DNA from: a virus
Direction: 5' to 3' (one strand)
DNA length: 64,000 nt
Virus record (IMG/VR): IMGVR_UViG_3300050190_000082
Location: 64,001 to 128,000 of that record
A program made the position numbers and the translations under genes. Every line of letters begins with the position of its first letter. Positions within the stretch are counted from its first letter, which is position 1. Below the pieces are notes generated by a model that saw only the letters and a list, made by a program, of their open reading frames with translations, was not told the origin of the DNA and did no database searches. Below are positions 1 to 64,000 of the stretch, in pieces.

Positions 1-390
1 CAAAAACGGTAAAAGTATAAAAAATACCCCTCATTTGAGGGGGTATCGGGTAAGGGTATACTCTAACCATGTTTCACCTGCATGAAATACTTCATACAAA
101 TGAATATGCCCTACTTATTTGTATTATGCCAGGACACTACCTTAAAAGCTGACTGCCAATATTTACTATTTCATAAAGGGAAAATCCTAATCCAGTTACT
201 CCAGTTAAAATCAAGCCAATTCCTAAAAACATATTAATTCCTTCTTTCAATTTTTATTTTATTTCTCTTTAGTGGATTTCAATTTCTTGCTCACGACCAT
301 AATTGTAGTATGACCCAATTCAAATATTCTATACACAGGAAAAGAAAAATTAAAGAAGTAAACTCATTAAGAAAATTGGAGGGAATATTT

Positions 391-507
391 ATGATGAAGT
401 TACTAGAGACACTTTTGAATATCGCTTCTTATGGGATTCTAGCAATGATGTGTGTCACAGTCATTAAAATTGGAATAAAGGTTGTAGGTTATAGAAAGAG
501 GAGGTAA
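391..507 (+). CDS. small membrane peptide (38 aa), first gene of the plus-strand membrane/ATPase operon
   Basis: ORF track gives 310..507, but GGAGGG at ~378 favours the ATG at 391; one hydrophobic segment followed by a basic tail. Confidence 0.55.
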   Translation: MMKLLETLLNIASYGILAMMCVTVIKIGIKVVGYRKRR

Positions 508-512
508 TCACT

Positions 513-740
513 ATGCTTCTTGACGCTTTTGAAAAAACTATATTCCCTTACTTAGTGCAAATTGGAGGAATTCTCTTTATATATTCAATCATAGCAAGTG
601 GCTACGTAGTAATGCGTAAACATGATATGAGGGAGTTAGTAGAAAAACTTCGTGCTCTTGTTGTTGGCTATACACTAGTAAAAGGCGGTTTTGTGATCTT
701 AGCTTTTATTAATAAATTGATTGAGAATATGAAAGTTTGA
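513..740 (+). CDS. two-TM membrane protein, VirB2/TrbC pilin-like topology
   Basis: GAGGAGG RBS; 75 aa with two hydrophobic helices separated by a short charged loop. Confidence 0.55.
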   Translation: MLLDAFEKTIFPYLVQIGGILFIYSIIASGYVVMRKHDMRELVEKLRALVVGYTLVKGGFVILAFINKLIENMKV

Positions 741-741
741 G

Positions 742-1089
742 GTGACAGAAATGGCAGGATTTTTTGGAGATATTGTAAACCCATTTATTGCTAATCCATC
801 TTTAAACACACCAGAGCAATCTAACTTTATTGAAAGAGGGATTAGCAATGGAATTGAAAAAGGTTTTGGTGCAGTTGGAGATAAAATTATACATGCAGGA
901 CAGCTAAAAGCTCAGAGTTTTGCAGAGAATTTGCCACAATTACTAGGAATGGGATTAATTTGTTTCTATTGTTATGTCGGATATAAGACTATGTTTAGTC
1001 CTGCAAAGAATGATTTATCAAAAGTATTCCCAGTTACAATGGTGTATATCATTTTCAGACTTTTCTGGAAAGTAGTATTGCATATATAG
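742..1089 (+). CDS. membrane protein with two C-terminal TM helices
   Basis: ORF track; tightly packed in the operon; hydrophobic C-terminus. Confidence 0.6.
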   Translation: MTEMAGFFGDIVNPFIANPSLNTPEQSNFIERGISNGIEKGFGAVGDKIIHAGQLKAQSFAENLPQLLGMGLICFYCYVGYKTMFSPAKNDLSKVFPVTMVYIIFRLFWKVVLHI

Positions 1090-1101
1090 GGGGTTTTTAG
1101 A

Positions 1102-3483
1102 ATGTTAGAGCAACTTAATTTTAGGGGTAAAGAATTATTTCGCAAAGAAAAAAATCAATATGAAGTATTTGAAATTACCCCATCTAGATATATAGACCCA
1201 GCAAAAGCATTAGAGGAAGTATTGAATCAAATGACTGCTTGTTACGAAGGCAATTTGCGATGGAATTATGAAACTAAGTCCTTTGTGTATAGCAATAGTC
1301 CAATATATTATGAGATACTTTATTCAGAAGGGAAAATTCATTTTAACTATGTATTGCCACATAAATATTCCAAAATTATTACAAGAAAGATAGATAAGAT
1401 TTTTAGGGTAGCAGGTATAAACCAAAAAGAAGATTACTTTCCTAAGATGTTCGGAAATACACAATCTTGTTCTTTCCACCAATCTCGCCACTTCATGTTT
1501 AGTCTTTCAACTGATATAAAGGAAACTGGACTTCTTGATGGATTAATGTCTATTGTTGATAATTTAGAAAAAACCGATAATGTACTTCTCCAAATAGGAA
1601 TTGCTCCACAGGAAGATCATTGGAAAGCAGAGTGGCTTAAAGCTAATCAAAGATTTAAGGCTGGAGATGCTTTAAATGTTCAAGGAAGTATACTTCTTGA
1701 TGCTGTAGATAAGACATTTAAAATAGGTGATAGTTTCTTTAATCTAGTGGATAGTTTGCTAGGAGTGGATACAAAGAAAAAAGAAACATCTAGAATGGAT
1801 ATGCAATCAAGAAGATTTGAAATGATGGGGAATACAAATTATAGACACGCACATATGACTACAGCAAAAGTTAATTGGAATGGTTATCTAGTAAGCATAA
1901 AAGTATTCTGTGATAATTCTAGTCGAACTAAATATTACTCAAGACTATTCAACGCTGCATTCAGAATTTTAGATGCTGATCAAGAGCTTAGGATTGGAGA
2001 TATAAAAGGATTTAAAAGTAAGGAAAGAGTTTTTGATTCACAGATATTTGATAGAAATATATGGAGTTGTAAGGAACTCAGTCAGTTTCTAAGACTACCA
2101 GACCGAAGGATGCAATTAGACTATAAATCAAGTATGAAGAGTATTGAAGTGACAGAGAATCCAATTCCCGAAGAATTACTTAGTGGTAAAATTAAGATTG
2201 GTGATGCTAGTTACAAGGGTGTAAAAATTCCTGTATATTATCCTGAAGAATATGCCATGAAAGCAATGCCCAAAGTCCTTGTAGGCCCGATGAGAGCAGG
2301 TAAGACAGAGAAATTAAAACATTTCATAATTGAAGCTATAAAATCAGGGAACAGTGTAATTTGTATTGACACAATCAAATCCTGTGAAGTAGTTGAGGAT
2401 GTTCGGGATTATATGCCTGAAGAGTTTAAGGATAAGTTGGTAATATTAGATTATAGTAATATTAGACTTAGACTACCTTTAGCATTTAATGAACTAGTTG
2501 ATGTTAAATTTGTAGACCATATTGACGAAATGATGGCTGCTTCCCATCTCACAGGAAGTTTAATAGGATTTGTAAATGCTGTATCTGGATTTGATGATGA
2601 ATTAACCCCTAAAATGAAGAGAAATCTTAGTGTTGCAGGTAAGGTAGTTTTATCTCAAAAAAATTCAACAATCAAGAATGTTTTCGATGTACTAGAAGAA
2701 TGTGATATTAGAGAACAATTTATTCAATCTTCTGGACTCCCAGAAAGCAATAGCATGATACAACAATTAAGATTATTAGATGATGGAAAGGGTGGAACAA
2801 ATTATTCAATGGTATCTGGAATCCTTGACAGGGCAAGTGCAATTATGAATGATTATTGTTCAGAAATTCTTTTATCTACCCCTAGTAATCCAGAGATAAA
2901 CTTTACTAAATTTGCTAATGAGGGGAAATGCGTTCTTATAAAAATGAGCGAAAATGTATTTGACAGAGAAGCATTAAGACCACTTGTTACATTCCTATAT
3001 TTTAAAATTTGGTTAGCTGTTGCAACTGCTAGAGCAAATATAGATAAACCAAAAATGTGCTTTTTAGTATTAGACGAAATACATCAATATCCAGAGATAG
3101 CGACATTCTTATCTTCTAAGGCTAAGGAAAGTGCAAAATTTGGACTATCTTATATGCTTACTTCCCATTATTTACCAGATATGAAACGTCTTTTACCAAA
3201 TTTAAAATCAGCAGGAACAAATTTTATTTTACTAGGTGGAACATCCAAAGAAAATTATAAACTGCTAGAAACTGAATTAATGCAAGGGGATGTAAATCTT
3301 GAGGAAGCAATGCAAACTAAACCTTTTTATTCTCTAAACATCATAAATTATAATAGAAAATATGCTATTTTTACAACAAAATCATACCCTGAGTGGAAGA
3401 AATGTGGTTGGCTTAAAAAAGTAGATAGAAGTAGACTAGATTTAGAACATTCAAAGAAATATGGAGTTCCATTTGAAGGATAG
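1102..3483 (+). CDS. FtsK/HerA-superfamily P-loop ATPase (TraG/VirD4/VirB4-like)
   Basis: Walker A GPMRAGKT, Walker B FLVLDE, followed by KESAKFGLSYMLTSH (equivalent of the HerA/VirB4 'EARKYGL..ATQ' motif). Confidence 0.75.
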   Translation: MLEQLNFRGKELFRKEKNQYEVFEITPSRYIDPAKALEEVLNQMTACYEGNLRWNYETKSFVYSNSPIYYEILYSEGKIHFNYVLPHKYSKIITRKIDKIFRVAGINQKEDYFPKMFGNTQSCSFHQSRHFMFSLSTDIKETGLLDGLMSIVDNLEKTDNVLLQIGIAPQEDHWKAEWLKANQRFKAGDALNVQGSILLDAVDKTFKIGDSFFNLVDSLLGVDTKKKETSRMDMQSRRFEMMGNTNYRHAHMTTAKVNWNGYLVSIKVFCDNSSRTKYYSRLFNAAFRILDADQELRIGDIKGFKSKERVFDSQIFDRNIWSCKELSQFLRLPDRRMQLDYKSSMKSIEVTENPIPEELLSGKIKIGDASYKGVKIPVYYPEEYAMKAMPKVLVGPMRAGKTEKLKHFIIEAIKSGNSVICIDTIKSCEVVEDVRDYMPEEFKDKLVILDYSNIRLRLPLAFNELVDVKFVDHIDEMMAASHLTGSLIGFVNAVSGFDDELTPKMKRNLSVAGKVVLSQKNSTIKNVFDVLEECDIREQFIQSSGLPESNSMIQQLRLLDDGKGGTNYSMVSGILDRASAIMNDYCSEILLSTPSNPEINFTKFANEGKCVLIKMSENVFDREALRPLVTFLYFKIWLAVATARANIDKPKMCFLVLDEIHQYPEIATFLSSKAKESAKFGLSYMLTSHYLPDMKRLLPNLKSAGTNFILLGGTSKENYKLLETELMQGDVNLEEAMQTKPFYSLNIINYNRKYAIFTTKSYPEWKKCGWLKKVDRSRLDLEHSKKYGVPFEG

Positions 3484-3495
3484 GAGGGGATAGAT

Positions 3496-4038
3496 ATGTC
3501 TGAGTTAACTGATAATACTCGAATAACCACTAATTGGAATGAAGTAGATAGCTTTCACAAAACTCCCCATAAAGGTGTGGATTTGAGTACGAAAACTGGA
3601 ACAAAAATTATTGCACAAGACCCAGGACAAGTCCAAATAACAACTGACCAATGGATAGGAGTGGGAATTAGACTTAAAATGGCAAATGGAGATATTGTAG
3701 TTTATGGTCATACTTCAGAACAGGATGTTGCTAATGGACAAATGGTTAATGCAGGTGACTTGTTAGGGCTTACAGGGGGTGCTGTGGGTAGTAAAAATAG
3801 CGGTTTGACCACAGGTGAACACGTTCATGTAGCCCTCATACACGAAGGGGTTTTATCAGATCCGACAAACTATCTATTTCATCATGGACAAGTACAAACT
3901 AATTCAAGTCCTAGTAGTCCATTTCTGTTTCCAGTAATACTTATATTATTAGCAATAATCTTTTATAAATTTCGTAAATTCTTCATCTATGGAGCATTAG
4001 CAACATTGGTTTTGGGTATTATATTTATAGTATCCTAA
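3496..4038 (+). CDS. M23 family metallopeptidase with C-terminal membrane anchor
   Basis: HKGVD (HxxxD), YGH and TGEHVH (HxH) motifs; two C-terminal TM helices. Confidence 0.85.
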   Translation: MSELTDNTRITTNWNEVDSFHKTPHKGVDLSTKTGTKIIAQDPGQVQITTDQWIGVGIRLKMANGDIVVYGHTSEQDVANGQMVNAGDLLGLTGGAVGSKNSGLTTGEHVHVALIHEGVLSDPTNYLFHHGQVQTNSSPSSPFLFPVILILLAIIFYKFRKFFIYGALATLVLGIIFIVS

Positions 4039-4114
4039 ATGAAAATGAAATAAGGACATATTATTTATATTCTTATTTCATTTTAAAACTTAATATAAAG
4101 AGGTGTAATATAAT

Positions 4115-4279
4115 ATGGGTTATATAAGAAATATATTTAATGGGATTAATAGACTAACTATTAGTAAAAGTCAGATGATTGATTATATAGGTGAAAGGGT
4201 AAATATTGATGAAGAAATTATAGATCAGATTCTAAATGAAGAGAAGAATTTTCTGAAAGAGAAAAACATTATGTATTAA
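4115..4279 (+). CDS. hypothetical 54-aa protein (below the ORF-track cutoff)
   Basis: AGAGGTG RBS; MGYIRNIFNG...KEKNIMY*. Confidence 0.55.
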   Translation: MGYIRNIFNGINRLTISKSQMIDYIGERVNIDEEIIDQILNEEKNFLKEKNIMY

Positions 4280-4403
4280 AATTAACGTTTTTGGTCTATT
4301 TAAGTTGATTTATGGATACTCTTAATATATACTCAAAAGAAGGGAATTGATTTATATGGAATTAGTGCCAAAAATATAATTTTTAATGGAGGGTGAATAC
4401 GAA

Positions 4404-5750
4404 ATGAGTAGAAAAAATAAATCACAAGAAGAAACATCTGCAACGTCAGAAATTGAGAATGATGCTATATGGGATAAGGGTACAAGAGATGGAGATAGTA
4501 CAGAGGAAGAGGAGGGGAAGGAAATGCCCCCATTATTATCCCTAAGTGAAAAACTGAGAATAGAAGAAGACAATAGTAAATCAGACAACGGCTTAGTTGA
4601 ATGGGAATTAGAGAATTGCCAACCTGTAATAATTAATAAAATAGTAGGTAAATATTCAGTCCCAATATCTGGGGGATTATTAGCTACTATGGCAAATGAT
4701 CTTTTGCTTCATTATAATGAGAAAACACAAAGGGGCAAAAAGCTACGAGCTAAGGGTGAAGTTCCTTACCTTATGGTTTCAAAAGTTAAAAAGATTTATG
4801 AAAAACTTATTTCTGGAGAGCTAAATGGAATGCTCATCAGTTTGAATTCCAGAATAATAAAAAACGAGAATGGGGAAATATTAAATCCCCTAAATTATGA
4901 TTCAGATTCACAAACTCTTAATGGCTCAGGGGAATTAGATGTGGTAGATGGGTGGCACAGAATTTCCGCATGTCAATACTGGCTTAAAAAATGGAAAATT
5001 AAAAAGAACAGAAAAATCATCCCTAGTCCTTGGGATTACGAGTTTATCACAGCAATTGAACATAAAGAAGAAGAAAATGCAGGTCTATTATTTGTTGAGT
5101 ATGGTTCTACTCAATTAAAAATTCAAACATCTAAAATTAAGTTTCTTGATGTTTTTGATTATGCAAATATGATCACTAGAAACCTGATGAAGGGGTCATT
5201 AAGAGACAAGATAGAAATAGATAAAAATAGAACAAAGGGTACGAATAATATTGTCACATTTGCTACATTAAATGATGCAATAAATGATAACTTTAAAATT
5301 CCAGTAGAGGAAGATGTTGAAAAAATAAGTACCTATTTGAACTTATTTTTCACTAAATTAATTAATATTTTCCCTGAGTATTTTGGTAATATGTCAAAAG
5401 AGGACAGATCAATAATGAGGACTAAGGATTTGAATCTTGAATTATTGATGTTTAGAGGTTATGTTGCTATTAGTTCTAGATTGTATGGAAAAGAAAATTG
5501 GGAAGATAGTTTGTCAAAACTTAGAAGTGTAATTCAAATCGGTTCATGGCGTGGTACTATACTGCAATCCGATTGTCCTATATGGGATAGAATTTTCAGA
5601 GGGGGAGATGAGCGTAAGATAGTTAGTGGAAGTACAACCGTTAAATATTGCAGTAATGTATTAGGCGATTATATTGAATTTGGCATTGATGAAACACTTA
5701 GGAAAATTAAAGAAGCTGATGAAGAGAAGTTTAGAAAATTGAACAAGTAA
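4404..5750 (+). CDS. DGQHR-domain (DndB/ParB-like) protein
   Basis: LDVVDGWHRISA motif; GGAGGGTG RBS favours the start at 4404 (track 4386). Confidence 0.7.
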   Translation: MSRKNKSQEETSATSEIENDAIWDKGTRDGDSTEEEEGKEMPPLLSLSEKLRIEEDNSKSDNGLVEWELENCQPVIINKIVGKYSVPISGGLLATMANDLLLHYNEKTQRGKKLRAKGEVPYLMVSKVKKIYEKLISGELNGMLISLNSRIIKNENGEILNPLNYDSDSQTLNGSGELDVVDGWHRISACQYWLKKWKIKKNRKIIPSPWDYEFITAIEHKEEENAGLLFVEYGSTQLKIQTSKIKFLDVFDYANMITRNLMKGSLRDKIEIDKNRTKGTNNIVTFATLNDAINDNFKIPVEEDVEKISTYLNLFFTKLINIFPEYFGNMSKEDRSIMRTKDLNLELLMFRGYVAISSRLYGKENWEDSLSKLRSVIQIGSWRGTILQSDCPIWDRIFRGGDERKIVSGSTTVKYCSNVLGDYIEFGIDETLRKIKEADEEKFRKLNK

Positions 5751-5759
5751 AAGGGATAA

Positions 5760-5797
5760 AAAAGAGACTAATACTATAAAAAGTATTAGTCTCTTTC
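5760..5797. terminator. bidirectional intrinsic terminator
   Basis: AAAGAGACTAATACT-ataaa-AGTATTAGTCTCTTT between convergent genes. Confidence 0.75.
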
Positions 5798-5807
5798 AAA
5801 TTTATCA

Positions 5808-6968
5808 TTATTTTATTTTTAATTTGTTTATGTATTCATCTAAGATAGTTTCCACGTTATCTATATCATAGTACCAAATTTCCAGAAAATTATATCTATT
5901 TTTAAGAGCGTATTCTTTCTTACGTATGTCGTGTTCTTTTTGCTTTTCTAGATTTTGTTTCATAAAATAGTTCCCTTTTCCATCGTTACCATCATGGAAT
6001 TCCCCTTGGTATTCTATAAGTAGTTTATATTGAGGCAAGTAAAAGTCATAAGATAATAATCCATTACCTAAACCAACAAGACCATCAAATTTTTTCTGAG
6101 GTATGTAATATTCTTTTCTTAAATCAAAAACCCTCTTGCATTCTCTTTCACCTTTTGATGTACTACATTCTGGACAACCACTATTAAATCCTCCATTTCT
6201 ACTCCCAATACTAGCTTCCCACTCATGTCTACACTCTTTACATTTCCACCAAACATATTTCTTACTTCTTCGTGTATATTCTTTAGGTGATTTGTCATTT
6301 TTATTGTAATCCCATTCTTTACAAAGTTCAGGATTATCTAATAATAAATTGTAATCATCACTTGGTAATATATGATTACAATATGGGCACCCACTATTTT
6401 GACTTGTTCTATTATTTAAGCTAACTTTCCATTCATGCTTTGAGTTATTTTTACATTGCCACCATATATCTCTCGGTAATCCGCAAGTTACATCAAAAGG
6501 AGTCAAATCTCCATTTAATGTTGGATGCCATTCGGATGCTAATTCAGGATTAAGTGTTGCTAAACAGTTTGATAAACCAACTAATTTCCCAGCACAATAT
6601 GGGCAACCTTTATTAAAATGTATTTTTGCCCACGTAGAATTGAATATCTCACAACATTTTATATTTAAACATTGCCATTTCATATCTATATCGTTTGCAT
6701 TATATATTTGATTCTCAATTAATTTAAATGGTTTATTATTATTTTTAACCCACAAGTTGATATTTTGAATTGTATAAGGATTTGTTTTTTGAAATTTTTC
6801 AGGGAGTGATTTTAAATTATTTAACTTTGTAAAGTAAAAATAACCTTCTATATCTTTAAATACTAATTTTTGTTTATTATTTATATATTCTTTGCTAACT
6901 AATTCAATTCCTAACTCTAAATTCGAAACAATTTCCCTAACCTCTTCAATTGTTTTCTTTCTTGACAT
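5808..6968 (-). CDS. free-standing zinc-ribbon + PD-(D/E)xK (Vsr/DUF559-like) putative homing endonuclease
   Basis: repeated NPELAxEW...W.C....H.W...GCPYC modules; C-terminal YDFYLP...LIEYQGEFH; paralog of 13286..14449. Confidence 0.75.
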   Translation of the reverse strand: MSRKKTIEEVREIVSNLELGIELVSKEYINNKQKLVFKDIEGYFYFTKLNNLKSLPEKFQKTNPYTIQNINLWVKNNNKPFKLIENQIYNANDIDMKWQCLNIKCCEIFNSTWAKIHFNKGCPYCAGKLVGLSNCLATLNPELASEWHPTLNGDLTPFDVTCGLPRDIWWQCKNNSKHEWKVSLNNRTSQNSGCPYCNHILPSDDYNLLLDNPELCKEWDYNKNDKSPKEYTRRSKKYVWWKCKECRHEWEASIGSRNGGFNSGCPECSTSKGERECKRVFDLRKEYYIPQKKFDGLVGLGNGLLSYDFYLPQYKLLIEYQGEFHDGNDGKGNYFMKQNLEKQKEHDIRKKEYALKNRYNFLEIWYYDIDNVETILDEYINKLKIK

Positions 6969-6974
6969 AATCTT

Positions 6975-7089
6975 TTATCAATCCTTCCTTAATAGGTCTA
7001 TAATTTGGAATAAGACACTCAAACTCTAAGGAAAGTTCAAGCATCTCGTTTTAAAAGTTACAGACTTCGAACCCTGCAACTCAACCAAA
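6975..7089 (-). promoter_or_regulatory. structured RNA leader L1 (3-way junction + pseudoknot at the SD)
   Basis: P1 UUUGG/CCAAA; P2 AGUUGCAG-gguucgaagu-CUGUAACU; P3 loop UUCCUUA (7027-7033) complementary to UAAGGAA (6985-6991) overlapping the SD. Confidence 0.65.
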
Positions 7090-7587
7090 AATTAATTTCA
7101 AATTTTTAAATCTACATAAAATAGAGACTTCTTTAAAAGCTCAAAACTTACCTCACTCATGCTCTCATATGCTTCCATTTACTCCAATTCCCTAGCATAC
7201 AAATAAGTTAAAATCTCCCTTTTATTTGAAGGTAACAAAACTTTTTAAGCAAAATATAGTTTTGCTAATACAATTTTTTGTTCTTAAATCCGCACAACAA
7301 AAAGGAGAGTTATATTTCAACTCTCCTTAAAACATAATTAACTTATTTTTACAATATCAATCAATCCCATTTCACAAAACTCAAATTTAGCGTATAATAA
7401 ACATAATAGTTAAGTAATATATTGAAAATCAAGAAAAATAACATTTGTATATATTATTTATTAGTAGTATAATAATTAATAAGGAGGTGAGGACTGTTAG
7501 GGATATCTTTTAGAAATATCTTTGGTAAGAAACAGGACCATCCATTCGCTAAAAAAATATCCAAAAGAAGAGAGGGGAAAACACTAC

Positions 7588-8997
7588 ATGAAAAAAACTA
7601 AAAAGTTCTTAGCTAGTTTGGTAATTATGGGTATGGTTGCTACCATGGTCCCACTAAATGTTTTGGCAGCAACAGGGGTAACAACGGATCGAATTGGTGG
7701 TGCAGACAGATATCAAACTGCTAATGCCGTAGCAGATAAGATTGTATCTCCGACTACTGCAATCCTTGCCCCAGCTGAAAATGATAACTTGGTAGATGCC
7801 TTAGCGGCAGCACCATTAGCTGGAACCAAATCTCCTATTTTACTGACGCAAAGCAACACCCTGACTGCTGCTACAAAAACTGAACTGGCTAAACTAGGCG
7901 TTACAAAGGTCTATGTAGTTGGAGCAATCAGCAAAACAGTCGTCGACCAAGTAAGTGCAATGGGTATTACAGTTACCACTCTCCAAGGCGCTGATCGTAT
8001 TGCAACTGCGGCTATGATTTCTTCTAAACTCACCACCGCACCAGCAGGTTCATTCGTAGTTGGCTATAATGCTTTGGCAGATGCATTGTCGGTAGCTTCT
8101 TATGCAGCAGCTAATAACTATTCTATCTTAGTAGCAAATCCTGATGGAAGCCTTCCGGTATCCGAGGCCACTTATAAAGGTGCTAAAGTTTACACCGTCG
8201 GTGGACCTAAACTCGTAGCAGACATCGCTGGTGCTACTCGTCTCGCGGATACAGATCGATTCGCTACGAATAAAGTCGTGCTCGAAACTCTTGGTTACAC
8301 CTATAACAAAGTCTATGTTGCTAACGGAACACAGGCACACTTAGTTGACTCACTCGTTGCTTCATCCTTAGCTGCCTTAGATGGCGCTCCAATCGTTCTG
8401 ACAGACACATTTACTGGCGGGGATGCTACTGCAGCTGCCATCGGTACTAAACTTGCTGACAATGCGGTAGTGGTTGCACTTGGTGGAGATCAGGTTGTTA
8501 CGAATGAAACTTTGGCGAAGGTTACCAAAATAGATTATACTTACACTGTAACAGACGGTAAAGCCCAAATTACGAGGTACACAGGGGATGGTGGAGCTAT
8601 TGCAATACCAAGTACATTAGGTGGAGTTCCTGTCATAAGCATCGGCTACGACGCTTTTTTCTATTGCACAGGCTTAACTAGTATTAGTATTCCGCAAGGA
8701 GTCACAAGTATCGGTGACGGGGCTTTTGCCTTTTGCACAGGCTTAATTAGCATTACCATTCCTAAAGGAGTCACAAATGTATCCAGCTATGTCTTTTACT
8801 ATTGTCCAAACTTAACTACTATTAACTTTAACTCGGCAACAACAACTATATATGATGATTCATACACAATTCCAGACACAACAAAGATTATAGGATATGC
8901 CTCATCTACCGCAAAAGATTACGCTACAAAATATGGAAACACGTTCGAAGTTATACCAGAAACGTTAGCTGCTTTAATGGACAGGATTCATACTTAA
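7588..8997 (+). CDS. secreted cell-wall protein: signal peptide, three CWB2 (cell wall binding 2) repeats, C-terminal BspA-type LRR; host-derived moron
   Basis: GADRYQT...DALAAAPLA...PILLT repeats; IPQGVTSIGDGAFAFCTGL LRR units; RBS GAGGGG before ATG 7588 (track start 7522); visibly higher GC than its flanks. Confidence 0.85.
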   Translation: MKKTKKFLASLVIMGMVATMVPLNVLAATGVTTDRIGGADRYQTANAVADKIVSPTTAILAPAENDNLVDALAAAPLAGTKSPILLTQSNTLTAATKTELAKLGVTKVYVVGAISKTVVDQVSAMGITVTTLQGADRIATAAMISSKLTTAPAGSFVVGYNALADALSVASYAAANNYSILVANPDGSLPVSEATYKGAKVYTVGGPKLVADIAGATRLADTDRFATNKVVLETLGYTYNKVYVANGTQAHLVDSLVASSLAALDGAPIVLTDTFTGGDATAAAIGTKLADNAVVVALGGDQVVTNETLAKVTKIDYTYTVTDGKAQITRYTGDGGAIAIPSTLGGVPVISIGYDAFFYCTGLTSISIPQGVTSIGDGAFAFCTGLISITIPKGVTNVSSYVFYYCPNLTTINFNSATTTIYDDSYTIPDTTKIIGYASSTAKDYATKYGNTFEVIPETLAALMDRIHT

Positions 8998-9065
8998 ATA
9001 TACACAACAAAAAAGAAGAGTAAAACTCTCCTTTAAGCTAAACTATAATTTCCACATATTCCCTA

Positions 9066-9210
9066 TTGTAAATAAACCATAACCATGTTACATTTACCTT
9101 GCTTGATACCAAAGCAACCAAGTGTAGAATATTGTTCTACATTCTTCAAAGGAGATTATGCCTTCTTTGAAGAGGGAAGAAGATCATATTAATTTATGGT
9201 CTTCTTTTTA
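9066..9210 (+). ncRNA. candidate small RNA (~9101-9210) with its own sigma-A promoter and terminator
   Basis: TTGTAA-17-TACATT with TG extension (9066-9094); three hairpins, then terminator AGAAGATCATA/TATGGTCTTCT-TTTT; no credible ORF. Confidence 0.5.
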
Positions 9211-9258
9211 ATTATCTATTTTGAATCTAGGTTTTGATACGTTGGTTCATTTTCGATC

Positions 9259-9888
9259 CTAAATACTTTTAATATACCTTAACCCATTAGTAGAACTACC
9301 AGTATATAGGACTTCACAATCAACAATTTTATTTATGCGTTGAGTTGCTAAATTTACTTCCTTTGCATCAATTTGTATAAGTGTAATATCATTCTCTATA
9401 CAAAATGCAAGTTTATTCTTTTTAACTGGAGATGTATTATTTACTTCCACAGCAATTTCTATTTTACCTTTGTGAGAAAATGCAATATCAAATATAAAGA
9501 TACAATCAGCTACTCCTTTATATTTGCAAAAATTACATGGATGAGACTTAAAATATGTATAGTCTTCATCCATAATTAAAATATTTTGATTCCACTTGCC
9601 ACGTTCACTATCTGAAAATCTTGTATCAAATAATTCACAATCTTCTTCATAGGTATATGCTTTAATACATTGACAACACTGACCACTATGATAAGGTTCC
9701 ATTACACCTGATTCTTTATAGACATAGGATTCCATTGACCCAAATCCCATTCTGTCTATATCTATATGAAATCTGTATCCTTCTTGGTCTTGAAAAATAA
9801 CATCTTTATTGACAATCCAGTCCATTAGATACCCTTTGTTGTAATAATGTAATCCACCTTCATTTGACTTTAGTTCTGTAATCTTCAA
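9259..9888 (-). CDS. PD-(D/E)xK nuclease-fold protein (CoiA-like C-terminus)
   Basis: IFDIAF...IEIAVEVNNTS motif; AAGGAG RBS with TTG start. Confidence 0.5.
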   Translation of the reverse strand: MKITELKSNEGGLHYYNKGYLMDWIVNKDVIFQDQEGYRFHIDIDRMGFGSMESYVYKESGVMEPYHSGQCCQCIKAYTYEEDCELFDTRFSDSERGKWNQNILIMDEDYTYFKSHPCNFCKYKGVADCIFIFDIAFSHKGKIEIAVEVNNTSPVKKNKLAFCIENDITLIQIDAKEVNLATQRINKIVDCEVLYTGSSTNGLRYIKSI

Positions 9889-10125
9889 AATTTAAACATC
9901 TCCTTCAAAATTGATATAAAAATAAGAGAGTATTATAACTCTCAAAATATAAATTCAAATTCTGGACATAAATATTGAGCTTGTCTCAATATTTTGGACA
10001 GAGATTATGACGCTTCATAATCTAACCTGCTTCGTCGTCCCTATATCCCTAATTCATACACTTATCTATAAGCAAAAGGGGATTCTCTGTATTAAAGTAT
10101 AGAGAAGTCCCCTTAACAATATATA

Positions 10126-12087
10126 TTAGAAATTTATGTATCTTCTATTAGATTCTATATCCATATTATTATCTTTTAAATATTGCAACATAATTGGTTT
10201 AATCATTGACTTCTTAAATGTATCAGATTTAATATCCAATAATTCTTTTACTTTTGCTTTACTTAATCCTTGTTCAAGTAGTGTTTCATTCAAAATCAAT
10301 CCATCTCTATAATCTTCATCTGCTAAAACTTTATCAAAGAACTCAATCAAAGTTTCAACTACATCTTTTTTATTCTCTACAACCTTACCACTTTTCTTTG
10401 ATTGATATTTTAATCCCCAATTATATGTAATTTGGATATCAGGCATAGCTTTTTCAATAAGAGCATCAACTTCTTTATCTCTGTTTATCAAATAAGCATA
10501 AGTTTCAGGACAACCACCATCTACATATCCACGAGATTTAACTCTATTTAATGTTTGTACTATTAATGAACTAATCACAGATACTTTAACTTTCTCAAAT
10601 TCCTCTTGTTTGTATTTTCTATTGCCTTTGATTGGAATAAGAGTAGTATCTAAAGAATTAAATTTATCTGCTGATAGTTCATTCTCACTTACTGAACTTG
10701 TAAAATACATTAATGGATATATTGCATCTGGTAAAAGTTGAATCCCTAATACAAATATTAAATCAAACTCACTCCATTTATTACTTCCTATTGTCCTTCC
10801 ATAATGAGTAATATCAATTTGATCTATTTTCTCATATCCTTTAAATGCTTCTCTAATAATCTTATCTCTTTCTTCACCATTAGTAACTATCAATACTTTT
10901 TCAGCATCAGTTATTTTGCTTTTAATATCTTCAATAATTGTATCTAATAACCCATCCTCTAATCCTTTTCTCATTGATGCAGAAGAACCAGTTACTCCAT
11001 TAAAAATGTTTAAGTGCATATTCTTATATGATTTAATTTGTGGTAAATCTCTTACATCTGACTTGTTGTTAATCTCATATAAATAGTTAATACCTGATGT
11101 AGCGTCTAATGTTACTTTGTAGAAATAAGGATTATCCATATCAATGTACTTATATGTAATTATGGATTTATATTTTATATCGTCACTAATATTTACATAC
11201 CCACCAGTAGCTAACATTGTTCTAATTGCCAGATATGATTCTTTTGCTTGTTTATCTTTGCAAGTGAAGAATAATTCATCTAGTCCTTCAGGCACTTCAA
11301 TATTTTCAAAGGTAGAAAAGAATACGCTATTTTTCTTTATGTCATATGGCTTTAAAAATTCCTTCTTAATCTTAGTTACAAAACCATTAAATCTATCATA
11401 AATATCTTCATTACCCATATTCATAATTGCATTTTCCATTGCACAGATTGAGTTCATGCTGACTGTCATAAATTGAACATTGTTTATGGCTTCATCCACA
11501 ATCAATCTCTCCCTATAAAAAGTATTATATTTACCATGTTTAGTGTTAATTCTTTTATCAGACCACTCACATAATTTATTTACTTCATCTTTGTCAATCA
11601 ATTGTAGAAATCCATTATGAGTTAATACAATCACTGGATATTCTTTTAATTCTTCATTATCAATGGAGTTTCTTTTTCTATCATTAAGTTTATCAAATCC
11701 ACTGTGATAAGCATAAGCTAATTCTATTCCTGCTTTTCTATTAATTGATCTCACAGTTTCATCGCAATCTTCTTTTGTAAGTTTTAATATAATTGTCCCA
11801 GAATATGGTTGTAATAATTTGTTGTTTAACATGTAGGAAATACCATTATTCATTGCTGTAGATTTTCCACAACCAGTAGGAAAGTTGACTATTGCTTTCT
11901 TATCTCTGATAGGGTAAAACATAATGTAATAAAGTAATTGTTTAAGTCCTTTGTAGTATTCTCCACCACTAGGAATAATGACGTTGTAAGTTGCTAATTC
12001 TTTGATTGTTAATTCTGTTGCTTCTGCTACATGTTTCTTTTTTGTTTCAAGTTCCATCTTTTCTAGAAATTCTTTGTAATTCATCAT
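10126..12087 (-). CDS. superfamily-2 helicase-like protein (possible replication initiator)
   Basis: Walker A FPTGCGKST, Walker B LIVDEA, motif VI-like QTLNRVKSR; AAGGAG RBS favours the start at 12087 (track 12105). Confidence 0.65.
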   Translation of the reverse strand: MMNYKEFLEKMELETKKKHVAEATELTIKELATYNVIIPSGGEYYKGLKQLLYYIMFYPIRDKKAIVNFPTGCGKSTAMNNGISYMLNNKLLQPYSGTIILKLTKEDCDETVRSINRKAGIELAYAYHSGFDKLNDRKRNSIDNEELKEYPVIVLTHNGFLQLIDKDEVNKLCEWSDKRINTKHGKYNTFYRERLIVDEAINNVQFMTVSMNSICAMENAIMNMGNEDIYDRFNGFVTKIKKEFLKPYDIKKNSVFFSTFENIEVPEGLDELFFTCKDKQAKESYLAIRTMLATGGYVNISDDIKYKSIITYKYIDMDNPYFYKVTLDATSGINYLYEINNKSDVRDLPQIKSYKNMHLNIFNGVTGSSASMRKGLEDGLLDTIIEDIKSKITDAEKVLIVTNGEERDKIIREAFKGYEKIDQIDITHYGRTIGSNKWSEFDLIFVLGIQLLPDAIYPLMYFTSSVSENELSADKFNSLDTTLIPIKGNRKYKQEEFEKVKVSVISSLIVQTLNRVKSRGYVDGGCPETYAYLINRDKEVDALIEKAMPDIQITYNWGLKYQSKKSGKVVENKKDVVETLIEFFDKVLADEDYRDGLILNETLLEQGLSKAKVKELLDIKSDTFKKSMIKPIMLQYLKDNNMDIESNRRYINF

Positions 12088-12089
12088 TG

Positions 12090-12183
12090 TTAACATCTCC
12101 TTCAATATTGTCCTTAAAAATATAATAAACAGACAGGCACTAAGGATTGTGCTTTTCGGATGGCCTACCCTAGTCTGTTTATT
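12090..12183 (-). promoter_or_regulatory. structured RNA leader L2
   Basis: P1 AAUAAACAGAC/GUCUGUUUAUU; P2 GGGU-aggcc-AUCC; GAAAA linker; P3 GCAC-aauccuua-GUGC; loop pairs with UAAGGA (12111-12116) just upstream of the SD. Confidence 0.7.
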
Positions 12184-12422
12184 TGTGCCAAATTAAGACA
12201 CACAAAAAGCACCTCAATAAGAAGTGTTTTTAATCTGCCATAATTTTTTAATAAAAGGAGAGCTATTTTAACAATAACTCCCCTAAACCCTATAAAATCA
12301 TTTTACACTTTTAGAATACCATTATTTACGTCACTCATGCTCCTATTTACTCCATAATGCTTCCATATACTACCCAATCTGTTTTGAAAATCACGATCAA
12401 TTAAAATTCCAATTTTAATCTG

Positions 12423-12536
12423 TTAGAGATTATGTAAGTCAATTACACTAATATGAGCCATATTTAAGAGTTTGAAGTATAATGTGATACATAAATTGGT
12501 ATAAGATGTAGAAATTTTACTTAGAATATTTGACAT
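12423..12536 (-). CDS. hypothetical 37-aa peptide downstream of the holin
   Basis: AAGGAG RBS; MSNILSKISTSYTNL...DLHNL*. Confidence 0.35.
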   Translation of the reverse strand: MSNILSKISTSYTNLCITLYFKLLNMAHISVIDLHNL

Positions 12537-12572
12537 AATTATTTCTCCTTTTATAATTATTATTGATTTGAA

Positions 12573-13256
12573 TTATACTGTTGGAGTAATGCTTTTTTGT
12601 ACATTTTCAATAACATGTTTAATTGCTACTTCTGCATCTGCCGTAGCCTTAGCTAAAACTTGATTATAAATTTCCTTCATCATATCTTCTGATACAACAA
12701 TAGGAGATACACTAACAGGCGTAGGAATAACTTCTACTGGAGTCTGAATTTCTGGTGTAATTGGAGTTTCTGGAACTATTTCAGGAATGTCTTCAATCAC
12801 AGGAATAGCAGGTGCTTCAGAGGTTTGGATATCTTCAGGAATACTTGGAACTTCGTCTAAAATAGGCTGTATTGAGTTGAATTGTTCAGTTTGGATGATT
12901 GGTTGGGTATCAATATTTGGAACGCTTAGAACATCATTTAAACCTTGTTTTAGTTGATTAACGCAAGGCTCAATTAATGATTTCCATTGATCTGATGTCA
13001 ACTTAATACCATACTTCTCAGCAATTATTTGGGCTGATGCTAATGCAGAATTTAGTTTCTGTTCATTATTAAGTCCCAACTCTTTTGAAATTTGATTTGA
13101 GTATGCAACCGCATTTAGCGATATGACCTTTGCTGTTTCAAGTTGCTTTGTTGATAGATGTTGACGAATAAAAATAACCAAATAACCCACAAGAATAGGT
13201 GTAGCCGTAGTAACGATAGTGAGAATCAAATTGTACAAAATTGTAGTAAAATCCAT
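12573..13256 (-). CDS. phage holin, LL-H family, with an acidic Pro-rich C-terminal extension
   Basis: single N-terminal TM, then AV.Y..Q...EQKL..A...IE..V pattern; lies in the lysis module. Confidence 0.7.
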   Translation of the reverse strand: MDFTTILYNLILTIVTTATPILVGYLVIFIRQHLSTKQLETAKVISLNAVAYSNQISKELGLNNEQKLNSALASAQIIAEKYGIKLTSDQWKSLIEPCVNQLKQGLNDVLSVPNIDTQPIIQTEQFNSIQPILDEVPSIPEDIQTSEAPAIPVIEDIPEIVPETPITPEIQTPVEVIPTPVSVSPIVVSEDMMKEIYNQVLAKATADAEVAIKHVIENVQKSITPTV

Positions 13257-13285
13257 GTTCTTACATCTCCTAATTATTTATTTGT

Positions 13286-14449
13286 TTATATTAAAAAAGA
13301 ATTACCTTTGTTAGATAATTCTTTAAGATAGTTGTCCAATATTGTTTCAATATTATCAAAATCCCAATACCAAATCTCTAAAAAATTATATCCATTAGAT
13401 AATGCATATTCTTTCTTACGCTTATCATGTTCTTGTTGTCTTGCGAATTGTTTTTCTGCAAATTCTAGTCCTTTGCCTTTAAAATCTATTGGCTTCTCAT
13501 GTTGTTCTCCTTGAAATTCTATCAAAAGATTATATTTTGGGACATAAAAATCGTATGATAATAAACCACCACCTAAACCAATAAGCCCTTTAAATTCTTT
13601 TTGAGGTATGAAATAAATATTATTTTTATTATTGAATAATTTAATTGCTTTTTCTCCTACTGATTTGTTACATTCTGGGCAACCGTTATTATTTCTTTTA
13701 CATATGGGCGTTTCCCATTCATGTCCACATTCTTTACATAACCACCATGCGTATTTGCCACTTCCACATGTTACATCATAAGGAGTCAAATCTCCATTCT
13801 TAGTAGGATGCCATTCTTTAGCTAGTTCAGGATTAAGTGTTGCTAAACAATTCGATAACCCTACTTGTCTTCCAGCACAAAATGGGCAACCTGCACCAAT
13901 ACTAATATGCCCCCAATCACATTTAAATTTTTCCCCACATTTTAGACACTGCCATTCTAATTTTTTATCAGACCCATTATATTCTTTGCTAACAAGTATA
14001 AATGGTTTATTATTAAACGTACACCATAATTCTATGTTTTGAAGTGTATATGGGTTTGTTTTACCAAATATTTCAGGCACTCCTTGTTGTTGTAAGGTTA
14101 CTAAGGATAAGGCATAGAAATACCCTTCACTATCTTTAAATATCAATTTATTATAAGCTCTTATATATATATCACTTATTAACTCTAATGGTATATTATT
14201 TAATTCTATTAAGAGTTTAATATTTTGTATTGTATATGAGTTAGATTTATGAAATTTTCTCGCTTTTTTATTAGTAATAAGATTATTCAATTCAACCTCA
14301 TAATAGTAACCATCTTTATCTTTTATTAATAATTTTTGGTAATTATTTATGTAATATTTAGTTAGCAATTCATATCCCAAACTATTAATAATTTCTTCAA
14401 CCTCTTGGATAGTATGTTTCTGTGAGTTTTTACGTCCTCTATCTGACAT
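13286..14449 (-). CDS. free-standing zinc-ribbon + PD-(D/E)xK putative homing endonuclease
   Basis: GCPFC/GCPEC zinc ribbons; YDFYVP...LIEFQGEQH; paralog of 5808..6968; inserted in the lysis module. Confidence 0.75.
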   Translation of the reverse strand: MSDRGRKNSQKHTIQEVEEIINSLGYELLTKYYINNYQKLLIKDKDGYYYEVELNNLITNKKARKFHKSNSYTIQNIKLLIELNNIPLELISDIYIRAYNKLIFKDSEGYFYALSLVTLQQQGVPEIFGKTNPYTLQNIELWCTFNNKPFILVSKEYNGSDKKLEWQCLKCGEKFKCDWGHISIGAGCPFCAGRQVGLSNCLATLNPELAKEWHPTKNGDLTPYDVTCGSGKYAWWLCKECGHEWETPICKRNNNGCPECNKSVGEKAIKLFNNKNNIYFIPQKEFKGLIGLGGGLLSYDFYVPKYNLLIEFQGEQHEKPIDFKGKGLEFAEKQFARQQEHDKRKKEYALSNGYNFLEIWYWDFDNIETILDNYLKELSNKGNSFLI

Positions 14450-14454
14450 TATTT

Positions 14455-14562
14455 AATTTCCCCTTCCGTCATAGAAAAGCACAAATGGAAGAAGAGACCC
14501 ATGTAACGGCATAAGTCTCTAGTTTTACACTTATTAGACTTCGAACCCTAATAAGAAACCAT
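14455..14562 (-). promoter_or_regulatory. structured RNA leader L3
   Basis: P2 CUUAUUAG-gguucgaagu-CUAAUAAG (same loop as L1); P3 AGAGACU.AUG-ccguua-CAU.GGUCUCU; loop pairs with UGACGG (14466-14471) abutting the SD. Confidence 0.7.
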
Positions 14563-14569
14563 ATATTTA

Positions 14570-14968
14570 TTATTTATTTAACATTGAAATTATGGAATCT
14601 AATTTATCTTTATTTTCAAGTCTAGTTTCCATAGCAAACGCTTGTTCATCCTGAATGAGAGAAATTAATTCTTTGATTCTATCAAATTCATCATTCTGTT
14701 TTGAAAGTTCTTGCATCGTATTATCATCAATTCGCTGTATTAGTTTTTGTGTAGCTCTAGATTGGACATCTCCTCCTACCATGATGATAGGTAAAAATAC
14801 CAATTGGAGAAATGCACTAGAAATGAAGAAAATTATGGTTTGAGCAGGAGGGTAAATGATTGCAAATAAAATCATTACTGTGAATAAATACGCACTCCAC
14901 ATTGTGCCAACTTTTAATGTGATTTGAGTAGCTATATATTCATTAAAACTATTTATTTTATTTTTCAT
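14570..14968 (-). CDS. DUF1003-like two-TM membrane protein
   Basis: VGTMW...FISSAFLQLVFLPIIMVG pattern followed by coiled coil. Confidence 0.55.
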   Translation of the reverse strand: MKNKINSFNEYIATQITLKVGTMWSAYLFTVMILFAIIYPPAQTIIFFISSAFLQLVFLPIIMVGGDVQSRATQKLIQRIDDNTMQELSKQNDEFDRIKELISLIQDEQAFAMETRLENKDKLDSIISMLNK

Positions 14969-15458
14969 TACTTAACTCCTTAAATTCCTCCAACACCTTA
15001 TCTGGATTTTCACCATCTTGTGGAACAACATTTTCTTTGTCTAAGCAGAGTTTCTGCATAATAAACGTTGGGAATGTGACATTATGAATTCCATTTGCAG
15101 CACCGTCTTTGTCTCCAGAAACATGATGCTGAAAACAGAGGGCTAACATGTTCCTCACGTCATCCGCATTTTTTATATCCGTATTTTTAAGAAGTCTGGA
15201 ATAACCATATACATCAAATTCCAAGAGAAATTGCTTCAGTTTTGTAAAGTCGCAAACATTTTGGAGACTCCATTCGCAACCCAGATGGTGGATTTGGATA
15301 TTTTCTTCAGTCCCACAAATATAGCATCTGTAGTGTCCGTCTGCTTTAAGTCTCTCTTTACTATGTCTAAAGTCAGGAGATTCTACACGGTCAATATGCT
15401 CTGGTATAATTACTGTTTCTGTGAAATGCTTAGTCATTTCATGTGCTTCAACTGTCAT
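14958..15458 (-). CDS. HNH-fold protein
   Basis: CYICG....IQIHH ... NMLALCFQHH. Confidence 0.5.
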   Translation of the reverse strand: MTVEAHEMTKHFTETVIIPEHIDRVESPDFRHSKERLKADGHYRCYICGTEENIQIHHLGCEWSLQNVCDFTKLKQFLLEFDVYGYSRLLKNTDIKNADDVRNMLALCFQHHVSGDKDGAANGIHNVTFPTFIMQKLCLDKENVVPQDGENPDKVLEEFKELSNEK

Positions 15459-15475
15459 TTAATTCTCCTTCTATC

Positions 15476-15847
15476 TTATTTTCTTGTCAAAAGATAAACT
15501 ATTGTTGAAATCAAGCCAGAAATTAAAGCTGTTAACCACCAAGGTGGCTTAGACATCCAGTTATTTTTTTGGGTATTTAATTGCTCTGCTAAAGTGGTAA
15601 ATTGAAAAGCAAATTGATTCATTAATTCTTTAGTTTTTTCATCTGATTTTGCTATAAAATTATTAATAGTTTCCTCAATACGAGTAATTCTTTTATCTGT
15701 TTCACTTTGGGCTTTTTCGAATTGTGTCGTTTGAGCATCTTCATGGTCTTTTTTCCATATTTTTAAATTGTCAACTTCTTGCTTTAACAGTGCAAATTTT
15801 ATAGCTTGATCTTGTTTATCTTCTGATTCACCCATGCTTAAAATCAA
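15476..15847 (-). CDS. coiled-coil protein with C-terminal TM (XhlA/holin-like)
   Basis: coiled coil + PPWWLTALISGLISTIVYLL; directly downstream of the endolysin. Confidence 0.55.
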   Translation of the reverse strand: MILSMGESEDKQDQAIKFALLKQEVDNLKIWKKDHEDAQTTQFEKAQSETDKRITRIEETINNFIAKSDEKTKELMNQFAFQFTTLAEQLNTQKNNWMSKPPWWLTALISGLISTIVYLLTRK

Positions 15848-15986
15848 CTCTCTTTCTTTACTTTTGTCCCTCCTTCATATATAATGTATGTAGCCAATCA
15901 TTTGTAACGAAGGATTGGTTAAGATAGATAGCAGGAAGGACAAATTTCTGCTATCTATTGTTTTATTTCGTAGAGAGATGTTGATT
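15842..15986 (-). ncRNA. candidate double-pseudoknot structured RNA between the endolysin and the XhlA-like gene
   Basis: two hairpin loops complementary to adjacent parts of AUGAAG|GAGGGACAAA, closed by AAUCAAC.UCUCU/AGAGAGUUGAUU. Confidence 0.6.
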
Positions 15987-15995
15987 ATATTAAAA

Positions 15996-16817
15996 TTACT
16001 TTCCTTGTAAATAATTACTTACTGCGATAAGAGTCTTAGCTGAATCAGCACCTGATAAATAAACTTCTCCTGCTACTCCTAATTTTGGCCCACCTACAGT
16101 AATAATTTTTAAAGACTTCATAGCGTCAGCATGAACAGCAGGTAAAGAATTTCTACAAAACATAGCACAGTTTCCGTTTAATCTACTTAAAATAAGAGCA
16201 CTTGAAAAGTCAGAGGGAGAAAAATATACAATACAAACATCCATTTTAAAATCGACTCCTTTATTATTATTTATTATTGGTTTGATGATTGGTTTAACTG
16301 GGGTAGGTACTGGCGTTGGTTTAGGAACAACTGGACTACTCTTCACAGCAGTTTCAAATGCGTCATAATTCCATCCACCCTTTAATGCAGGAACTTTACT
16401 ATAAGTACATCCTGGGCATTGGGTTAGTGTAACTTGCCCATGAGGATAACAATTATCAAGTGTCAAATTATATTGACTCATTAATTTCTTGACTAATTCA
16501 ACTAAACCATTAAATTGTGCTATTGGCATAGGAAATTTAGTAAAGTCTCCTGCAATGCCTATTCCAATAGAATTTTGATTCCACCACTGATCTCCTTTTT
16601 GAGAATATGGCGGTTTATCACTTAAACAATGAGAACCTTGATAATTTAATGGTCTTCCTTGTCTAATTGTTCCATCTGCTTCAACACCAAAATCATATTC
16701 TGGAAATTGATATGCGTGAGGATTCCATCGTTTAAGAATAGAAACACTTGGAGATTGACCATCACCCATGTGGTGTAGAACGATTGCTTGAATTTTACGG
16801 TTATATAATGTTGACAT
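15996..16817 (-). CDS. endolysin, N-acetylmuramoyl-L-alanine amidase (Amidase_2) with a CD27L/CTP1L-type C-terminal domain
   Basis: IVLHH, GSH, SIGIGIAGDF, PH.....T.CPG motifs; Pro-rich linker; C-terminal IVYFSPSD...IITVGG; start at 16817 after AAGGTGA (track 16832). Confidence 0.85.
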   Translation of the reverse strand: MSTLYNRKIQAIVLHHMGDGQSPSVSILKRWNPHAYQFPEYDFGVEADGTIRQGRPLNYQGSHCLSDKPPYSQKGDQWWNQNSIGIGIAGDFTKFPMPIAQFNGLVELVKKLMSQYNLTLDNCYPHGQVTLTQCPGCTYSKVPALKGGWNYDAFETAVKSSPVVPKPTPVPTPVKPIIKPIINNNKGVDFKMDVCIVYFSPSDFSSALILSRLNGNCAMFCRNSLPAVHADAMKSLKIITVGGPKLGVAGEVYLSGADSAKTLIAVSNYLQGK

Positions 16818-16861
16818 TATTTCACCTTTCATCTCCTATAAATTTTAAAGAACTTTTATTT

Positions 16862-18463
16862 TTAATAATACAAAATAACATTTGCTATTCCCTTAGCAGT
16901 TAATTTATCAGAATTTACTTTTGCTGATGCTTCTGTTGAACTAGCTACTATTTGACTTGAAATAGTTGAGTAAACATTATATCCTAGTGCCTTTAACTCT
17001 TCCTGTTGTTTTTGAATTTCTGCTGTCTTAGTAGAATTTATTGGAATCGTTTGCACATGATATAATTTATTATTATCAGGTATTGGTTTTGGAGCATCCA
17101 CAACAACCACATTCAATACAGTATTCATCCCTTTATAACTTATAGTAACTAAACAATTTCCAGCTACTAATCCATTTATATTCCCATTATTAAAACTAAC
17201 ATTAGCATTCGAAAATACAAAAGTTGATAATCCTGTAATAACTGATGCAGTATTATCTGAGTATTTAGCTATAATTGAAATCGGGGAAAAAGTTCCTACT
17301 GTCAAAGTTAATGTCAAAGGATCAACATTAATTGATACTAAACTTGGAGTGGGAATAGGTTGAGGATTTGGATTTTTCCATGTAGCAGTAGCACTTGCTG
17401 TGTGAGAAATATTATCAGGAGAAACCCATGTTGTATTAACTTCAATTTCTTCTTCTGTGCTAGATTGAAATGCAATTATTATTACTCCATTATTATCAGC
17501 AATATTAGGAGTATATATTTGACCACTACGCTTGACTTGAATACTCACATTTTGGTTAATAACTGGAGTTAAACCATCCATTGTAGATATTGTAACATTG
17601 TTATTTGCTCCATCATTAACCATAGATGATTGAAATGTAGTTGTAAGTTTATAATCATGAGTGATAGGAGTAGGATTTGGCTGAGGCTCTGGTTGAATAT
17701 CTCCATCAGTCATAGAATACATTACAACTACAAGAGGGAGGAAATCTGCTCCCATCCAAAAATAGCCATTATCTCCCCATGAATTTCCCCATGAATTTAA
17801 AATTTTAAATAGCCCTTGTTTATATCCTGTGATCGTGGTCTCATGATATCCTGCAAGTGTTTCTTTAGTTGTATCTGGAATAGGGATAGTAGAATTTTGG
17901 GAATTTATGGAATAAAATGAACTCCATACAGGAATTTCTATAGTGACTGGATTTTTTAAAGTAATTAATGCGTTTTTAATATCATCACTTGTTTTTACTG
18001 CTGCATAACCAGTAATTTTATGAGGGGTAGCATTAAGAATTAGCGAGTCTTTAATAGGATTAAAATCATTTAAGATTGCTGGATATTCTTCATTAACTGG
18101 AAAACTAGTATAGTCACAGATACCAAAATCCACTAATTCTTGTAGTGCATCTTGAGGCATCATTCCAACGCCTTGATAAGAACCAATCTTTCGGCAGGCG
18201 TATACAAATCCAACAGATAATTGCGTATATTTACCTAGTTGCTGTTCTTCACCTATTTCTCTACAATAAGCTAGACTATGTGCAACACAACTGCTTACTG
18301 CTCCTTGGTTCTTGATAGGATAATTATATGGTAATTCAAATTCATCTGGGAAAACTACTGTTGTTTGTGATGGTGGTATTAGTCTAGATATGTGCCAATC
18401 TCTTGGATCTGGAATTGATTTTTCTTGACGTAAAGGAATAGATTTGTAATCAAATTCTAACAT
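16862..18463 (-). CDS. papain-family (C1) cysteine peptidase with Ig-like and SPOR-like C-terminal domains
   Basis: NQGAVSSCVAHS (Q, catalytic C), GYHETTITGY (H), ILNSWGNSWGDNGYFW (N). Confidence 0.8.
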   Translation of the reverse strand: MLEFDYKSIPLRQEKSIPDPRDWHISRLIPPSQTTVVFPDEFELPYNYPIKNQGAVSSCVAHSLAYCREIGEEQQLGKYTQLSVGFVYACRKIGSYQGVGMMPQDALQELVDFGICDYTSFPVNEEYPAILNDFNPIKDSLILNATPHKITGYAAVKTSDDIKNALITLKNPVTIEIPVWSSFYSINSQNSTIPIPDTTKETLAGYHETTITGYKQGLFKILNSWGNSWGDNGYFWMGADFLPLVVVMYSMTDGDIQPEPQPNPTPITHDYKLTTTFQSSMVNDGANNNVTISTMDGLTPVINQNVSIQVKRSGQIYTPNIADNNGVIIIAFQSSTEEEIEVNTTWVSPDNISHTASATATWKNPNPQPIPTPSLVSINVDPLTLTLTVGTFSPISIIAKYSDNTASVITGLSTFVFSNANVSFNNGNINGLVAGNCLVTISYKGMNTVLNVVVVDAPKPIPDNNKLYHVQTIPINSTKTAEIQKQQEELKALGYNVYSTISSQIVASSTEASAKVNSDKLTAKGIANVILYY

Positions 18464-18510
18464 ATTTTCATCTCCTAAGTTTTAAAATATAATAAATTAT
18501 AGTAAAAAGA

Positions 18511-18598
18511 AGATAGCACTAAACTATCTCCTAATCACTAAAACATGAAATTATCCATTTCTGAAACGTAGGTTACAAGCCACTTACAGAGGTTGAAA
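18511..18598 (+). repeat. 88-bp direct repeat, copy A
   Basis: 74/88 identical to 24718-24805 by manual ungapped alignment. Confidence 0.85.
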
Positions 18599-18889
18599 AA
18601 TCGTACCAAATAAAAGAACGATTTGAAAGGGTTAAACTATATAATATTATTTATTAGTTATATAAATCACCATATTATTTATCTATGTTATCTATTTTTT
18701 AATATGATAAAATATTATTTTGCGTTTTTATTTCTTATAAAAATAGACTAAAATAAAAAACAAGCATTAAAGTTTTTAAAATAATATAGCAGATTCTAAT
18801 TGAGAATGAGAGTATATTTCATACTCCATTCTCATATTTAATAATACTTTGTGAATAATAAATTTCCGTCGGATAATACATCGAATACG

Positions 18890-20062
18890 TCATACTTCTA
18901 ATCTTAACATCTTCTTTATAACTTTTTTAATAGTCCTTTTTAAAATACTTTTATTCATGGGTTTCAAATATTTTCTGATAATAAACTCATAGTCCTTTTT
19001 ATGAAAATCTTCATAAAAGTTCTTATAACATTTATCCTTTTTAATAACTCCATAAACTAATCTTCTGTTGATTCTTGATGCGTCTTCAAATTTCCCAGGC
19101 TTAACAGTTATATTCTTAATAGACTTTAGTACATCATCCCCTTTTTGCGAATTACATAATACTACAGATGTCCCTTCACTATTTTTTAATGCCTCTGGAA
19201 CTCCCCAGAAGTCTCCGATTGTAATATCTGCATTTCTAGGCATCTTAGCAAATTGGCAATCATGACAAGATTCTCTGCTATAAACTGAACGTAAAAATCC
19301 AACAGTAAAGGGATCATCGTTTACAAGACTAAAATACTCCTTATTGTTTTCAAAGATAACTTTCATTCCGGAATTTTCCCATCCTACTTTCTTATCCCTG
19401 AAACTAACTTTGGAAATTTTAGAATCATATTTTCGTTCTAGATATTCTAGGTATGCGGTATATGCTATCTCTGATGGTACGCTATGGCATATGATTTCGC
19501 AGGTGATAATGTTATCTGCGATATCATCCGTTACAAAAGTATTTAACGCAGCTATTTGACATGGGGTACCCGAAAACAAAACTATGTTTTTTTTCGCAAT
19601 TTTAGTAGCTTCTTTATAACTATCATTCACATGACTTTGAATGTACTTTGCTCCCCTGAGCCTATGCAAGTCATTTTCATTATTTATGCATATATGCTTT
19701 GCTAGAAAACTTTCATCAAGAGCAACTCCATAAACATAACCATTACGGGAAACAATCTGCTTTGCTAATTCTGTGAAAACTCCGCCAGATGTACTAGCTT
19801 TAATAGTTTCAATATCCTTACTATAAACTGCATAAACGTAAGGGTTCTCATTTTGGATTAACTGTTTTTTATTAAGTAGGGGACAGTGTTTAGCACAGTT
19901 TCCACATCTACTACAATTCTCATTTACAATAGGGTGTATAAAACCTTTCTCGTTTAATTCCATGGAAATTGCATTTTTGGGGCAAGCATTATAGCATCCA
20001 GAACACCCTGTGCACGTTCCAGAATTAACAACTTCAACGATTTGCAAATTTCCCTTTTTCAT
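18890..20062 (-). CDS. coenzyme F420 hydrogenase/dehydrogenase beta-subunit family 4Fe-4S protein (polysaccharide-locus type)
   Basis: CTGCSGCYNACP and CSRCGNCAKHCP ferredoxin motifs; STSGGVF, GTPCQIA, RESCHDC, DITIGDFWG. Confidence 0.85.
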   Translation of the reverse strand: MKKGNLQIVEVVNSGTCTGCSGCYNACPKNAISMELNEKGFIHPIVNENCSRCGNCAKHCPLLNKKQLIQNENPYVYAVYSKDIETIKASTSGGVFTELAKQIVSRNGYVYGVALDESFLAKHICINNENDLHRLRGAKYIQSHVNDSYKEATKIAKKNIVLFSGTPCQIAALNTFVTDDIADNIITCEIICHSVPSEIAYTAYLEYLERKYDSKISKVSFRDKKVGWENSGMKVIFENNKEYFSLVNDDPFTVGFLRSVYSRESCHDCQFAKMPRNADITIGDFWGVPEALKNSEGTSVVLCNSQKGDDVLKSIKNITVKPGKFEDASRINRRLVYGVIKKDKCYKNFYEDFHKKDYEFIIRKYLKPMNKSILKRTIKKVIKKMLRLEV

Positions 20063-20158
20063 CGAACATGACCTCCTAAATATTTCTATATTATGTTATG
20101 TTCGACACGGAATGACCAAAACCTTTTGATTGAAAAGATACATTAACTCTTCGTTCAA

Positions 20159-21271
20159 CTACGTCATAAAATTTATTCTATTTCTTTTGTCATTATTCTC
20201 ATTCTTTTTTCCAATTAGTTTAGGGAACCATTTATTTATTACATACACAAAAGGAACGCATATTAAAAGTTCAACAAGTATTACTCCTAAATATATTAAA
20301 AAAGAAAGTGTACCAAATTTACTAAAATATAAAATTACTAAATGCGCTATCCTAGAATTAAAATTGTAAATTAATCCATTACAACCTAGGAATATAATAC
20401 TATTTTTAGATATATATGATAATGATTTTGTAGGCAACGACAGTTTAGACAACATAACGATAAATATTACTCCCGAAATAGAGGTAAGTAAAAATAAAAT
20501 TGGATTACCATGGCTAGATGATGCCATCACTACCACCGGGTCATGAAATGTAAAAAAATCATTATTTAGTTGAAATGTGAAGCTAACAACAACCAGTGAT
20601 GTTACCATTGCTATTAATCGTTTAGATAAGGAAATTTTTTGACTAAATAAGTTGAATTTGCTAAAAATGATACCCAATAGATATAATGAATAAGCAAATA
20701 TAGACTCTTTAACATACCAAAAGTTTCTCGCTGGAATACCCTTCAATTCTAAAAAATAATTAATTGTCCAACCCGTTGCGAAAAAGCAACTTGCAATAAT
20801 TACGATTTTTTGAATAGTTGTAGCATACTTACCAACAAAATAATGTATAACCTCTACGCTAAACAAGCATACAAGAAACCAAGTAACTGCATTAAAGAAT
20901 GGTGTCCCTGATATGATCATTTTCGCAAACCCTTTAGCATAGAAAACTATATCTACAGAACTATGTTTCCAAATTAACAAAAATATAGCATTAATTATAT
21001 TAAAGAAAAACATTGGAATTATTCTAGTCATGAATTTTAATTTAAAATATCTCTTAAATGATATATCTGTATTTGTTTTAGATACATATCCAGCCAGTAC
21101 AAAAAACAATGGCATATGGAATGAATATATGAACTTAAATTGCATAAATTCTTCCGAAATATTACCTTTAATAGTTGCCACTTGTTCGATAAAATGACCA
21201 TAGAATACAAGTATCATTCCATATGCTTTAGCAATATCAAGCCAAACTATACGTTTTTTGTCATTTATCAT
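20159..21271 (-). CDS. acyltransferase-3 family membrane O-acyltransferase
   Basis: RIVWLDIAKAYGMILVFYGH, IYSFHMPLFFVLAGY, WFLVCLF; about 10 TM helices (track start 21304). Confidence 0.85.
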   Translation of the reverse strand: MINDKKRIVWLDIAKAYGMILVFYGHFIEQVATIKGNISEEFMQFKFIYSFHMPLFFVLAGYVSKTNTDISFKRYFKLKFMTRIIPMFFFNIINAIFLLIWKHSSVDIVFYAKGFAKMIISGTPFFNAVTWFLVCLFSVEVIHYFVGKYATTIQKIVIIASCFFATGWTINYFLELKGIPARNFWYVKESIFAYSLYLLGIIFSKFNLFSQKISLSKRLIAMVTSLVVVSFTFQLNNDFFTFHDPVVVMASSSHGNPILFLLTSISGVIFIVMLSKLSLPTKSLSYISKNSIIFLGCNGLIYNFNSRIAHLVILYFSKFGTLSFLIYLGVILVELLICVPFVYVINKWFPKLIGKKNENNDKRNRINFMT

Positions 21272-21361
21272 AAAAACCCCCTGACTATGAATTATATTAT
21301 ACACTTTTTTAGCCAGGGAGTCTATGCTAAATATTCTTCGGTTAATGCGTCAACTGTAAAA

Positions 21362-23893
21362 TTACTTAATAACCGTGCCTGTTCCCCTGTCAATAACTTG
21401 CGAAACATCATACCCTTGAAGTATCGTACCCGTTGCACCTGTTTCAACAATAATCAAGTTCGATAAAGTTGCTGTGGAATAGCAATTTATAACTCTGTTA
21501 TTATTCCCTGTGATATAAATAGGTTTGTTAATTGTGCAATCTCGTAGAATATTATTGTTTCCGTCAACTTCTACACTATTACTATTAACCGCTGTGACAA
21601 CATCATTGTTAGAGAACTTCATGCTATTTCCACTAATTAGCACGCAATCATCAGCACCAAAATAGTTATTTATAATTTGGTTTGCACTACCTCGAAATAT
21701 AGCAGAGTGACCTGTTGCCTTATCGATTATATTGTCAACTACCATACATGTTGTCCCATCTAAGATAAGCCCTGTAGCAATCACTGTGTGCTTTGTCGGT
21801 GTCACTCCGTCACCGACAGTAAAGTATTCAGACCAATTACCAGTATCGACAATTTGGCAATTACTGATTCTAGATTTATCGACCCCTGTTATCAGCGCAC
21901 TCGCCGCTTCACTTTCTAGTAATTGTGTTGATGTAATCCCTCCACAATTCCTAACAAGCACAAGTCCGTCGAGTATAAGCGTCGATATTGGATCAGTTAC
22001 TTTCCCTACCCAAATACCCTGTGATGGGCAATCGGCAATAATGCTGTCTTTTATCTTCGTGTAATAGCTACCACGTGGATGAAAATAGATACCCACATTA
22101 CAACCGTCTGTGTTCACTCTATCAATCAAACACGCATCGATGTAACCATAAGCCGAAATACCCACCGCTAAGCCTGTGCAGGTAATACGATATAATTCGC
22201 ATTGATCTGCGCCAGTTAATAAACTTATGCCACAGTGTTTGCCATTATTTGCTACACTAAACAACCCTTGGGTATTGGAATTTAAGACCATGCCTTGTAT
22301 CCCAATCTGAGCAATCCTTACGCCATATGCACCAATTGTTGATAACTCAATGGCTGCTATATTTGCGTTAAGTAGTGCTAGTTTAGACCCCATTTCCGAG
22401 GGATAAACTCCGTTTGGATAACCACTATAGTTCCAAATGTCGCCTTCAATATGAACATTCGTGGTAACTCTTACGGCGGTACTCACGGAGAAGGTTTTAG
22501 CTGGGACTCTTACTTTCCCACCTCTAGTCCCGAATGATGCTATAGTCTGAGGAAAACCCGCAAATCCGTCACTTGCAACATAGGGGTCTGTGGCACTCCC
22601 CGATCCAGTACAGTAGACGGAAGGGTCTCCATCTGCTTTAAATGGCACACCATTGATATTGGTCACTTTTCCACCTGTTGTGGAATCTGATATTCCTAGT
22701 ATGACTGCTAAGCCTGATGTCGTTCCATAGCTTAATGCAAAAGTAACTGCCCCTGTCGGTATTGCAAAGGTTCCATTGGGAGTTGCAGTGGAATAATTGG
22801 CAGATCCTGTTGGCTTTATTTTTGTGCTTGAAATATCGTAAAAAATTAAGGCACTTGACCATGTTGAGCGACCAACGATAGTTAAGTACTTAGATAAGCC
22901 ACAAGCTAATTTGTTCGTCGTTACTCCACCTGGGGATGACACGTTATTACCTGTACTATAATCAATGCCTGTTTCTGAAATAGTAGCTCCAACTATTACA
23001 CTGGTTGAAATGGTTGGCATATTTGTTTCATTGGCAGAGATCCGAGCCGTATTACTATCAATGAGATCGCTTGTATTTGATAAGACGAAACAATCTAACA
23101 CTTTGATTGTTGTAATTTTTGTTGCTGACGAAACATGTCCCACCGTCAATTTCGCGTATAAAAACGAATCCCCTACTTGTAGAGTGAAATTTGCACCAAA
23201 GAGCCAATCGGTATCATTAAGTTGTATCGTTGGTGCGGAAGAATCAATACTTAATGCAGTAACAACACCGTTGCGCTTAATACTCAGGATTCGAGGTAAT
23301 GGCGATAAACTTGCAATATCGTTCGTGCTAATTTTAAAATACAAAGTCACGGACATATTTTTAGCAACAAGTCCTACAACTTCATTCTTGAATTTAAAGT
23401 AACTTCCATCACCTGTCGATCCTATAGGGATTGAAAAAGTTTTTGATGGCGTGTCGTAAGTTGCACCATTAAGGGGCGCGGTTCCATCATCAGTAAGAAC
23501 GACTGTTTTATATTTTCCACTGGTGATTAATGGGTCTTGCATAGCTGAGGCAATATTATAGTAATTTGTACCATTAACGGCAAGGGCTGTGCTTTGATAC
23601 ACTCCCCCTGCTGTCCATGCTGAACCGTTCCAGTAGTACCATTTACCGTCTGCTGTTACTATATAAATCCCTGTTGTTCCTGTTGGGAAAGCTGTTTGTA
23701 GTAATGCTAATGTAGCATAGGTCGCTTTAGGTGATCCACTTGCAATACTTGCAATTTGTGCATTAATATCTACTTGATTAGCCTTTAAATTAAGTTGTGT
23801 CAGATTATCCGCCTGTAGTTGATTAGTTTGGGCTATCTGTGTCGTATGGGTATTAACTAAATCTTGTATATTTCTAATTACTGGTTTAGACAT
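21362..23893 (-). CDS. tailspike/receptor-binding protein with right-handed beta-helix (pectate-lyase-like depolymerase)
   Basis: N-terminal virion-anchor motif SGSPKATYATLALLQTAFPTG...WYYWNGSAW; GGKVRVPA and Asn/Gly-rich beta-helix rungs; higher GC. Confidence 0.7.
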   Translation of the reverse strand: MSKPVIRNIQDLVNTHTTQIAQTNQLQADNLTQLNLKANQVDINAQIASIASGSPKATYATLALLQTAFPTGTTGIYIVTADGKWYYWNGSAWTAGGVYQSTALAVNGTNYYNIASAMQDPLITSGKYKTVVLTDDGTAPLNGATYDTPSKTFSIPIGSTGDGSYFKFKNEVVGLVAKNMSVTLYFKISTNDIASLSPLPRILSIKRNGVVTALSIDSSAPTIQLNDTDWLFGANFTLQVGDSFLYAKLTVGHVSSATKITTIKVLDCFVLSNTSDLIDSNTARISANETNMPTISTSVIVGATISETGIDYSTGNNVSSPGGVTTNKLACGLSKYLTIVGRSTWSSALIFYDISSTKIKPTGSANYSTATPNGTFAIPTGAVTFALSYGTTSGLAVILGISDSTTGGKVTNINGVPFKADGDPSVYCTGSGSATDPYVASDGFAGFPQTIASFGTRGGKVRVPAKTFSVSTAVRVTTNVHIEGDIWNYSGYPNGVYPSEMGSKLALLNANIAAIELSTIGAYGVRIAQIGIQGMVLNSNTQGLFSVANNGKHCGISLLTGADQCELYRITCTGLAVGISAYGYIDACLIDRVNTDGCNVGIYFHPRGSYYTKIKDSIIADCPSQGIWVGKVTDPISTLILDGLVLVRNCGGITSTQLLESEAASALITGVDKSRISNCQIVDTGNWSEYFTVGDGVTPTKHTVIATGLILDGTTCMVVDNIIDKATGHSAIFRGSANQIINNYFGADDCVLISGNSMKFSNNDVVTAVNSNSVEVDGNNNILRDCTINKPIYITGNNNRVINCYSTATLSNLIIVETGATGTILQGYDVSQVIDRGTGTVIK

Positions 23894-24067
23894 TTATTTA
23901 GCCTCCTTAATTAATTTCCCGATATTGTCAGGAATATCTTCAATATAATAGATCTTAAATTTACGACAATTATCTCTATACGATCGCCAATTCTTTAAAA
24001 TTAGGCACAAAAATAGACAGATAATTAATCTGCCTAAATCTACATATAACCTCCAATTTAATTAAAT

Positions 24068-24361
24068 TTATTTAACATTCTTTGTGAGGCGAAAATTAAT
24101 TTTGTCGCCAATATTTAAAGACCACCCAATTAAATCAATGGAAATTAAATTAGCATTTTCTGAATAACTATCTCCTACGGACAATTGTTGACCAAAAGTT
24201 AAATCCGTCACATTTAAATCGTCTGTAATAGGGTTGTAACTTAGGCTATGCACCACATTTGATATCCCACTTGAAACTGCGGTATATGTCATTATCTTTA
24301 TTTTAGTAGCCATCAAAGCATTTGTAGTAGAAACATCTACACTATTATGAAAAAATCCCAC
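24068..24361 (-). CDS. small phage tail-associated protein
   Basis: C-terminus (L.VGDSY....I.L.GWSL..G..I.F) resembles the C-terminus of 32472..33221. Confidence 0.55.
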   Translation of the reverse strand: MGFFHNSVDVSTTNALMATKIKIMTYTAVSSGISNVVHSLSYNPITDDLNVTDLTFGQQLSVGDSYSENANLISIDLIGWSLNIGDKINFRLTKNVK

Positions 24362-24397
24362 TGTTCATCTCCCCTTTTTGTAATTTCTAATATTGTA

Positions 24398-24670
24398 TTA
24401 AGATAACTCCCCTAAAAAATTAAACGTAATACCACCCTCTACGATTACAAAACTACTTATAAGATAATCTTTCGTAGTAGCATCAAATCCTTGACTTGCT
24501 CTAAAAAATATTGGATCACTATTATTGATTTTTACATGACAACTTTGATCATTTAAAAAACTAAATTTACGAAATGATTCATAAGAAACCGATAATATTA
24601 TAAGTTCTTGATTGGGTGTGGAAGTTTGAAGATCACTAGACCCCATAAATTGACTCATATTTTGACTCAT
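24398..24670 (-). CDS. hypothetical phage protein
   Basis: ORF track; AGGAGG RBS. Confidence 0.6.
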   Translation of the reverse strand: MSQNMSQFMGSSDLQTSTPNQELIILSVSYESFRKFSFLNDQSCHVKINNSDPIFFRASQGFDATTKDYLISSFVIVEGGITFNFLGELS

Positions 24671-24717
24671 AAAAATTCCTCCTTTTTACAATGTATAATA
24701 ATCGCGATTACAAAGAG

Positions 24718-24805
24718 AGATAGCTTAAAACTGTCTCCAAATCACTAAAATATGAAATTAACCGTTTTTGAAACATAGGCTACAAGCCACTTTGCGAGGT
24801 TGAAA
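24718..24805 (+). repeat. 88-bp direct repeat, copy B
   Basis: 74/88 identical to 18511-18598. Confidence 0.85.
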
Positions 24806-24832
24806 TTACATTAAAAGATGCCTTTTATTTGT

Positions 24833-24979
24833 TTATTTTACTTCATCTTTTTTCGCACTTAATTCTGCTATTTGTTTTTGTAATATTTCTATTTGTGTGT
24901 CCTTCATAGCTATATTTAGAGATAACTTTCCAATTTGATCAGATAATTTTTCTATTACCAAATTTGCGTCTACATTCAT
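24833..24979 (-). CDS. 48-aa coiled-coil phage protein
   Basis: MNVDANLVIEKLSDQIGKLS...KKDEVK*; RBS present; below the track cutoff. Confidence 0.55.
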   Translation of the reverse strand: MNVDANLVIEKLSDQIGKLSLNIAMKDTQIEILQKQIAELSAKKDEVK

Positions 24980-25012
24980 TTTTATACCCATCCTTTATCT
25001 TGAATTCTTGAA

Positions 25013-25159
25013 TTACACAACAGTCATTTGCGGAGTTGCTAAGATTGCATCACATTCTGTCTGAGTTATACGAGTGGGAATTTTTTCTTGAACATATGCT
25101 CCATCAATCGTTCTCATAACCCACATATTAAGAATTAGTCTATATGCTGGACTATTCAT
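25013..25159 (-). CDS. XkdX-like small phage protein (48 aa)
   Basis: MNSPAYRLILNMWVM...RITQTECDAILATPQ; follows the tail fibre and its small partner gene. Confidence 0.55.
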   Translation of the reverse strand: MNSPAYRLILNMWVMRTIDGAYVQEKIPTRITQTECDAILATPQMTVV

Positions 25160-25183
25160 AAGTTTTCATCTCATCTTTCATTA

Positions 25184-25462
25184 TTATAGTAATGAAGTTA
25201 TAAATTCTTCTATAGCTGAAAGTCTGTCTGAATCACTTGGAGGGGGTACTATAACGACAGGAGTAATTTCAACAAATGCTGAAGTTGTATAATCATACAT
25301 ATGGGTATCATACTGAACAGTGCTATTTTCACTATTCAGTATGGGTATAATTTCTGTACCATCAGGTAATATGATATTTGAGGGATAGGGTTCGTCGTTA
25401 CCCCATCCCTGAATTGATAATATTTTTCCTGTAGCTTCAACAACAGACGCGAACTCTCTCAC
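25184..25462 (-). CDS. tail-fibre accessory protein (XkdW-like position)
   Basis: ends PSDSDRLSAIEEFITSLL, typical of genes that precede XkdX. Confidence 0.5.
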   Translation of the reverse strand: MREFASVVEATGKILSIQGWGNDEPYPSNIILPDGTEIIPILNSENSTVQYDTHMYDYTTSAFVEITPVVIVPPPSDSDRLSAIEEFITSLL

Positions 25463-25482
25463 AAATTTAATCTCCTCTCTTC

Positions 25483-28400
25483 TTAATACAGGTAAACTGT
25501 TCCTGCGAACCCAGATGCTCCTCCAAATATAGTAATCGTGTTAACATCCACATTGTAATAACCAGGAGTATAACCTCCAGCATCTTGAGCAAACATTACT
25601 ATTGGTCTGTAACCTAAATTGTGCGTAAAGTTTATAGATGAGCTTGATGTGACAGTTCCCGCCCAGTATGTCATGTAATTTCTACCTGTTTTATTATAAC
25701 CTAATGCAGAGGTCATAATACCAGAACAAGTAATATTGCCAGTTGCTGTTAGTGTACCCCCTACAGAAACAGTGGCTCCATAGAAATAGCAACTATTGTC
25801 GAAAGAAGATATATCTGTATGTATTACTCCACCTGCATCCATACTCGCGACATTAAGACTATCCCCACCCTGTGCTACCGAATGTATCATAGTTAGGTAT
25901 GGAAGATTGTATGAACCGCTAGCTCCGATACCCATTTCGAAACATTGTGTTGTTCCGTTGAACCCTTGTATTGTAGACTGCTGTATTGATACATAATTTG
26001 AATCCGCAGTCTGTAGGGTTGACCCTGTAATAGTTACCCCTGAAATAGTCCCAGCTATCAAATTTCCAGGAATTGAAACATTTCCATCTGCACTAATGGT
26101 AACAGGATTCTTACCTGTCATACCAAACTGAGCAGAGCCATCTACATTAAGCATAAATGTTGGTTGATTAGCATTATATGTAACTATACCGATTGTGGAA
26201 TTTGTTCCACCTAAGACATCCCTTCCCATTGCAACACCTGTTAATATTGGTGATGATGCCGTTCCAGCGTTACCGTTAACATAGGTGCGACCCTCAAATG
26301 ATCCGTTTATACCAGCAAATATCTTAGGTGTTATGATTGAATCACCTGAGATCGTTACCTTTAATCCATTCCATTCTGATACCCAATCTAATAGGTTAGC
26401 ATCTACTCCGTTTGTCCCATTCATTCCATTTGTACCGTCAGTGCCTTTGATTAACGCCCATATATACATACTGACTGATAAGGAATCCGCTAACGTAAAG
26501 TCTGTATATTGACCTAAATAAGTACCCACAGTTTCGCCAGAATTTGCAGTAAATGTAGCTCCCCCATCATTAGAATATTTTATATGGAGATAAGATGTTT
26601 GACCATTTGTTCCATTTACCCCAGGAGTTCCGTTTGTCCCATTATTCCCGTTTAATCCATCAATTCCTTTAATTAAGTTCCAGTTATATGCAGATGGTGA
26701 ACCAGAACTACTAGAGGTATAATCAACATATGTCCCTATATAAGTTCCACTTGTATAATTAAATCCAGATGAACCATCTGAACTATTCGCATATGCTACA
26801 TGAAAATAAGTCGTTTGACCAGTTGCGCCCGTATTACCTTGGACTCCTTGAGCCCCTGTGTTACCAGTATCCCCTTTTGCTACTATACATATCCAGTAAG
26901 ATGGATTACCAACTGGTATTACTCCATAGCTAGTAGCTGACACACAAGCATATAAACTTCCTAAATAATTTACTGTGTCAATATATGACGTGTTATTTAC
27001 ATAGGTTGTACCAGACATCCATGCTCCCATATTACGATAACTTACACCTGTTGCACCAGTTGCTCCACCAGAAGGTCCTATTGGTCCTATTGGTCCTTGT
27101 GCGCCTTGGATAGCCAATGTTCCCCAATAGGTAGTATCTGATACTGGGTGATTTAAGTTATTGTCCACTTCGCAATAATATGAACTAGCTCCATCTGTTA
27201 CAATGTCTGTATAGAGTAAATTGTTGGCATAAGTTGTTGAAGCATTCCATATACCCATTGCTCGAAAACTCTTCCCTGTTGCTCCTGTTGCTCCTAACGT
27301 CCCATTTATACCATTCGCTCCAGGTGTTCCTGTAGAACCTTGTTTAGCTTTACTATAAGTAAACCGTTTTGTACCAATTAATGTTCCAACACCAGCAGAT
27401 TTAATATCTAAGTCAATATAACCAGAATCGACAGTAGAGGGAACATAAGTTATAGTAACTGATCCACTTGTTCCATCAGATGAAGTAATAGCAGGACTTA
27501 ATATTATTCCTGAGTCTGATTTTGTGTTAAGATAAGCTACATAATTTGTACTAACATCTGTTGAACCCTGATAGACCTTAAATCCCGTACTCGCTCCTGT
27601 ATAAGATGTTACATTCCCACTATTGTCTGCAACTAATGTAACATCTTCATTGGTTAGGAAAATACTGAAACTATCAGAACCATCTTGAACTTGCACTAAT
27701 GTTACTGTATCAGTTAATGTATCACATACAACACTATTACTATTCGCCCCCGATACAACACATTTATAAGCATGTTGTTTGTCAGTAATAGCGAAATCAG
27801 ATGAATTTGAAACAGTATAACTACTAGAAACAGCATTAGATATTAATACACCATCTTTATACCAAGTATAAATTGGAATTGGAGTAGCATCAATATTTTG
27901 TAAATTTGCTGTTAAAGTAATTGCAGAGGGAGTTACTATTCCTGCTTTATTCATACTAAAAACTTGTCCAGAAAAACCTAATGCCATGTCATAAGCTAAA
28001 CCATCTTTACCATTATATACATCATTGATTGTGATTTGACCTCTTGCTATATTAATTGGCGTAGTCAATGTTTGAATATCACACACAAATGTTGCTTTTC
28101 CATCTACATCAAGATCAGTAATAGTTATTGATTTATATGTCGCACCAGTACCTTCCCAGCTACCTGTGCCTTTCCATACATGGTCAAGTGTTCCATCCTT
28201 ATCATAACGAGTCCAAATGTATGTATATTCAACACCTGTAAGATCAACCTCAACTCCTGATTTCCATATGTTTGTAGTTAAATTTGTTGACCCCACACCT
28301 TGAAGGAAAACTATACCATTACTTGCTGAAATATCAATTTGAAGTGGGTCAGTTTTATCAATAAAACTAATAATATCAAAACATGATTGTCCAATAGTTG

Positions 28401-29046
28401 AACTACCAGCCATATTATCTGTGATAATGCATTTAAATGATTCATAATTTAGTACAGTTGTATCCATAATTGTTAATTCATTCGTATTATATCCAGAACA
28501 TCCAGAGAATGTTGCATCTGCATTAATAGGAGTCCATACTCCTTCAACTATAATATACCATTGATAAGATACACCAGAAGTCTCTATTACTGATCCTCTC
28601 CACATATCACAATGAGCTTGTAAAGAAGGTGAAGCACCATTATTGAAAATCGCTCCATTAGGGGCATAGGCTACAGCCATAATTGTTGTTCCTTCATTTA
28701 TAGAACCCCCAGTGATAGGTGAACTATTACTAGAATTTTTATCTATATAAATATCAGAAATATCTCCAAATGGGGAAGTTAATAATACTACATCATTAAT
28801 CTGAAGAACTACTCCTGATTTATTTGATAAATGTGCTAATAATGAGGAAGTAGTACCATGATTTACTGATATATCAGCGTAAGTATCATTATCATAAGTT
28901 TGTACAATAGTACCATAATAATGTTTTGCTATTGGTTGACTATCAATTCCCTGTTTAACCCATTTTTTAACTTCTTTCATAAATTGATTCTGTTGTTTGA
29001 AATTTAATACCTGTTTTGATGGTGCTGTCGTTATTTTTGTTGTCAC
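25483..29046 (-). CDS. tail fibre/host-specificity protein with Ig-like domains and collagen-like G-X-Y repeats
   Basis: GAQGPIGPIGPSG and GNTGAQGVQGNTG repeats; two YFHVAYANS/YLHIKYSND...YIGTYVDY modules. Confidence 0.75.
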   Translation of the reverse strand: MTTKITTAPSKQVLNFKQQNQFMKEVKKWVKQGIDSQPIAKHYYGTIVQTYDNDTYADISVNHGTTSSLLAHLSNKSGVVLQINDVVLLTSPFGDISDIYIDKNSSNSSPITGGSINEGTTIMAVAYAPNGAIFNNGASPSLQAHCDMWRGSVIETSGVSYQWYIIVEGVWTPINADATFSGCSGYNTNELTIMDTTVLNYESFKCIITDNMAGSSTIGQSCFDIISFIDKTDPLQIDISASNGIVFLQGVGSTNLTTNIWKSGVEVDLTGVEYTYIWTRYDKDGTLDHVWKGTGSWEGTGATYKSITITDLDVDGKATFVCDIQTLTTPINIARGQITINDVYNGKDGLAYDMALGFSGQVFSMNKAGIVTPSAITLTANLQNIDATPIPIYTWYKDGVLISNAVSSSYTVSNSSDFAITDKQHAYKCVVSGANSNSVVCDTLTDTVTLVQVQDGSDSFSIFLTNEDVTLVADNSGNVTSYTGASTGFKVYQGSTDVSTNYVAYLNTKSDSGIILSPAITSSDGTSGSVTITYVPSTVDSGYIDLDIKSAGVGTLIGTKRFTYSKAKQGSTGTPGANGINGTLGATGATGKSFRAMGIWNASTTYANNLLYTDIVTDGASSYYCEVDNNLNHPVSDTTYWGTLAIQGAQGPIGPIGPSGGATGATGVSYRNMGAWMSGTTYVNNTSYIDTVNYLGSLYACVSATSYGVIPVGNPSYWICIVAKGDTGNTGAQGVQGNTGATGQTTYFHVAYANSSDGSSGFNYTSGTYIGTYVDYTSSSSGSPSAYNWNLIKGIDGLNGNNGTNGTPGVNGTNGQTSYLHIKYSNDGGATFTANSGETVGTYLGQYTDFTLADSLSVSMYIWALIKGTDGTNGMNGTNGVDANLLDWVSEWNGLKVTISGDSIITPKIFAGINGSFEGRTYVNGNAGTASSPILTGVAMGRDVLGGTNSTIGIVTYNANQPTFMLNVDGSAQFGMTGKNPVTISADGNVSIPGNLIAGTISGVTITGSTLQTADSNYVSIQQSTIQGFNGTTQCFEMGIGASGSYNLPYLTMIHSVAQGGDSLNVASMDAGGVIHTDISSFDNSCYFYGATVSVGGTLTATGNITCSGIMTSALGYNKTGRNYMTYWAGTVTSSSSINFTHNLGYRPIVMFAQDAGGYTPGYYNVDVNTITIFGGASGFAGTVYLY

Positions 29047-29081
29047 TTATATTTCACCCCATTGGAATAATTATTTATTAC

Positions 29082-30242
29082 TTATATGGTGGTCATAGTT
29101 AATCTGTCTTCAAAATCAGATGAATCGGAAAATAAGAATCCAGTTATTGTCATTGGTGATTTAGCCGTTAAACCTAGTTGAAACTGCTGGATTATATATT
29201 TCTTTGCGTAACATCCAATAGAGTCATCTGATATAATAATTGCCTTATTAACATCTAGATGAAGTAAATTTATACTACTTATTGATATATTTTCTTGTAC
29301 TCGTTTTGCTTTAATACCTTCCATTTTTGCTCTTTGATTACATAATTCATTAGAACTTATTTTTGAATCTGTAATTACTGGCATAGGTTTATCGCCTATT
29401 AATTGAACTCTAGTATTTGATGTTAAATCATCATTAATATATTCACCTGTATATGTAATTCCACTTGATGACGAATTTCCAACAACATAAACGTGATTGA
29501 AGGTTTGTGAGTATTTCAAAATTCTGCTTGAACCCATATAAGCTACTTGATCTGTAGAAAAGGTATATATCGTTTCAACTACACTGGCATCGCTAAATTC
29601 TTTAAATACAAAATGTCCTGTTGTGTCATAATATACTTCTCTGCTATAAAGATTAGCTAGACTTTTTAATACATCTCCATAAGTAGAACTTTCTGCCCAA
29701 CGAAGGTCAAAGGGAGGGGCATCAGGTAAATCTTGTAATATGGGAGCTTTCTTATCTCCAACTAATTCTAATATGCTTCTTATAGCATTAACAACGGAAG
29801 AGCCAGAGGGGATAATATATATATGTCCTATTGGAATATCAAGTAGACTCCACTTATCTTGACAGTTTAAAGTAACCTTTTTCTCACTAAAATTACTAGT
29901 AATAGAAGGATCTGAATTAAAAACACAGAAGATACCTTGTGGAAACCAAACTTCATTATCTTGACCGTCTTTATATCCTAAATATAATTGGAATTTAAAT
30001 CCTATCCATAGCGAATCTATCGAGGGCAAAAAATCTTTATTACTATTATCTAATATTAAAGATAAACTTCTTCTAACCCCATTTGTAATATCACAAGTTA
30101 GAGAAGATGAATCTAGGGGAAGTTTAATTATTGATGATTGAGCAGATTCGTCATTTCTCAGAAACTCTAAACGACATAATGGGAAAAGTATTCTTGAGTT
30201 TAAGCACTGAATATATTGCTCAAATGACATTTGATTTGCCAA
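29082..30242 (-). CDS. baseplate hub/minor tail protein (DUF5048-like)
   Basis: RRSLSL...WFPQGIF...L.CQDKWSLL...YYDTTG.F.F...FNHVYVVG pattern; position. Confidence 0.6.
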   Translation of the reverse strand: MANQMSFEQYIQCLNSRILFPLCRLEFLRNDESAQSSIIKLPLDSSSLTCDITNGVRRSLSLILDNSNKDFLPSIDSLWIGFKFQLYLGYKDGQDNEVWFPQGIFCVFNSDPSITSNFSEKKVTLNCQDKWSLLDIPIGHIYIIPSGSSVVNAIRSILELVGDKKAPILQDLPDAPPFDLRWAESSTYGDVLKSLANLYSREVYYDTTGHFVFKEFSDASVVETIYTFSTDQVAYMGSSRILKYSQTFNHVYVVGNSSSSGITYTGEYINDDLTSNTRVQLIGDKPMPVITDSKISSNELCNQRAKMEGIKAKRVQENISISSINLLHLDVNKAIIISDDSIGCYAKKYIIQQFQLGLTAKSPMTITGFLFSDSSDFEDRLTMTTI

Positions 30243-30274
30243 ATTATATCACCTTCTTGCTATCATATCTTTTA

Positions 30275-31204
30275 TTATACGTCTCCTACTTCATTCCAAG
30301 GTATTGTTACATCTACAAGAGATTGTGCATTATCGCCTACCGCAATTACATCATTTAATTTATAATCAAATGTATTTGCAGTAGATTCAGTAATCACCTT
30401 AATCAATTGCCCTGTTTTGCTCTTTAGGTACTTATATTTTTTATCATGCAAAAATGTACCTAAACTTTCTAAGTAATCGCTCCACCGAATTTTTGCATCA
30501 AAATCCAACAAACCATTAGAATCGAAGGGAATTAACTTTGAAGTTATCGCACCAGACCTAAAATTTCTATTACTTACAACGAATGTATCAAATTTTGTAT
30601 AATTCTGAAGCATTGTAGTATTTGAGTTAATCGTTACTTTATCGCTCGTTGTATCAATATCAAATTTATACACCTCAACATTAGAATTAATATCAACATC
30701 CATACTATCTGCGTCCTGAGAAATTATAAAATATCCATAGAATGATGTCTTCTGAATGTCCGTAATTATGGGTTCACTTATCTGAGTAGCAGAATTAGCA
30801 AATAATAAATATTCATAGGATTGATTCCCTTCACATTTATAATCAATCCAACTCGTTATATCAGGATTTACTGTCGTAACTAAAGTTAATATATCACCCT
30901 CATATATTCTTCTATATAGTGACCAACTTACAGGGCTATCTACCAGTCCGAATATATTACTTCCATCTAAAGTATTATTAAAACTTGCTAGAAATTTTAC
31001 ATCAGGAGTCCATGATGGTAATGTACTTATGCTTGTAGTTAAAACTTGTGAATCTGTTTTTACATAGTTTTGTATTGCTATTGAATCTAATGTACAGTTA
31101 CCATTAAAGGTAAAACCAGTATGTACTTCATTATGCAAAGACACATCAGTTATAATTGTCTGGATTCCCGAAGAATCCATTAAAAATCCATTATTAGTTG
31201 ACAT
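30275..31204 (-). CDS. baseplate/distal tail protein
   Basis: position; C-terminal YLKSKTGQ...VTIPWNEVG. Confidence 0.5.
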   Translation of the reverse strand: MSTNNGFLMDSSGIQTIITDVSLHNEVHTGFTFNGNCTLDSIAIQNYVKTDSQVLTTSISTLPSWTPDVKFLASFNNTLDGSNIFGLVDSPVSWSLYRRIYEGDILTLVTTVNPDITSWIDYKCEGNQSYEYLLFANSATQISEPIITDIQKTSFYGYFIISQDADSMDVDINSNVEVYKFDIDTTSDKVTINSNTTMLQNYTKFDTFVVSNRNFRSGAITSKLIPFDSNGLLDFDAKIRWSDYLESLGTFLHDKKYKYLKSKTGQLIKVITESTANTFDYKLNDVIAVGDNAQSLVDVTIPWNEVGDV

Positions 31205-31239
31205 AATTTATCACCATCCAAAAGCTACATATTGGTATT

Positions 31240-31728
31240 CTAACCATAGTAACTTATTCCAACTTGCAAGATTGTTGCTGTTACTGTAATTCCGAAAGTA
31301 TTCTCATTAGTGTTTTGCACTACAGTCCTAACAGTCGTTGAGTTAAGTCTAGAATAACTTAGTAGCCGTACTGATTGAACGTAGTTAGGTGTCTTCAATC
31401 TAACACAAATATGATCATCATCATACACCTTAAAAGGAGATGGCATAGTAATATCAATGGTACGAGTCTCAAAGGGATTTAACGTTGGTGTAACATGACT
31501 TTCTACAAGAGTGTTATACCCATATTTCTTAGTTACGCTTTGTGCGTCATGGACTATGGAACTTTCATTAAGTTTTGTCGTTGTTGTGAGCATAGAATTG
31601 GAAGCACTTGCAATAGCATCAGAAGCATTTGCATTAGCTATTACTGCTCCTACTATATCTCCAAAGCTATCTGTGCTTGCAGAACTACCTGTATCTGGTA
31701 TCTGTATTCCATTTGCCGTAGTTTTCAT
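31240..31728 (-). CDS. minor tail/fibre-like protein
   Basis: N-terminal MKTTANGIQIP anchor-like motif; AGGAGG RBS. Confidence 0.45.
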   Translation of the reverse strand: MKTTANGIQIPDTGSSASTDSFGDIVGAVIANANASDAIASASNSMLTTTTKLNESSIVHDAQSVTKKYGYNTLVESHVTPTLNPFETRTIDITMPSPFKVYDDDHICVRLKTPNYVQSVRLLSYSRLNSTTVRTVVQNTNENTFGITVTATILQVGISYYG

Positions 31729-31759
31729 AAATGATACCCCTCCTTTATTAATATGTTAT

Positions 31760-32458
31760 CTAATTATTTGTTTGTACCATAAAAGCAACAGGATAAGTAA
31801 ACATGTCAGAGACTTTTAAATCAACTATATTTTTAACTTTATTGTATACGTTATATTGTCTAATTATTGCTCGATCAGGAAGACAAATTATATAGAATGG
31901 ATTTTCTGTAATTTTAATCAATTCGCTGTAATTTGTTATCCCATTTATTATTGTGTAGAATTTTTGTTGACTAAGATTATATCCAATCTGATATTTGCTA
32001 TCATTAGTTGTCCATATAATTCCATCAAATGTTTTAGGTATTTTAATCATAAATGAAAATGTAGAATTTGAAGGAATAATTGATGTAGAATAATTTAAAG
32101 TTGTACCTACATTTAATGATAATGCAGTATTACCATAATTAATAAAATTATCAACATAATTAAATCCACCAGATATAACTCCTGGATTTGTACATATATT
32201 TGCCCAATCTATTTGAACTGCCGACTTATCTAATATTTCAGTAAGAATAGGTTTATTTAAAACTTTTAAAGTTGGATATGATACATTGAATGTTTTTTGT
32301 TGAGATAAAATTAATCCTAATCCACCATTAGGATTTTGACTTTCTATTTCTAAATCAATCATATAAGTATTTGTATTATTGAATCCGTCCATAAAGTAGG
32401 TTAAGTAGGAAGAATAGACATCTCCAGAACTGGAAATCAATGTTTGAGTTGTTTGCAT
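31760..32458 (-). CDS. baseplate protein (beta-rich)
   Basis: ORF track; position in the baseplate block. Confidence 0.5.
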   Translation of the reverse strand: MQTTQTLISSSGDVYSSYLTYFMDGFNNTNTYMIDLEIESQNPNGGLGLILSQQKTFNVSYPTLKVLNKPILTEILDKSAVQIDWANICTNPGVISGGFNYVDNFINYGNTALSLNVGTTLNYSTSIIPSNSTFSFMIKIPKTFDGIIWTTNDSKYQIGYNLSQQKFYTIINGITNYSELIKITENPFYIICLPDRAIIRQYNVYNKVKNIVDLKVSDMFTYPVAFMVQTNN

Positions 32459-32471
32459 TTTATATTTCCCC

Positions 32472-33221
32472 CTACTTATAAACTCTATATTCTATAGTTT
32501 CTCCAGTTGCTAAAGACCAACCGTTCAATACAATTGTATTTGCATCAGCATCAATGGTATAATTATCACCTAATTTTATTAGACTTCCAAGATCATAAAC
32601 GTCTATAGCAATTTTTGTAATATCTATTTGACTAAGTATTGATGAGGCAATTGGAATTACAGATGTATTATCTACTGTTGCGGTAAAAATTTGAATAGCT
32701 TTTAAAATGCTATTAGTTCTATCTAAATTTCTTACATGTTCTCCCACACTAACCCATACAAAACCAGATGAGTCTGTTCTGGTGTCAACAAGTTCAGAGT
32801 CTTTACCAGTTCCATTACTTGTTACAATATTCGCTACTTGTGACTGAGCATTAGTAGCAGTGGTTAAAGCATTATCCGCTACGACTACTGCATTATCTGC
32901 TGTAGTCATAGCTAAATTAGCAGTGGTAACAGCACTGTCTGCTGTAGTCATAGTCCCATCTGCTGTATCTTTCGCTAAATTAGCAGTGGTTAGAGCTTGC
33001 GCAATATTACTAATTGCTGTATTTGCAGTATCTATTGCTCCATTCACTGATGTAGTTATTGCTAGTAAGTCACTTTGGTTAGGTACGTCGATATTTGAAT
33101 TTACTGTGCCAATGACGATCCTGCCTTCGTCTTCTACGATTGCTATCTGCCCATCTGATAAAATGGGTAAATTTGCACGCAAACCCCTACTATGTTTCAT
33201 CATATCTACTTGGGTAGCCAT
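32472..33221 (-). CDS. upper-baseplate/fibre protein with Mtd/hyaluronidase-type N-terminal domain and heptad repeats
   Basis: RGLRANLPILSDGQIAIVEDEGRIVIG; TTANLA/TTADNA heptads; SELVDTR. Confidence 0.55.
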   Translation of the reverse strand: MATQVDMMKHSRGLRANLPILSDGQIAIVEDEGRIVIGTVNSNIDVPNQSDLLAITTSVNGAIDTANTAISNIAQALTTANLAKDTADGTMTTADSAVTTANLAMTTADNAVVVADNALTTATNAQSQVANIVTSNGTGKDSELVDTRTDSSGFVWVSVGEHVRNLDRTNSILKAIQIFTATVDNTSVIPIASSILSQIDITKIAIDVYDLGSLIKLGDNYTIDADANTIVLNGWSLATGETIEYRVYK

Positions 33222-33241
33222 CTATATAACCTCCTTTATAA

Positions 33242-34567
33242 TTAAAATGTTCCTTCATCTACACTTATCCCACTGAATACTGAACCAAATGTACCTTCAT
33301 CAATAACAGAACCATTAACAGATTGACCAAAATACCCCTCGGTTATCTGGTAATTTATAGCATATAAACTATAATTATATTTCTTTATTGGTATATTTTC
33401 TGCTTGACTATAAGTAGAAGTAAATGTGAACGATTTGTTTGTAATTGTAGTTGGTGCATTTAATACTGAAGTAGGAGTTGACATCGAAGTGAAGATCATT
33501 TCGCCTGAAGAAACGTTTTCGCCATTATTATTATTGTTCCAAAGAGTAAGTTGCCATTTAATTGCTCCTTTTTGTGTAATAGTATTTGCAGGGAGTGTAA
33601 AACTAAATAATTGTTTGTCATAAAGCATTGTTGGTAATGCAGTTTTATTTGATGTTTTTAAACTATCAAAATAACAAAAAGAATTACTAGATTGAGAACT
33701 TTTGCTTCCAGTTAAAGTAATTTTAATTGTATGATTTGAAAGTGCTAGATTTGTATTTGTAAATGCTAACACATTCAAGTCATAAGTTGGGGAATACAAA
33801 TCAATTATTCCTTGGTCTATACCATCAATAGAAATTTGAATTGTTCCACTATCAGGTGTTTTATCCATATAAATATCTATTCCATTAGCTAAGAATGTAT
33901 ATTGTAAATAAGAACCCCCATTGCTACAATTCTTTGAACCATTTGTATTCAAAACTTGAAGATAATCGAGGTCAATTCTAGAATCAGCAGAAGAACTATT
34001 TTTAGTACCTAATACTAGAAATTTTATAGTATGACTTCCATATGCTAAATTTGTAATAGAATAGGCTAAAGTTCTAAAATTATTGCCATTTATTGATGTT
34101 CCAGCGATATAAGTATCTATTGTGCCTTCACTTAATCCATCTATAAATACCTCAAAGATTCCTTTATCTATGCCAAATGTAAAATATGTATTTATACCAG
34201 TTCCTAAAAATGTGTATTGAGCATAATCATTTGCTAAATTAGAATGGTGATCCGTACCGTTGTAGTAATGAGGATCACTATTCTGAAGCCATCCATTACC
34301 ATAGTATTGAATTAATGGATTTGTATCATCTATAGTTTGATTTGTTGCTGTTGTCCATGTTCCAGAATATGTAATACCAGAGTTTGAATTGGGAATAGTT
34401 ACAGAGGAACCTGAGTCATAAAGAATTTGGTTGTCAAGAGATTTTACAGTTACCTGAAAACTGTCAATTTGCAAGCCGTTCACGATTGCTGACATTACTA
34501 AATCATTTTTTAAATCACAACAGACGTTGTAGGGACTCATTCCACTTGGCTGATATATGGTTTGCAA
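33242..34567 (-). CDS. baseplate protein with tandem carbohydrate-binding-like domains
   Basis: two YTF.GTGI....D.G.F.V.IDG...G.ID.Y....L....HTIK modules; first gene after the tape measure. Confidence 0.6.
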   Translation of the reverse strand: MQTIYQPSGMSPYNVCCDLKNDLVMSAIVNGLQIDSFQVTVKSLDNQILYDSGSSVTIPNSNSGITYSGTWTTATNQTIDDTNPLIQYYGNGWLQNSDPHYYNGTDHHSNLANDYAQYTFLGTGINTYFTFGIDKGIFEVFIDGLSEGTIDTYIAGTSINGNNFRTLAYSITNLAYGSHTIKFLVLGTKNSSSADSRIDLDYLQVLNTNGSKNCSNGGSYLQYTFLANGIDIYMDKTPDSGTIQISIDGIDQGIIDLYSPTYDLNVLAFTNTNLALSNHTIKITLTGSKSSQSSNSFCYFDSLKTSNKTALPTMLYDKQLFSFTLPANTITQKGAIKWQLTLWNNNNNGENVSSGEMIFTSMSTPTSVLNAPTTITNKSFTFTSTYSQAENIPIKKYNYSLYAINYQITEGYFGQSVNGSVIDEGTFGSVFSGISVDEGTF

Positions 34568-34642
34568 TTTTAATTCACCACCTTAAAATAGAGATGGGTA
34601 ATACTATCATAAAGATAAATCACCCATCTATTACTTATATTT

Positions 34643-37600
34643 CTATGCTGTTGTATCTGACAACTGTATAAGGGAATTAATAAATCCTTCTGAATCAGAT
34701 ACATTCGGTAATTCAACGTGTTCTACAATTATATTTGTAATTGGGGCTTGACTTCCTTGATTTTGAACATTGATTTTAAAATCAGGTAAATTAAGTTTAG
34801 GTAAAATATTCTTTAAAAAATTATTTGGATTAAACTTACCCCAATCCATAAGATTTTTAGTAAGACTATTTTTAATTACCCCTGCTCCTTGAGGAAGTGT
34901 TACAATTTCTCCACCATTTTCATTAATTTTGTAATCACCAGTTTTAGGTACAAAGTCTGTTCCGTCTTGATAACCTACATAATTACCATCATATAATCCA
35001 GGTATGTTGCTTAAACTCCCATATCTGGCTTTTATATATTGTATTGCACTACTTGCATTATCAATAGGATTAAGAATATCACCTAAATTACTCATCTTAT
35101 ATTGATCAAAAGTGGAAGGTAACATTTGCATCAATCCAGTTGCATGTTGTCCCATAACTGATGTAGGATTTTGAATAGTTGGATTACCGCCACTTTCTCT
35201 ACTTACTAATTGTGTAAGTCCAGACAACCAATCAGTTCCAACACCCGCATTAGCCATTGCTTTTTTAAGCCAATCAGTTACATTCCCACCCATAGCATCT
35301 CCTGCTGAACCAAAAGCACCAGCCCCAGAAGCAGCCATATCTGTAAATTGACTCTGAATAAATGAATTGATATCCTGACTAGATATGCCATTTGATAATC
35401 CTTGCATTAAGAATTCACCTATTTTATGCATTACAGTTGAAGGCGAATGAATGCCAAAGGATGTATGGAATTGTGCAACAACTTTGTCAGTAAGAGTTTT
35501 TACAATGTCTGTAATGTTTTTAGTAGAATCAGTGACACCTTTTCCTAATTCATCAATCATTCCAGTACCAGAATTATAAGAATCCATTACAAATGCATTA
35601 ATACCTGTTTTTACTTTATCAATCAAGACAGTTACAGGAGTAATTAATAAAGCATTATTTGCAATGACAGAATCACCCATATTTTTATCCATACCTTTTC
35701 CATATTGAGGTGACATATCTACAAAATGTTGTAAAGAATTTGATATATCTTGTACTAATGTATTGAGTGGTTTTTGAACTAATATATCATTATTAGTGAT
35801 TGATTTACCTATATTATTGTTGAGATCATGGGCATATTTAGGAGAAGAATCAATGAATTTTTGGATATTATCATTAATATCAGACAATAAAACATCTAAT
35901 GGCCTTTTCACTAAATCATCATTTGCTGTAACTGATTGACCTACAGTATTTAATGAAGCTTTTGTATCACCATTTAATATTCTACTGGTGTCATTGGCAT
36001 TTATGACTTGTTCTCCACCTTGGAAATTAGCTTTATTACCAGCAATTATTTCTATGCCATTTTCATTGATGTTTTTGACTCCTGCTTCTGCATTATCTGT
36101 TCCAGTTGCATAACCTTTTACAGAAGCACTTGCTGCCTTTTCCCTTGCTGCTTGTTTATCTTGTTCGGTTTTTATAGAAGCATTGAGAGAGGCAATTTTA
36201 TCAGTATTTGCATTATCAGATTTGAATTTAGCAGATGCAGTTTGAGTTGTACTTACAGCATCTCTTGCAGTTTGTACTGCTGTTTGATCTGCTTCCCATT
36301 GCCATTTTCCATCCTGATAAACACGGACATTTTTCTCATTCTGAGCATTTGTCAAGTCATTTTGTTGTTTAATTAAATCATTTTGATATTGTAATTGTTG
36401 AGTTGTTCTAGTTTCAGTTTCAGTTTTTTTATTGATTGCATCAATTTGTGCTTGATATCCTGCTATAATTAAATCAGAAGCATTTTTTTGAGTTTGTGCT
36501 ATTAATGCTATAGCATCTGTGGAAGCTTTTGAAGCATCTGCTGTTATTGCTGATGTTCTAGCTTGTGCAATTGATTCTGCTGTTGCTCCTGCTTTATTTA
36601 CTGCATCAAGATTAGCATTAGCAACACTTAAAGCATCAAGAGCAGATTCTTTTTGTACTACAGTTTTAGCATCATTAACTCTTTTTGTTGCTACTGCTAC
36701 TTTTTCTTCTGCTCTTGCTACTGCATCAGCTTGTTTTTGTGCGTCAGATGCTGCTTTTTTATCGGCTGCTGCTTTTGCTTTGTCTGCCTTAGCTTGAGCT
36801 GCTGATGCTGCCTTTGCTGCCTTTGTATCTGCTGCGCTTGGAGGTTCAAAACTTCCACCAGCAGGAGCACCCTTTTCCATATCTGCAACACTCATATTAG
36901 CAATTGTTTTATACGCTTCATTTGTTAGAGTTACTGTATCTAGTTGCTTACTCGCAAGAGCTAATTGAGTTGTTGCGTCAGATATTGTGCCAGAATTACG
37001 CAGATAATTGTGTTCAGCTTGAGCTTGTTGGGCATCTGTCAAATTGCCAGAATCAATTGACGCAGCATAAGCTGAATTTTTAGCCTCAAGTGCTTTTATT
37101 TCTGCTCCAATTGCCTTAATTCTTTCTGTTGTTTGATCTACTACGTTTTGAGTTTCTATTTGCTGTGCCTTAGCAGTTGCTTTCAAAGAATTAAGTTCTA
37201 CAACTGCAAGTGCTTCTTGCGCAGTAAGATTTGCACCCAGAGCTTTAATATTTATACCAACTGCACCAGTCTTTTGATTTAAAACTTGAATGTATTGAGG
37301 ATATTTGTCAATCATATTCTGATTGACTGTCTTTTCATTCTCAGTTAGTGCAATACCTTGTGTTAATTTATCATGGACAGATTGATAACTCTTTACTAAT
37401 TGTTGTTGGGAACCAATTTCTTGGACTGTTGTTGCTGTTTTTGTAATAGTTGCTTGGACTGAAGCGTAATCAAGTGTTGTTGCTAATTTGGTCTCTGCAT
37501 CTGCTTGCTTTTGAGCATCGGCTACTCCTGCAATTTGATTTTTTAATTTATCTAATGCTTCTGTTTTAGAATTCAAATTAAATTGTTCCATAGGTAGAAG

Positions 37601-38320
37601 TGACCTTTTAGCGGAAGTATCTTGTATACTTTTAATGTCTGTTTCTAGTTGTTTGATTTGCTTTTGGGCTTCAGTATAATTAACAGCATCTTTCATTTTT
37701 TGTAATGCTGTAGTCACATCATCTATTTTTTTAGGATCTAATGTATCTTCAAAAGTTTTAACAGCAGTAGTAAAGTCTACTTGAGATTTCTTTGTGGCAT
37801 CTAATTGTTCTTGAACCTTTGCTTGCTGATTAGCATAACCAACAAGTCCTGCGGTTATTGCTACAACTGCTGAAAGGGCTAAAATAATTGGGTTAGCCAT
37901 TAAAAAATCTAATGCTACAGAAAGTGCTTCTGTAGCAGTTGCCGCAATTCCTTCCGCTAGGATAAATTCACCTAAAGACGTAATAGCTCCTGCAATCGCT
38001 TGCCCTTTAAATATTGTTAATGCAGCAACTACTAAATATATTGCAGTACCCATTCCCCCAAAAGTTGAGGTTACATGTCCGATTGTGCTTACTAAATTGG
38101 TAAGTTGGGTTACAGCCCCATTGACAGTATCAGAGGATATAAGAGACAACCAAAGCTGTTGCATTGTATTGGTTAAATCTGCCAATTTTGCTTGGGTCGA
38201 TTTACCATACTCACCAAAACGTGCCATTGCATTACCCGCACTGGATGCCTCGGTTGTTTGTTGTTGTAAAGCCATATCCATATTTTGCATGAGAGCGAGG
38301 AATTGGTCATGCTGACGGGT
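34643..38320 (-). CDS. tail tape measure protein, exon 3 (includes C-terminal SLT lytic transglycosylase domain)
   Basis: RESGGNP...ATGLMQMLPSTF...AIQYIKARYG; begins TRQHDQFLALM after the intron omega-G at 38321. Confidence 0.9.
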   Translation of the reverse strand, partial: TRQHDQFLALMQNMDMALQQQTTEASSAGNAMARFGEYGKSTQAKLADLTNTMQQLWLSLISSDTVNGAVTQLTNLVSTIGHVTSTFGGMGTAIYLVVAALTIFKGQAIAGAITSLGEFILAEGIAATATEALSVALDFLMANPIILALSAVVAITAGLVGYANQQAKVQEQLDATKKSQVDFTTAVKTFEDTLDPKKIDDVTTALQKMKDAVNYTEAQKQIKQLETDIKSIQDTSAKRSLLPMEQFNLNSKTEALDKLKNQIAGVADAQKQADAETKLATTLDYASVQATITKTATTVQEIGSQQQLVKSYQSVHDKLTQGIALTENEKTVNQNMIDKYPQYIQVLNQKTGAVGINIKALGANLTAQEALAVVELNSLKATAKAQQIETQNVVDQTTERIKAIGAEIKALEAKNSAYAASIDSGNLTDAQQAQAEHNYLRNSGTISDATTQLALASKQLDTVTLTNEAYKTIANMSVADMEKGAPAGGSFEPPSAADTKAAKAASAAQAKADKAKAAADKKAASDAQKQADAVARAEEKVAVATKRVNDAKTVVQKESALDALSVANANLDAVNKAGATAESIAQARTSAITADASKASTDAIALIAQTQKNASDLIIAGYQAQIDAINKKTETETRTTQQLQYQNDLIKQQNDLTNAQNEKNVRVYQDGKWQWEADQTAVQTARDAVSTTQTASAKFKSDNANTDKIASLNASIKTEQDKQAAREKAASASVKGYATGTDNAEAGVKNINENGIEIIAGNKANFQGGEQVINANDTSRILNGDTKASLNTVGQSVTANDDLVKRPLDVLLSDINDNIQKFIDSSPKYAHDLNNNIGKSITNNDILVQKPLNTLVQDISNSLQHFVDMSPQYGKGMDKNMGDSVIANNALLITPVTVLIDKVKTGINAFVMDSYNSGTGMIDELGKGVTDSTKNITDIVKTLTDKVVAQFHTSFGIHSPSTVMHKIGEFLMQGLSNGISSQDINSFIQSQFTDMAASGAGAFGSAGDAMGGNVTDWLKKAMANAGVGTDWLSGLTQLVSRESGGNPTIQNPTSVMGQHATGLMQMLPSTFDQYKMSNLGDILNPIDNASSAIQYIKARYGSLSNIPGLYDGNYVGYQDGTDFVPKTGDYKINENGGEIVTLPQGAGVIKNSLTKNLMDWGKFNPNNFLKNILPKLNLPDFKINVQNQGSQAPITNIIVEHVELPNVSDSEGFINSLIQLSDTTA

Positions 38321-38699
38321 CATTCTGTTACTTTCACCTAAAAAGGCTACTGACTATTCAATTAAGAATAGCGGAAATGGTTCTTCTTAATTAAAATAAA
38401 ATTTATTTTAATAGAGTGTCTTTACACTCGACCATTTCTCTCTATAATTTCTATAGATGTTCAGACTATATCTTATGGATTATTTGTTAAGTTAAACAAA
38501 TAATATCCATCTCTCCACTTAGTCGTTGAACCTTCAACTTATTTCTAAGTTGCTTGGATGCTGATTTCCCAATCTAGTTAATTTTCAAACATTCACGCTT
38601 GTTGTCACCAACTACGTTGTAGTTTAACTAGCTCTAAGGGATTCCCAGCAATTCGAAGAGTTCTATATATGTATTACTACATACTCAGGCACACATTTT
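38321..38699 (-). ncRNA. group I self-splicing intron B (379 nt, no ORF) in the tape measure gene
   Basis: P AAUUGCUGGGAA (38642-53), Q AAUCAGCAUCC (38556-66), R UUCAACGACUA (38520-30), S AAGAUAUAGUC (38464-74); P1 CAGGU^...GCCUG with U.G wobble; terminal G; splicing gives AVAG|TRQ in frame. Confidence 0.92.
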
Positions 38700-38925
38700 A
38701 CCTGCTACCGCCGTTGCAATTCCTGCTTGCTGAACTTGATTATAATCATTCCAATGTGAACTTATTGTCTTCAAAACATCATCAAAGCTTTTAAATTCAC
38801 CACTTGAACTGCGGATTGTTACACCCACTGAATTTAATACTTTTTCAACATTATTTAATGGTTCCCCATTAAGATCATTCATTACTCCAGCTTTTACATT
38901 TTCGTATCGGCTAAATATGGAATTG
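38700..38925 (-). CDS. tail tape measure protein, exon 2
   Basis: NSIFSRYENVKAG...VEKVLNSVGVTIRSSSGEFKSFDDVL...IATAVAG, typical tape-measure core. Confidence 0.9.
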
Positions 38926-39254
38926 CAAATCTGTTACTTTCGCTTATTCATAAAAATAAGTTACTGACTATTCAAATAAATGAATAGCGGAAATGGTTCT
39001 TCTTTAGGTAATTATTTCATACCGACCATTTCTCTCTCCCTTATTATGTGGAATATAGGAGACGTTCAGACTGTCGCATATGGATAAATATATTTATTTA
39101 TCCATTTCTCTCGTTCAGTCGTTCACAGTGATATCAACTATTATTTAATGTAATTGATGTCTTCTGCCCTGTCACCCAACCACTGGGCTTCCAAGTCGAT
39201 TAGAGAGAATTTTCTTAGCAGTTTATGTATTATGCCACTAAGCCCCCAACATTA
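38926..39254 (-). ncRNA. group I self-splicing intron A (329 nt, no ORF) in the tape measure gene
   Basis: P1 UCCCU^uaauguu-GGGGG; P7 GACUG/CAGUC (39116-20/39069-73); P3 UCUCUC/GAGAGA; P8 UGGAU/AUCCA; ends ...AUUUG; splicing gives GTSL-NSIFSR in frame. Confidence 0.9.
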
Positions 39255-41443
39255 AGGGACGTACCAATACTATCCGCACTTTGACGAGTAGTTGATGAAA
39301 TTGTACCTATATATGAAATTAATTCTGGAAGACTTACAGACGCAGCCTGTGCTGAAAATGCTGTTTTCTGAATTGCTGCACTTAATTCCGCAGTTGATGT
39401 TGCAGATGTGTTGTCCACTGCGACCATTTTATCGACAAATCCCATCATATCGGTAGCTGACATTTTGTAAGAGTTCATGACGCTAATTAAACTCTGTGCA
39501 GAATCTTGTTGAGATTGACCTGCAATCTTACTCATGACTGTACTACTTTTTAATAATTCAGATGTGCTACTCGCAGAATTGCCAGCTCTTAGGAATTCCT
39601 CTGATGCAGTCATTATTTCAGACGTAGTTTCATGTAATTGTCCTGCCAATGCGGAATAATCTTGTGTCATCTGTACAATAGAATCATGAGAATTTCCTGT
39701 TATCATAGCGATATTTGTCATGTTCGCATTTATACCGTTTATAAAGGCAAATCCATCCTTAATTTGTTTAAGGGTCGAAAATAGGGCACCGCCAACGATA
39801 GACCACTGAACCATCTTAATTCCATTATTTACCAAATCTGCACCAAACCCCTGAGCAGCAACTTTAGCTTCATTTAAACCAGCTTTCATGTTGTTGGTAG
39901 CTGACGTTACTTGAGCAGATTCCGCTTTAAATGCTTCCATATCAGCAACATTAGTTAAAGAACTTGAGGATGCTGTTATTGAACTAATTTGAGACTGTAC
40001 ATCAGGTGTTTTGGCCAAACTTCCGAATTGACTCTGAATATTACGAAGTGCTAGTGCGTTACGCTCTTGAAAAAGTGCAATTGATCTTTGTAATTCAACA
40101 TTTTCTAATCTCGTATTTTCTATTTCCTTATCCGCTACAAGTTGTATACTTGTTTCTGATCTCATACTTGCCATTAAACTCTTGAGAGAATCTAATTGGC
40201 TAAAAGCTTCTGATCCAATAGAAATTGCACTTAATTTTTCTTGAAGTAAAACCATTTGATCTTCAGTTAACTTAACAGAAGAAGCTCCACCTCTAATCTC
40301 TGCAAACAGCAAGTTATATTTTTCTTGTTGTGACTGAATGGCTAAAGTTTGCTTTTCTTCCAAACTTATTGTTTGGGTTATTTGATTATCCATTTCTACA
40401 AGAGCAGAGACATTATCAAGTATTTCTTGCTTTAAGGTATCAGAGAAACTTCCACTATTTAAAGCATTTATTTTCTCTTCTAATGTAGCCAACTCTACCG
40501 ATAATTTTTCGACATTGGTAATATCGTCTAATTTTACTATTTGTTTCACTTGAAATAAATTTAACTTTTCTTCTAAACTTAATGTTTTATCTATTTGAGT
40601 ATCCATATCTTGAAGAGAGGATATATCATTGAGTATTTCTTGTTTAAAAGAATTTGTAAAATTATTTCCATTTAAACTATTTATTTTTTCTTTAAGTGTA
40701 GTTATCTCAACAGATAACTTTTCTGCATTCACAATATCATCTACATTAAATATCTGCTTTTGTTGAAATGCTCCTATATTATCTAACTCTTTTACAGTAG
40801 CTATTTCTTGTTTGTAGGCATTGATTACCTCATCAACTGCTAGTTTAGCTTCTTGTTGATCTATTGTAGAAGAGTTAGAGTTTAATCCAGATACCAAACT
40901 TTCGGCATTTATAGCCAATGGTTTTGCGGATATTGGCATACTCCCTAAATCAGACATTGACGCTCTTAATTTTTCTTGAGTAATTACTAATTTTTCAGCT
41001 TCAATTCGATTTGCTTTATAACCATCTACTGTTTGTAATATAGTTCCTTTCCATATCTTTGTATGGTCTCCGGCTTCACTTATTACAGTATCGAAATTCT
41101 TCGTTTCCTTAACTGCCTGACCTAAACTGTTTGTAAATTGAGTAGTTTGAGTTTTTAGGTCTTCGAATACCTTTCCAGAAATATCCTTAGTAACTTTAAA
41201 TTTTTCCGTAAAACTGTCTATTCCAGTAGAATCTACATTAATTTTCATTGGACTATTTGCTTCACTGGTTAAAGTTTGTATCTTTGATGTGATAGCATTT
41301 AAAGCGTCACTATCTGTTTCAACTTTTAACTTGATTGGGTTACCATTAATTTCATCACGAATACTATTTATACTATTTAATATACTCTCTTTCGATTTGC
41401 TGTCTAAAATCGCTTGTATATTAATCTGAATCATATCTGACAT
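39255..41443 (-). CDS. tail tape measure protein, exon 1 (TP901-family core; ~71-aa tandem repeat)
   Basis: MTNIAMITG...EEFLRAG...DKMVAVDNTSATSTAELSAAI...STTRQSADSIGTSL; spliced exons total 6093 nt = 2030 aa + stop. Confidence 0.9.
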
Positions 41444-41494
41444 TAATTAATCAACTCCTCTACACGATAATAGAGGGTTAATCACCCTCTATTA

Positions 41495-41977
41495 TTATAT
41501 TACGTCTATTCCTTCTTTTGCTAATCCTTTGATAAACATTTCTTTTGCTTTTCCATTTTCTAAATCCTTCTGTGTTTTTTCAATGAAGGCTCTCGATTTT
41601 AAATATTCTTCATGATAAGGATAATCATATTCTCCGTACCCATTATTATCACCATATTCAACTAATCCTGCAATTTGAAATGGATTTTTATAATTAGGCA
41701 TATAATCTTGATTACTCATAGTTTCATTATCAACTGACATTACGACTGTATTCCCACCAGAAATAAAACTACTATGCATATTATTAGTATCAGACAAACC
41801 ACCATTGTCTTCTCTTCTGTCATATACTTTAGGAGAATAACTATTATAAACAACATCTTTTACATTCTGAGATTCTAATTGTTTAACCTCTGGAGCAACT
41901 GTTACCTCCATAGCTGTTTTAACTTTTAATAATAGATATGCTTCTAATTCGTCTAAATTATTAAATGATGGAGACAT
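41495..41977 (-). CDS. HK97 gp10-like tail/neck protein
   Basis: VYNSYSPKVYDRR...LVEYG...SRAFIEKT pattern; directly upstream of the tape measure. Confidence 0.55.
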   Translation of the reverse strand: MSPSFNNLDELEAYLLLKVKTAMEVTVAPEVKQLESQNVKDVVYNSYSPKVYDRREDNGGLSDTNNMHSSFISGGNTVVMSVDNETMSNQDYMPNYKNPFQIAGLVEYGDNNGYGEYDYPYHEEYLKSRAFIEKTQKDLENGKAKEMFIKGLAKEGIDVI

Positions 41978-41988
41978 TTAACTACCTC

Positions 41989-42531
41989 CTATACTACTTT
42001 TTTCTTTCTTGGTGTTGCTTTTGGTTGCTTTAAACTTGAAAGAATATTTGGTAACTCCTTCATAATGCTTCCCAACTCTCCTTGAGCTGGAAGTTTGAGT
42101 GAAATACTATTTAATGTTTTACTTAGTATTGAAGCTACACTGTTATTTAATTCAATTTCTTGACTAATTTCATTCTCTAGAAGTGTAATAAATTCATTAC
42201 ATTCACTATTTTTTAATACATAATCAATGATTTTATTTTGTTTGCAGAAGTCATAAAACTCAATTGCAAGAACAGAATCTATATTGTTCTCTGCGTCATA
42301 TAGTCCTTCAAATTCAATATTTGTATAATTAACTAGGATATAGAGTGATTCAAATAGATTTTTAATTATGTAGTCTATTTTTAGAAAATTGTTTTCATCT
42401 CTGTTTAGACAAATTTTAACTATATTATCAACCATATTTTTTTTGGAAACAAGAGAGACATATGAGAGAGTAATGAGATTAGAAATATTTTCACCTGATT
42501 GGACTTTTTCTTTTAATTCAATAAATTTCAT
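41989..42531 (-). CDS. hypothetical protein (tail assembly chaperone position)
   Basis: ORF track; AAGGAG RBS; position. Confidence 0.5.
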   Translation of the reverse strand: MKFIELKEKVQSGENISNLITLSYVSLVSKKNMVDNIVKICLNRDENNFLKIDYIIKNLFESLYILVNYTNIEFEGLYDAENNIDSVLAIEFYDFCKQNKIIDYVLKNSECNEFITLLENEISQEIELNNSVASILSKTLNSISLKLPAQGELGSIMKELPNILSSLKQPKATPRKKKVV

Positions 42532-42613
42532 TTAATTTAATCTCCTTTTTATTTAAAATAAAAAGACCTATCAAATATGATAAGTCTTAGAAAAACCTAT
42601 TAACTTTAACTTA

Positions 42614-43207
42614 TTAAACGGTTGCTAATCCTCTTTTTATAACTACAGTGATTATTCCATGCCATTTGTTTATAATATTTTTAGAGGAATTATAAGTAAT
42701 CCCCTTTTTGTCTATTGCATTTCTACTATTAATAGAATAAAAAATAAACTCAGGATCTAAAATAGAATTTATGATAATTTTAATTCCTAGTTTTTTAATC
42801 TTTCCATTTTTATTACCCAATCCTCCTATCACTGCACCTGGGATACCAGCAATTACTCCTCCCATAAAAGCACCAGATTTTGAATATTTACCAACAGATA
42901 CTTCATCTTCAGTAACTTCTACAGAAATTACTTCATCAAAATCAACAAATCTATTTACATATTCTTTTTCTGTTATGGTAATCAAAACTAATTTCTTATT
43001 TTCTTCATCAATTGCTATAGCTTTATCAATTTTTCCTAATGTATTAATTCCAATTTCTTTTTGAACACATTTAAAATCTGGAAGGGAATCAATATGATTC
43101 AAAACATTTTCCCTATCTACCCTGTATTTCTCATTTTTTGAAGACACTGATAAAATAAAAGGAAGGAAGAAAATTATGATTATACCAATAAAAAATAAAA
43201 TACTCAT
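42614..43207 (-). CDS. membrane-anchored moron protein
   Basis: N-terminal TM; GAFMGGVIAGIPGAVIGGLG glycine zipper; followed by a terminator at ~42560-42590. Confidence 0.6.
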   Translation of the reverse strand: MSILFFIGIIIIFFLPFILSVSSKNEKYRVDRENVLNHIDSLPDFKCVQKEIGINTLGKIDKAIAIDEENKKLVLITITEKEYVNRFVDFDEVISVEVTEDEVSVGKYSKSGAFMGGVIAGIPGAVIGGLGNKNGKIKKLGIKIIINSILDPEFIFYSINSRNAIDKKGITYNSSKNIINKWHGIITVVIKRGLATV

Positions 43208-43341
43208 CTAGTATGTACCTCCTAATTAGTATTTTGTTATTTAGTTTATTATATGCTAACTAGGAAATATATACAACAAATAATTGAAATCATGTTAAGA
43301 TCTGTATTAGATCATAATAAAACGCGCCTTTCATTGTTTGA

Positions 43342-46044
43342 TTATGCTACAATTTTATTAACTTGTAATATCATAGCCATTAATTTTTTATACTTCTCTC
43401 TAAGTAATTCAAAATTATTTTTCAAATCACAAGGATAGATATCTAAAAACATAATATTATTATTGCTTTTATAATATTCATTTTTCCTATCCGTTTTGAA
43501 TCTGTAATCTATGATTCTTTGCAACGGGTTAGTCAATGAATACAAACCGTAATACTCCAAATAGATTGGCTTTTGAAGTCTAATTTTTGTGCCAGACTTA
43601 TCATTAATATATTCAATTACAAAATCTGGACAATATTTATTGTCTTCATGATCATATGGCAGAATAAAGGAATGTTTGCCACTATGTTTAGACCCAATTG
43701 CTTCAATGTATTGAATTCCTAGCTCTCTCTTTAGGTATTCATATAAAACCTTTTCTTCGATACTATCACATATTGTTCTATCATATGCAACACACAAACC
43801 GAAATCTTCTGGTATCCAATAATTTGCGTATTCAGGAAATGCTTCACAACACCATGTATAGAAGTTTTTAAAACGTTTTTTATTAATATGTTTGATAAAT
43901 TTAGGATAACAAGTTGCAATAAATGGTCTATTAATATAACTAGGGATGTCATCAATAGGATTTTTAATATATCCATCTAATCTGAATTCAACTAGTTCTC
44001 TCAACATTCTTAGGAGAATGGGCTTATCTGATTTATTGAATTGATGCCATTCCCAATCAAACAAGATATTATTTTCTTTAATTATTGGATATGATTCTAC
44101 CAATAAATCATACAAAGATAAATTATAACTGTTGTATGCAAATATTTTAGAAATTAATTCACTCCTAAAATATTCATATACCCATAATTTTAAATTATCA
44201 GTATTATTAATTGTATTCAATATACTTTCTTTGCATTCCTGTTCACAATAATGTTTTATTTTATCCAACCTATTTTGTTTATTTTGCCAAAAACTATGGG
44301 GTACGCTTTCAAAATCCCATACATCAATAGGTCTAAAATAAATAGGATGAAGTATATTATTATATTCATAATACCACATTACGATATCAAATATTGAAGA
44401 AAACTTTCTTGCCCATAAAGCATCCATTTTCTTACTGAATTTTTCTCCTAACCCACTTTTCAATAAATCATTTGCAGATAGTTTGTTATCATTCATCCAA
44501 CATGAAATAATTTCATTTATATTTATATCTGTATATAATTCTGGAAATACATCATTTTCTGTAATATTTAACTCAGGAAAACATTTTTGAAACGCTAGTA
44601 ATTTCCCTCCAAGTCTAAAAATAGACATATCTATTCTATATTTTTCAAATTCTTGGCTGCCAATTGAACAAATTTCTTCTATAGAATGTAAATTGAGCTT
44701 AATATTAAATATATATCTGATTATATCTATAATATTTTTATCTTGGTAACAAAATTCAGGCATTTGTTTTAGATTATTATTTAAAAATGCGTCATACCAT
44801 GAATAAATATTGTATCTGTCGGTAATAAGTATATTATTCTTCTTACAAGATTTAAGTAAATTTCTTTCATAAGATTCTTTTGTTTCACAATCTTTACATA
44901 TATATTTTAACCCAAATTTCGACCCTATACCTTTAGAAAAATTATCCTCTATAAATTCTTTAATTTCTCCACATTTAATACATTTGATTGCATTTGGTTT
45001 TATAAATATTATATTGTAATTTTGTCCATCAATAATATTCCTAAATTTATCAACATTTGTTTCTTGTGATAAATCATAAACTGGAGTAATATAATTATAC
45101 ATTTGTTTTAACGAATTTTCCTTAAAATATTTAAAGAATTGTGTCCTACATATATATCCGTCGTTATTATTTAATTCCTTATCAATAGGGAATTTTTTAT
45201 TAATTTCACAAAACCTTATAATCTCATTTATTAATGTTTTACCATTATTATCTAGAGTATTATATTCATTTGTTAACTTATATACTTTCCCTTCCAATAA
45301 TTTAGGAACACAATCACTTTTAATATCAAATGAATAATTATCTTGCAACATTTCTTCTTTTGAAAATATTTCACCATACATTTCTTCAAATAAAAAAATG
45401 TTACTTCCATTAAACTTTACATTGCATAAACCGAGAAAATAATATTCACTTAGTAAATTATTAAATCCAAATGACCCAGCACAATTTATATTATCTATAC
45501 CTTTATTTTCTAATAATTTTTCCTTAAACCATTTTAAAGCATTATTAGTATTTTCTTCTGTCCATCCATTCCCTATAGTAGAAGACCTTAGTTCCCAAGG
45601 TTGAATATTATATTCTGGAAATGATTTTATTAAATAATTATATAGACTAAATTTTTTAATGCCTAATAATCCACCTAAACCATTATCTTTAAAAGTCTTT
45701 GTAGAATAATTATTGCAAATATCTTCTTTATTCCATTTTAAAATATCATTTATCATGTACCTAATTAAAATTATTATGTATTCATCATGGTTATATACTC
45801 CATTTGTAAATACTTTAATTTCTTTATTTAATAGTGCTTTATACATAAAGATTACTTCATCTTCTGTTAGGGAATTAATGATCTCAAACTTATTAAGTTT
45901 CAATTTTTTAGAATATAAACTTATAGTTGAAATTGATTTACCATAATACTTTTCTAATTGATACATAGACATTTTGCGAAAATTAGATGTAAATTCTTCT
46001 TCAGAAATATACCAAGGAATTATTACTTTAACTTCTTTACTCAT
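43342..46044 (-). CDS. 900-aa free-standing nuclease-like protein: DUF4046-like helical repeats, zinc ribbon, C-terminal PD-(D/E)xK domain
   Basis: FPEYNIQPWEL-type repeats; CIKC...CKDC; CDSIEE...CPDFVIEY...IYLEYYG...YRFKTDRKNEYY. Confidence 0.65.
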   Translation of the reverse strand: MSKEVKVIIPWYISEEEFTSNFRKMSMYQLEKYYGKSISTISLYSKKLKLNKFEIINSLTEDEVIFMYKALLNKEIKVFTNGVYNHDEYIIILIRYMINDILKWNKEDICNNYSTKTFKDNGLGGLLGIKKFSLYNYLIKSFPEYNIQPWELRSSTIGNGWTEENTNNALKWFKEKLLENKGIDNINCAGSFGFNNLLSEYYFLGLCNVKFNGSNIFLFEEMYGEIFSKEEMLQDNYSFDIKSDCVPKLLEGKVYKLTNEYNTLDNNGKTLINEIIRFCEINKKFPIDKELNNNDGYICRTQFFKYFKENSLKQMYNYITPVYDLSQETNVDKFRNIIDGQNYNIIFIKPNAIKCIKCGEIKEFIEDNFSKGIGSKFGLKYICKDCETKESYERNLLKSCKKNNILITDRYNIYSWYDAFLNNNLKQMPEFCYQDKNIIDIIRYIFNIKLNLHSIEEICSIGSQEFEKYRIDMSIFRLGGKLLAFQKCFPELNITENDVFPELYTDININEIISCWMNDNKLSANDLLKSGLGEKFSKKMDALWARKFSSIFDIVMWYYEYNNILHPIYFRPIDVWDFESVPHSFWQNKQNRLDKIKHYCEQECKESILNTINNTDNLKLWVYEYFRSELISKIFAYNSYNLSLYDLLVESYPIIKENNILFDWEWHQFNKSDKPILLRMLRELVEFRLDGYIKNPIDDIPSYINRPFIATCYPKFIKHINKKRFKNFYTWCCEAFPEYANYWIPEDFGLCVAYDRTICDSIEEKVLYEYLKRELGIQYIEAIGSKHSGKHSFILPYDHEDNKYCPDFVIEYINDKSGTKIRLQKPIYLEYYGLYSLTNPLQRIIDYRFKTDRKNEYYKSNNNIMFLDIYPCDLKNNFELLREKYKKLMAMILQVNKIVA

Positions 46045-46049
46045 ATTCT

Positions 46050-46160
46050 TTCTACCTCCGATAATTTTTACTCCCCTTAACCCTTACAATTTCTATATAA
46101 TACAGAGGGGGTGGCTGGAGTATGCCAATCAGGGTTATAACTCCTGATCTTCCCTCTGTA
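46050..46160 (-). promoter_or_regulatory. structured RNA leader L4
   Basis: P1 UACAGAGGG/CCCUCUGUA; P2 AUCAGG-aguuauaac-CCUGAU; P3 UGGC-auacucca-GCCA; loop pairs with GGAGUA (46069-46074) upstream of the SD GGAGGU. Confidence 0.7.
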
Positions 46161-46256
46161 AAACTAACAAATTAATCTAATTTCCTGACAAATCCTGTCG
46201 AATTATCTCAATTACCACCTTAACATGATAGAATAATTCGACAGGAGGTGAAAAGA

Positions 46257-46466
46257 ATGAATATACCCAAAATAAAACAATGTTATAATTGTGGAAACAA
46301 TTCATTTGGTAGTTTAGTCTCGAATGGAAATACACCATATACAATTTTAGTTTCTGCTGAAAAACAAGACGATGGTAGTTTTAAGCCAGATAATACTAAA
46401 GTATTAGGTGTTATTCCTATAGTCTGCAACAAATGTGGTTTGGTTCAACTTTTTATTGAGAAATAG
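46257..46466 (+). CDS. small CxxC...CxxC zinc-ribbon protein (counter-oriented moron)
   Basis: CYNCG...CNKCG; AGGAGG RBS. Confidence 0.65.
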   Translation: MNIPKIKQCYNCGNNSFGSLVSNGNTPYTILVSAEKQDDGSFKPDNTKVLGVIPIVCNKCGLVQLFIEK

Positions 46467-46707
46467 TATCCCATTGATATTTACCCCAAATAATTGTAAC
46501 TTCTAACTGTTCTTCTTGAGTAGTTTCTTTTTTACTCTCTTCCATTTTTTATCACTTCCTTTCTTCCTAGAATGGGCTTGCTATTACAAGTCCATTCTTT
46601 TTGCTCATTTTAATTTAAAGTTATTAAACTCCAACTCTTCATAGTAGACTTTATACATCCATTCAATATAGAAATCATTCATAGGAAACTGAATTAATTT
46701 ACCCAAA

Positions 46708-47130
46708 TCAAATCATCTTCTTCATCAAACCATCATACTTTTTGTAAATATCCTTAACCATTTTCCTATGTAACCCAATACATCCCTTTTTAACGTCTTT
46801 CCATTCAACTGAATAATTGTAGAGATATAACGAAAGAATATCTCTACCCAAATCTAAATTTCTCTTTTGAAGTTTAGCTAAATTATCCAAATGCTCTTTT
46901 TCACTAAGCTCTACAACTTCCCAATCTAAATTATCATATTTAGATATAGCATTTAATTCTCGCAATTTCATGACTTTTAGTTCAGCATTTTCCTTTACTA
47001 GATTGCCTGAGATTGCAAATTCATCTGATATATAAGTCCATTTCCAATCTGACTTTTCTTCCATAGAACAGATTTTGATTTTTCCTTCAAATCTCCCATT
47101 AGAATCCTTAACACAATAAATCTTTTCCAT
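46708..47130 (-). CDS. hypothetical protein under a strong sigma-A promoter
   Basis: ORF track; GAGGGG RBS. Confidence 0.65.
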   Translation of the reverse strand: MEKIYCVKDSNGRFEGKIKICSMEEKSDWKWTYISDEFAISGNLVKENAELKVMKLRELNAISKYDNLDWEVVELSEKEHLDNLAKLQKRNLDLGRDILSLYLYNYSVEWKDVKKGCIGLHRKMVKDIYKKYDGLMKKMI

Positions 47131-47191
47131 TATGTATTCCCCTCTACTAGTTTATTATGAAGCTGAATGTTTTTCTCAACCTCATAATACT

Positions 47192-47226
47192 AGTATAAGG
47201 GTAAAAGTATTGAATGTCAATACTTT
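47192..47226 (-). promoter_or_regulatory. sigma-A promoter TTGACA-17-TATACT with an overlapping palindromic operator
   Basis: -35 at 47215-47220, -10 at 47192-47197; perfect inverted repeat AAAGTATTGA-N3-TCAATACTTT at 47204-47226. Confidence 0.75.
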
Positions 47227-47251
47227 AGTTAAACAATTATTTACTTTATTA

Positions 47252-47473
47252 TTATTCTAAATAAAATATTTCATTAAAATTCATTCCTAATACATATGCT
47301 ATTTTCAAACCAACATCAGCGCTTGTGTTGAATCTATTTTTAACTAAATTAGACATAGTTTGTTTGGATACTCCAACCTGCAAAGCAAGCCAGTTCTGTT
47401 TTAAACCTCTATCTGATAATATCTGTTCCAATCTATTTTTAACTATTGCATTTTCTATATCCACATCAATCAC
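47252..47473 (-). CDS. XRE/Cro-family HTH transcriptional regulator
   Basis: NRLEQILSDRGLKQNWLALQVGVSKQTMSNLVKN...KIAYVL....EIF. Confidence 0.85.
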   Translation of the reverse strand: MIDVDIENAIVKNRLEQILSDRGLKQNWLALQVGVSKQTMSNLVKNRFNTSADVGLKIAYVLGMNFNEIFYLE

Positions 47474-47632
47474 TCCATCCTTTAAATATATTATACCATA
47501 TGCTATAAGTACATATGTATTAATAAGAAAGGAGAATATTTAACCTTATGATGTAATTATATTACTATTTTTAGTGGATGTAAATATAAATTATATATTA
47601 GTTATATTATTCTTAGAATTCAAAACCAAACA

Positions 47633-48217
47633 TTAATCAAACAATGGCATATACATTGGAGTGCAACCTTCGCTATAATCATCCTGCAAAGATTTCTATT
47701 CTCCTAATGGCATAAAACCATTTCTCAAATAGAAATTATAAGCATCTGGCACTGAATGTAACACTATCATTTTAACACCTAATGTCTCCATAGAAATAGT
47801 ATAAATACCTGCTATAATCGAACCTAAAATTATACAGCTAATTAAAAAATTATCCTCAGATACATCATCGTAATATAATAAATCTTGATAAGTTGTATTT
47901 ACAGCAAACATCTTTATCTCAACAGATGACATACCACGAACAGTGACATTATCATCTGTATCAGTTTGTGATGTTTGCTTTTCTTCAAAATACAAAAGAG
48001 AAGTAGAAGCTAATGTATAATATGCTATTAAACAATTATTCCTTTTATTAACAACTAAATAAGTAACACCGTTTCCACATTCACTGTCCTCAAGAGCATC
48101 TTCTTTTACATAACGATCAATTTCATCATCTCCACAATGAAAGTCATTTAATAAATATACAGATTCGGAATTTAGAAGGATTGCTTTGCATTCAAACTCA
48201 TATATTACAGGAAGCAT
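47633..48217 (-). CDS. GNAT-family acetyltransferase (type II toxin-like) with an in-frame TAG at 47696-47698
   Basis: FHCGDDEIDRY, AYYTL, FAV...YQ, AYNFYLRNGF; the frame continues past TAG as KSLQDDYSEGCTPMYMPLFD*. Confidence 0.7.
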
Positions 48218-48221
48218 AGTT

Positions 48222-48374
48222 TTAATTACCTTTAGTTATCATTTTTGAAAATCTTAAACATTGCTTGAGAAATGATGGAGAAATAACATTTTTCTTACTA
48301 TCCTCTAAAAATTTCTTTGATTTATTCTTATCAATTATGATCATTGAATTACTAGGTCTTGCTAATAATGTCAT
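48222..48374 (-). CDS. small putative antitoxin partner of the GNAT toxin
   Basis: 50 aa, MTLLARPSNSMIIIDKNKSKKFL...; ends 4 bp before the GNAT start; GGGG RBS. Confidence 0.55.
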   Translation of the reverse strand: MTLLARPSNSMIIIDKNKSKKFLEDSKKNVISPSFLKQCLRFSKMITKGN

Positions 48375-48500
48375 ATCATTTCCCCCTTTGTTTTTAATTT
48401 TACGTTTATTCTTGTCCATGTTATTATACCACCTTCCAATTGTTCTTACAATATAGTATGCCCATATTAGAACAATTTAGAAGTGGTAGGGAATAAAATT

Positions 48501-48737
48501 TCATTCCTTGGAGTTACTATCTTTCTTTCTTCTGGAAGACATAATTCTAAATATCTCTTTTTCTTCTTCAGTTTCTACATAGATATCACCATAATATTTA
48601 TAGACTGCTTCACGCTTTTCTTTATCAAAAATCATATCACTAAATGTAATACCACTTATTCCTCTAGTCTTCTTTGTTTGTTCATTAAATTCTATCATAT
48701 CTTCTTTGGAAAAATTAGATAATTTATTCTTCCTCAT
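48501..48737 (-). CDS. hypothetical protein
   Basis: ORF track; overlaps the upstream gene. Confidence 0.55.
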   Translation of the reverse strand: MRKNKLSNFSKEDMIEFNEQTKKTRGISGITFSDMIFDKEKREAVYKYYGDIYVETEEEKEIFRIMSSRRKKDSNSKE

Positions 48738-49191
48738 CCTTTAATTGCTCCTTTAAATCCCACCATGATTTCTTTGGTATTTTACCTTCACGCATGAGCT
48801 TCATCTCAATTAAGGACTGCTCCAAACTTTCTAGTGGCGTACAGTATCTTTCACAGTTTTCATCTTTATCTTTATTCATCTCATTGAGCAAACTTAAACT
48901 AGCTTTTCCTGAATATTTACCCATAATCTGTTTCAATTCTGCTTTCTTTTTAGACGTTAATCCAGCACTATCTTTAATGGTATAACCTACATTTAAATCA
49001 TTAACTTCAACAATATAATCTGCCCAATACTCAGAATCCCAATGATAAATATAAACTGGGTCATCATTAATCTGTTTTTTTAATTTACTTAGCATCAAAT
49101 TAATATATTCAGGAGATGCACTATATTTAGTCTCTAAATGTTCTTTGACTTCATTTAAGAAAATCTTATCATATTCATTATTATCATCCAT
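48724..49191 (-). CDS. hypothetical protein
   Basis: AAGGTGG RBS before ATG 49191; promoter TTGACA-17-TACAAT at 49218-49246. Confidence 0.6.
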   Translation of the reverse strand: MDDNNEYDKIFLNEVKEHLETKYSASPEYINLMLSKLKKQINDDPVYIYHWDSEYWADYIVEVNDLNVGYTIKDSAGLTSKKKAELKQIMGKYSGKASLSLLNEMNKDKDENCERYCTPLESLEQSLIEMKLMREGKIPKKSWWDLKEQLKDEEE

Positions 49192-49619
49192 ATTGTATTG
49201 ACACCACCTTCTACTATATTGTAACATTTTATGGAGTGTATGTCAATATAATATTATATATAGTTAATGGGCTTGCATTAGATCAAACATCTTCACAATC
49301 TAAATTCCTACAAAACGATCAGTACACCCCTTTATATTTAAAAGATATACAAATCTAGGTCCCGCACCTCAAACCCTTATCAGCACTAGGTTTCATTCAA
49401 TTTTAAGCCCTAAAAAGAGGCATATAGGTCACACCTAAATACATCTCTATGCACAAATACTAACCAGCGTATATATAATATATTATATATAACTTGTAAA
49501 ATTGAACATTTTCCTATATAATGGTAATATCCAATAGAAAGGAGTGATTAATATTATTAGAGATGGACCATAAATTAGCGTATCCACAAAATTATAAAAA
49601 CAAGAAGGAGAGATGTTTA

Positions 49620-50540
49620 ATGACAGAAAAGTATGAACAATTAAAATGGGATATTGTATGTACTGGAAATGAGGTAATGATTTCAGACACAACAATTAAA
49701 ATTCAAGAGATATATGGAGGATTTGGTCAAGGACAGAAAATACTAACAGTACAACAAATTGCTTTATTACACGTAGAAGATCCAAGTAACAAAGAAGAGG
49801 TTAGAGTTAAGGTAAAAAGAATTAACGAGCTTATTAGTAATAATATAATTCTAGGCAGTGGTGACAAATACTTCGAATTTGGAATTGATATTATTGACTT
49901 AAAATCCGTGGACGTTTCAAACGACCACAAAAAAGTGATTAATAGTTTGATTAAAAGCAAGGTATATACCCAAAATTCTGTAAATCGTGCTACGAATTTA
50001 TTTATATTGTCAGAACAAGGGTATTCTCTATTAATCAATCTAATGACAGATACTAAATCTAAAATTGTTTATAAAATGGTAATTAGGGATTACTTTAAAA
50101 TTAAAGATCAAATGCTTAGTAGTGAAGACGCTGCTCAGTATATGATGAGACTTTTGGGAAAACAAGAGAGAAAGAAAACGACTGATATGATTCAGTATTT
50201 TGTAGAGCGTGGTGATATTCCACATGATCCTAAAAATATTAAAAGGAACGCTTACGCAAGGGAAACGAACTTTGTTTATAAATTGCTATTTGGTATGACT
50301 GCTAAAGAAATTGAGTCATACTTTGGCTTAACGCTTAAACCCAATGACACTATTAGGAATCATATATCACTAGATGATATAGATATTATACGGGATATTG
50401 AAGGAAGAATTGGATATATGCAACAAGACAATAAAAGCTACCAAGAAATACACAGTAGATTAAAGGAGTTGCACCCGTTGCCTAGAAGACCAATACTTGC
50501 AGATAAAAATATAGCATTTATTAGAAGGTTAATTGGATAG
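49620..50540 (+). CDS. ORF6N-domain antirepressor-like DNA-binding protein
   Basis: GGFGQGQKILTVQQIALLH...INELI.NN...GIDIIDLK...FILSEQGYSLL; sigma-A promoter TTGTAA-17-TATAAT at 49494-49522; track start 49563. Confidence 0.7.
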   Translation: MTEKYEQLKWDIVCTGNEVMISDTTIKIQEIYGGFGQGQKILTVQQIALLHVEDPSNKEEVRVKVKRINELISNNIILGSGDKYFEFGIDIIDLKSVDVSNDHKKVINSLIKSKVYTQNSVNRATNLFILSEQGYSLLINLMTDTKSKIVYKMVIRDYFKIKDQMLSSEDAAQYMMRLLGKQERKKTTDMIQYFVERGDIPHDPKNIKRNAYARETNFVYKLLFGMTAKEIESYFGLTLKPNDTIRNHISLDDIDIIRDIEGRIGYMQQDNKSYQEIHSRLKELHPLPRRPILADKNIAFIRRLIG

Positions 50541-50785
50541 TAACCAAACGAGATGATATCATTCATTTATAGAGACTTCAGTTGGATGAAGTCTCTTTCC
50601 TTTATCACTTTTCATCACAAATTCAACCTTCTAAGCCACGCAAAATTCAATACTACACAATCTTACCCTTAATGAATTTGAATTGATTTGAGGGTTGATT
50701 TAGTGAATATGTAATTCTGAAAGTCGCATGGGAGTAGGGTTTGAGAGGAGGGGGTTTTTAGGAAAGTGGTGAGATGATGGTATGA

Positions 50786-51880
50786 TTATTCCTCTTCTTT
50801 AACTTCTTCCTCAATAACCTCTCTGTTAGTTTCAATAACTTTCATTTTCTTTAACATTCCATTCTTTTCTTCGGCAAATGTTCTCAAGTCATAGAAACTG
50901 GATGTGGTGCTAATGTCATTATGTTGTCCTATATGTTTACTAACAAATTTTAAATCCATTCCACCTGCCAAGTAATGACTTATAGCTGAAGCTTTAAATA
51001 AATGCGGATTTATTCTTCGTCCTAAAATATCAGATAAAACATTTGCACACAAATCATCAGCCCATCCTAAAGATATTTGATGATATTCTCCATTAAATTT
51101 CACTGTAAATAGATACTCATGTTCATACCCTCTTTTTTCAACCCATAAGTTTAAGTAATACAAAACTGCTACAGGCACTATATACTCGCATTGCTTTCCA
51201 TCCTCACTAGGGCCTTTCTCGCGTACTGTATTTGACATTACATATTCTTGACCTTCTTCTACTGGTTTAGATATAATCTCGGTTTTAAAACCTCTAAGAC
51301 CACCTCTTCTAGCACCAGTATTAAATGCACACGCTACCCATGCAACTGCAAGGTAATTTTTATCTTCCATAAGAGTGTCTATTAAAAGTTTATATTCTAT
51401 TTCTGATATTGCAATTTTATTATAGACATAATTCTTAGGAATTTTAATGTCTGTTTTTGTGAAGTTATGAAAAGTCTTATACTCATCTACTTCCTCTGAT
51501 AGAATTCTTTCTGCATATTCACAAATTGTACTTACAGAACTTTTCTTGAATCTTATACCTGAACTAGACATACCTCTATTAATTAAATAACTCAAATATC
51601 TATTAAAATCTCTCTTAGTAATATTAAAAAATGCCTTATCATTTAAACATGTTTTAACCCACCATGTGAACTGTTTGATTCCACTCCGATACTGATCTTT
51701 AGTTTGTTTTGATAAGAGAGGATGCATTTCTTGAAATTCTTTAATGAGTTTTAAATTCTCTTCATTGCATTCTTCAAACATCTCATTTGTTACTTCTGGC
51801 AATTTATCTGGTCTTGCTCTGAGCATATTTTTATTGATTATTGCTTTTGGGATTGAGGTAGCTTTTTCCGCGTCTGACAT
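50786..51880 (-). CDS. tyrosine recombinase (integrase family) embedded in the tail-gene region
   Basis: TGARR (R), REKG (K), INPHLFK (HxxR variant), GQH, FYD (Y). Confidence 0.85.
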   Translation of the reverse strand: MSDAEKATSIPKAIINKNMLRARPDKLPEVTNEMFEECNEENLKLIKEFQEMHPLLSKQTKDQYRSGIKQFTWWVKTCLNDKAFFNITKRDFNRYLSYLINRGMSSSGIRFKKSSVSTICEYAERILSEEVDEYKTFHNFTKTDIKIPKNYVYNKIAISEIEYKLLIDTLMEDKNYLAVAWVACAFNTGARRGGLRGFKTEIISKPVEEGQEYVMSNTVREKGPSEDGKQCEYIVPVAVLYYLNLWVEKRGYEHEYLFTVKFNGEYHQISLGWADDLCANVLSDILGRRINPHLFKASAISHYLAGGMDLKFVSKHIGQHNDISTTSSFYDLRTFAEEKNGMLKKMKVIETNREVIEEEVKEEE

Positions 51881-53550
51881 TAATTCACCATCCTTAGTTT
51901 ATTTACTATATATTTAGCTTTATCTGTTCTTATTTTTGTTGCGGTTATTTTATTGAAACCATTTTTACAATTAATCAAATCAGAGAGATATAATAATTCT
52001 TGCTCTTGAATAATAAAATTAGTGTCCAAACAATACTCATAAAAACACAACCTTGCATCAATATAAGTTCCAAAGTGCTTTTTAGTAGCTTCTGCTAAAC
52101 CAGTAATGTTCCTGTCAAAAGAAGACATCTTTTTATATTCATTATTCTTCAATATGTGATTATAAGTTTCAAGCATGTGCTTAAAACCATCAAATATATT
52201 ATTTTTATTCCATTTATTAACCTGATAAGATGTAAATTTACCGTATTTTTTAGCAAAATTATAATAAGTTCCATATCTCTTCAAAGCTTCTAGAAATAAT
52301 CTGCTTTTGCCATTTTTACTCAACACTCCTTGTGTTGGTAGTATACTTTTGTCGTAACCATATCTCATTATTTCTTGTAACAGTTCTATATCGTTAAATT
52401 TGTTAGGTGGTATTATAATTTCTTGCTCAATATGCTCACATTTTAAGTCTATAAAGTCTTTAAAAATATCCTTTAAACTAATCAAAATGTCATTGTAATG
52501 TTGTTTGTAAAACGTTTCATAATCTATACTTATCAATCTATAATTATTATCCTTATATAGTTTCTCCTTTAATTTACGTTTATTATTATAAACAATCCCT
52601 CTTTTAGTAACGTCATCATCCTTTGGAAAGCCCCATACCTCTATTTGAATAATTTCTCCACTAGATAAATGAATAGCAAAATCACTTCTATAATTTTTGT
52701 ATTTACCTTCAAATGGGTGATCTTCTCTAGTATAAAACATGTTGTTAGTTATTAAATACTGTGCTGTCATGTACTCACAAGATGATCTATTATAAAACCC
52801 CCTGTCATCCACCAAGTCATCTTTATCTTCGTAACCCATATCGAATTTAATATTTTTAATACCATCAAATTTAAATAATCGTTCATTAGAAATATGTAAT
52901 ATACTTAAAACTTCCTGCTGTTTTGGAAATCTTCCTAGTTCGATACATAATTCTTTTATATCGTGTTTCATATTATCATAATTGTCATAATAAGTATCTT
53001 CTCTTTCAAACCTTAGTAGTTTTGTATAGTCGTATCCTAATTCAATGCATAAATCCTTAATATTCTCACCATAATCTTGCATGACAGTATGTAGTATAGA
53101 GCCTTCTTTATTATTTTGAATACCATGAATAGTTTCATATTTATCTATATATATTTTCAGTTCTTTCAATCTATTCTCTTTGAATGTCCAATATCCTTTA
53201 TCATTTCTTGTTAAAACATTATTGTTAAATTTATATTCTATTATTTCTCTTTTTTTTAATTGGACACAGTTAATACAACAATATTTTTTAATAATATCAT
53301 TTACTGTTAAACTTTTAAAATAATCTTTATAAGTTATTTGTTTTTCTCCACCGCAATAATCACACTTTACTTCTACTAAATTTTTAGATGATGGTGTTAA
53401 GTGTTCCACTTTTATTAGTATTCTCGATCCTCTTTTATATGTCATTTTCTTCGTATATTTATTATAGAACCTTGGCTTATATCCTAACTCTTCTAATCTG
53501 TTAATATTCTCTGGGTTAATACCCATTTCTACCTCTGTACTAATTAACAT
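51880..53550 (-). CDS. free-standing zinc-ribbon + PD-(D/E)xK nuclease-like protein
   Basis: VEVKCDYCG...CCINC; RSSCE...RSDFAI...IQIEVWG...Y..KRKLKEKLY; stop overlaps the recombinase ATG (TAATG). Confidence 0.7.
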   Translation of the reverse strand: MLISTEVEMGINPENINRLEELGYKPRFYNKYTKKMTYKRGSRILIKVEHLTPSSKNLVEVKCDYCGGEKQITYKDYFKSLTVNDIIKKYCCINCVQLKKREIIEYKFNNNVLTRNDKGYWTFKENRLKELKIYIDKYETIHGIQNNKEGSILHTVMQDYGENIKDLCIELGYDYTKLLRFEREDTYYDNYDNMKHDIKELCIELGRFPKQQEVLSILHISNERLFKFDGIKNIKFDMGYEDKDDLVDDRGFYNRSSCEYMTAQYLITNNMFYTREDHPFEGKYKNYRSDFAIHLSSGEIIQIEVWGFPKDDDVTKRGIVYNNKRKLKEKLYKDNNYRLISIDYETFYKQHYNDILISLKDIFKDFIDLKCEHIEQEIIIPPNKFNDIELLQEIMRYGYDKSILPTQGVLSKNGKSRLFLEALKRYGTYYNFAKKYGKFTSYQVNKWNKNNIFDGFKHMLETYNHILKNNEYKKMSSFDRNITGLAEATKKHFGTYIDARLCFYEYCLDTNFIIQEQELLYLSDLINCKNGFNKITATKIRTDKAKYIVNKLRMVN

Positions 53551-53554
53551 TTAC

Positions 53555-53640
53555 AAACATCTCCTTTAATATTGTCCTTAAAAAGTAAAGCAGGAAGGCG
53601 TTAAGGAAAACGCTTTTCGTGTAGCTATTCACTATCCTGC
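53555..53640 (-). promoter_or_regulatory. structured RNA leader L5
   Basis: P1 GCAGGA/UCCUGC; P2 GUG-aauagcua-CAC; GAAAA linker; P3 GCG-uuuuccuuaa-CGC; pseudoknot with UAAGGA (53575-53580); 3' part nearly identical to L2. Confidence 0.72.
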
Positions 53641-53715
53641 AATTGTGCTAATTTATTGCACAACAAAAAAGACACTCTAATGAATGTCTCAAGTTCTAAA
53701 ATAAATTATTATTTA

Positions 53716-54228
53716 CTATTTGGTTTTTTTATCTTTTAATAATTTCTTTGCTTTCTTACGCTCTCTTTGCCCTTTTTCAATAATGCTATATTCCTGCCAC
53801 CCATTATCCAACGTACAATGTCCAATCCAACGATAATCAATTTCAGGGAATTTGTAGTGGAATAGCTTTTTTTTGAGCTTGGCTACTGGATCTATCATTC
53901 CCCCTTTGACATCCCAGACAATTACTGAATTATCAGAGTAGGTAAGAACATAGTCAGCAACATAATTTACAGCTAAAATATTTTTATCATTGTATTTATA
54001 TTTAGGTTGTAATTCATATTTGATTTGTCTTTTGCAATCTATAATTGATCTATCTTCTAATCCTATTTCTATTACTTCTTTATAAAAACGCATCTCAAGC
54101 AAACTATCATACTGAACTCCTTTATATGTACGCTTTAATTTCCCTTCGTCACTAAGGTCAACATGAAATTTACTATACTTTTTCTTCTTAGCTATTTTAA
54201 ACACTCCTAATATTATAAATAAAGGCAT
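53716..54228 (-). CDS. DUF1064-family PD-(D/E)xK nuclease
   Basis: YDSLLE.RFY...RQIKYELQPK...YVADY...VWDVKG...KLKKKLF. Confidence 0.75.
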   Translation of the reverse strand: MPLFIILGVFKIAKKKKYSKFHVDLSDEGKLKRTYKGVQYDSLLEMRFYKEVIEIGLEDRSIIDCKRQIKYELQPKYKYNDKNILAVNYVADYVLTYSDNSVIVWDVKGGMIDPVAKLKKKLFHYKFPEIDYRWIGHCTLDNGWQEYSIIEKGQRERKKAKKLLKDKKTK

Positions 54229-54271
54229 GTCATTATAAACGCACCTTTATTATATATAATCCACAATTCTA

Positions 54272-55030
54272 TCAAATTAGTTCTTTATTGCTACCACCAT
54301 CTAGTAACTTTCCATATTTAACATTCAGTTGGTGCTTCACATAATCATATTTGAACCCCAATGCAGTCAAAGCTGTTACAATTGTTTCTGCTTCATCTAC
54401 TATTTTTAATTCTTCTTGAGTCAAATAATCTCTTGTTAAATCACTTTTCTTATTTATATTTCTAGTTTCTCTTATCTTTTTAGCAGTCATATTAAATAAA
54501 ATCTTATAAACCATATCTGTATAATTAGAATAAGTAAAATGTTTTGCATTTGGGATGTAAGTTTGAATGCTAGATGTCATCCTCTTTCTATCTATTTTAG
54601 ATACTTCTCTTTGTAAATTCCATTCTTCTTTTTTCTTTAAGAATACCTGTGCTAAAACGTCTTTAGCTTTCATTTGATATTCTACTAATCTCTCAACAAC
54701 TTCAGATTGTTTTTTAATCATATTAGGAGTAATTGAAATTTTTGCTAAGAATAAAGGTAAATAATCTAGTTCCATACATAAAGATTGCTGATTACCACCC
54801 TTTGTAGGGAGTTGCAAATTTGCAATACCTCTCATTAGTACAGTATCATCTTGAACTTTTCTAGTAAAACTTTGCCATTGACCTTCTGTCATTCCAATTC
54901 CCATATAGATTGGTTTAAGCCCAACATAAGTTTTATTTTGTTTTATATGTTGTACCACTAATATTTGATCTCCTAGAAATTCGATTTCGGCAACTTTAAA
55001 ATCACCTAGTTTTACTAATTCATTTTTCAC
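54272..55030 (-). CDS. phage antirepressor (P22 Ant N-terminal-like domain)
   Basis: IEFLGDQIL...YVGLKPI..GIG...GGNQQSLCMELDYLPLFLAKI...EYQMKAKDVL; C-terminal domain shared with 49620..50540. Confidence 0.75.
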   Translation of the reverse strand: MKNELVKLGDFKVAEIEFLGDQILVVQHIKQNKTYVGLKPIYMGIGMTEGQWQSFTRKVQDDTVLMRGIANLQLPTKGGNQQSLCMELDYLPLFLAKISITPNMIKKQSEVVERLVEYQMKAKDVLAQVFLKKKEEWNLQREVSKIDRKRMTSSIQTYIPNAKHFTYSNYTDMVYKILFNMTAKKIRETRNINKKSDLTRDYLTQEELKIVDEAETIVTALTALGFKYDYVKHQLNVKYGKLLDGGSNKELI

Positions 55031-55034
55031 AATG

Positions 55035-55103
55035 AATCTCCTTGCTCATTTTATTGTGGAAGTACGAGCAATACTTATCAGTGCGTTTATAGCAACCTAT
55101 CCT
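55035..55103 (-). promoter_or_regulatory. structured RNA leader L6
   Basis: GGA-ua-P2(GGUUGC..GCACU)-gaua-P3(AGUA-uugcucg-UACU)-UCC; loop UUGCUC pairs with GAGCAA (55042-55047) abutting the SD GGAG. Confidence 0.62.
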
Positions 55104-55188
55104 TGTATCATCTTTGTGACACAACAAAAAACACCTCTTGAGTAGAAGAGATGTATTTTAGTCAATCACAAATATTCACTTATATTCC

Positions 55189-55722
55189 TTATAATTCCCA
55201 CAAATTATGATTCTCTGTTAACCTAACTTCTGTGCTAAATGACAATCCAGTAGGAGTCACATCCCCAGCATCCCTATCACTTCTTAAAATAATTCCTTCA
55301 TCTCGATAGCTCATATCTACAAGTGCAGAGCATATAATTTTCCCATGTTCTTCCCATAAATCTGGAATTCTTTTTAATCCTATTAATTCTCTTAATCCAT
55401 TTAAAGCAAACCCAACGTCTTGTAAATAATCATATTTTTCTCCAATATGGGACTTTGCATAATTAACTGCTTTTTGTCTTTGCTCATCTGTAATATTTAC
55501 TACAGAAAATACTGCGTAGCGTTCATAATGAATAGGATTTTCTACTACCCCATTTGGCATTGCTTCAATAATTGTGTTCTCTCCTGAAACTATTGCAGAA
55601 TGAGCAAAACTTCCTTGTTCCCCTGTCATAATAATTTCTGATATTGGATTATTATCTTGAGTCAGTATAAAATCACCTGCTTTTGCCATTTTGTCCATCA
55701 CCTCTTTATTAACATTAATCAT
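55189..55722 (-). CDS. YiiX/YaeF-like permuted papain-fold (NlpC/P60) enzyme
   Basis: GDFILT...FAHSAIV...IIEA...GEKYDY...IICSALVDMSY...VTPTGL. Confidence 0.75.
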   Translation of the reverse strand: MINVNKEVMDKMAKAGDFILTQDNNPISEIIMTGEQGSFAHSAIVSGENTIIEAMPNGVVENPIHYERYAVFSVVNITDEQRQKAVNYAKSHIGEKYDYLQDVGFALNGLRELIGLKRIPDLWEEHGKIICSALVDMSYRDEGIILRSDRDAGDVTPTGLSFSTEVRLTENHNLWEL

Positions 55723-55821
55723 TTAAAACTGGACTTTGATTGGGATTGTTTAATGTAAAAGGGATAAAAAAAGAGAAGTGAGTAGGAGTTTTAATTCCTC
55801 TCCTTCTCTTTAATAGGATTA

Positions 55822-56166
55822 TTATTTAGTTGCTTTATACTGACTATACAAAACAGCAAAAGTACAATTTTTATTAGCATCAGTAATCACTGGATTTTCA
55901 ATAATCTCATCTAAACGGAAAATTAAATTCTGATCAATTACTCCATTACATTCGAATAAGGTTATGCTTTGTAATTTCATAATCGCAGTTTTTGTTTCGT
56001 CATTGTAAAATCCGTTTTCCTCTAATTTAGATTCGTTGATTCCAATTTGATTCAATTGTTGCTGAATTTGCAATACTTGTTTTGAAAAAGGAATATCAAG
56101 TATATTTTCCACTACTTTTAATATCTCTCCTGCAACTCCAGCAACTTTCTTATTTGCTTTTACCAT
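55822..56166 (-). CDS. peptidoglycan-binding-domain (PG_binding_1)-like protein
   Basis: VLQIQQQLNQIG....L.ENGFY..ETKTAIMKLQ.......NGVID. Confidence 0.55.
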   Translation of the reverse strand: MVKANKKVAGVAGEILKVVENILDIPFSKQVLQIQQQLNQIGINESKLEENGFYNDETKTAIMKLQSITLFECNGVIDQNLIFRLDEIIENPVITDANKNCTFAVLYSQYKATK

Positions 56167-56232
56167 AAATTTACCTCATTATCTTAGGAGAGACAACGGG
56201 TAATCTCTCCTAATCGTTTACTAAAATGTTAT

Positions 56233-56952
56233 TTATGCCACTACTCTAGGAACGGTAATATATTGACCAAAATCATTACTATTTAATGGCGTTGTTAACA
56301 TGAAGTTTAGCGGAATTACTGCTTCTTTACCTGGAGCAAAGGAGGCTGACATATTACCATCACATGTAGCTTGGTAGAAGTTAAGGTAAATATCACTTAT
56401 AATAGCTTGGGTTGCAGGTGAATATGCTATACTATGAGCAAATATTTTATAAGCTTTAGGGAACTTGTCTGCACTCAAATTCGTAATATTACCTGTTACA
56501 AGAGAATCATAAACTACTGTTACCCAACCATCCTCTGGAGGCGTTGTTACTGTTATTTCTTTAAGGGCAACAGTTCCAGAATATTGTTTATTTTGAGCAT
56601 CAAAAATCGTAGCAGTTGTTCCAGAAGGGGTTCCAACTACAGTTACTACGCCACCAACCATTTGTAATTTTTCATTAATTTTAACTGTCGCCGTTCCACT
56701 TGAGTCCGTTGTACCAGACAAAATAGAAATTAAACTATCTCCCCAAAAAAGAGGTTCTACTGAGAATGTTTGCTCATTACTATCTTGTAATACATACTTA
56801 GGCATGTTGCCAATTCCACCCCGTAGAATGGTGCTAGTTAATTTTTTGACCCAATCTGTTTTTGAGTTGATCCCTAAGAAAAACACATTTGCAGGAGTTT
56901 GGATATCTACGAGAAATACCTCAAATACGTCTTTTAATACAATATTGTCCAT
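56233..56952 (-). CDS. major tail (tube) protein
   Basis: LRGGIGN...SADKFPKAYKI...GNMSASF pattern; position. Confidence 0.65.
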   Translation of the reverse strand: MDNIVLKDVFEVFLVDIQTPANVFFLGINSKTDWVKKLTSTILRGGIGNMPKYVLQDSNEQTFSVEPLFWGDSLISILSGTTDSSGTATVKINEKLQMVGGVVTVVGTPSGTTATIFDAQNKQYSGTVALKEITVTTPPEDGWVTVVYDSLVTGNITNLSADKFPKAYKIFAHSIAYSPATQAIISDIYLNFYQATCDGNMSASFAPGKEAVIPLNFMLTTPLNSNDFGQYITVPRVVA

Positions 56953-56974
56953 TATTTACTTTCCCCCTTATTTT

Positions 56975-57748
56975 TTATTTATGATTATCTTTATGATTAT
57001 CTATGTTAGAAATAATCCCCTTTTGTTCAGGATTATCTTTCACCATGTTTAAATGACTTCCAATAAATTTCTTATCTGTTTCATCTAACTTTGTCTTTTC
57101 CACTGATAAATCCGCATACCATGGAGTTATTTTCATTTTCTCTGCACTAACAGTCTGATATAGCGTACCAGTATTATAATTTTTGTTATTTGAAATAGTA
57201 GTAAAGTATTCATGAAGACTATATATTGAAATATCTAAAACATTATCTTTATATAATCCTACATTCATAACCATACTTTTGAAAGTGATAACTTCACCTT
57301 TACGCTCTTTTGCAATTTGTTCTAATTTATTGAAATACTCTAATTCTGGATTTAAACAAGGTTTTTCGAAAGCAATATTATTCATATCTTTAATTAATTT
57401 TACATAAAAATCTAATTCTTCATCAGTTTTTACTAAATCAAAACTACCTTTATTAATAAAACAAAAATCAAATAAATTATTGTATCCTTCAAGTAAACCA
57501 AGCCATTCCACACTTCTAATAATTTCAATAAATGACATTTCATTTAAAAGCGATATAGCTTCATCTATTCCAATAGTACCTATGTTATTTTCTTTTACAA
57601 ATTGAATTGCTTTTAATTTCCCAAGTTGCAGAATTGAGGAAAGCATAAGAATTTTTTCATATTCCCTTACCTTTACAAATCGACACATTCCTATTCCAGT
57701 TTCAACTGGATTATCTAAAAACCATAATTCTTTGAACGTCACTATCAC
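56975..57748 (-). CDS. hypothetical tail-region protein
   Basis: ORF track; position. Confidence 0.55.
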   Translation of the reverse strand: MIVTFKELWFLDNPVETGIGMCRFVKVREYEKILMLSSILQLGKLKAIQFVKENNIGTIGIDEAISLLNEMSFIEIIRSVEWLGLLEGYNNLFDFCFINKGSFDLVKTDEELDFYVKLIKDMNNIAFEKPCLNPELEYFNKLEQIAKERKGEVITFKSMVMNVGLYKDNVLDISIYSLHEYFTTISNNKNYNTGTLYQTVSAEKMKITPWYADLSVEKTKLDETDKKFIGSHLNMVKDNPEQKGIISNIDNHKDNHK

Positions 57749-57772
57749 CTCTTTATGATTAAAAATGGAACA

Positions 57773-58291
57773 TTATACACACGCAAACTCATTAGTTTTA
57801 TAAGCAATACAAACTCCAGAATAATTTTCATTTACCACAAATTCATATGTTTCATAAAATGGCAACTTGCCAATCCCTAAATCTCTTGATGAAATAAAAG
57901 AATCTTTAAGTTCTAAATCTTGTTCTGAGTTGAATGATTGATCAATATAATCTAAAATCATATCATAGCGCAAAGACCCATAATCAGTCTTAATTAATGA
58001 ATTGTGGCAAATAATGTAGAAAAAGATTGACCCATTTTTAAAAGTTATACCATTCGGTTTGTAATTAAATTGCATGGTTATAAAACTTTTAGCAGTAGTA
58101 TCTGGTGTGGGTACAAATTTAAATGGATATATAAAATCGTAGACCAAAGATGATAAATCAAAATTATCAGGTATTGGTGTATCTAGACAATTGCCTTCAG
58201 AATTGATAAGGCATTTTACTAGAGATTCATTTGTCACTAATTTCATTATAATATCCATTTTATTTTTACTTAATGTTGAGAATCTACCCAA
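57773..58291 (-). CDS. putative tail terminator/completion protein
   Basis: IYPFKFVP...FYIICH...RYDMILDYID..FN...GIGKL pattern; position. Confidence 0.55.
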   Translation of the reverse strand: MGRFSTLSKNKMDIIMKLVTNESLVKCLINSEGNCLDTPIPDNFDLSSLVYDFIYPFKFVPTPDTTAKSFITMQFNYKPNGITFKNGSIFFYIICHNSLIKTDYGSLRYDMILDYIDQSFNSEQDLELKDSFISSRDLGIGKLPFYETYEFVVNENYSGVCIAYKTNEFACV

Positions 58292-58306
58292 TTATTTATT
58301 CACCTC

Positions 58307-59572
58307 TTACATGAGTGATTTCGTCTGTATAGTAAATTCGTCATAAATACTAACATCATCTGATTTACTAGCCCTAATAGTGATATATTTATTTATATAA
58401 TTTGAATTACTTGTAGTTTTTAGAGTAATACTACTTACAGTTTGACTAACAACACTTACATAAATATTGCTTGATAAATCTTGATTACTAATATTCCATA
58501 CAACTGATTTACTAGCATCCGCAACACCATTGTTGAACACAGTGGAAGTCAATGTTAAATTAGCACCCAATTTAACTGTTGAATTTCCTGTAATACTAAC
58601 AGTATAATTATCAGCAATTACAGCACTTTGCACAGTTATATTTATTGAAGCTGAAACTCCATTATAAGCAACAGTTATTGTAGATACCCCCTCAGAAATG
58701 CAGGTAATTATTCCATTATTAACAGTTGCAATTAATGGATTTGAAGAGACATATGATAGTATAGGAGATGTAACTTGAACAGTATTATCAGTGCATACAA
58801 TATTTAATGTTATTACATCATTTACATTTTGTGCAGATGAACCATTCAGAATATCAACTAAATAGGTATGCTGACGAGAATAATAATTAGCAATACCTAG
58901 CTCAATATTATCATCATCTATTTTTTGAGTTAACTCCAGTACAAGAGAAATTAATCCTTTATTATTAATTATCTGTGAATAATCATCAACTTCATCTACT
59001 TTATAAACTCTTTTTCCTAAAACAAATCTTTGTCCTTCTATTATAGAATCTGTAATAGAATTATACTGGATATAAATTCTTGACATACCGACAGGCAAAA
59101 TAAAATACGCATCAACATTATTTTTTGTAAATCGTTTAGAAGATTCAATCACACATGGAAATTGTTGAATAGTACCATCAGAGTCAATAAATTTAAGAAA
59201 ACTATTACATTTTTCTATTGTACAAGTTGGTTTATCAGCATTATTTATATCACTTGCAATTGTTAACCAAATTTCATCAATAGAATTAATTGTCATATAA
59301 ACATATTGACCTGTAAAGAAATTTAAGGGAATATCAGATTGAGTAGGTTCTAATGACAATTTTTTCTGATTATCTAATAATTTATATGCTTGACCACTAA
59401 AAACCCAAGAATCGTAGAAGGTGCTAGTACTACCTAAGCCTATTTGCTGATACTCAGGAGCGTCTTTAAAGGTGGAAGAAAATAATTGATCCTTTATATT
59501 TATTCTTTGTTCTCTAATTGTTGAACCATTTATATTGACCTTGTTCTGATACGCAGAAAACCAATCAACCAT
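58307..59572 (-). CDS. head-tail adaptor with C-terminal Ig-like (Big_2) domains
   Basis: SYVSSNPLIATVNNGIIT...EGVSTITV; position (track start 59593). Confidence 0.6.
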   Translation of the reverse strand: MVDWFSAYQNKVNINGSTIREQRINIKDQLFSSTFKDAPEYQQIGLGSTSTFYDSWVFSGQAYKLLDNQKKLSLEPTQSDIPLNFFTGQYVYMTINSIDEIWLTIASDINNADKPTCTIEKCNSFLKFIDSDGTIQQFPCVIESSKRFTKNNVDAYFILPVGMSRIYIQYNSITDSIIEGQRFVLGKRVYKVDEVDDYSQIINNKGLISLVLELTQKIDDDNIELGIANYYSRQHTYLVDILNGSSAQNVNDVITLNIVCTDNTVQVTSPILSYVSSNPLIATVNNGIITCISEGVSTITVAYNGVSASINITVQSAVIADNYTVSITGNSTVKLGANLTLTSTVFNNGVADASKSVVWNISNQDLSSNIYVSVVSQTVSSITLKTTSNSNYINKYITIRASKSDDVSIYDEFTIQTKSLM

Positions 59573-59579
59573 AAAAATG

Positions 59580-60059
59580 TCACCCCTTAGCACCTAAGCC
59601 CTTGAGGGCATTTTGAGTATTCAAATATGTATAGGTTATCATCTTCTGATAAACTTCTTTTCTAGCGTTTTCATATATATTAGATAGTTCTCTTAGATGC
59701 TGACCTTGACTATACATTTTAATTTCTCCATAGATAGCTTGAGCGTATAAACGTTGTTCCTTGATTTTGTCACGAAGAAAGACTAACCCCATAAGATCAA
59801 CAACTATGCCAGATTCCGCAAGTGATAAATCTTGATTAAATTGAGTACTGTCCACATCAATATCATCCATTTTATTAATTACACTTATACCATTATTATA
59901 GACATAATTATAAAATTCCTCACGGGCACGTTTTAATAATATAGTCAGATAATTAGTCAATTGTGTTTGAGAATATTTAGTTGCTAAATCTATAGAACTA
60001 ACTTCAGTCTGAAGAAAGTCATTAAACAAATCACTAAAAAGTGTAGCCAAAATCACCAC
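59580..60059 (-). CDS. head-tail connector/head completion protein
   Basis: position; FNQDLS..E..I....M...F...SQGQHL pattern. Confidence 0.5.
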   Translation of the reverse strand: MVILATLFSDLFNDFLQTEVSSIDLATKYSQTQLTNYLTILLKRAREEFYNYVYNNGISVINKMDDIDVDSTQFNQDLSLAESGIVVDLMGLVFLRDKIKEQRLYAQAIYGEIKMYSQGQHLRELSNIYENARKEVYQKMITYTYLNTQNALKGLGAKG

Positions 60060-60087
60060 CTGCCATTCAATTATTTATCCCTAATTA

Positions 60088-60738
60088 CTAACTAATCATT
60101 TCATTTGTCATTTCTTGGATGCTATTGATTGCATATTTAGAACTATAATGATTTTGAACCTCATTATATTTATTATTTCTCAGACATTCAGAATTACCTT
60201 TAATATATTCTTGTAAAAAGAACTCTAAAAATGCCCATGCAACCACAGGAGAAAACCCATTAAGTTCTTTCAGCATTTCCATATTATCAATTTTGAGCAA
60301 TTCTTGAAATTTACTTTTATCTGCACCATGCTCTTTAAATGAATAGTCGATATTAAAATATTCCCTAACTTCTTTATCTAAGATAACTATTTCAAAAGTA
60401 TCAAACCATTCTTTAAAGGCATAATACATTTCATCAAGAATTTCAAATTTAATTCTTCGTTCATCAAATAATTTATTAAATTTAATGTTAACTCGTCCAC
60501 GAATAAAGGATGCACTACCAGGAGCCATATGCATAATTCCAACCATTTTATCAGGTTTAATTGAATTAACTGTAATTTCTTGTTGTGCTTCTTTTTCACT
60601 TAATTGTTTTTCAAGTTCATCAATTTTTAGTTGACTTGATTTAGATGCTTCTGCAATTGCTTTAGTTACAGCTTCTTTTATCAAGGCTTGAATATCAACT
60701 TCTGGAGTCTCTTTTACAGTTGTCTTTTTTACTACCAT
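60088..60738 (-). CDS. hypothetical head-region protein
   Basis: ORF track; AAGGAG RBS. Confidence 0.6.
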   Translation of the reverse strand: MVVKKTTVKETPEVDIQALIKEAVTKAIAEASKSSQLKIDELEKQLSEKEAQQEITVNSIKPDKMVGIMHMAPGSASFIRGRVNIKFNKLFDERRIKFEILDEMYYAFKEWFDTFEIVILDKEVREYFNIDYSFKEHGADKSKFQELLKIDNMEMLKELNGFSPVVAWAFLEFFLQEYIKGNSECLRNNKYNEVQNHYSSKYAINSIQEMTNEMIS

Positions 60739-60768
60739 TAATTTTTAATTCTCCTTATTAAAGAAATT

Positions 60769-61968
60769 TTATATTGCTAATTTATTATTTAAAATTAGAT
60801 TATCATATACACCATTTTTATAGTTTTCTTGAAATTCATAAAACTGTTCAGGAGTATTACCACCACGACCTTGTACTGAATGAAATAAGATATGTAATTC
60901 TTCAGATAAACATACACCCAACCCATATCTATAATGTAATTCTAAACACTTATCTTTTATAAGTTGTAAATCTTCAACATTATATTCGCTTAGCGTACTA
61001 TGTACTGGTAAATTCAACTCACTTAAAGTTTCTTTAACTATAAGTTCAAATCCTTTTAAATGATGAACAACATCGAATTTTCCACCTGTCAGGATACACT
61101 TATAGTTGCAATTTGCTATTGAATCTTTATTCCATTGTGTAATTATTTTCCGCAACCAATGGTTTAATGCTGTTATTCCACCTTTCCATTGATATGCGTT
61201 TTTCCCTGATTTACTTTCCAATCCACACTCTGGGCATCCACGATCTCTGGTGAATGAATTCGGGGAAATTTTATAATCTGGATGTTTGTTATTTTCTTTT
61301 TGACACTTCATTAATATATTTACGTTAGGTGTTCCATAGCTAATTTGCCAAGGATCAACAATATTATTTTTATGCCAATATTTGTCTAAGAAACTTTCAC
61401 CTAGATTATCTATGCCATATTGAGCAAATGAATTACATTTACTGCAAACCATACAACCCATTGTTTTACTACTGGTTATAGAATTAATTTTAATTAATTC
61501 ACTTTCATGTAATCCTTTTGGACATTTGAAGTAATATTTTTTACCACTACCATAGGGAATATCAGAAGGTTTACATTTGTTTACTTCATAATCCCATCTA
61601 TCTAATATCTCTTTTGCATAGCTTACATCAAATAATTCATAGCACTTTTCTTCAAAAGATATCCATTTCTCATTGTTATTTTTAGAGCAAAGATTACAAT
61701 AATAATTTCCGTCTTCTTTTACACAGCTTTGATAATTTTCATATATTATAGATAATTCTGCGTTACAGGCATCACATTTAACTTTTACATAAACGTGACT
61801 ACTTTCTGTTAAATCTTTAGGTTTTACTATAATTTTTGTTCCGTTTGGGATAGATATTCTATTCCATTTATCTTTTCTCTTTGGTATTGTAATTCCTAAA
61901 TCTTCATAATGTTTAACATTTCTCGGATTTATCGAAACTTCAATATCTTGATCAATAATTAATCCCAT
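60769..61968 (-). CDS. free-standing zinc-ribbon + HNH endonuclease inserted downstream of the major capsid gene
   Basis: VKVKCDAC N-terminus (shared with 51880..53550); GCPEC; WKGGIT...CILTG....VHHL...GVCL.EELHILFH..G.G.NT; start 61968 after GAGGTG (track 62001). Confidence 0.75.
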   Translation of the reverse strand: MGLIIDQDIEVSINPRNVKHYEDLGITIPKRKDKWNRISIPNGTKIIVKPKDLTESSHVYVKVKCDACNAELSIIYENYQSCVKEDGNYYCNLCSKNNNEKWISFEEKCYELFDVSYAKEILDRWDYEVNKCKPSDIPYGSGKKYYFKCPKGLHESELIKINSITSSKTMGCMVCSKCNSFAQYGIDNLGESFLDKYWHKNNIVDPWQISYGTPNVNILMKCQKENNKHPDYKISPNSFTRDRGCPECGLESKSGKNAYQWKGGITALNHWLRKIITQWNKDSIANCNYKCILTGGKFDVVHHLKGFELIVKETLSELNLPVHSTLSEYNVEDLQLIKDKCLELHYRYGLGVCLSEELHILFHSVQGRGGNTPEQFYEFQENYKNGVYDNLILNNKLAI

Positions 61969-61969
61969 A

Positions 61970-62075
61970 TTACACCTCACTTTATGTAATTGACTTTTCA
62001 CTTTTTATAAAATAAGGAAAGGAGCAGTAGTGAATCTGCTCCAATAAGAATCATGACTTCTTATTTTATCCTTAT
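61970..62075 (-). promoter_or_regulatory. structured RNA leader L7
   Basis: P1 AUAAGGA/UCCUUAU; P2 AUAAGAA-gucauga-UUCUUAU; P3 GGAGCAG-auucacua-CUGCUCC; loop pairs with AGUGAA (61997-62002) or with AGUGAG at the SD. Confidence 0.72.
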
Positions 62076-62089
62076 AAAGTTAGCATTAA

Positions 62090-63199
62090 TTAGATAGTAC
62101 GATAGACCAAAATTGTCCCTTGGCCTGCCAACTTGCAATCCCAGTCGCTCTTGACTGAGAAAATTTGCTCATCTGCTGCGTTTCCTTCTGGATTCATTGA
62201 TTCAATACGAGTTTCACCAGAAATACCAATGGAAATAGGTTTGCTTACATCAAGACTCATACCAATAACATAGTTATTAGGAATGATTAATGATGTTTGA
62301 TCTGCTTTGAGAGCTTGAGGTAATTCGATGGCACGATAACCAAAAGGTGTTGCCATGAAACCTTTATCCATATACTCAACACCAAGACCAAGTTGGAGTT
62401 GTGTATTTGTAGGAAGAATAGGAGAAAGCGAGATATTTGTGCCATAAATTACTGTATTGCTCGATCCATTTCTTGCTTGAATTAATTGTAATTGAGTACG
62501 GAAATCAGTTTCAGCATAAGCACCAGTAGAAATAACTTTGTTACCAATAGGTGATGCAGTTGTGCTGAACACTAATGTAGAAATATCTTGCAAATAACCA
62601 CTACGAAGACCACGTACTGCACGAGCAATTTCACGTCCCCAATCGACTCGACCAGCAATTACATCTTTACGATTGAAAGAAATGGCAGTTTCAGCAACTT
62701 GAGGTGTAAGAACTACATTACGACTCTTGTATCTCTGAACATTACCAAACGATTTACCTCGACCTGTTTTTTGGAAGAAATAAGCATTTGTAGATTTTAC
62801 GTCAATGTTCATGGAATCGCCTTCAGCCACAGAACGAACATCGGCAAATGTAAGAATTTCTTCGATCTCGTTTTTACTATTTACGTTGTCGATTACTTCT
62901 TCAATAACCGAGAAAAATGCACGTTCAAAGTTCTGCATACGAAATGCTTGTGCAGGAACAGTTTTAGTAGCGTCCATTCCAGTACGTTCATAAGCAGTTG
63001 CTAAAGCACGGTCATTGAATTCACTATTATGTACGTTATAATCAATTCCTCCAATAGCAGAAAATTGAGCATATTTATTATAAACATTTTTATCAAAACC
63101 AAAGAGATGTCTCTTAGTTAAATCTACGCCTAGTCCAATAACATTTACTTCATCTTCAGAAAAATTAACTCTTTTTGCATTAATAGGTACAAACATCAT
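62090..63199 (-). CDS. major capsid protein
   Basis: 369 aa; codon usage of a highly expressed gene; FSVIEEVID...FADVRSVAEGD...LAGRVDW-like pattern; position. Confidence 0.75.
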   Translation of the reverse strand: MMFVPINAKRVNFSEDEVNVIGLGVDLTKRHLFGFDKNVYNKYAQFSAIGGIDYNVHNSEFNDRALATAYERTGMDATKTVPAQAFRMQNFERAFFSVIEEVIDNVNSKNEIEEILTFADVRSVAEGDSMNIDVKSTNAYFFQKTGRGKSFGNVQRYKSRNVVLTPQVAETAISFNRKDVIAGRVDWGREIARAVRGLRSGYLQDISTLVFSTTASPIGNKVISTGAYAETDFRTQLQLIQARNGSSNTVIYGTNISLSPILPTNTQLQLGLGVEYMDKGFMATPFGYRAIELPQALKADQTSLIIPNNYVIGMSLDVSKPISIGISGETRIESMNPEGNAADEQIFSVKSDWDCKLAGQGTILVYRTI

Positions 63200-63231
63200 T
63201 TTATATCATCCTTTCTTATTAAATTTATTTA

Positions 63232-63765
63232 TTATTCGTTAGTGCAACGAGTGACACGTACACGCATACCCAATACGGCAGCAAGACCAACAAAAGTATC
63301 TCCAACATTAACTTGTTCAATTTTAAATGCAACAGTTGGGACTCCAACTAAAGTGGCAACTACAGTAAATCCATAAGAATCTGCTGTAGGAACGAGATAA
63401 CTTCCAACGGCTGGAGTACCAGTAACTAAATCATTAGATACAAAATATTTCTTATTCATTGCAGGACGAAGTACACGAATTCGTGCTCCTGTAGTAAAAG
63501 AGAGAAGGGTAGGGTCATTGATGTCGATACGGTTTCCATTTACATCTTGATAATATTCTTCTGCACAAACAACTGCGATATTGGTTTCTGTAATTGCAGC
63601 AGGTTTAGCAGGGACATAAAGTGCTCCATATCCATCTAAGTAAGTTCCTACTAAGGCATCTGCCTTAACAACATATCCATTTTGAAGAGTGTCTGTTCCA
63701 ACTTGTACAAAGTCAATATTCTCATAGTCTTGCATTACATCATAAGCTCTAAAAATTCCAGCCAT
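63232..63765 (-). CDS. head decoration/structural protein
   Basis: immediately upstream of the capsid gene; LQNGYVV...RIRVL pattern; similar codon bias. Confidence 0.55.
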   Translation of the reverse strand: MAGIFRAYDVMQDYENIDFVQVGTDTLQNGYVVKADALVGTYLDGYGALYVPAKPAAITETNIAVVCAEEYYQDVNGNRIDINDPTLLSFTTGARIRVLRPAMNKKYFVSNDLVTGTPAVGSYLVPTADSYGFTVVATLVGVPTVAFKIEQVNVGDTFVGLAAVLGMRVRVTRCTNE

Positions 63766-63796
63766 AATTTAACATCTTCCTTTCTTTCTTAAAAAA

Positions 63797-64000
63797 TTAT
63801 TTATTATTATTATTCTTTTCACGTATATCTGCATAAACATCCTTTTCTTCTTTGGTATCAGGTTGTTTAGTATCTACATGCATGAAAGAAAACTTTTGTG
63901 TGTTAGTGGAAAAATCAATTTTGTCTTTGACTTTCTTACCAAATACTGAATAAGTCATATCTTTAAATTCGTCTAAAGACATTTCATTAGATTTATCTTT
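63797..64000 (-). CDS. C-terminal fragment of a scaffold/prohead-protease-like protein (starts beyond the window)
   Basis: frame is open to the window edge; position upstream of the head genes. Confidence 0.5.
   Translation of the reverse strand, partial: KDKSNEMSLDEFKDMTYSVFGKKVKDKIDFSTNTQKFSFMHVDTKQPDTKEEKDVYADIREKNNNNK

Follow-up and report, generated by a model that had tools for sequence, protein, structure and literature searches.

The window, by which we mean the whole 64,000-nucleotide stretch of viral DNA analyzed here, raises the question of whether the segments preceding seven of its minus-strand genes are copies of one regulatory RNA and, if so, what such an RNA would do. The preliminary description had proposed one fold in seven copies, in which a closing stem (P1) encloses two hairpins (P2 and P3) and the P3 loop is complementary to a downstream site at or just before the Shine-Dalgarno (SD) sequence. 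We found every element quoted there on the minus strand, with the stems and the loop/site complements present in all seven leaders (L1 to L7). These include the P1 stem sequences of L2 (AAUAAACAGAC), L5 (GCAGGA), L4 (UACAGAGGG) and L7 (AUAAGGA), the string AGGGUUCGAAGUCU common to L1 and L3, and the strings GAAAAGC and UAAGGACAAUAUU.AAGGAGAUG common to L2 and L5. The leaders, their genes and the adjoining terminators are as follows, loop pairings being predictions.

5808..6968, minus strand, L1 gene: 386-aa nuclease-like product carrying treble-clef zinc fingers of the DUF4379 type; 44% identical to its paralog, the product of the L3 gene
6969..7089, minus strand, leader L1 (group B): P1 UUUGG (7089-7085) with CCAAA (7008-7004); P2 loop GGUUCGAAGU; P3 spanning 7047-7012, loop UUCCUUA (7033-7027) pairing with UAAGGAA (6991-6985), overlapping the SD AAGGAAGGA
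10126..12087, minus strand, L2 gene: 653-aa DEAD-like helicase
12088..12183, minus strand, leader L2 (int-alpA RNA; RF02996, 54.0 bits, E 2e-8): P1 starting at 12183; loop UCCUUA (12146-12141); decoy site UAAGGA (12116-12111); SD AAGGAG (12102-12097); start codon at 12087
12185..12226, minus strand: intrinsic terminator (12226-12210), then dyad UUGUG..CACAA, directly 5' of L2
13286..14449, minus strand, L3 gene: 387-aa DUF4379 nuclease-like protein
14450..14562, minus strand, leader L3 (group B): P1 AUGG (14562-14559) with CCAU (14488-14485); P2 loop GGUUCGAAGU; P3 loop CCGUUA (14509-14504) pairing with UGACGG (14471-14466; one G-U pair), abutting the SD GGAAGGGG
43342..46044, minus strand, L4 gene: 900 aa, no Pfam match here, weak endonuclease-VII-like stretch
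46045..46160, minus strand, leader L4: three-way junction 46160-46101; loop UACUCC (46122-46117); site GGAGUA (46074-46069); SD GGAGG (46059-46055)
51880..53550, minus strand, L5 gene: 556 aa, matching phrog_5104; N-terminal 78 aa homologous to the L7 nuclease-like protein
53551..53642, minus strand, leader L5 (int-alpA RNA; RF02996, 37.1 bits): P1 GCAGGA from 53640; loop UCCUUA (53607-53602); decoy UAAGGA (53580-53575); SD AAGGAG (53566-53561)
53644..53690, minus strand: intrinsic terminator (53690-53669), then dyad UUGUGC..GCACAA, 5' of L5
54272..55030, minus strand, L6 gene: 252-aa antirepressor (P22_AR_N)
55031..55102, minus strand, leader L6 (UGAUAAG subfamily): GGAUAG (55102-55097); P3 AAGUA/UACUU; loop UUGCUC (55071-55066) pairing with GAGCAA (55047-55042), overlapping the SD AAGGAG (55043-55038)
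55112..55154, minus strand: intrinsic terminator (55154-55131), then short dyad UUGUGUCACAA, 5' of L6
60769..61968, minus strand, L7 gene: 399-aa DUF4379 nuclease-like protein
61969..62075, minus strand, leader L7: three-way junction 62075-62012; loop UUCACU (62034-62029); decoy AGUGAA (62002-61997); SD region AGUGAGGUG (61981-61973)

The idea of one fold in seven copies holds for the architecture and not for the sequence, as several sequence families can be told apart among the leaders: L2 and L5 (int-alpA), L6 in a UGAUAAG subfamily of related phages, L1 and L3 in a third group (B), and the singletons L4 and L7. All seven appear to follow one design of cis-acting 5' leader RNA, P1 closing around P2 and P3, with a P3 loop of 6-9 nt that would be anti-SD-like. 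The three-way junction is present in the minimum-free-energy fold of L1, L2, L4 and L7; that of L5 derives from the Rfam alignment and P1 of L3 has only 4 bp. Folding z-scores were -3.7 for L1 and L7, -2.2 for L3, -2.1 for L2, -1.6 for L5, -1.5 for L4 and -0.24 for L6, which is thermodynamically weak and whose isolated fold is not stable. We scanned for the fold with two descriptors. The loose one (P1 of at least 6 bp, stems of at least 3 bp, 6-nt pseudoknot) was at chance level, with 209 clusters in the real genome versus 192-240 in shuffles. Adding an energy filter (P1 of at least 4 bp, 6-nt Watson-Crick pseudoknot, energy of -12 kcal/mol or below; whole 154-kb genome, both strands) gave six matches, compared with 0 or 1 in each of seven dinucleotide shuffles (about 0.4 per shuffled genome), so that the filtered fold is enriched even though the loose one is not. 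Five of the six are leaders described here (L4 -24.8, L7 -21.9, L2 -15.2, L1 -13.1 and L5 -12.0 kcal/mol), and the sixth is antisense and outside the window. The best three genome-wide are thus L4, L7 and L2; L4 and L7 are singletons in sequence, yet thermodynamically the strongest of the leaders. In this whole-genome scan, structural genes had no such element in front of them, as had been noted before. The descriptor excess, together with an orientation that is always sense to the downstream gene, indicates strand-specific cis RNA leaders.

Related viral contigs provided about 30 more copies. Two model-fitted alignments, which lean toward the model's structure, comprised 9 and 12 distinct copies; 94% of the alignment cells at stem pairs are paired in the first and 93.5% in the second. 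When the 3' partner was slid by 1-3 columns as a control, 30-52% were paired. Changes on both sides were observed in 12 of the 18 stem pairs and none of 500 shuffles reached the observed covariation score, indicating that the stems, which contain G-U pairs, covary strongly in relatives. Unlike the covarying stems, the junction keeps its nucleotides (UA, GAAAA and CU where the copies are int-alpA, UGAUAAG in the subfamily of L6). Between L6 and its G005 ortholog P3 is kept and the loop and site change jointly, from UUGCUC/GAGCAA to UUACCCA/UGGGUAA. No diverged ortholog with stem covariation was found for L4 or L7: the L7 ortholog keeps the fold but is about 90% identical, and the L4 homologs have another type of leader, in which the triad recurs (loop CCUCCAAC and two copies of GUUGGAGG).

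The int-alpA RNA motif (RF02996) was discovered through comparative genomics (Weinberg et al. 2017, PMC5737381). Both L2 and L5 belong to this family and score above its curated cut-off of 35.8 bits, as do nine further copies in other viral contigs (40.8-52.6 bits) and a G005 copy (39.5 bits). The Rfam search matched nothing but int-alpA, and the int-alpA model missed five of the seven leaders and many of the relatives' copies. L6, L1/L3, L4 and L7 are diverged structural variants below detection by the Rfam model, and their kinship with int-alpA is putative, convergent design being the other reading; just two cases of significant sequence similarity were found, between L6 and the UGAUAAG subfamily and between L1 and L3. 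The Rfam match of L2 and L5 therefore removes the status of top candidate novel system given to the leaders at the outset. This loss is softened because int-alpA has no tested function; the searchable literature yielded no reported function of int-alpA and no link to the SD. The feature is real. It extends a candidate motif that was already known, as a broader variant informative about mechanism, and is not categorically new. L2 and L5 share with int-alpA the three-stem junction with its conserved UA, GAAAA and CU, the CCUU-containing P3 loop and the downstream AAGG tail that is part of the Rfam consensus, and in both cases the position is 5' of mobile-element genes. They differ in that the downstream genes are helicase and nuclease-like, not integrase or alpA, and in host lineage, the int-alpA family being described mainly in Proteobacteria and the present one belonging to a low-GC, SPbeta-like phage group.

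The new point is a three-way covariation of loop, decoy and SD. We compared nine distinct loop types by permuting leaders (100,000 permutations), namely L4, L7 and, given as loop/decoy/SD, UCCUUA/UAAGGA/AAGGAG, CGCCUU/UAAGGC/AAGGCGG, GUCCUA/UAGGAC/AAGGACGG, ACCUUA/UAAGGU/GAGGUGG, ACUCUC/GAGAGU/AGAGAGA, UCCUUGU/CAAGGA/CAAGGAG and CCUCCU/GAGGA/AAGGAGG. Loops match their own decoy over a mean run of 5.9 nt versus 3.6 nt for other leaders (0 of 100,000 permutations), and their own SD region over 5.2 nt versus 3.75 nt (9 of 100,000), the latter non-cognate value meaning that any anti-SD-like loop should show some of this complementarity. Several SDs deviate from the AGGAGG consensus at exactly the positions where the loop deviates. 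From this covariation we infer a cis-acting translational switch, and the translational role suggested in the preliminary description would fit a loop complementary to the SD region. The P3 loop would have two candidate partners, both bearing its complement: the decoy, 29-63 nt before the start codon, which is the pseudoknot originally noticed, and the actual ribosome-binding site, which lies 13-20 nt ahead of that codon. Because the same loop bases are used, the two pairings are mutually exclusive. With the loop on the decoy the SD would be free (ON state), and with the loop on the SD translation would be OFF. In L1, L3 and L6 the single predicted pseudoknot site overlaps the SD directly, or abuts it in the case of L3. 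Since the predicted pairing with the decoy slightly exceeds that with the SD in mean length, the OFF state would need a trigger. On sequence grounds we consider it fairly probable that the leaders are cis RNAs of one design that switch translation in this manner.

Four other explanations were weighed. It is most improbable that the leaders are chance products of AT-rich intergenic sequence picked by eye, for although the loose fold occurs about 200 times per genome, real and shuffled alike, the energy-filtered excess, the Rfam matches, the covariation in relatives and the cognate-specific loop/site matching oppose this; the controls refute it for L1-L5 and L7, and the case of L6 rests on one ortholog. 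An element acting as DNA, such as a recombination or homing site or an inverted-repeat protein operator, could be suspected from the P2 hairpin of L1, L3 and the G005 ortholog, which at the DNA level is an almost perfect palindrome centred on a conserved UCGA, and from the dyads adjoining L2, L5 and L6. This is nevertheless very unlikely, as the orientation always follows the gene, the stems include G-U pairs, the P3 loop complements the ribosome-binding site and an RNA covariance model recognizes two of the copies as members.

A 5' mRNA stabilizer, in which the 5'-end junction and a 30S-binding SD-like decoy would block 5'-to-3' decay by RNase J1 with no switching of translation, deserves more attention but is still unlikely. 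In other phages a consensus -10 box lies within a few nucleotides of the start of the element, so that the transcript would begin with it; the decoy is SD-like in most copies, and a junction with a loop-to-downstream pseudoknot resembles the layout of exonuclease-resistant RNAs. Yet the decoy departs from the 16S complement together with the loop (GAGAGU, UAGGAC, UAAGGC), which argues that its selected partner is the loop and not the ribosome. The real SD covaries with the loop too, which a pure stabilizer would not need, and the classical int-alpA hosts are Proteobacteria, which are not known to have an RNase J1-type 5' exonuclease. To a similarly low degree we favour a ligand- or protein-binding operator, a refinement of the switch and not an alternative to it, in which the conserved junction would bind a small molecule or a protein (the encoded nuclease, a phage regulator or a host factor) that chooses the loop pairing. 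Junction conservation amid covarying stems and the trigger required by a two-state design speak for it; the downstream proteins are however too diverse for a single autoregulator and the junction sequences vary between subfamilies.

The predicted translational switch has parallels in known systems. In T4 I-TevI and Aeh1 mobE, phage homing-endonuclease genes are translationally controlled via RNA structure over the ribosome-binding site, by simple hairpins relieved by transcripts from late promoters inside the hairpin. The leaders likewise precede phage nuclease genes whose ribosome-binding site is predicted to be sequestrable by upstream RNA, but they have a conserved three-way junction and a loop with two alternative partners, and stand before many unrelated genes. 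SAM-II, preQ1-II and the T4 gene 32 leader are SD-sequestering riboswitches or operators in which initiation of translation is governed by a pseudoknot that includes or adjoins the SD. Such a pseudoknot is predicted here as well; the leaders match none of these in sequence or by Rfam model, and the decoy SD copy is an extra part. STAB-SD and 5' stem-loops stabilize Bacillus mRNAs, and exonuclease-resistant RNAs have a junction-pseudoknot layout. The leaders resemble them in a non-initiating SD-like 5' UTR sequence, a structured 5' end and a junction with a loop pseudoknot, and differ in that it is the loop, and not the 3' end of 16S rRNA, with which the decoy covaries.

The proposed tie to nuclease, antirepressor and helicase genes was borne out, the downstream genes being overwhelmingly homing-endonuclease-like, plus antirepressors, helicase and primase-like genes (DUF4379, HNH_repeat, HNH, HNH_3+AP2, endonuclease PHROGs, AntA/P22_AR_N, helicase and primase zinc ribbon). 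Their placement inside the late operon was not, because L2, L5 and L6 directly follow intrinsic terminators and thus look like insulated units; in other phages the element begins a few nucleotides from a consensus -10 box. Each leader may head a small insulated expression unit, either after a terminator or, in other phages, immediately behind a consensus promoter, and would travel with genes of a probably dosage-sensitive kind (free-standing homing-endonuclease-like, antirepressor, helicase, primase-like). Its portability is seen in near-identical leaders before unrelated genes, L2 preceding a helicase gene and the G002 copy a gene for an HNH_repeat protein, and in the tails shared by L2 and L5. 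Orthologous helicase genes carry differing leader variants or no leader, and at the G005 locus matching L7 the nuclease gene is absent, leaving only a terminator and a plain leader. As a side observation, the homologs of the L4 gene show a faint DUF4046 match and adjoin a YomO-like gene.

The seven leaders, L1 to L7, are minus-strand RNAs in which a closing stem P1 surrounds two hairpins, P2 and P3, and the P3 loop has a downstream complement. Every P1 stem, loop/site complement and shared string quoted in the preliminary description was found on the minus strand where it had been placed. In single-sequence folding the three-way junction was the minimum-free-energy structure for L1, L2, L4 and L7. 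The L5 junction was taken from the Rfam alignment, P1 of L3 has just 4 bp and L6 was unstable as an isolated fold (z = -0.24). We scanned both strands of the whole 154-kb genome with a descriptor made of P1 around two hairpins with short junctions, and a 6-nt stretch of the P3 loop with a Watson-Crick complement in the following 50-55 nt. The loose fold gave 209 clusters in the genome and 192-240 in dinucleotide shuffles, so that shape alone is uninformative in the AT-rich DNA of this phage. The top three descriptor matches by energy in the 154 kb were L4, L7 and L2. When P1 was set to at least 4 bp and the energy to -12 kcal/mol or lower, six matches were left, against 0 or 1 in each of seven shuffles. 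Five of the six were L1, L2, L4, L5 and L7, and the sixth was the following:

Genome 48617-48677, minus strand: sole non-leader match at or below -12 kcal/mol, outside the window, antisense to coding sequence, no gene downstream.

About 0.4 matches per genome would be expected by chance, and this last one fits that figure. L3 escapes the energy-filtered descriptor because its pseudoknot contains a G-U pair, and L6 because it is weak. In line with the preliminary description, none of these matches precedes a structural gene. The feature is real and its preliminary description accurate.

Out of the seven leaders, only L2 (54.0 bits) and L5 (37.1 bits) passed the 35.8-bit cut-off of the Rfam family int-alpA (RF02996). 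The window held no other RF02996 match at E <= 10, which leaves out L1, L3, L4, L6 and L7, and our own covariance model, R1, also found L2 and L5 only. Aligned to the RF02996 consensus, L2 and L5 show the three-stem junction with junction bases UA; GAAAA; CU, the CCUU loop and the AAGG tail. The consensus already includes the CCUU loop and, 3' of P1, a conserved AAGG tail which is the pseudoknot site of the preliminary description. The core of the feature is therefore a known candidate motif and not a new class of RNA, and the suggestion of a novel system was not supported. The other leaders differ at the junction: L4 and L7 are without J2/3 bases, that of L6 reads UGAUAAG, and the linkers of L1 and L3 are of the UGUAAAAC type. 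The motif is named int-alpA after the integrase or alpA genes that it precedes. In contrast, no integrase or AlpA gene stands behind any copy examined here, the genes being instead those of helicases, nuclease-like proteins, antirepressors and primase-like proteins. We found no functional study of int-alpA in the searchable literature; the motif originates in a comparative-genomics screen, the main text of which does not mention it (PMC5737381), and the other papers found to use the term assign it no function.

A single sequence family for all seven leaders was rejected, since pairwise similarity joins only L2 with L5, L1 with L3, and L6 with a UGAUAAG subfamily. The hallmarks of this subfamily are GGAUAG, the P2 hairpin and the UGAUAAG junction, and its members lie upstream of DUF4379 genes in the related viral records G003 and G004. 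L4 has no sequence kin among the leaders compared, and L7 effectively stands alone, with a single weak link (z = 3.2, equalled in 1 of 200 shuffles). Among orthologs, the fold is kept in that of L7 (protein 83% identical), and the ortholog of the L6 antirepressor in the related record G005 (64% identical) keeps P3 as AAGUA/UACUU while loop and site change together from UUGCUC/GAGCAA to UUACCCA/UGGGUAA. This co-change rescues L6 despite its weak energy. The ortholog of L3 in G005 retains P1 and P3 together with the pseudoknot, and its P2 loop reads AGUCGACG where L3 has GGUUCGAAGU; for this reason a T-loop reading of L1 and L3 was dropped. A tRNA or tRNA-like origin of the 14-mer AGGGUUCGAAGUCU in L1 and L3 was likewise rejected, ARAGORN finding no tRNA. 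Among viral stretches, 112 contain the 14-mer, and the L1/L3 layout is present in just one other lineage (contigs L127, L108 and L093), where L127 carries the pseudoknot CCGAUA/UAUCGG and an HNH gene downstream. A looser pattern for the L1/L3 type gave no clear further members. Separately, unrelated viral contigs also contain hairpins with the loop GGGUUCGAAGUC, which is the P2 loop of L1 and L3; one set lies in 5' UTRs inside anti-SD/SD (Shine-Dalgarno) pairing, and another is terminator-like:

Viral contigs L114, L110, L101, L044, L043, L039; L092, L088, L077, L069, L052, L050: hairpins with loop GGGUUCGAAGUC.

Related genomes supplied further copies. Five viral contigs encode orthologs of the L2 helicase (80-83% identical) with a leader at the same place that is alike in architecture and different in sequence. 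A helicase 46% identical to the L2 gene product has an int-alpA copy scoring 34.1 bits, and helicases 63-69% identical lie inside operons without a leader. The descriptor identified ten further stable copies in five related records, and a pattern scan of viral contigs yielded 19 copies that the model confirmed (12 distinct), and nine of these reach the RF02996 cut-off. The RF02996 search of the genome collection missed copies later scored by cmscan, probably because of its first-look filter. Stem covariation, which had been asserted for the leaders, was confirmed: 12 of 18 pairs are altered on both sides, and 0 of 500 shuffles attained the observed covariation score. Pairing was 94% and 93.5% in two model-aligned sets, which are fitted to the model and hence biased in its favour, against 30-52% in slid controls. 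The compensatory substitutions can be read directly from the raw rows as well. Alignments of diverged leaders made with MAFFT (A2, A3, A8 and A10) were excluded from the pair counts as structurally out of register. An ENA contig carries a RAGATH-18 RNA (L013:379-442, plus strand; RF03064, 64.4 bits) about 1 kb ahead of a helicase gene that has an int-alpA leader.

The P3 loop is, in nearly every copy, complementary to two sites, a decoy 29-63 nt upstream of the start codon and the SD region 13-20 nt upstream of it. We compared nine distinct loop types, each with the leaders of the others. The mean complementary run between a loop and its own decoy was 5.9 nt, as against 3.6 nt for non-cognate pairs (0 of 100,000 permutations), and between a loop and its own SD region 5.2 nt as against 3.75 nt (9 of 100,000 permutations), the cognate-specific runs to the SD region being 4-7 nt long. 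The non-consensus SDs AAGGCGG, AAGGACGG, AGAGAGA and AGUGAGG deviate exactly where their cognate loops deviate. The same logic of loop, decoy and SD is found in an unrelated leader fold in front of L4 homologs (56-57% identical; contigs L304:1-126 and L305:535-803), where a single hairpin loop CCUCCAAC faces two copies of GUUGGAGG, the second copy being the SD. No junction leader precedes the L4 homolog in contig L003. The loop-decoy and loop-SD pairings draw on the same loop bases and are therefore mutually exclusive.

We infer from these pairings that the leader acts as a translational switch in cis. Pairing of the loop with the decoy would leave the ribosome-binding site free, and pairing with the SD would block initiation; in L1, L3 and L6, which have a single site overlapping the SD, plain pseudoknot sequestration would be expected. 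Candidate triggers are temperature, the kinetics of folding, and the binding of a ligand or protein. As in the repression of homing-endonuclease genes of the T4 I-TevI type, the ribosome-binding site is complementary to upstream RNA, here through the loop-SD pairing. With regard to riboswitches, junction bases are conserved within int-alpA copies, and the genes behind them are mobile-element genes with no metabolic pathway. The leader might alternatively be a 5' stabiliser whose decoy is an SD-like 30S-binding site, a protein operator or an element acting as DNA. Changes in the decoy and the SD track the loop rather than 16S rRNA, which leads us to favour the switch over these alternatives.

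The genomic setting of the leaders does not agree with a simple position inside the late operon, as had been proposed. L2, L5 and L6 each follow immediately on an intrinsic terminator and a short dyad:

12208-12185, 53664-53644 and 55127-55112, minus strand: dyad TTGTG..CACAA, directly between the intrinsic terminator and L2, L5 and L6.

No sigma-70-type promoter was found between terminator and leader of L2, L5 and L6. In other phages the same RNA begins directly behind a consensus (sigma-A) promoter at the dyad position, and L3 and L7 lie immediately behind the upstream gene. Terminators, own promoters elsewhere and direct gene adjacency indicate that the units are insulated or separately driven rather than simply embedded. 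The dyad is kept at the same place in related records and could represent an operator, an additional 5' hairpin or a promoter specific to the phage; a general phage promoter was rejected for want of genome-wide enrichment. Upstream of the terminators preceding L1 and L2 there is also a repeat, present in two copies only in the genome and possibly left over from a small ORF:

7188-7148 and 12378-12326, minus strand: repeat of about 45 nt, AUGGAAGCAU..AGCAUGAGUGA(G/C)GUAA.

A further element lies in the region from which the L4 leader and a plus-strand gene starting near 46250 diverge:

46170-46245, minus strand: long inverted repeat CCUGUCGAAUUAU..AUAAUUCGACAGG with arms of about 17 nt.

The 30-odd copies are located upstream of DUF4379, HNH_repeat, HNH, HNH_3+AP2 and endonuclease-PHROG proteins, and also of AntA and P22-type antirepressors, a helicase and a primase-like zinc-ribbon protein. 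Reassortment of leaders and genes, as the proposed portability implied, is shown by a locus in the related record G002, where the gene orthologous to the one upstream of L5 stands in front of an L2-like leader, and the nuclease gene behind that leader is a different one. The G005 locus matching L7 has only a plain leader and no nuclease gene, a single example with diverged flanks.

It is possible, though we hold it to be somewhat less than probable, that int-alpA represents just one branch, the best conserved, of a far larger class of fast-evolving leaders with loop, decoy and SD, and that these leaders belong to the mobile unit of free-standing homing-endonuclease genes and of other phage genes sensitive to dosage. 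If so, a selfish gene with its own RNA throttle could insert anywhere in a phage genome without harm, and a leader belonging to a mobile cassette would help to explain how phages tolerate many nuclease genes. As far as we could find, the breadth of the design, the loop/decoy/SD arrangement and the link with selfish nuclease genes are unreported, and together they make the function of int-alpA, one of many candidate structured RNAs from comparative genomics left without function, directly testable. The proposed mechanism has one loop with two mutually exclusive partners, one of which is the ribosome-binding site, and this genome and its relatives supply natural compensatory variants to guide mutagenesis. 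The gene association, with free-standing homing-endonuclease-like, antirepressor and replication genes of low-GC phages, is new and coherent, and the Rfam model covers the family in part, orthologous helicase genes bearing variants that RF02996 misses.

The source record, from a viral metagenome, has 153,759 bp, and the window, its bases 64001-128000, has a low GC content. No close relative was found among GenBank phages by megablast, blastn or tblastn with the window, the leaders and the helicase, no prophage copy in a scan of bacterial genome contigs with the L2 helicase, and no relative of the L5 protein among viral contigs. The Pfam names YonB and YomO near the orthologs suggest an SPbeta-like lineage with a Bacillota host. 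Elsewhere in the window, two group I intron matches lie between minus-strand ORFs (39230-41443, 38685-38882 and 34643-38323) that resemble exons of one long gene:

38440-38709, minus strand: group I intron (RF00028, 69.6 bits, E 1e-15).
38943-39264, minus strand: second group I intron match, below threshold (28.1 bits).

Follow-up and report, generated by a model that had tools for sequence, protein, structure and literature searches.

Seven candidate mRNA leaders on the minus strand of a viral genome carry P2 hairpin loops whose self-complementary words differ between leaders, which raises the question of whether these palindromes are under selection and, if so, whether they pair one RNA with another. 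The window is the whole stretch that we analyzed (64,000 nucleotides; positions 64,001 to 128,000 of IMG/VR record IMGVR_UViG_3300050190_000082). Our best overall explanation, to which we give slightly better than even chances from sequence comparisons, is that the P3 loop of each leader would form a pseudoknot with the ribosome-binding site and that the P2 loops of two leaders, which are predicted to dimerize, would kiss. The leaders and their parts are listed in Table 1.

Table 1. Leaders in the window and the words in their P2 loops (positions are those of the window).
Feature	Position	Strand	Description
L1 leader	7003..7087	-	Precedes HNH/DUF4379 nuclease ORF 5808-6968
L1 P2 hairpin	7079-7058	-	Loop GUUCGAAG; palindrome UUCGAA at 7071-7066
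L2 leader	12112..12180	-	Canonical int-alpA RNA; precedes 659-aa helicase-like ORF 10126-12105
L2 P2	12170-12158	-	GGCC at 12165-12162, with A on each flank
L3 leader	14476..14561	-	Precedes HNH nuclease ORF 13286-14449
L3 P2	14555-14530	-	UUCGAA at 14545-14540
L4 leader	46102..46159	-	Long-armed three-way junction; precedes 900-aa ORF 43342-46044
L4 P2	46149-46127	-	Loop AGUUAUAAC; 8-nt palindrome GUUAUAAC at 46141-46134
L5 leader	53575..53642	-	Canonical int-alpA RNA; precedes 556-aa ORF 51880-53550
L5 P2	53632-53619	-	Loop AAUAGCUA; UAGCUA at 53627-53622
L6 candidate leader	55035..55105	-	Precedes Ant-like ORF 54272-55030
L6 P2 (weak)	about 55097-55080	-	UAUA alone, 55091-55088
L7 leader	62013..62074	-	Long-armed three-way junction; precedes DUF4379 ORF 60769-61968
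L7 P2	62065-62043	-	Loop GUCAUGA; UCAUGA at 62056-62051

The leaders would be three-way-junction RNAs of the int-alpA type that form the 5′ ends of mRNAs for accessory or selfish genes. The int-alpA motif (Rfam RF02996) was found by Weinberg and colleagues in 2017 (PMC5737381). L2 (54.0 bits, E = 2.2e-08) and L5 (37.1 bits) score above the gathering cut-off of this model (35.8 bits), and we accepted them for this reason despite modest fold z-scores against shuffles (-1.6 and -2.5). Both have the junction of P1, P2, and P3 with the conserved joints UA, GAAAA(GC), and CU, and a P3 loop that faces the ribosome site, as in int-alpA; these two also precede mobile-element genes, like int-alpA RNAs. 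The model gave no match to L1, L3, L4, L6, or L7 even at E up to 10. These five are long-armed look-alikes with P2 arms of 6–12 bp. Among them, L4 (z = -4.21) and L7 (z = -4.69) have the three-way topology with different joints (AA, none, and ACC in L4; UAA, none, and UU in L7), and L1 (z = -3.99) and L3 (z = -3.15) have a P1 of 3–5 bp and the joint UAAAAC. L6 has the GAUAAG linker of long-armed relatives (compared with L504, L511, and L519), but its fold is no better than shuffles (z = +0.07), and it is therefore a degenerate candidate only. Overall, six leaders (L1–L5 and L7) are well supported and L6 is a weak candidate.

A position upstream of integrase or alpA genes is expected of int-alpA RNAs. 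Leaders other than L5 head nuclease, helicase, and antirepressor genes in the window; the 556-aa ORF behind L5 begins an operon that has an integrase-like ORF (50786-51880) at its end. Across the family, the downstream genes include integrases, HNH, DUF4379/T5orf172, DUF1376, helicase, and Dam. Some homologues of the HNH gene behind L3 lie under canonical int-alpA RNAs (L481, L485, and L484, with 46.8, 38.8, and 38.3 bits), and others are headed by long-armed leaders that resemble L1/L3, L4, or L7. L1 and L3 have a 14-nt P2 tip in common (AGGGUUCGAAGUCU), with different outer stems; an exact-pattern search for this tip gave one chance match, within a coding region (L119). We found no relatives of the L5 gene in viral contigs, and for the L7 gene there was one locus, which lacked a clear leader. 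Relatives of L4 (L493, L501, and L505) are in the protein-anchored sample described below.

All of the palindromes that had been claimed for the P2 tips, from the UUCGAA of L1 and L3 down to the bare UAUA of L6, are present there on the minus strand. To count such words, we considered the loop only; whole-hairpin counts inflate the null through words at the stem-loop boundary. A general descriptor of three-way junctions gave too much noise where the DNA is AT-rich and failed to recover L3 and L4, so the sample anchored on downstream proteins (below) was read by eye. MAFFT alignments of divergent leaders misplaced P2, and family motifs were therefore parsed with a descriptor anchored on the conserved joints. 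With L1 and L3 counted once and L6 excluded, four of the five distinct P2 loops in the window contain a palindrome of at least 6 nt (0.19 expected), and none of 20,000 pooled-composition shuffles reached four such loops. None of six P3 loops in the window has a palindrome.

For the family, we used 79 distinct int-alpA P2 hairpins from matches to patterns that leave P2 out. A loop palindrome of at least 4 nt is present in 49 of them (null 16.4, standard deviation 3.4, maximum 30 in 5,000 shuffles) and one of at least 6 nt in 20 (null 2.5, standard deviation 1.5, maximum 9); the sampled sequences are related, and these shuffle counts are not true probabilities. Enrichment over chance in homologous loops, which the original prediction had proposed to measure, is thus what we see. 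It persists when the hairpins are collapsed to 54 distinct loops (36 versus 12.7 expected for at least 4 nt and 15 versus 2.1 for at least 6 nt), and it is present in bacterial contigs and in viral contigs taken separately. P3 loops served as a control and are depleted, with palindromes of at least 4 nt in 12 of 112 and of at least 6 nt in 1 of 112, below their own null. From generic hairpins of at least 6 bp in these contigs, 11.8 and 1.0 palindromic loops out of 72 would be expected, as compared to 47 and 18 observed in P2. In an independent sample of leaders anchored on the downstream protein (a curated list, read by eye from folds rather than automatically), 10 of 12 distinct loops have a 6-nt palindrome, versus 0.59 expected. 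In about 35–40% of the family, the tip is not palindromic; such tips are chiefly the recurrent tetraloops GACG and UAGC, and UCGCU and GGCA also occur.

These comparisons support the view that self-complementarity of the P2 tip is selected and not due to chance. It is true that AT-rich loops raise the odds of a palindrome, and the correction of quasi-palindromes is a known mutational route, by which template switching might perfect hairpins into palindromes that have no function. We consider chance or such a bias very improbable: no composition-matched shuffle attained the counts that we observed, palindromes occur only at the base rate in more than 30,000 further hairpins of these contigs, and the P2 loops keep a 5′ purine offset between the axis of the stem and the axis of the palindrome, which correction would erase.

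The original prediction also held that the sequence changes while self-complementarity is kept, and covariation in the family bears this out. In each of the 16 distinct P2 hairpins of 13 nt, loop column 8 pairs with column 11 and column 9 with column 10; there are 10 double-sided changes in the former pair of columns and four in the latter. Overall, 90.6% of the cells pair in these hairpins, versus 58.3% in shuffles and 24–44% with a slid partner. Words are also swapped on the same stem: UAGCUA and UUGCAA on gug/cac, UUAUAA and UAAUUA on AUUGAG/CUCAAU, and UUCGAA in L3 for UUGCAA in L507.

The central loop letters that covary cannot pair inside a single hairpin, which argues against the idea that the palindrome is an intramolecular motif. 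The outer letters of the word are able to pair around a tetraloop, which would extend P2 and end it in a tiny loop (RNAfold predicts this for L4). However, all 16 of the 13-nt hairpins have four self-complementary letters at the center of the loop, including adjacent letters that are unpairable in cis, and where the outer pair of a 6-nt loop window is complementary, the inner four letters are palindromic in 15 of 43, as compared to 1 in 16 expected. Another intramolecular possibility is that the tip of L1/L3, whose GGUUCGAAGUC resembles a tRNA T arm, is a T-loop that docks elsewhere. T-loops close with a G53-C61 pair and have a UUCRA core. The closing pair of L1/L3 is G-U, GUUCGAAA sits on A-U closing pairs in L504, L511, and L514, and the close relative L507 has GUUGCAAA for GUUCGAAG, which keeps the palindrome and loses the T-loop consensus. 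The T-loop suggestion therefore fails for L1/L3, and a motif that acts within one molecule, of either kind, seems to us a poor prospect.

The palindrome could instead work at the level of double-stranded DNA, as a dyad that binds a dimeric protein (an operator for the downstream protein or for a phage regulator), a site for restriction or modification, or the tip of a cruciform. A contiguous palindrome of 4–8 bp does resemble type II sites and some operators, several of the words are classical sites (GGCC, GATC, CTGCAG, and TCATGA), and comparative data alone do not separate self-pairing of RNA from a DNA palindrome. Nevertheless, we think that a DNA site is unlikely. The words are diverse and include no fewer than 10 distinct 6-mers; of the 16 possible 4-mer cores, 12 occur. 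In every case, a hairpin carries the palindrome at its tip, and the stem shows covariation and includes G-U pairs (23 of 280 P2 stem pairs). The word is flanked by 1–3 nt on its 5′ side, mostly A (A, AA, AAG, or G), and by 0–1 nt on its 3′ side (none, A, or G), and the unpaired outer positions of the loop are purine-purine in 7 of 7; these asymmetric purines are specific to one strand, and a symmetric DNA site would have no need of them. Also, the word is independent of the family of the downstream protein. UCAUGA and UAGCUA each precede unrelated proteins (the L7 loop word recurs in L157, L208, L231, L450, L503, and L535), and among homologous HNH genes the words are many. These observations speak against an operator for the downstream protein, and the words are not cassette-specific, as had been suggested, in the sense of tracking the gene.

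A related possibility, which we rate slightly below a DNA site and above an intramolecular motif, is that P2 pairs in trans with a partner other than an identical leader, such as the identical loop of an antisense RNA, a host RNA, or another leader carried by one long transcript (L3 in the case of L1), and that palindromy is a by-product. L1 and L3 do share a word on the same strand, 7.4 kb apart, and any antisense RNA would also carry the palindrome. But a hetero-partner does not require palindromy, most of the phage records that we examined have only one or two copies, and co-resident copies mostly differ in word (in the window and in L014 and L125). Within 300 nt, the word does not recur in excess: of 23 cases, one has another copy upstream and one has another copy downstream, as compared to 1.7 expected.

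In the kissing model that we prefer, two leader RNAs with the same word would pair loop to loop, and co-resident leaders with different words would remain apart. By nearest-neighbor calculations, a loop pairs with its own copy at -5.4 to -6.3 kcal/mol and most pairings between different loops are weaker than -3, so the loops are predicted to be mutually orthogonal. As at the HIV-1 dimerization initiation site, the kissing complex might then become an extended duplex. However, so many tips in the family are non-palindromic that self-pairing cannot be a requirement for either the fold or repression.

What the leaders might repress is suggested by P3. Across the family, the complementarity of the P3 loop to the ribosome-binding region of the leader's own gene covaries, and it reaches at least 5 nt of Watson-Crick pairing to the 45 nt downstream in 100 of 124 motifs (mean 5.50, versus 3.76 for shuffled loops and 3.01 for P2 loops). 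Unlike these computed counts, the pairings in the window were read by eye. The tip of the long P3 of L1 has CCUU opposite the AAGG of the ribosome site; the L2 loop AAUCCUUA is complementary to downstream sequence (UCCUUA/UAAGGA); in L3, CCGUUA lies opposite UGACGG immediately 5′ of the ribosome site; and the L4 loop AUACUCCA lies opposite GGAG (CUCC/GGAG). The L5 pairing is UCCUU/AAGGA, the L6 loop UUGCUC is complementary to GAGCAA adjoining the ribosome site, and the L7 loop AUUCACUA lies opposite AGUGA at the ribosome site (UCACU/AGUGA). A pseudoknot of this kind would act as a brake on translation.

How dimerization would bear on this brake is speculative. It might stabilize or change the repressive fold, and a nuclease or recombinase that could do harm would then be translated according to the amount of its own transcript, so that the leader would be a sensor of mRNA abundance (dosage). 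Going further, the leader could be a widespread, portable module in which a re-writable, self-pairing "address" loop lets the mRNA of a selfish gene dimerize only with itself, as an RNA-only sensor by which phages and mobile elements gauge transcript or copy number and which gates translation via the pseudoknot. We put this forward tentatively and consider it doubtful, though less so than any of the alternatives above. In phage homing-endonuclease genes such as T4 I-TevI, a leader structure covers the ribosome site and restrains translation. Those are simple hairpins that are relieved by a late promoter, whereas here there is a portable, conserved three-way junction with a self-pairing arm.

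int-alpA is an orphan family: no function is recorded for it, and we found nothing relevant in the literature on its function or dimerization. In the main text of the discovery paper, there is no mention of palindromes or kissing (PMC5737381). Natural RNA homo-oligomers are still rare; those of bacteria and phages include OLE, ROOL, GOLLD, ARRPOF, the HYER group II introns, and a cobalamin riboswitch (PMC12990946). Like the assembly predicted for the leaders, these are RNA-only and form via kissing loops or palindromic pairing, but they are non-coding RNAs of 200–800 nt, as compared to leaders of about 60–85 nt with one predicted contact. HYER ribozymes form dimers only in members with a palindrome (PMC12990946), and this division into palindromic and non-palindromic classes is paralleled in the leader family. 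If our explanation is correct, then leaders of 60–85 nt would be among the smallest natural RNA homo-oligomers and the first reported to precede protein-coding genes of phages or bacteria, and they would provide a testable model for the restraint of selfish nuclease, integrase, and accessory genes. The many natural loop words that are predicted not to pair with each other would also offer a ready-made collection of orthogonal RNA-RNA contacts to study.

The HIV-1 site is similar in having a self-complementary 6-nt word in an apical loop, with unpaired purines that are more numerous on the 5′ side; there too, the word varies among lineages while palindromy is kept, and the kissing complex is convertible to an extended duplex. 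It differs in being a genome-packaging signal of an RNA virus rather than an mRNA leader of a DNA phage. Also, HIV-1 words are G+C-rich and pair more strongly, whereas the words here are numerous, and they are often rich in A+U or limited to 4 nt: by nearest-neighbor energies, the window words have -4.1 to -5.9 kcal/mol and the HIV-1 words have -7.9 and -10.9. Within the window, an apical-loop word of about 6 nt, as at the HIV-1 site, is found in L1, L3, L4 (8 nt), L5, and L7, and the words of L2 and L6 have only 4 nt.

By reading and folding the regions 5' of large ORFs on the minus strand, which encodes nearly all of the genes in the window, we recovered all seven of the leader RNAs (L1–L7) in the original prediction. 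The virus record that contains the window is 153.8 kb long and has low G+C. L2 and L5 match the Rfam model for the int-alpA RNA family (RF02996), and this model found no further copies in the window at E values of up to 10. The other leaders are look-alikes with long arms. For L1, L3, L4, and L7, folding is far better than in shuffled sequences (z = -3.2 to -4.7); the folds of L2 and L5 are less distinct from shuffles, and their support comes from the covariance model. L6 folds no better than shuffles (z = +0.07); it retains a weak first hairpin (P2), the GAUAAG linker that is known from the long-armed relatives, and a loop that is complementary to the ribosome-site region.

Leaders and other RNA features in the window. 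Scores are in bits; the Rfam cut-off for int-alpA is 35.8.
Feature	Position	Strand	Score	P2 loop	Gene headed, or context
L1		minus		GUUCGAAG	HNH/DUF4379 nuclease-like gene
L2 (int-alpA RNA)	12180-12112	minus	54.0	AGGCC	helicase-like gene
17-nt stretch in L2	12112-12128	minus			3' of the junction
L3		minus		GUUCGAAG	HNH/DUF4379 nuclease-like gene
Group I intron, clear	38440-38709	minus	69.6		between large ORFs 34643-38323 and 39230-41443
Group I intron, weak second match	38943-39264	minus	28.1 (under cut-off)		between the same ORFs
L4		minus		AGUUAUAAC	gene for a 900-aa protein with an endonuclease-VII-like stretch
Long hairpin	47131-47230	minus			5' of ORF 46708-47130
L5 (int-alpA RNA)	53642-53575	minus	37.1	AAUAGCUA	gene for a 556-aa protein, then an integrase-like gene
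17-nt stretch in L5	53575-53591	minus			3' of the junction
L6		minus		UAUAAAC (candidate)	Ant-like antirepressor gene
L7		minus		GUCAUGA	HNH/DUF4379 nuclease-like gene

Each of the palindromes that had been named was found at the tip of P2 in its leader, and in every window P2 loop, one or two unpaired 5' purines shift the palindrome off the axis of the stem. Counting the L1/L3 loop once and leaving out L6, four of the five loops have a palindrome of at least 6 nt (0.19 expected; none of 20,000 shuffles reached four).

To ask how often homologous loops are palindromic, we scanned viral contigs (three scans) and species-representative bacterial genomes (one scan) for int-alpA motifs, with patterns built on the conserved joints alone and never on the interior of P2. 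We retained only matches with proper P1, P2, and P3 stems. The resulting 165 hits comprise 127 distinct motifs, in which 79 different P2 hairpins and 112 different P3 hairpins (the second hairpin) occur. Counting within the loop letters only, 49 of the 79 P2 hairpins have a palindrome of at least 4 nt (16.4 expected from shuffling, standard deviation 3.4, maximum 30 in 5,000 shuffles) and 20 have at least 6 nt (2.5 expected, standard deviation 1.5, maximum 9); the sampled sequences are related, so these shuffle counts are not probabilities. As a control, the P3 hairpins have 12 palindromes of at least 4 nt (21.0 expected) and one of at least 6 nt (2.9 expected). Among the 54 distinct P2 loops, the counts are 36 (12.7 expected) and 15 (2.1 expected). 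Bacterial and viral contigs each show the excess on their own, and the words are varied: there are ten different 6-mers, and of the 16 4-mer cores that are possible, 12 occur. Homologous P2 loops are thus enriched in palindromes. These counts are slightly conservative because they use Watson-Crick pairs only: with G-U wobble, the loops of L149 (GGGCGGCGUCCCC) and L346 (GGCUUCGCGGGCC), two loci from other genomes, become self-complementary over 6 nt (GGCGUC and UCGCGG), while under Watson-Crick rules they are not palindromic or have just a 4-nt palindrome.

Hairpin tips might drift towards palindromes by mutation in general. However, over 30,000 generic hairpins from the same contigs (stems of at least 6 bp) predict just 11.8 palindromes of at least 4 nt and 1.0 of at least 6 nt among the 72 P2 loops of 4–10 nt, which actually have 47 and 18, so this explanation is ruled out.

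An independent sample, 80 loci that encode homologues of the L3 nuclease and were chosen by protein similarity, gave a similar picture. Canonical int-alpA heads three of these loci (L481, 46.8 bits; L485, 38.8; L484, 38.3), and long-armed leaders that are plainly related to L1/L3, L4, and L7 head many others. An automatic descriptor proved too noisy here, and the P2 loops were instead read and curated by eye; of 12 distinct ones, 10 have a 6-nt palindrome (0.59 expected), and the words are UUAUAA, UAAUUA, UCAUGA, UAGCUA, UUCGAA, UUGCAA, UGAUCA, and UGUACA. Upstream of two HNH homologues (L512 and L506), the P2 arm is missing and a P1-like stem encloses a single hairpin (GGAGG...CCUCC), which looks like a simpler, two-way form of the leader.

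We aligned all 16 distinct P2 hairpins of 13 nt without gaps and scored the loop word as if it were helical. Columns 8/11 and 9/10 pair in all 16 hairpins, with 10 and 4 double-sided changes, and the outer columns 7/12 pair in nine. Overall, 90.6% of cells are paired, versus 58.3% (standard deviation 3.3) after shuffling and 24–44% if the partner is slid. Because columns 9 and 10 are adjacent, this covariation cannot come from the hairpin and a second copy of the word is needed. In the seven hairpins with unpaired outer positions, a purine always faces a purine, which marks the sense strand. The clearest cases are exchanges of the word on the same stem: UAGCUA (window L5 and L370) versus UUGCAA (L014 and L125) on gug/cac, UUAUAA (L493) versus UAAUUA (L501) on AUUGAG/CUCAAU, GUUAUAAC (L4) versus GUAGCUAC (L140, L156, and L364), and, between otherwise very similar leaders, UUCGAA (window L3) versus UUGCAA (L507).

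Where is the second copy? Within 300 nt, the 6-nt word recurs upstream in 1 of 23 cases and downstream in 1 of 23 (1.7 expected by chance), and there is no complementarity between P2 loops and the part of the leader that lies downstream (mean, 3.0 nt). Judging from these comparisons, the only regular partner of a P2 loop would be the identical loop in another molecule. The layout of the loop, with 1–3 nt (mostly A) on the 5' side of the word and 0–1 nt on the 3' side, resembles that of the HIV-1 dimerisation loop. In nearest-neighbour calculations, the window words self-pair at -4.1 to -5.9 kcal/mol, as compared to -7.9 and -10.9 for the two HIV-1 words, and the whole window loops at -5.4 to -6.3 kcal/mol. 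Cross-pairing between window loops is weaker, mostly above -3 kcal/mol (L4-L5, -4.2), and an extended duplex of whole P2 hairpins would gain 8–15 kcal/mol.

Further proposals for the palindromes fared less well. If the palindrome were a DNA operator for the downstream protein, or a code that is specific to the cassette, then the word should track the gene. Across the family, the downstream genes include integrases, HNH and DUF4379/T5orf172 nucleases, DUF1376, a helicase, Dam methylase, and many unknowns; UCAUGA precedes DUF1376, DUF4379, and HNH genes, and one HNH family has eight or more different words in front of its genes. This independence of word and protein speaks against both ideas. 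The reading of L1/L3 as a tRNA-like T-loop fails as well, as their relatives retain the palindromy and lose the T-loop consensus.

Self-pairing is not universal, as about 35–40% of the family has non-palindromic tips (recurrent GACG and UAGC tetraloops, plus UCGCU and GGCA). GACG is found on about ten different stems (e.g., L065, L162, L187, L481, and L484) and is mirrored by the Rfam consensus loop, gAcgu; UAGC is found on three stems (e.g., L152, L160, and L330). In the leaders L014, L041, L065, L088, and their relatives, from gut virus contigs, P1, P3, and the downstream sequence are near-identical and only the P2 hairpin differs (GGUGAUGCAGACC, GGUUAGCUACC, GCUUGACGAAGC, and GCUUGACGGAGC); P2 behaves as a hypervariable cassette.

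In all seven window leaders, the P3 loop could pair with bases that lie at the ribosome-binding site or directly 5' of it (read by eye). Watson-Crick complementarity between this loop and the ribosome-site region extends over at least 5 nt in 100 of 124 motifs of the family, and the mean is 5.50 nt, versus 3.76 for shuffled loops. The target words vary while the complementarity is kept, and this covariation supports a pseudoknot, which points to translational repression.

A literature search, which included the main text of the discovery paper, found nothing on the function or dimerisation of int-alpA, and the family is not among the natural RNA assemblies that a 2026 review lists (PMC12990946).

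L2 and L5 also have an identical 17-nt stretch in common (UUUUUAAGGACAAUAUU). In L2, it runs directly into a UUG start; L5 has a second ribosome site and its AUG about 25 nt further on, so the P3 loop of L5 could cover two candidate ribosome sites. Finally, the long hairpin in the window is near-perfect and sets CCCU against AGAGGGG, the ribosome site of the gene that follows; this hairpin is of the simple sequestering type rather than a three-way junction.
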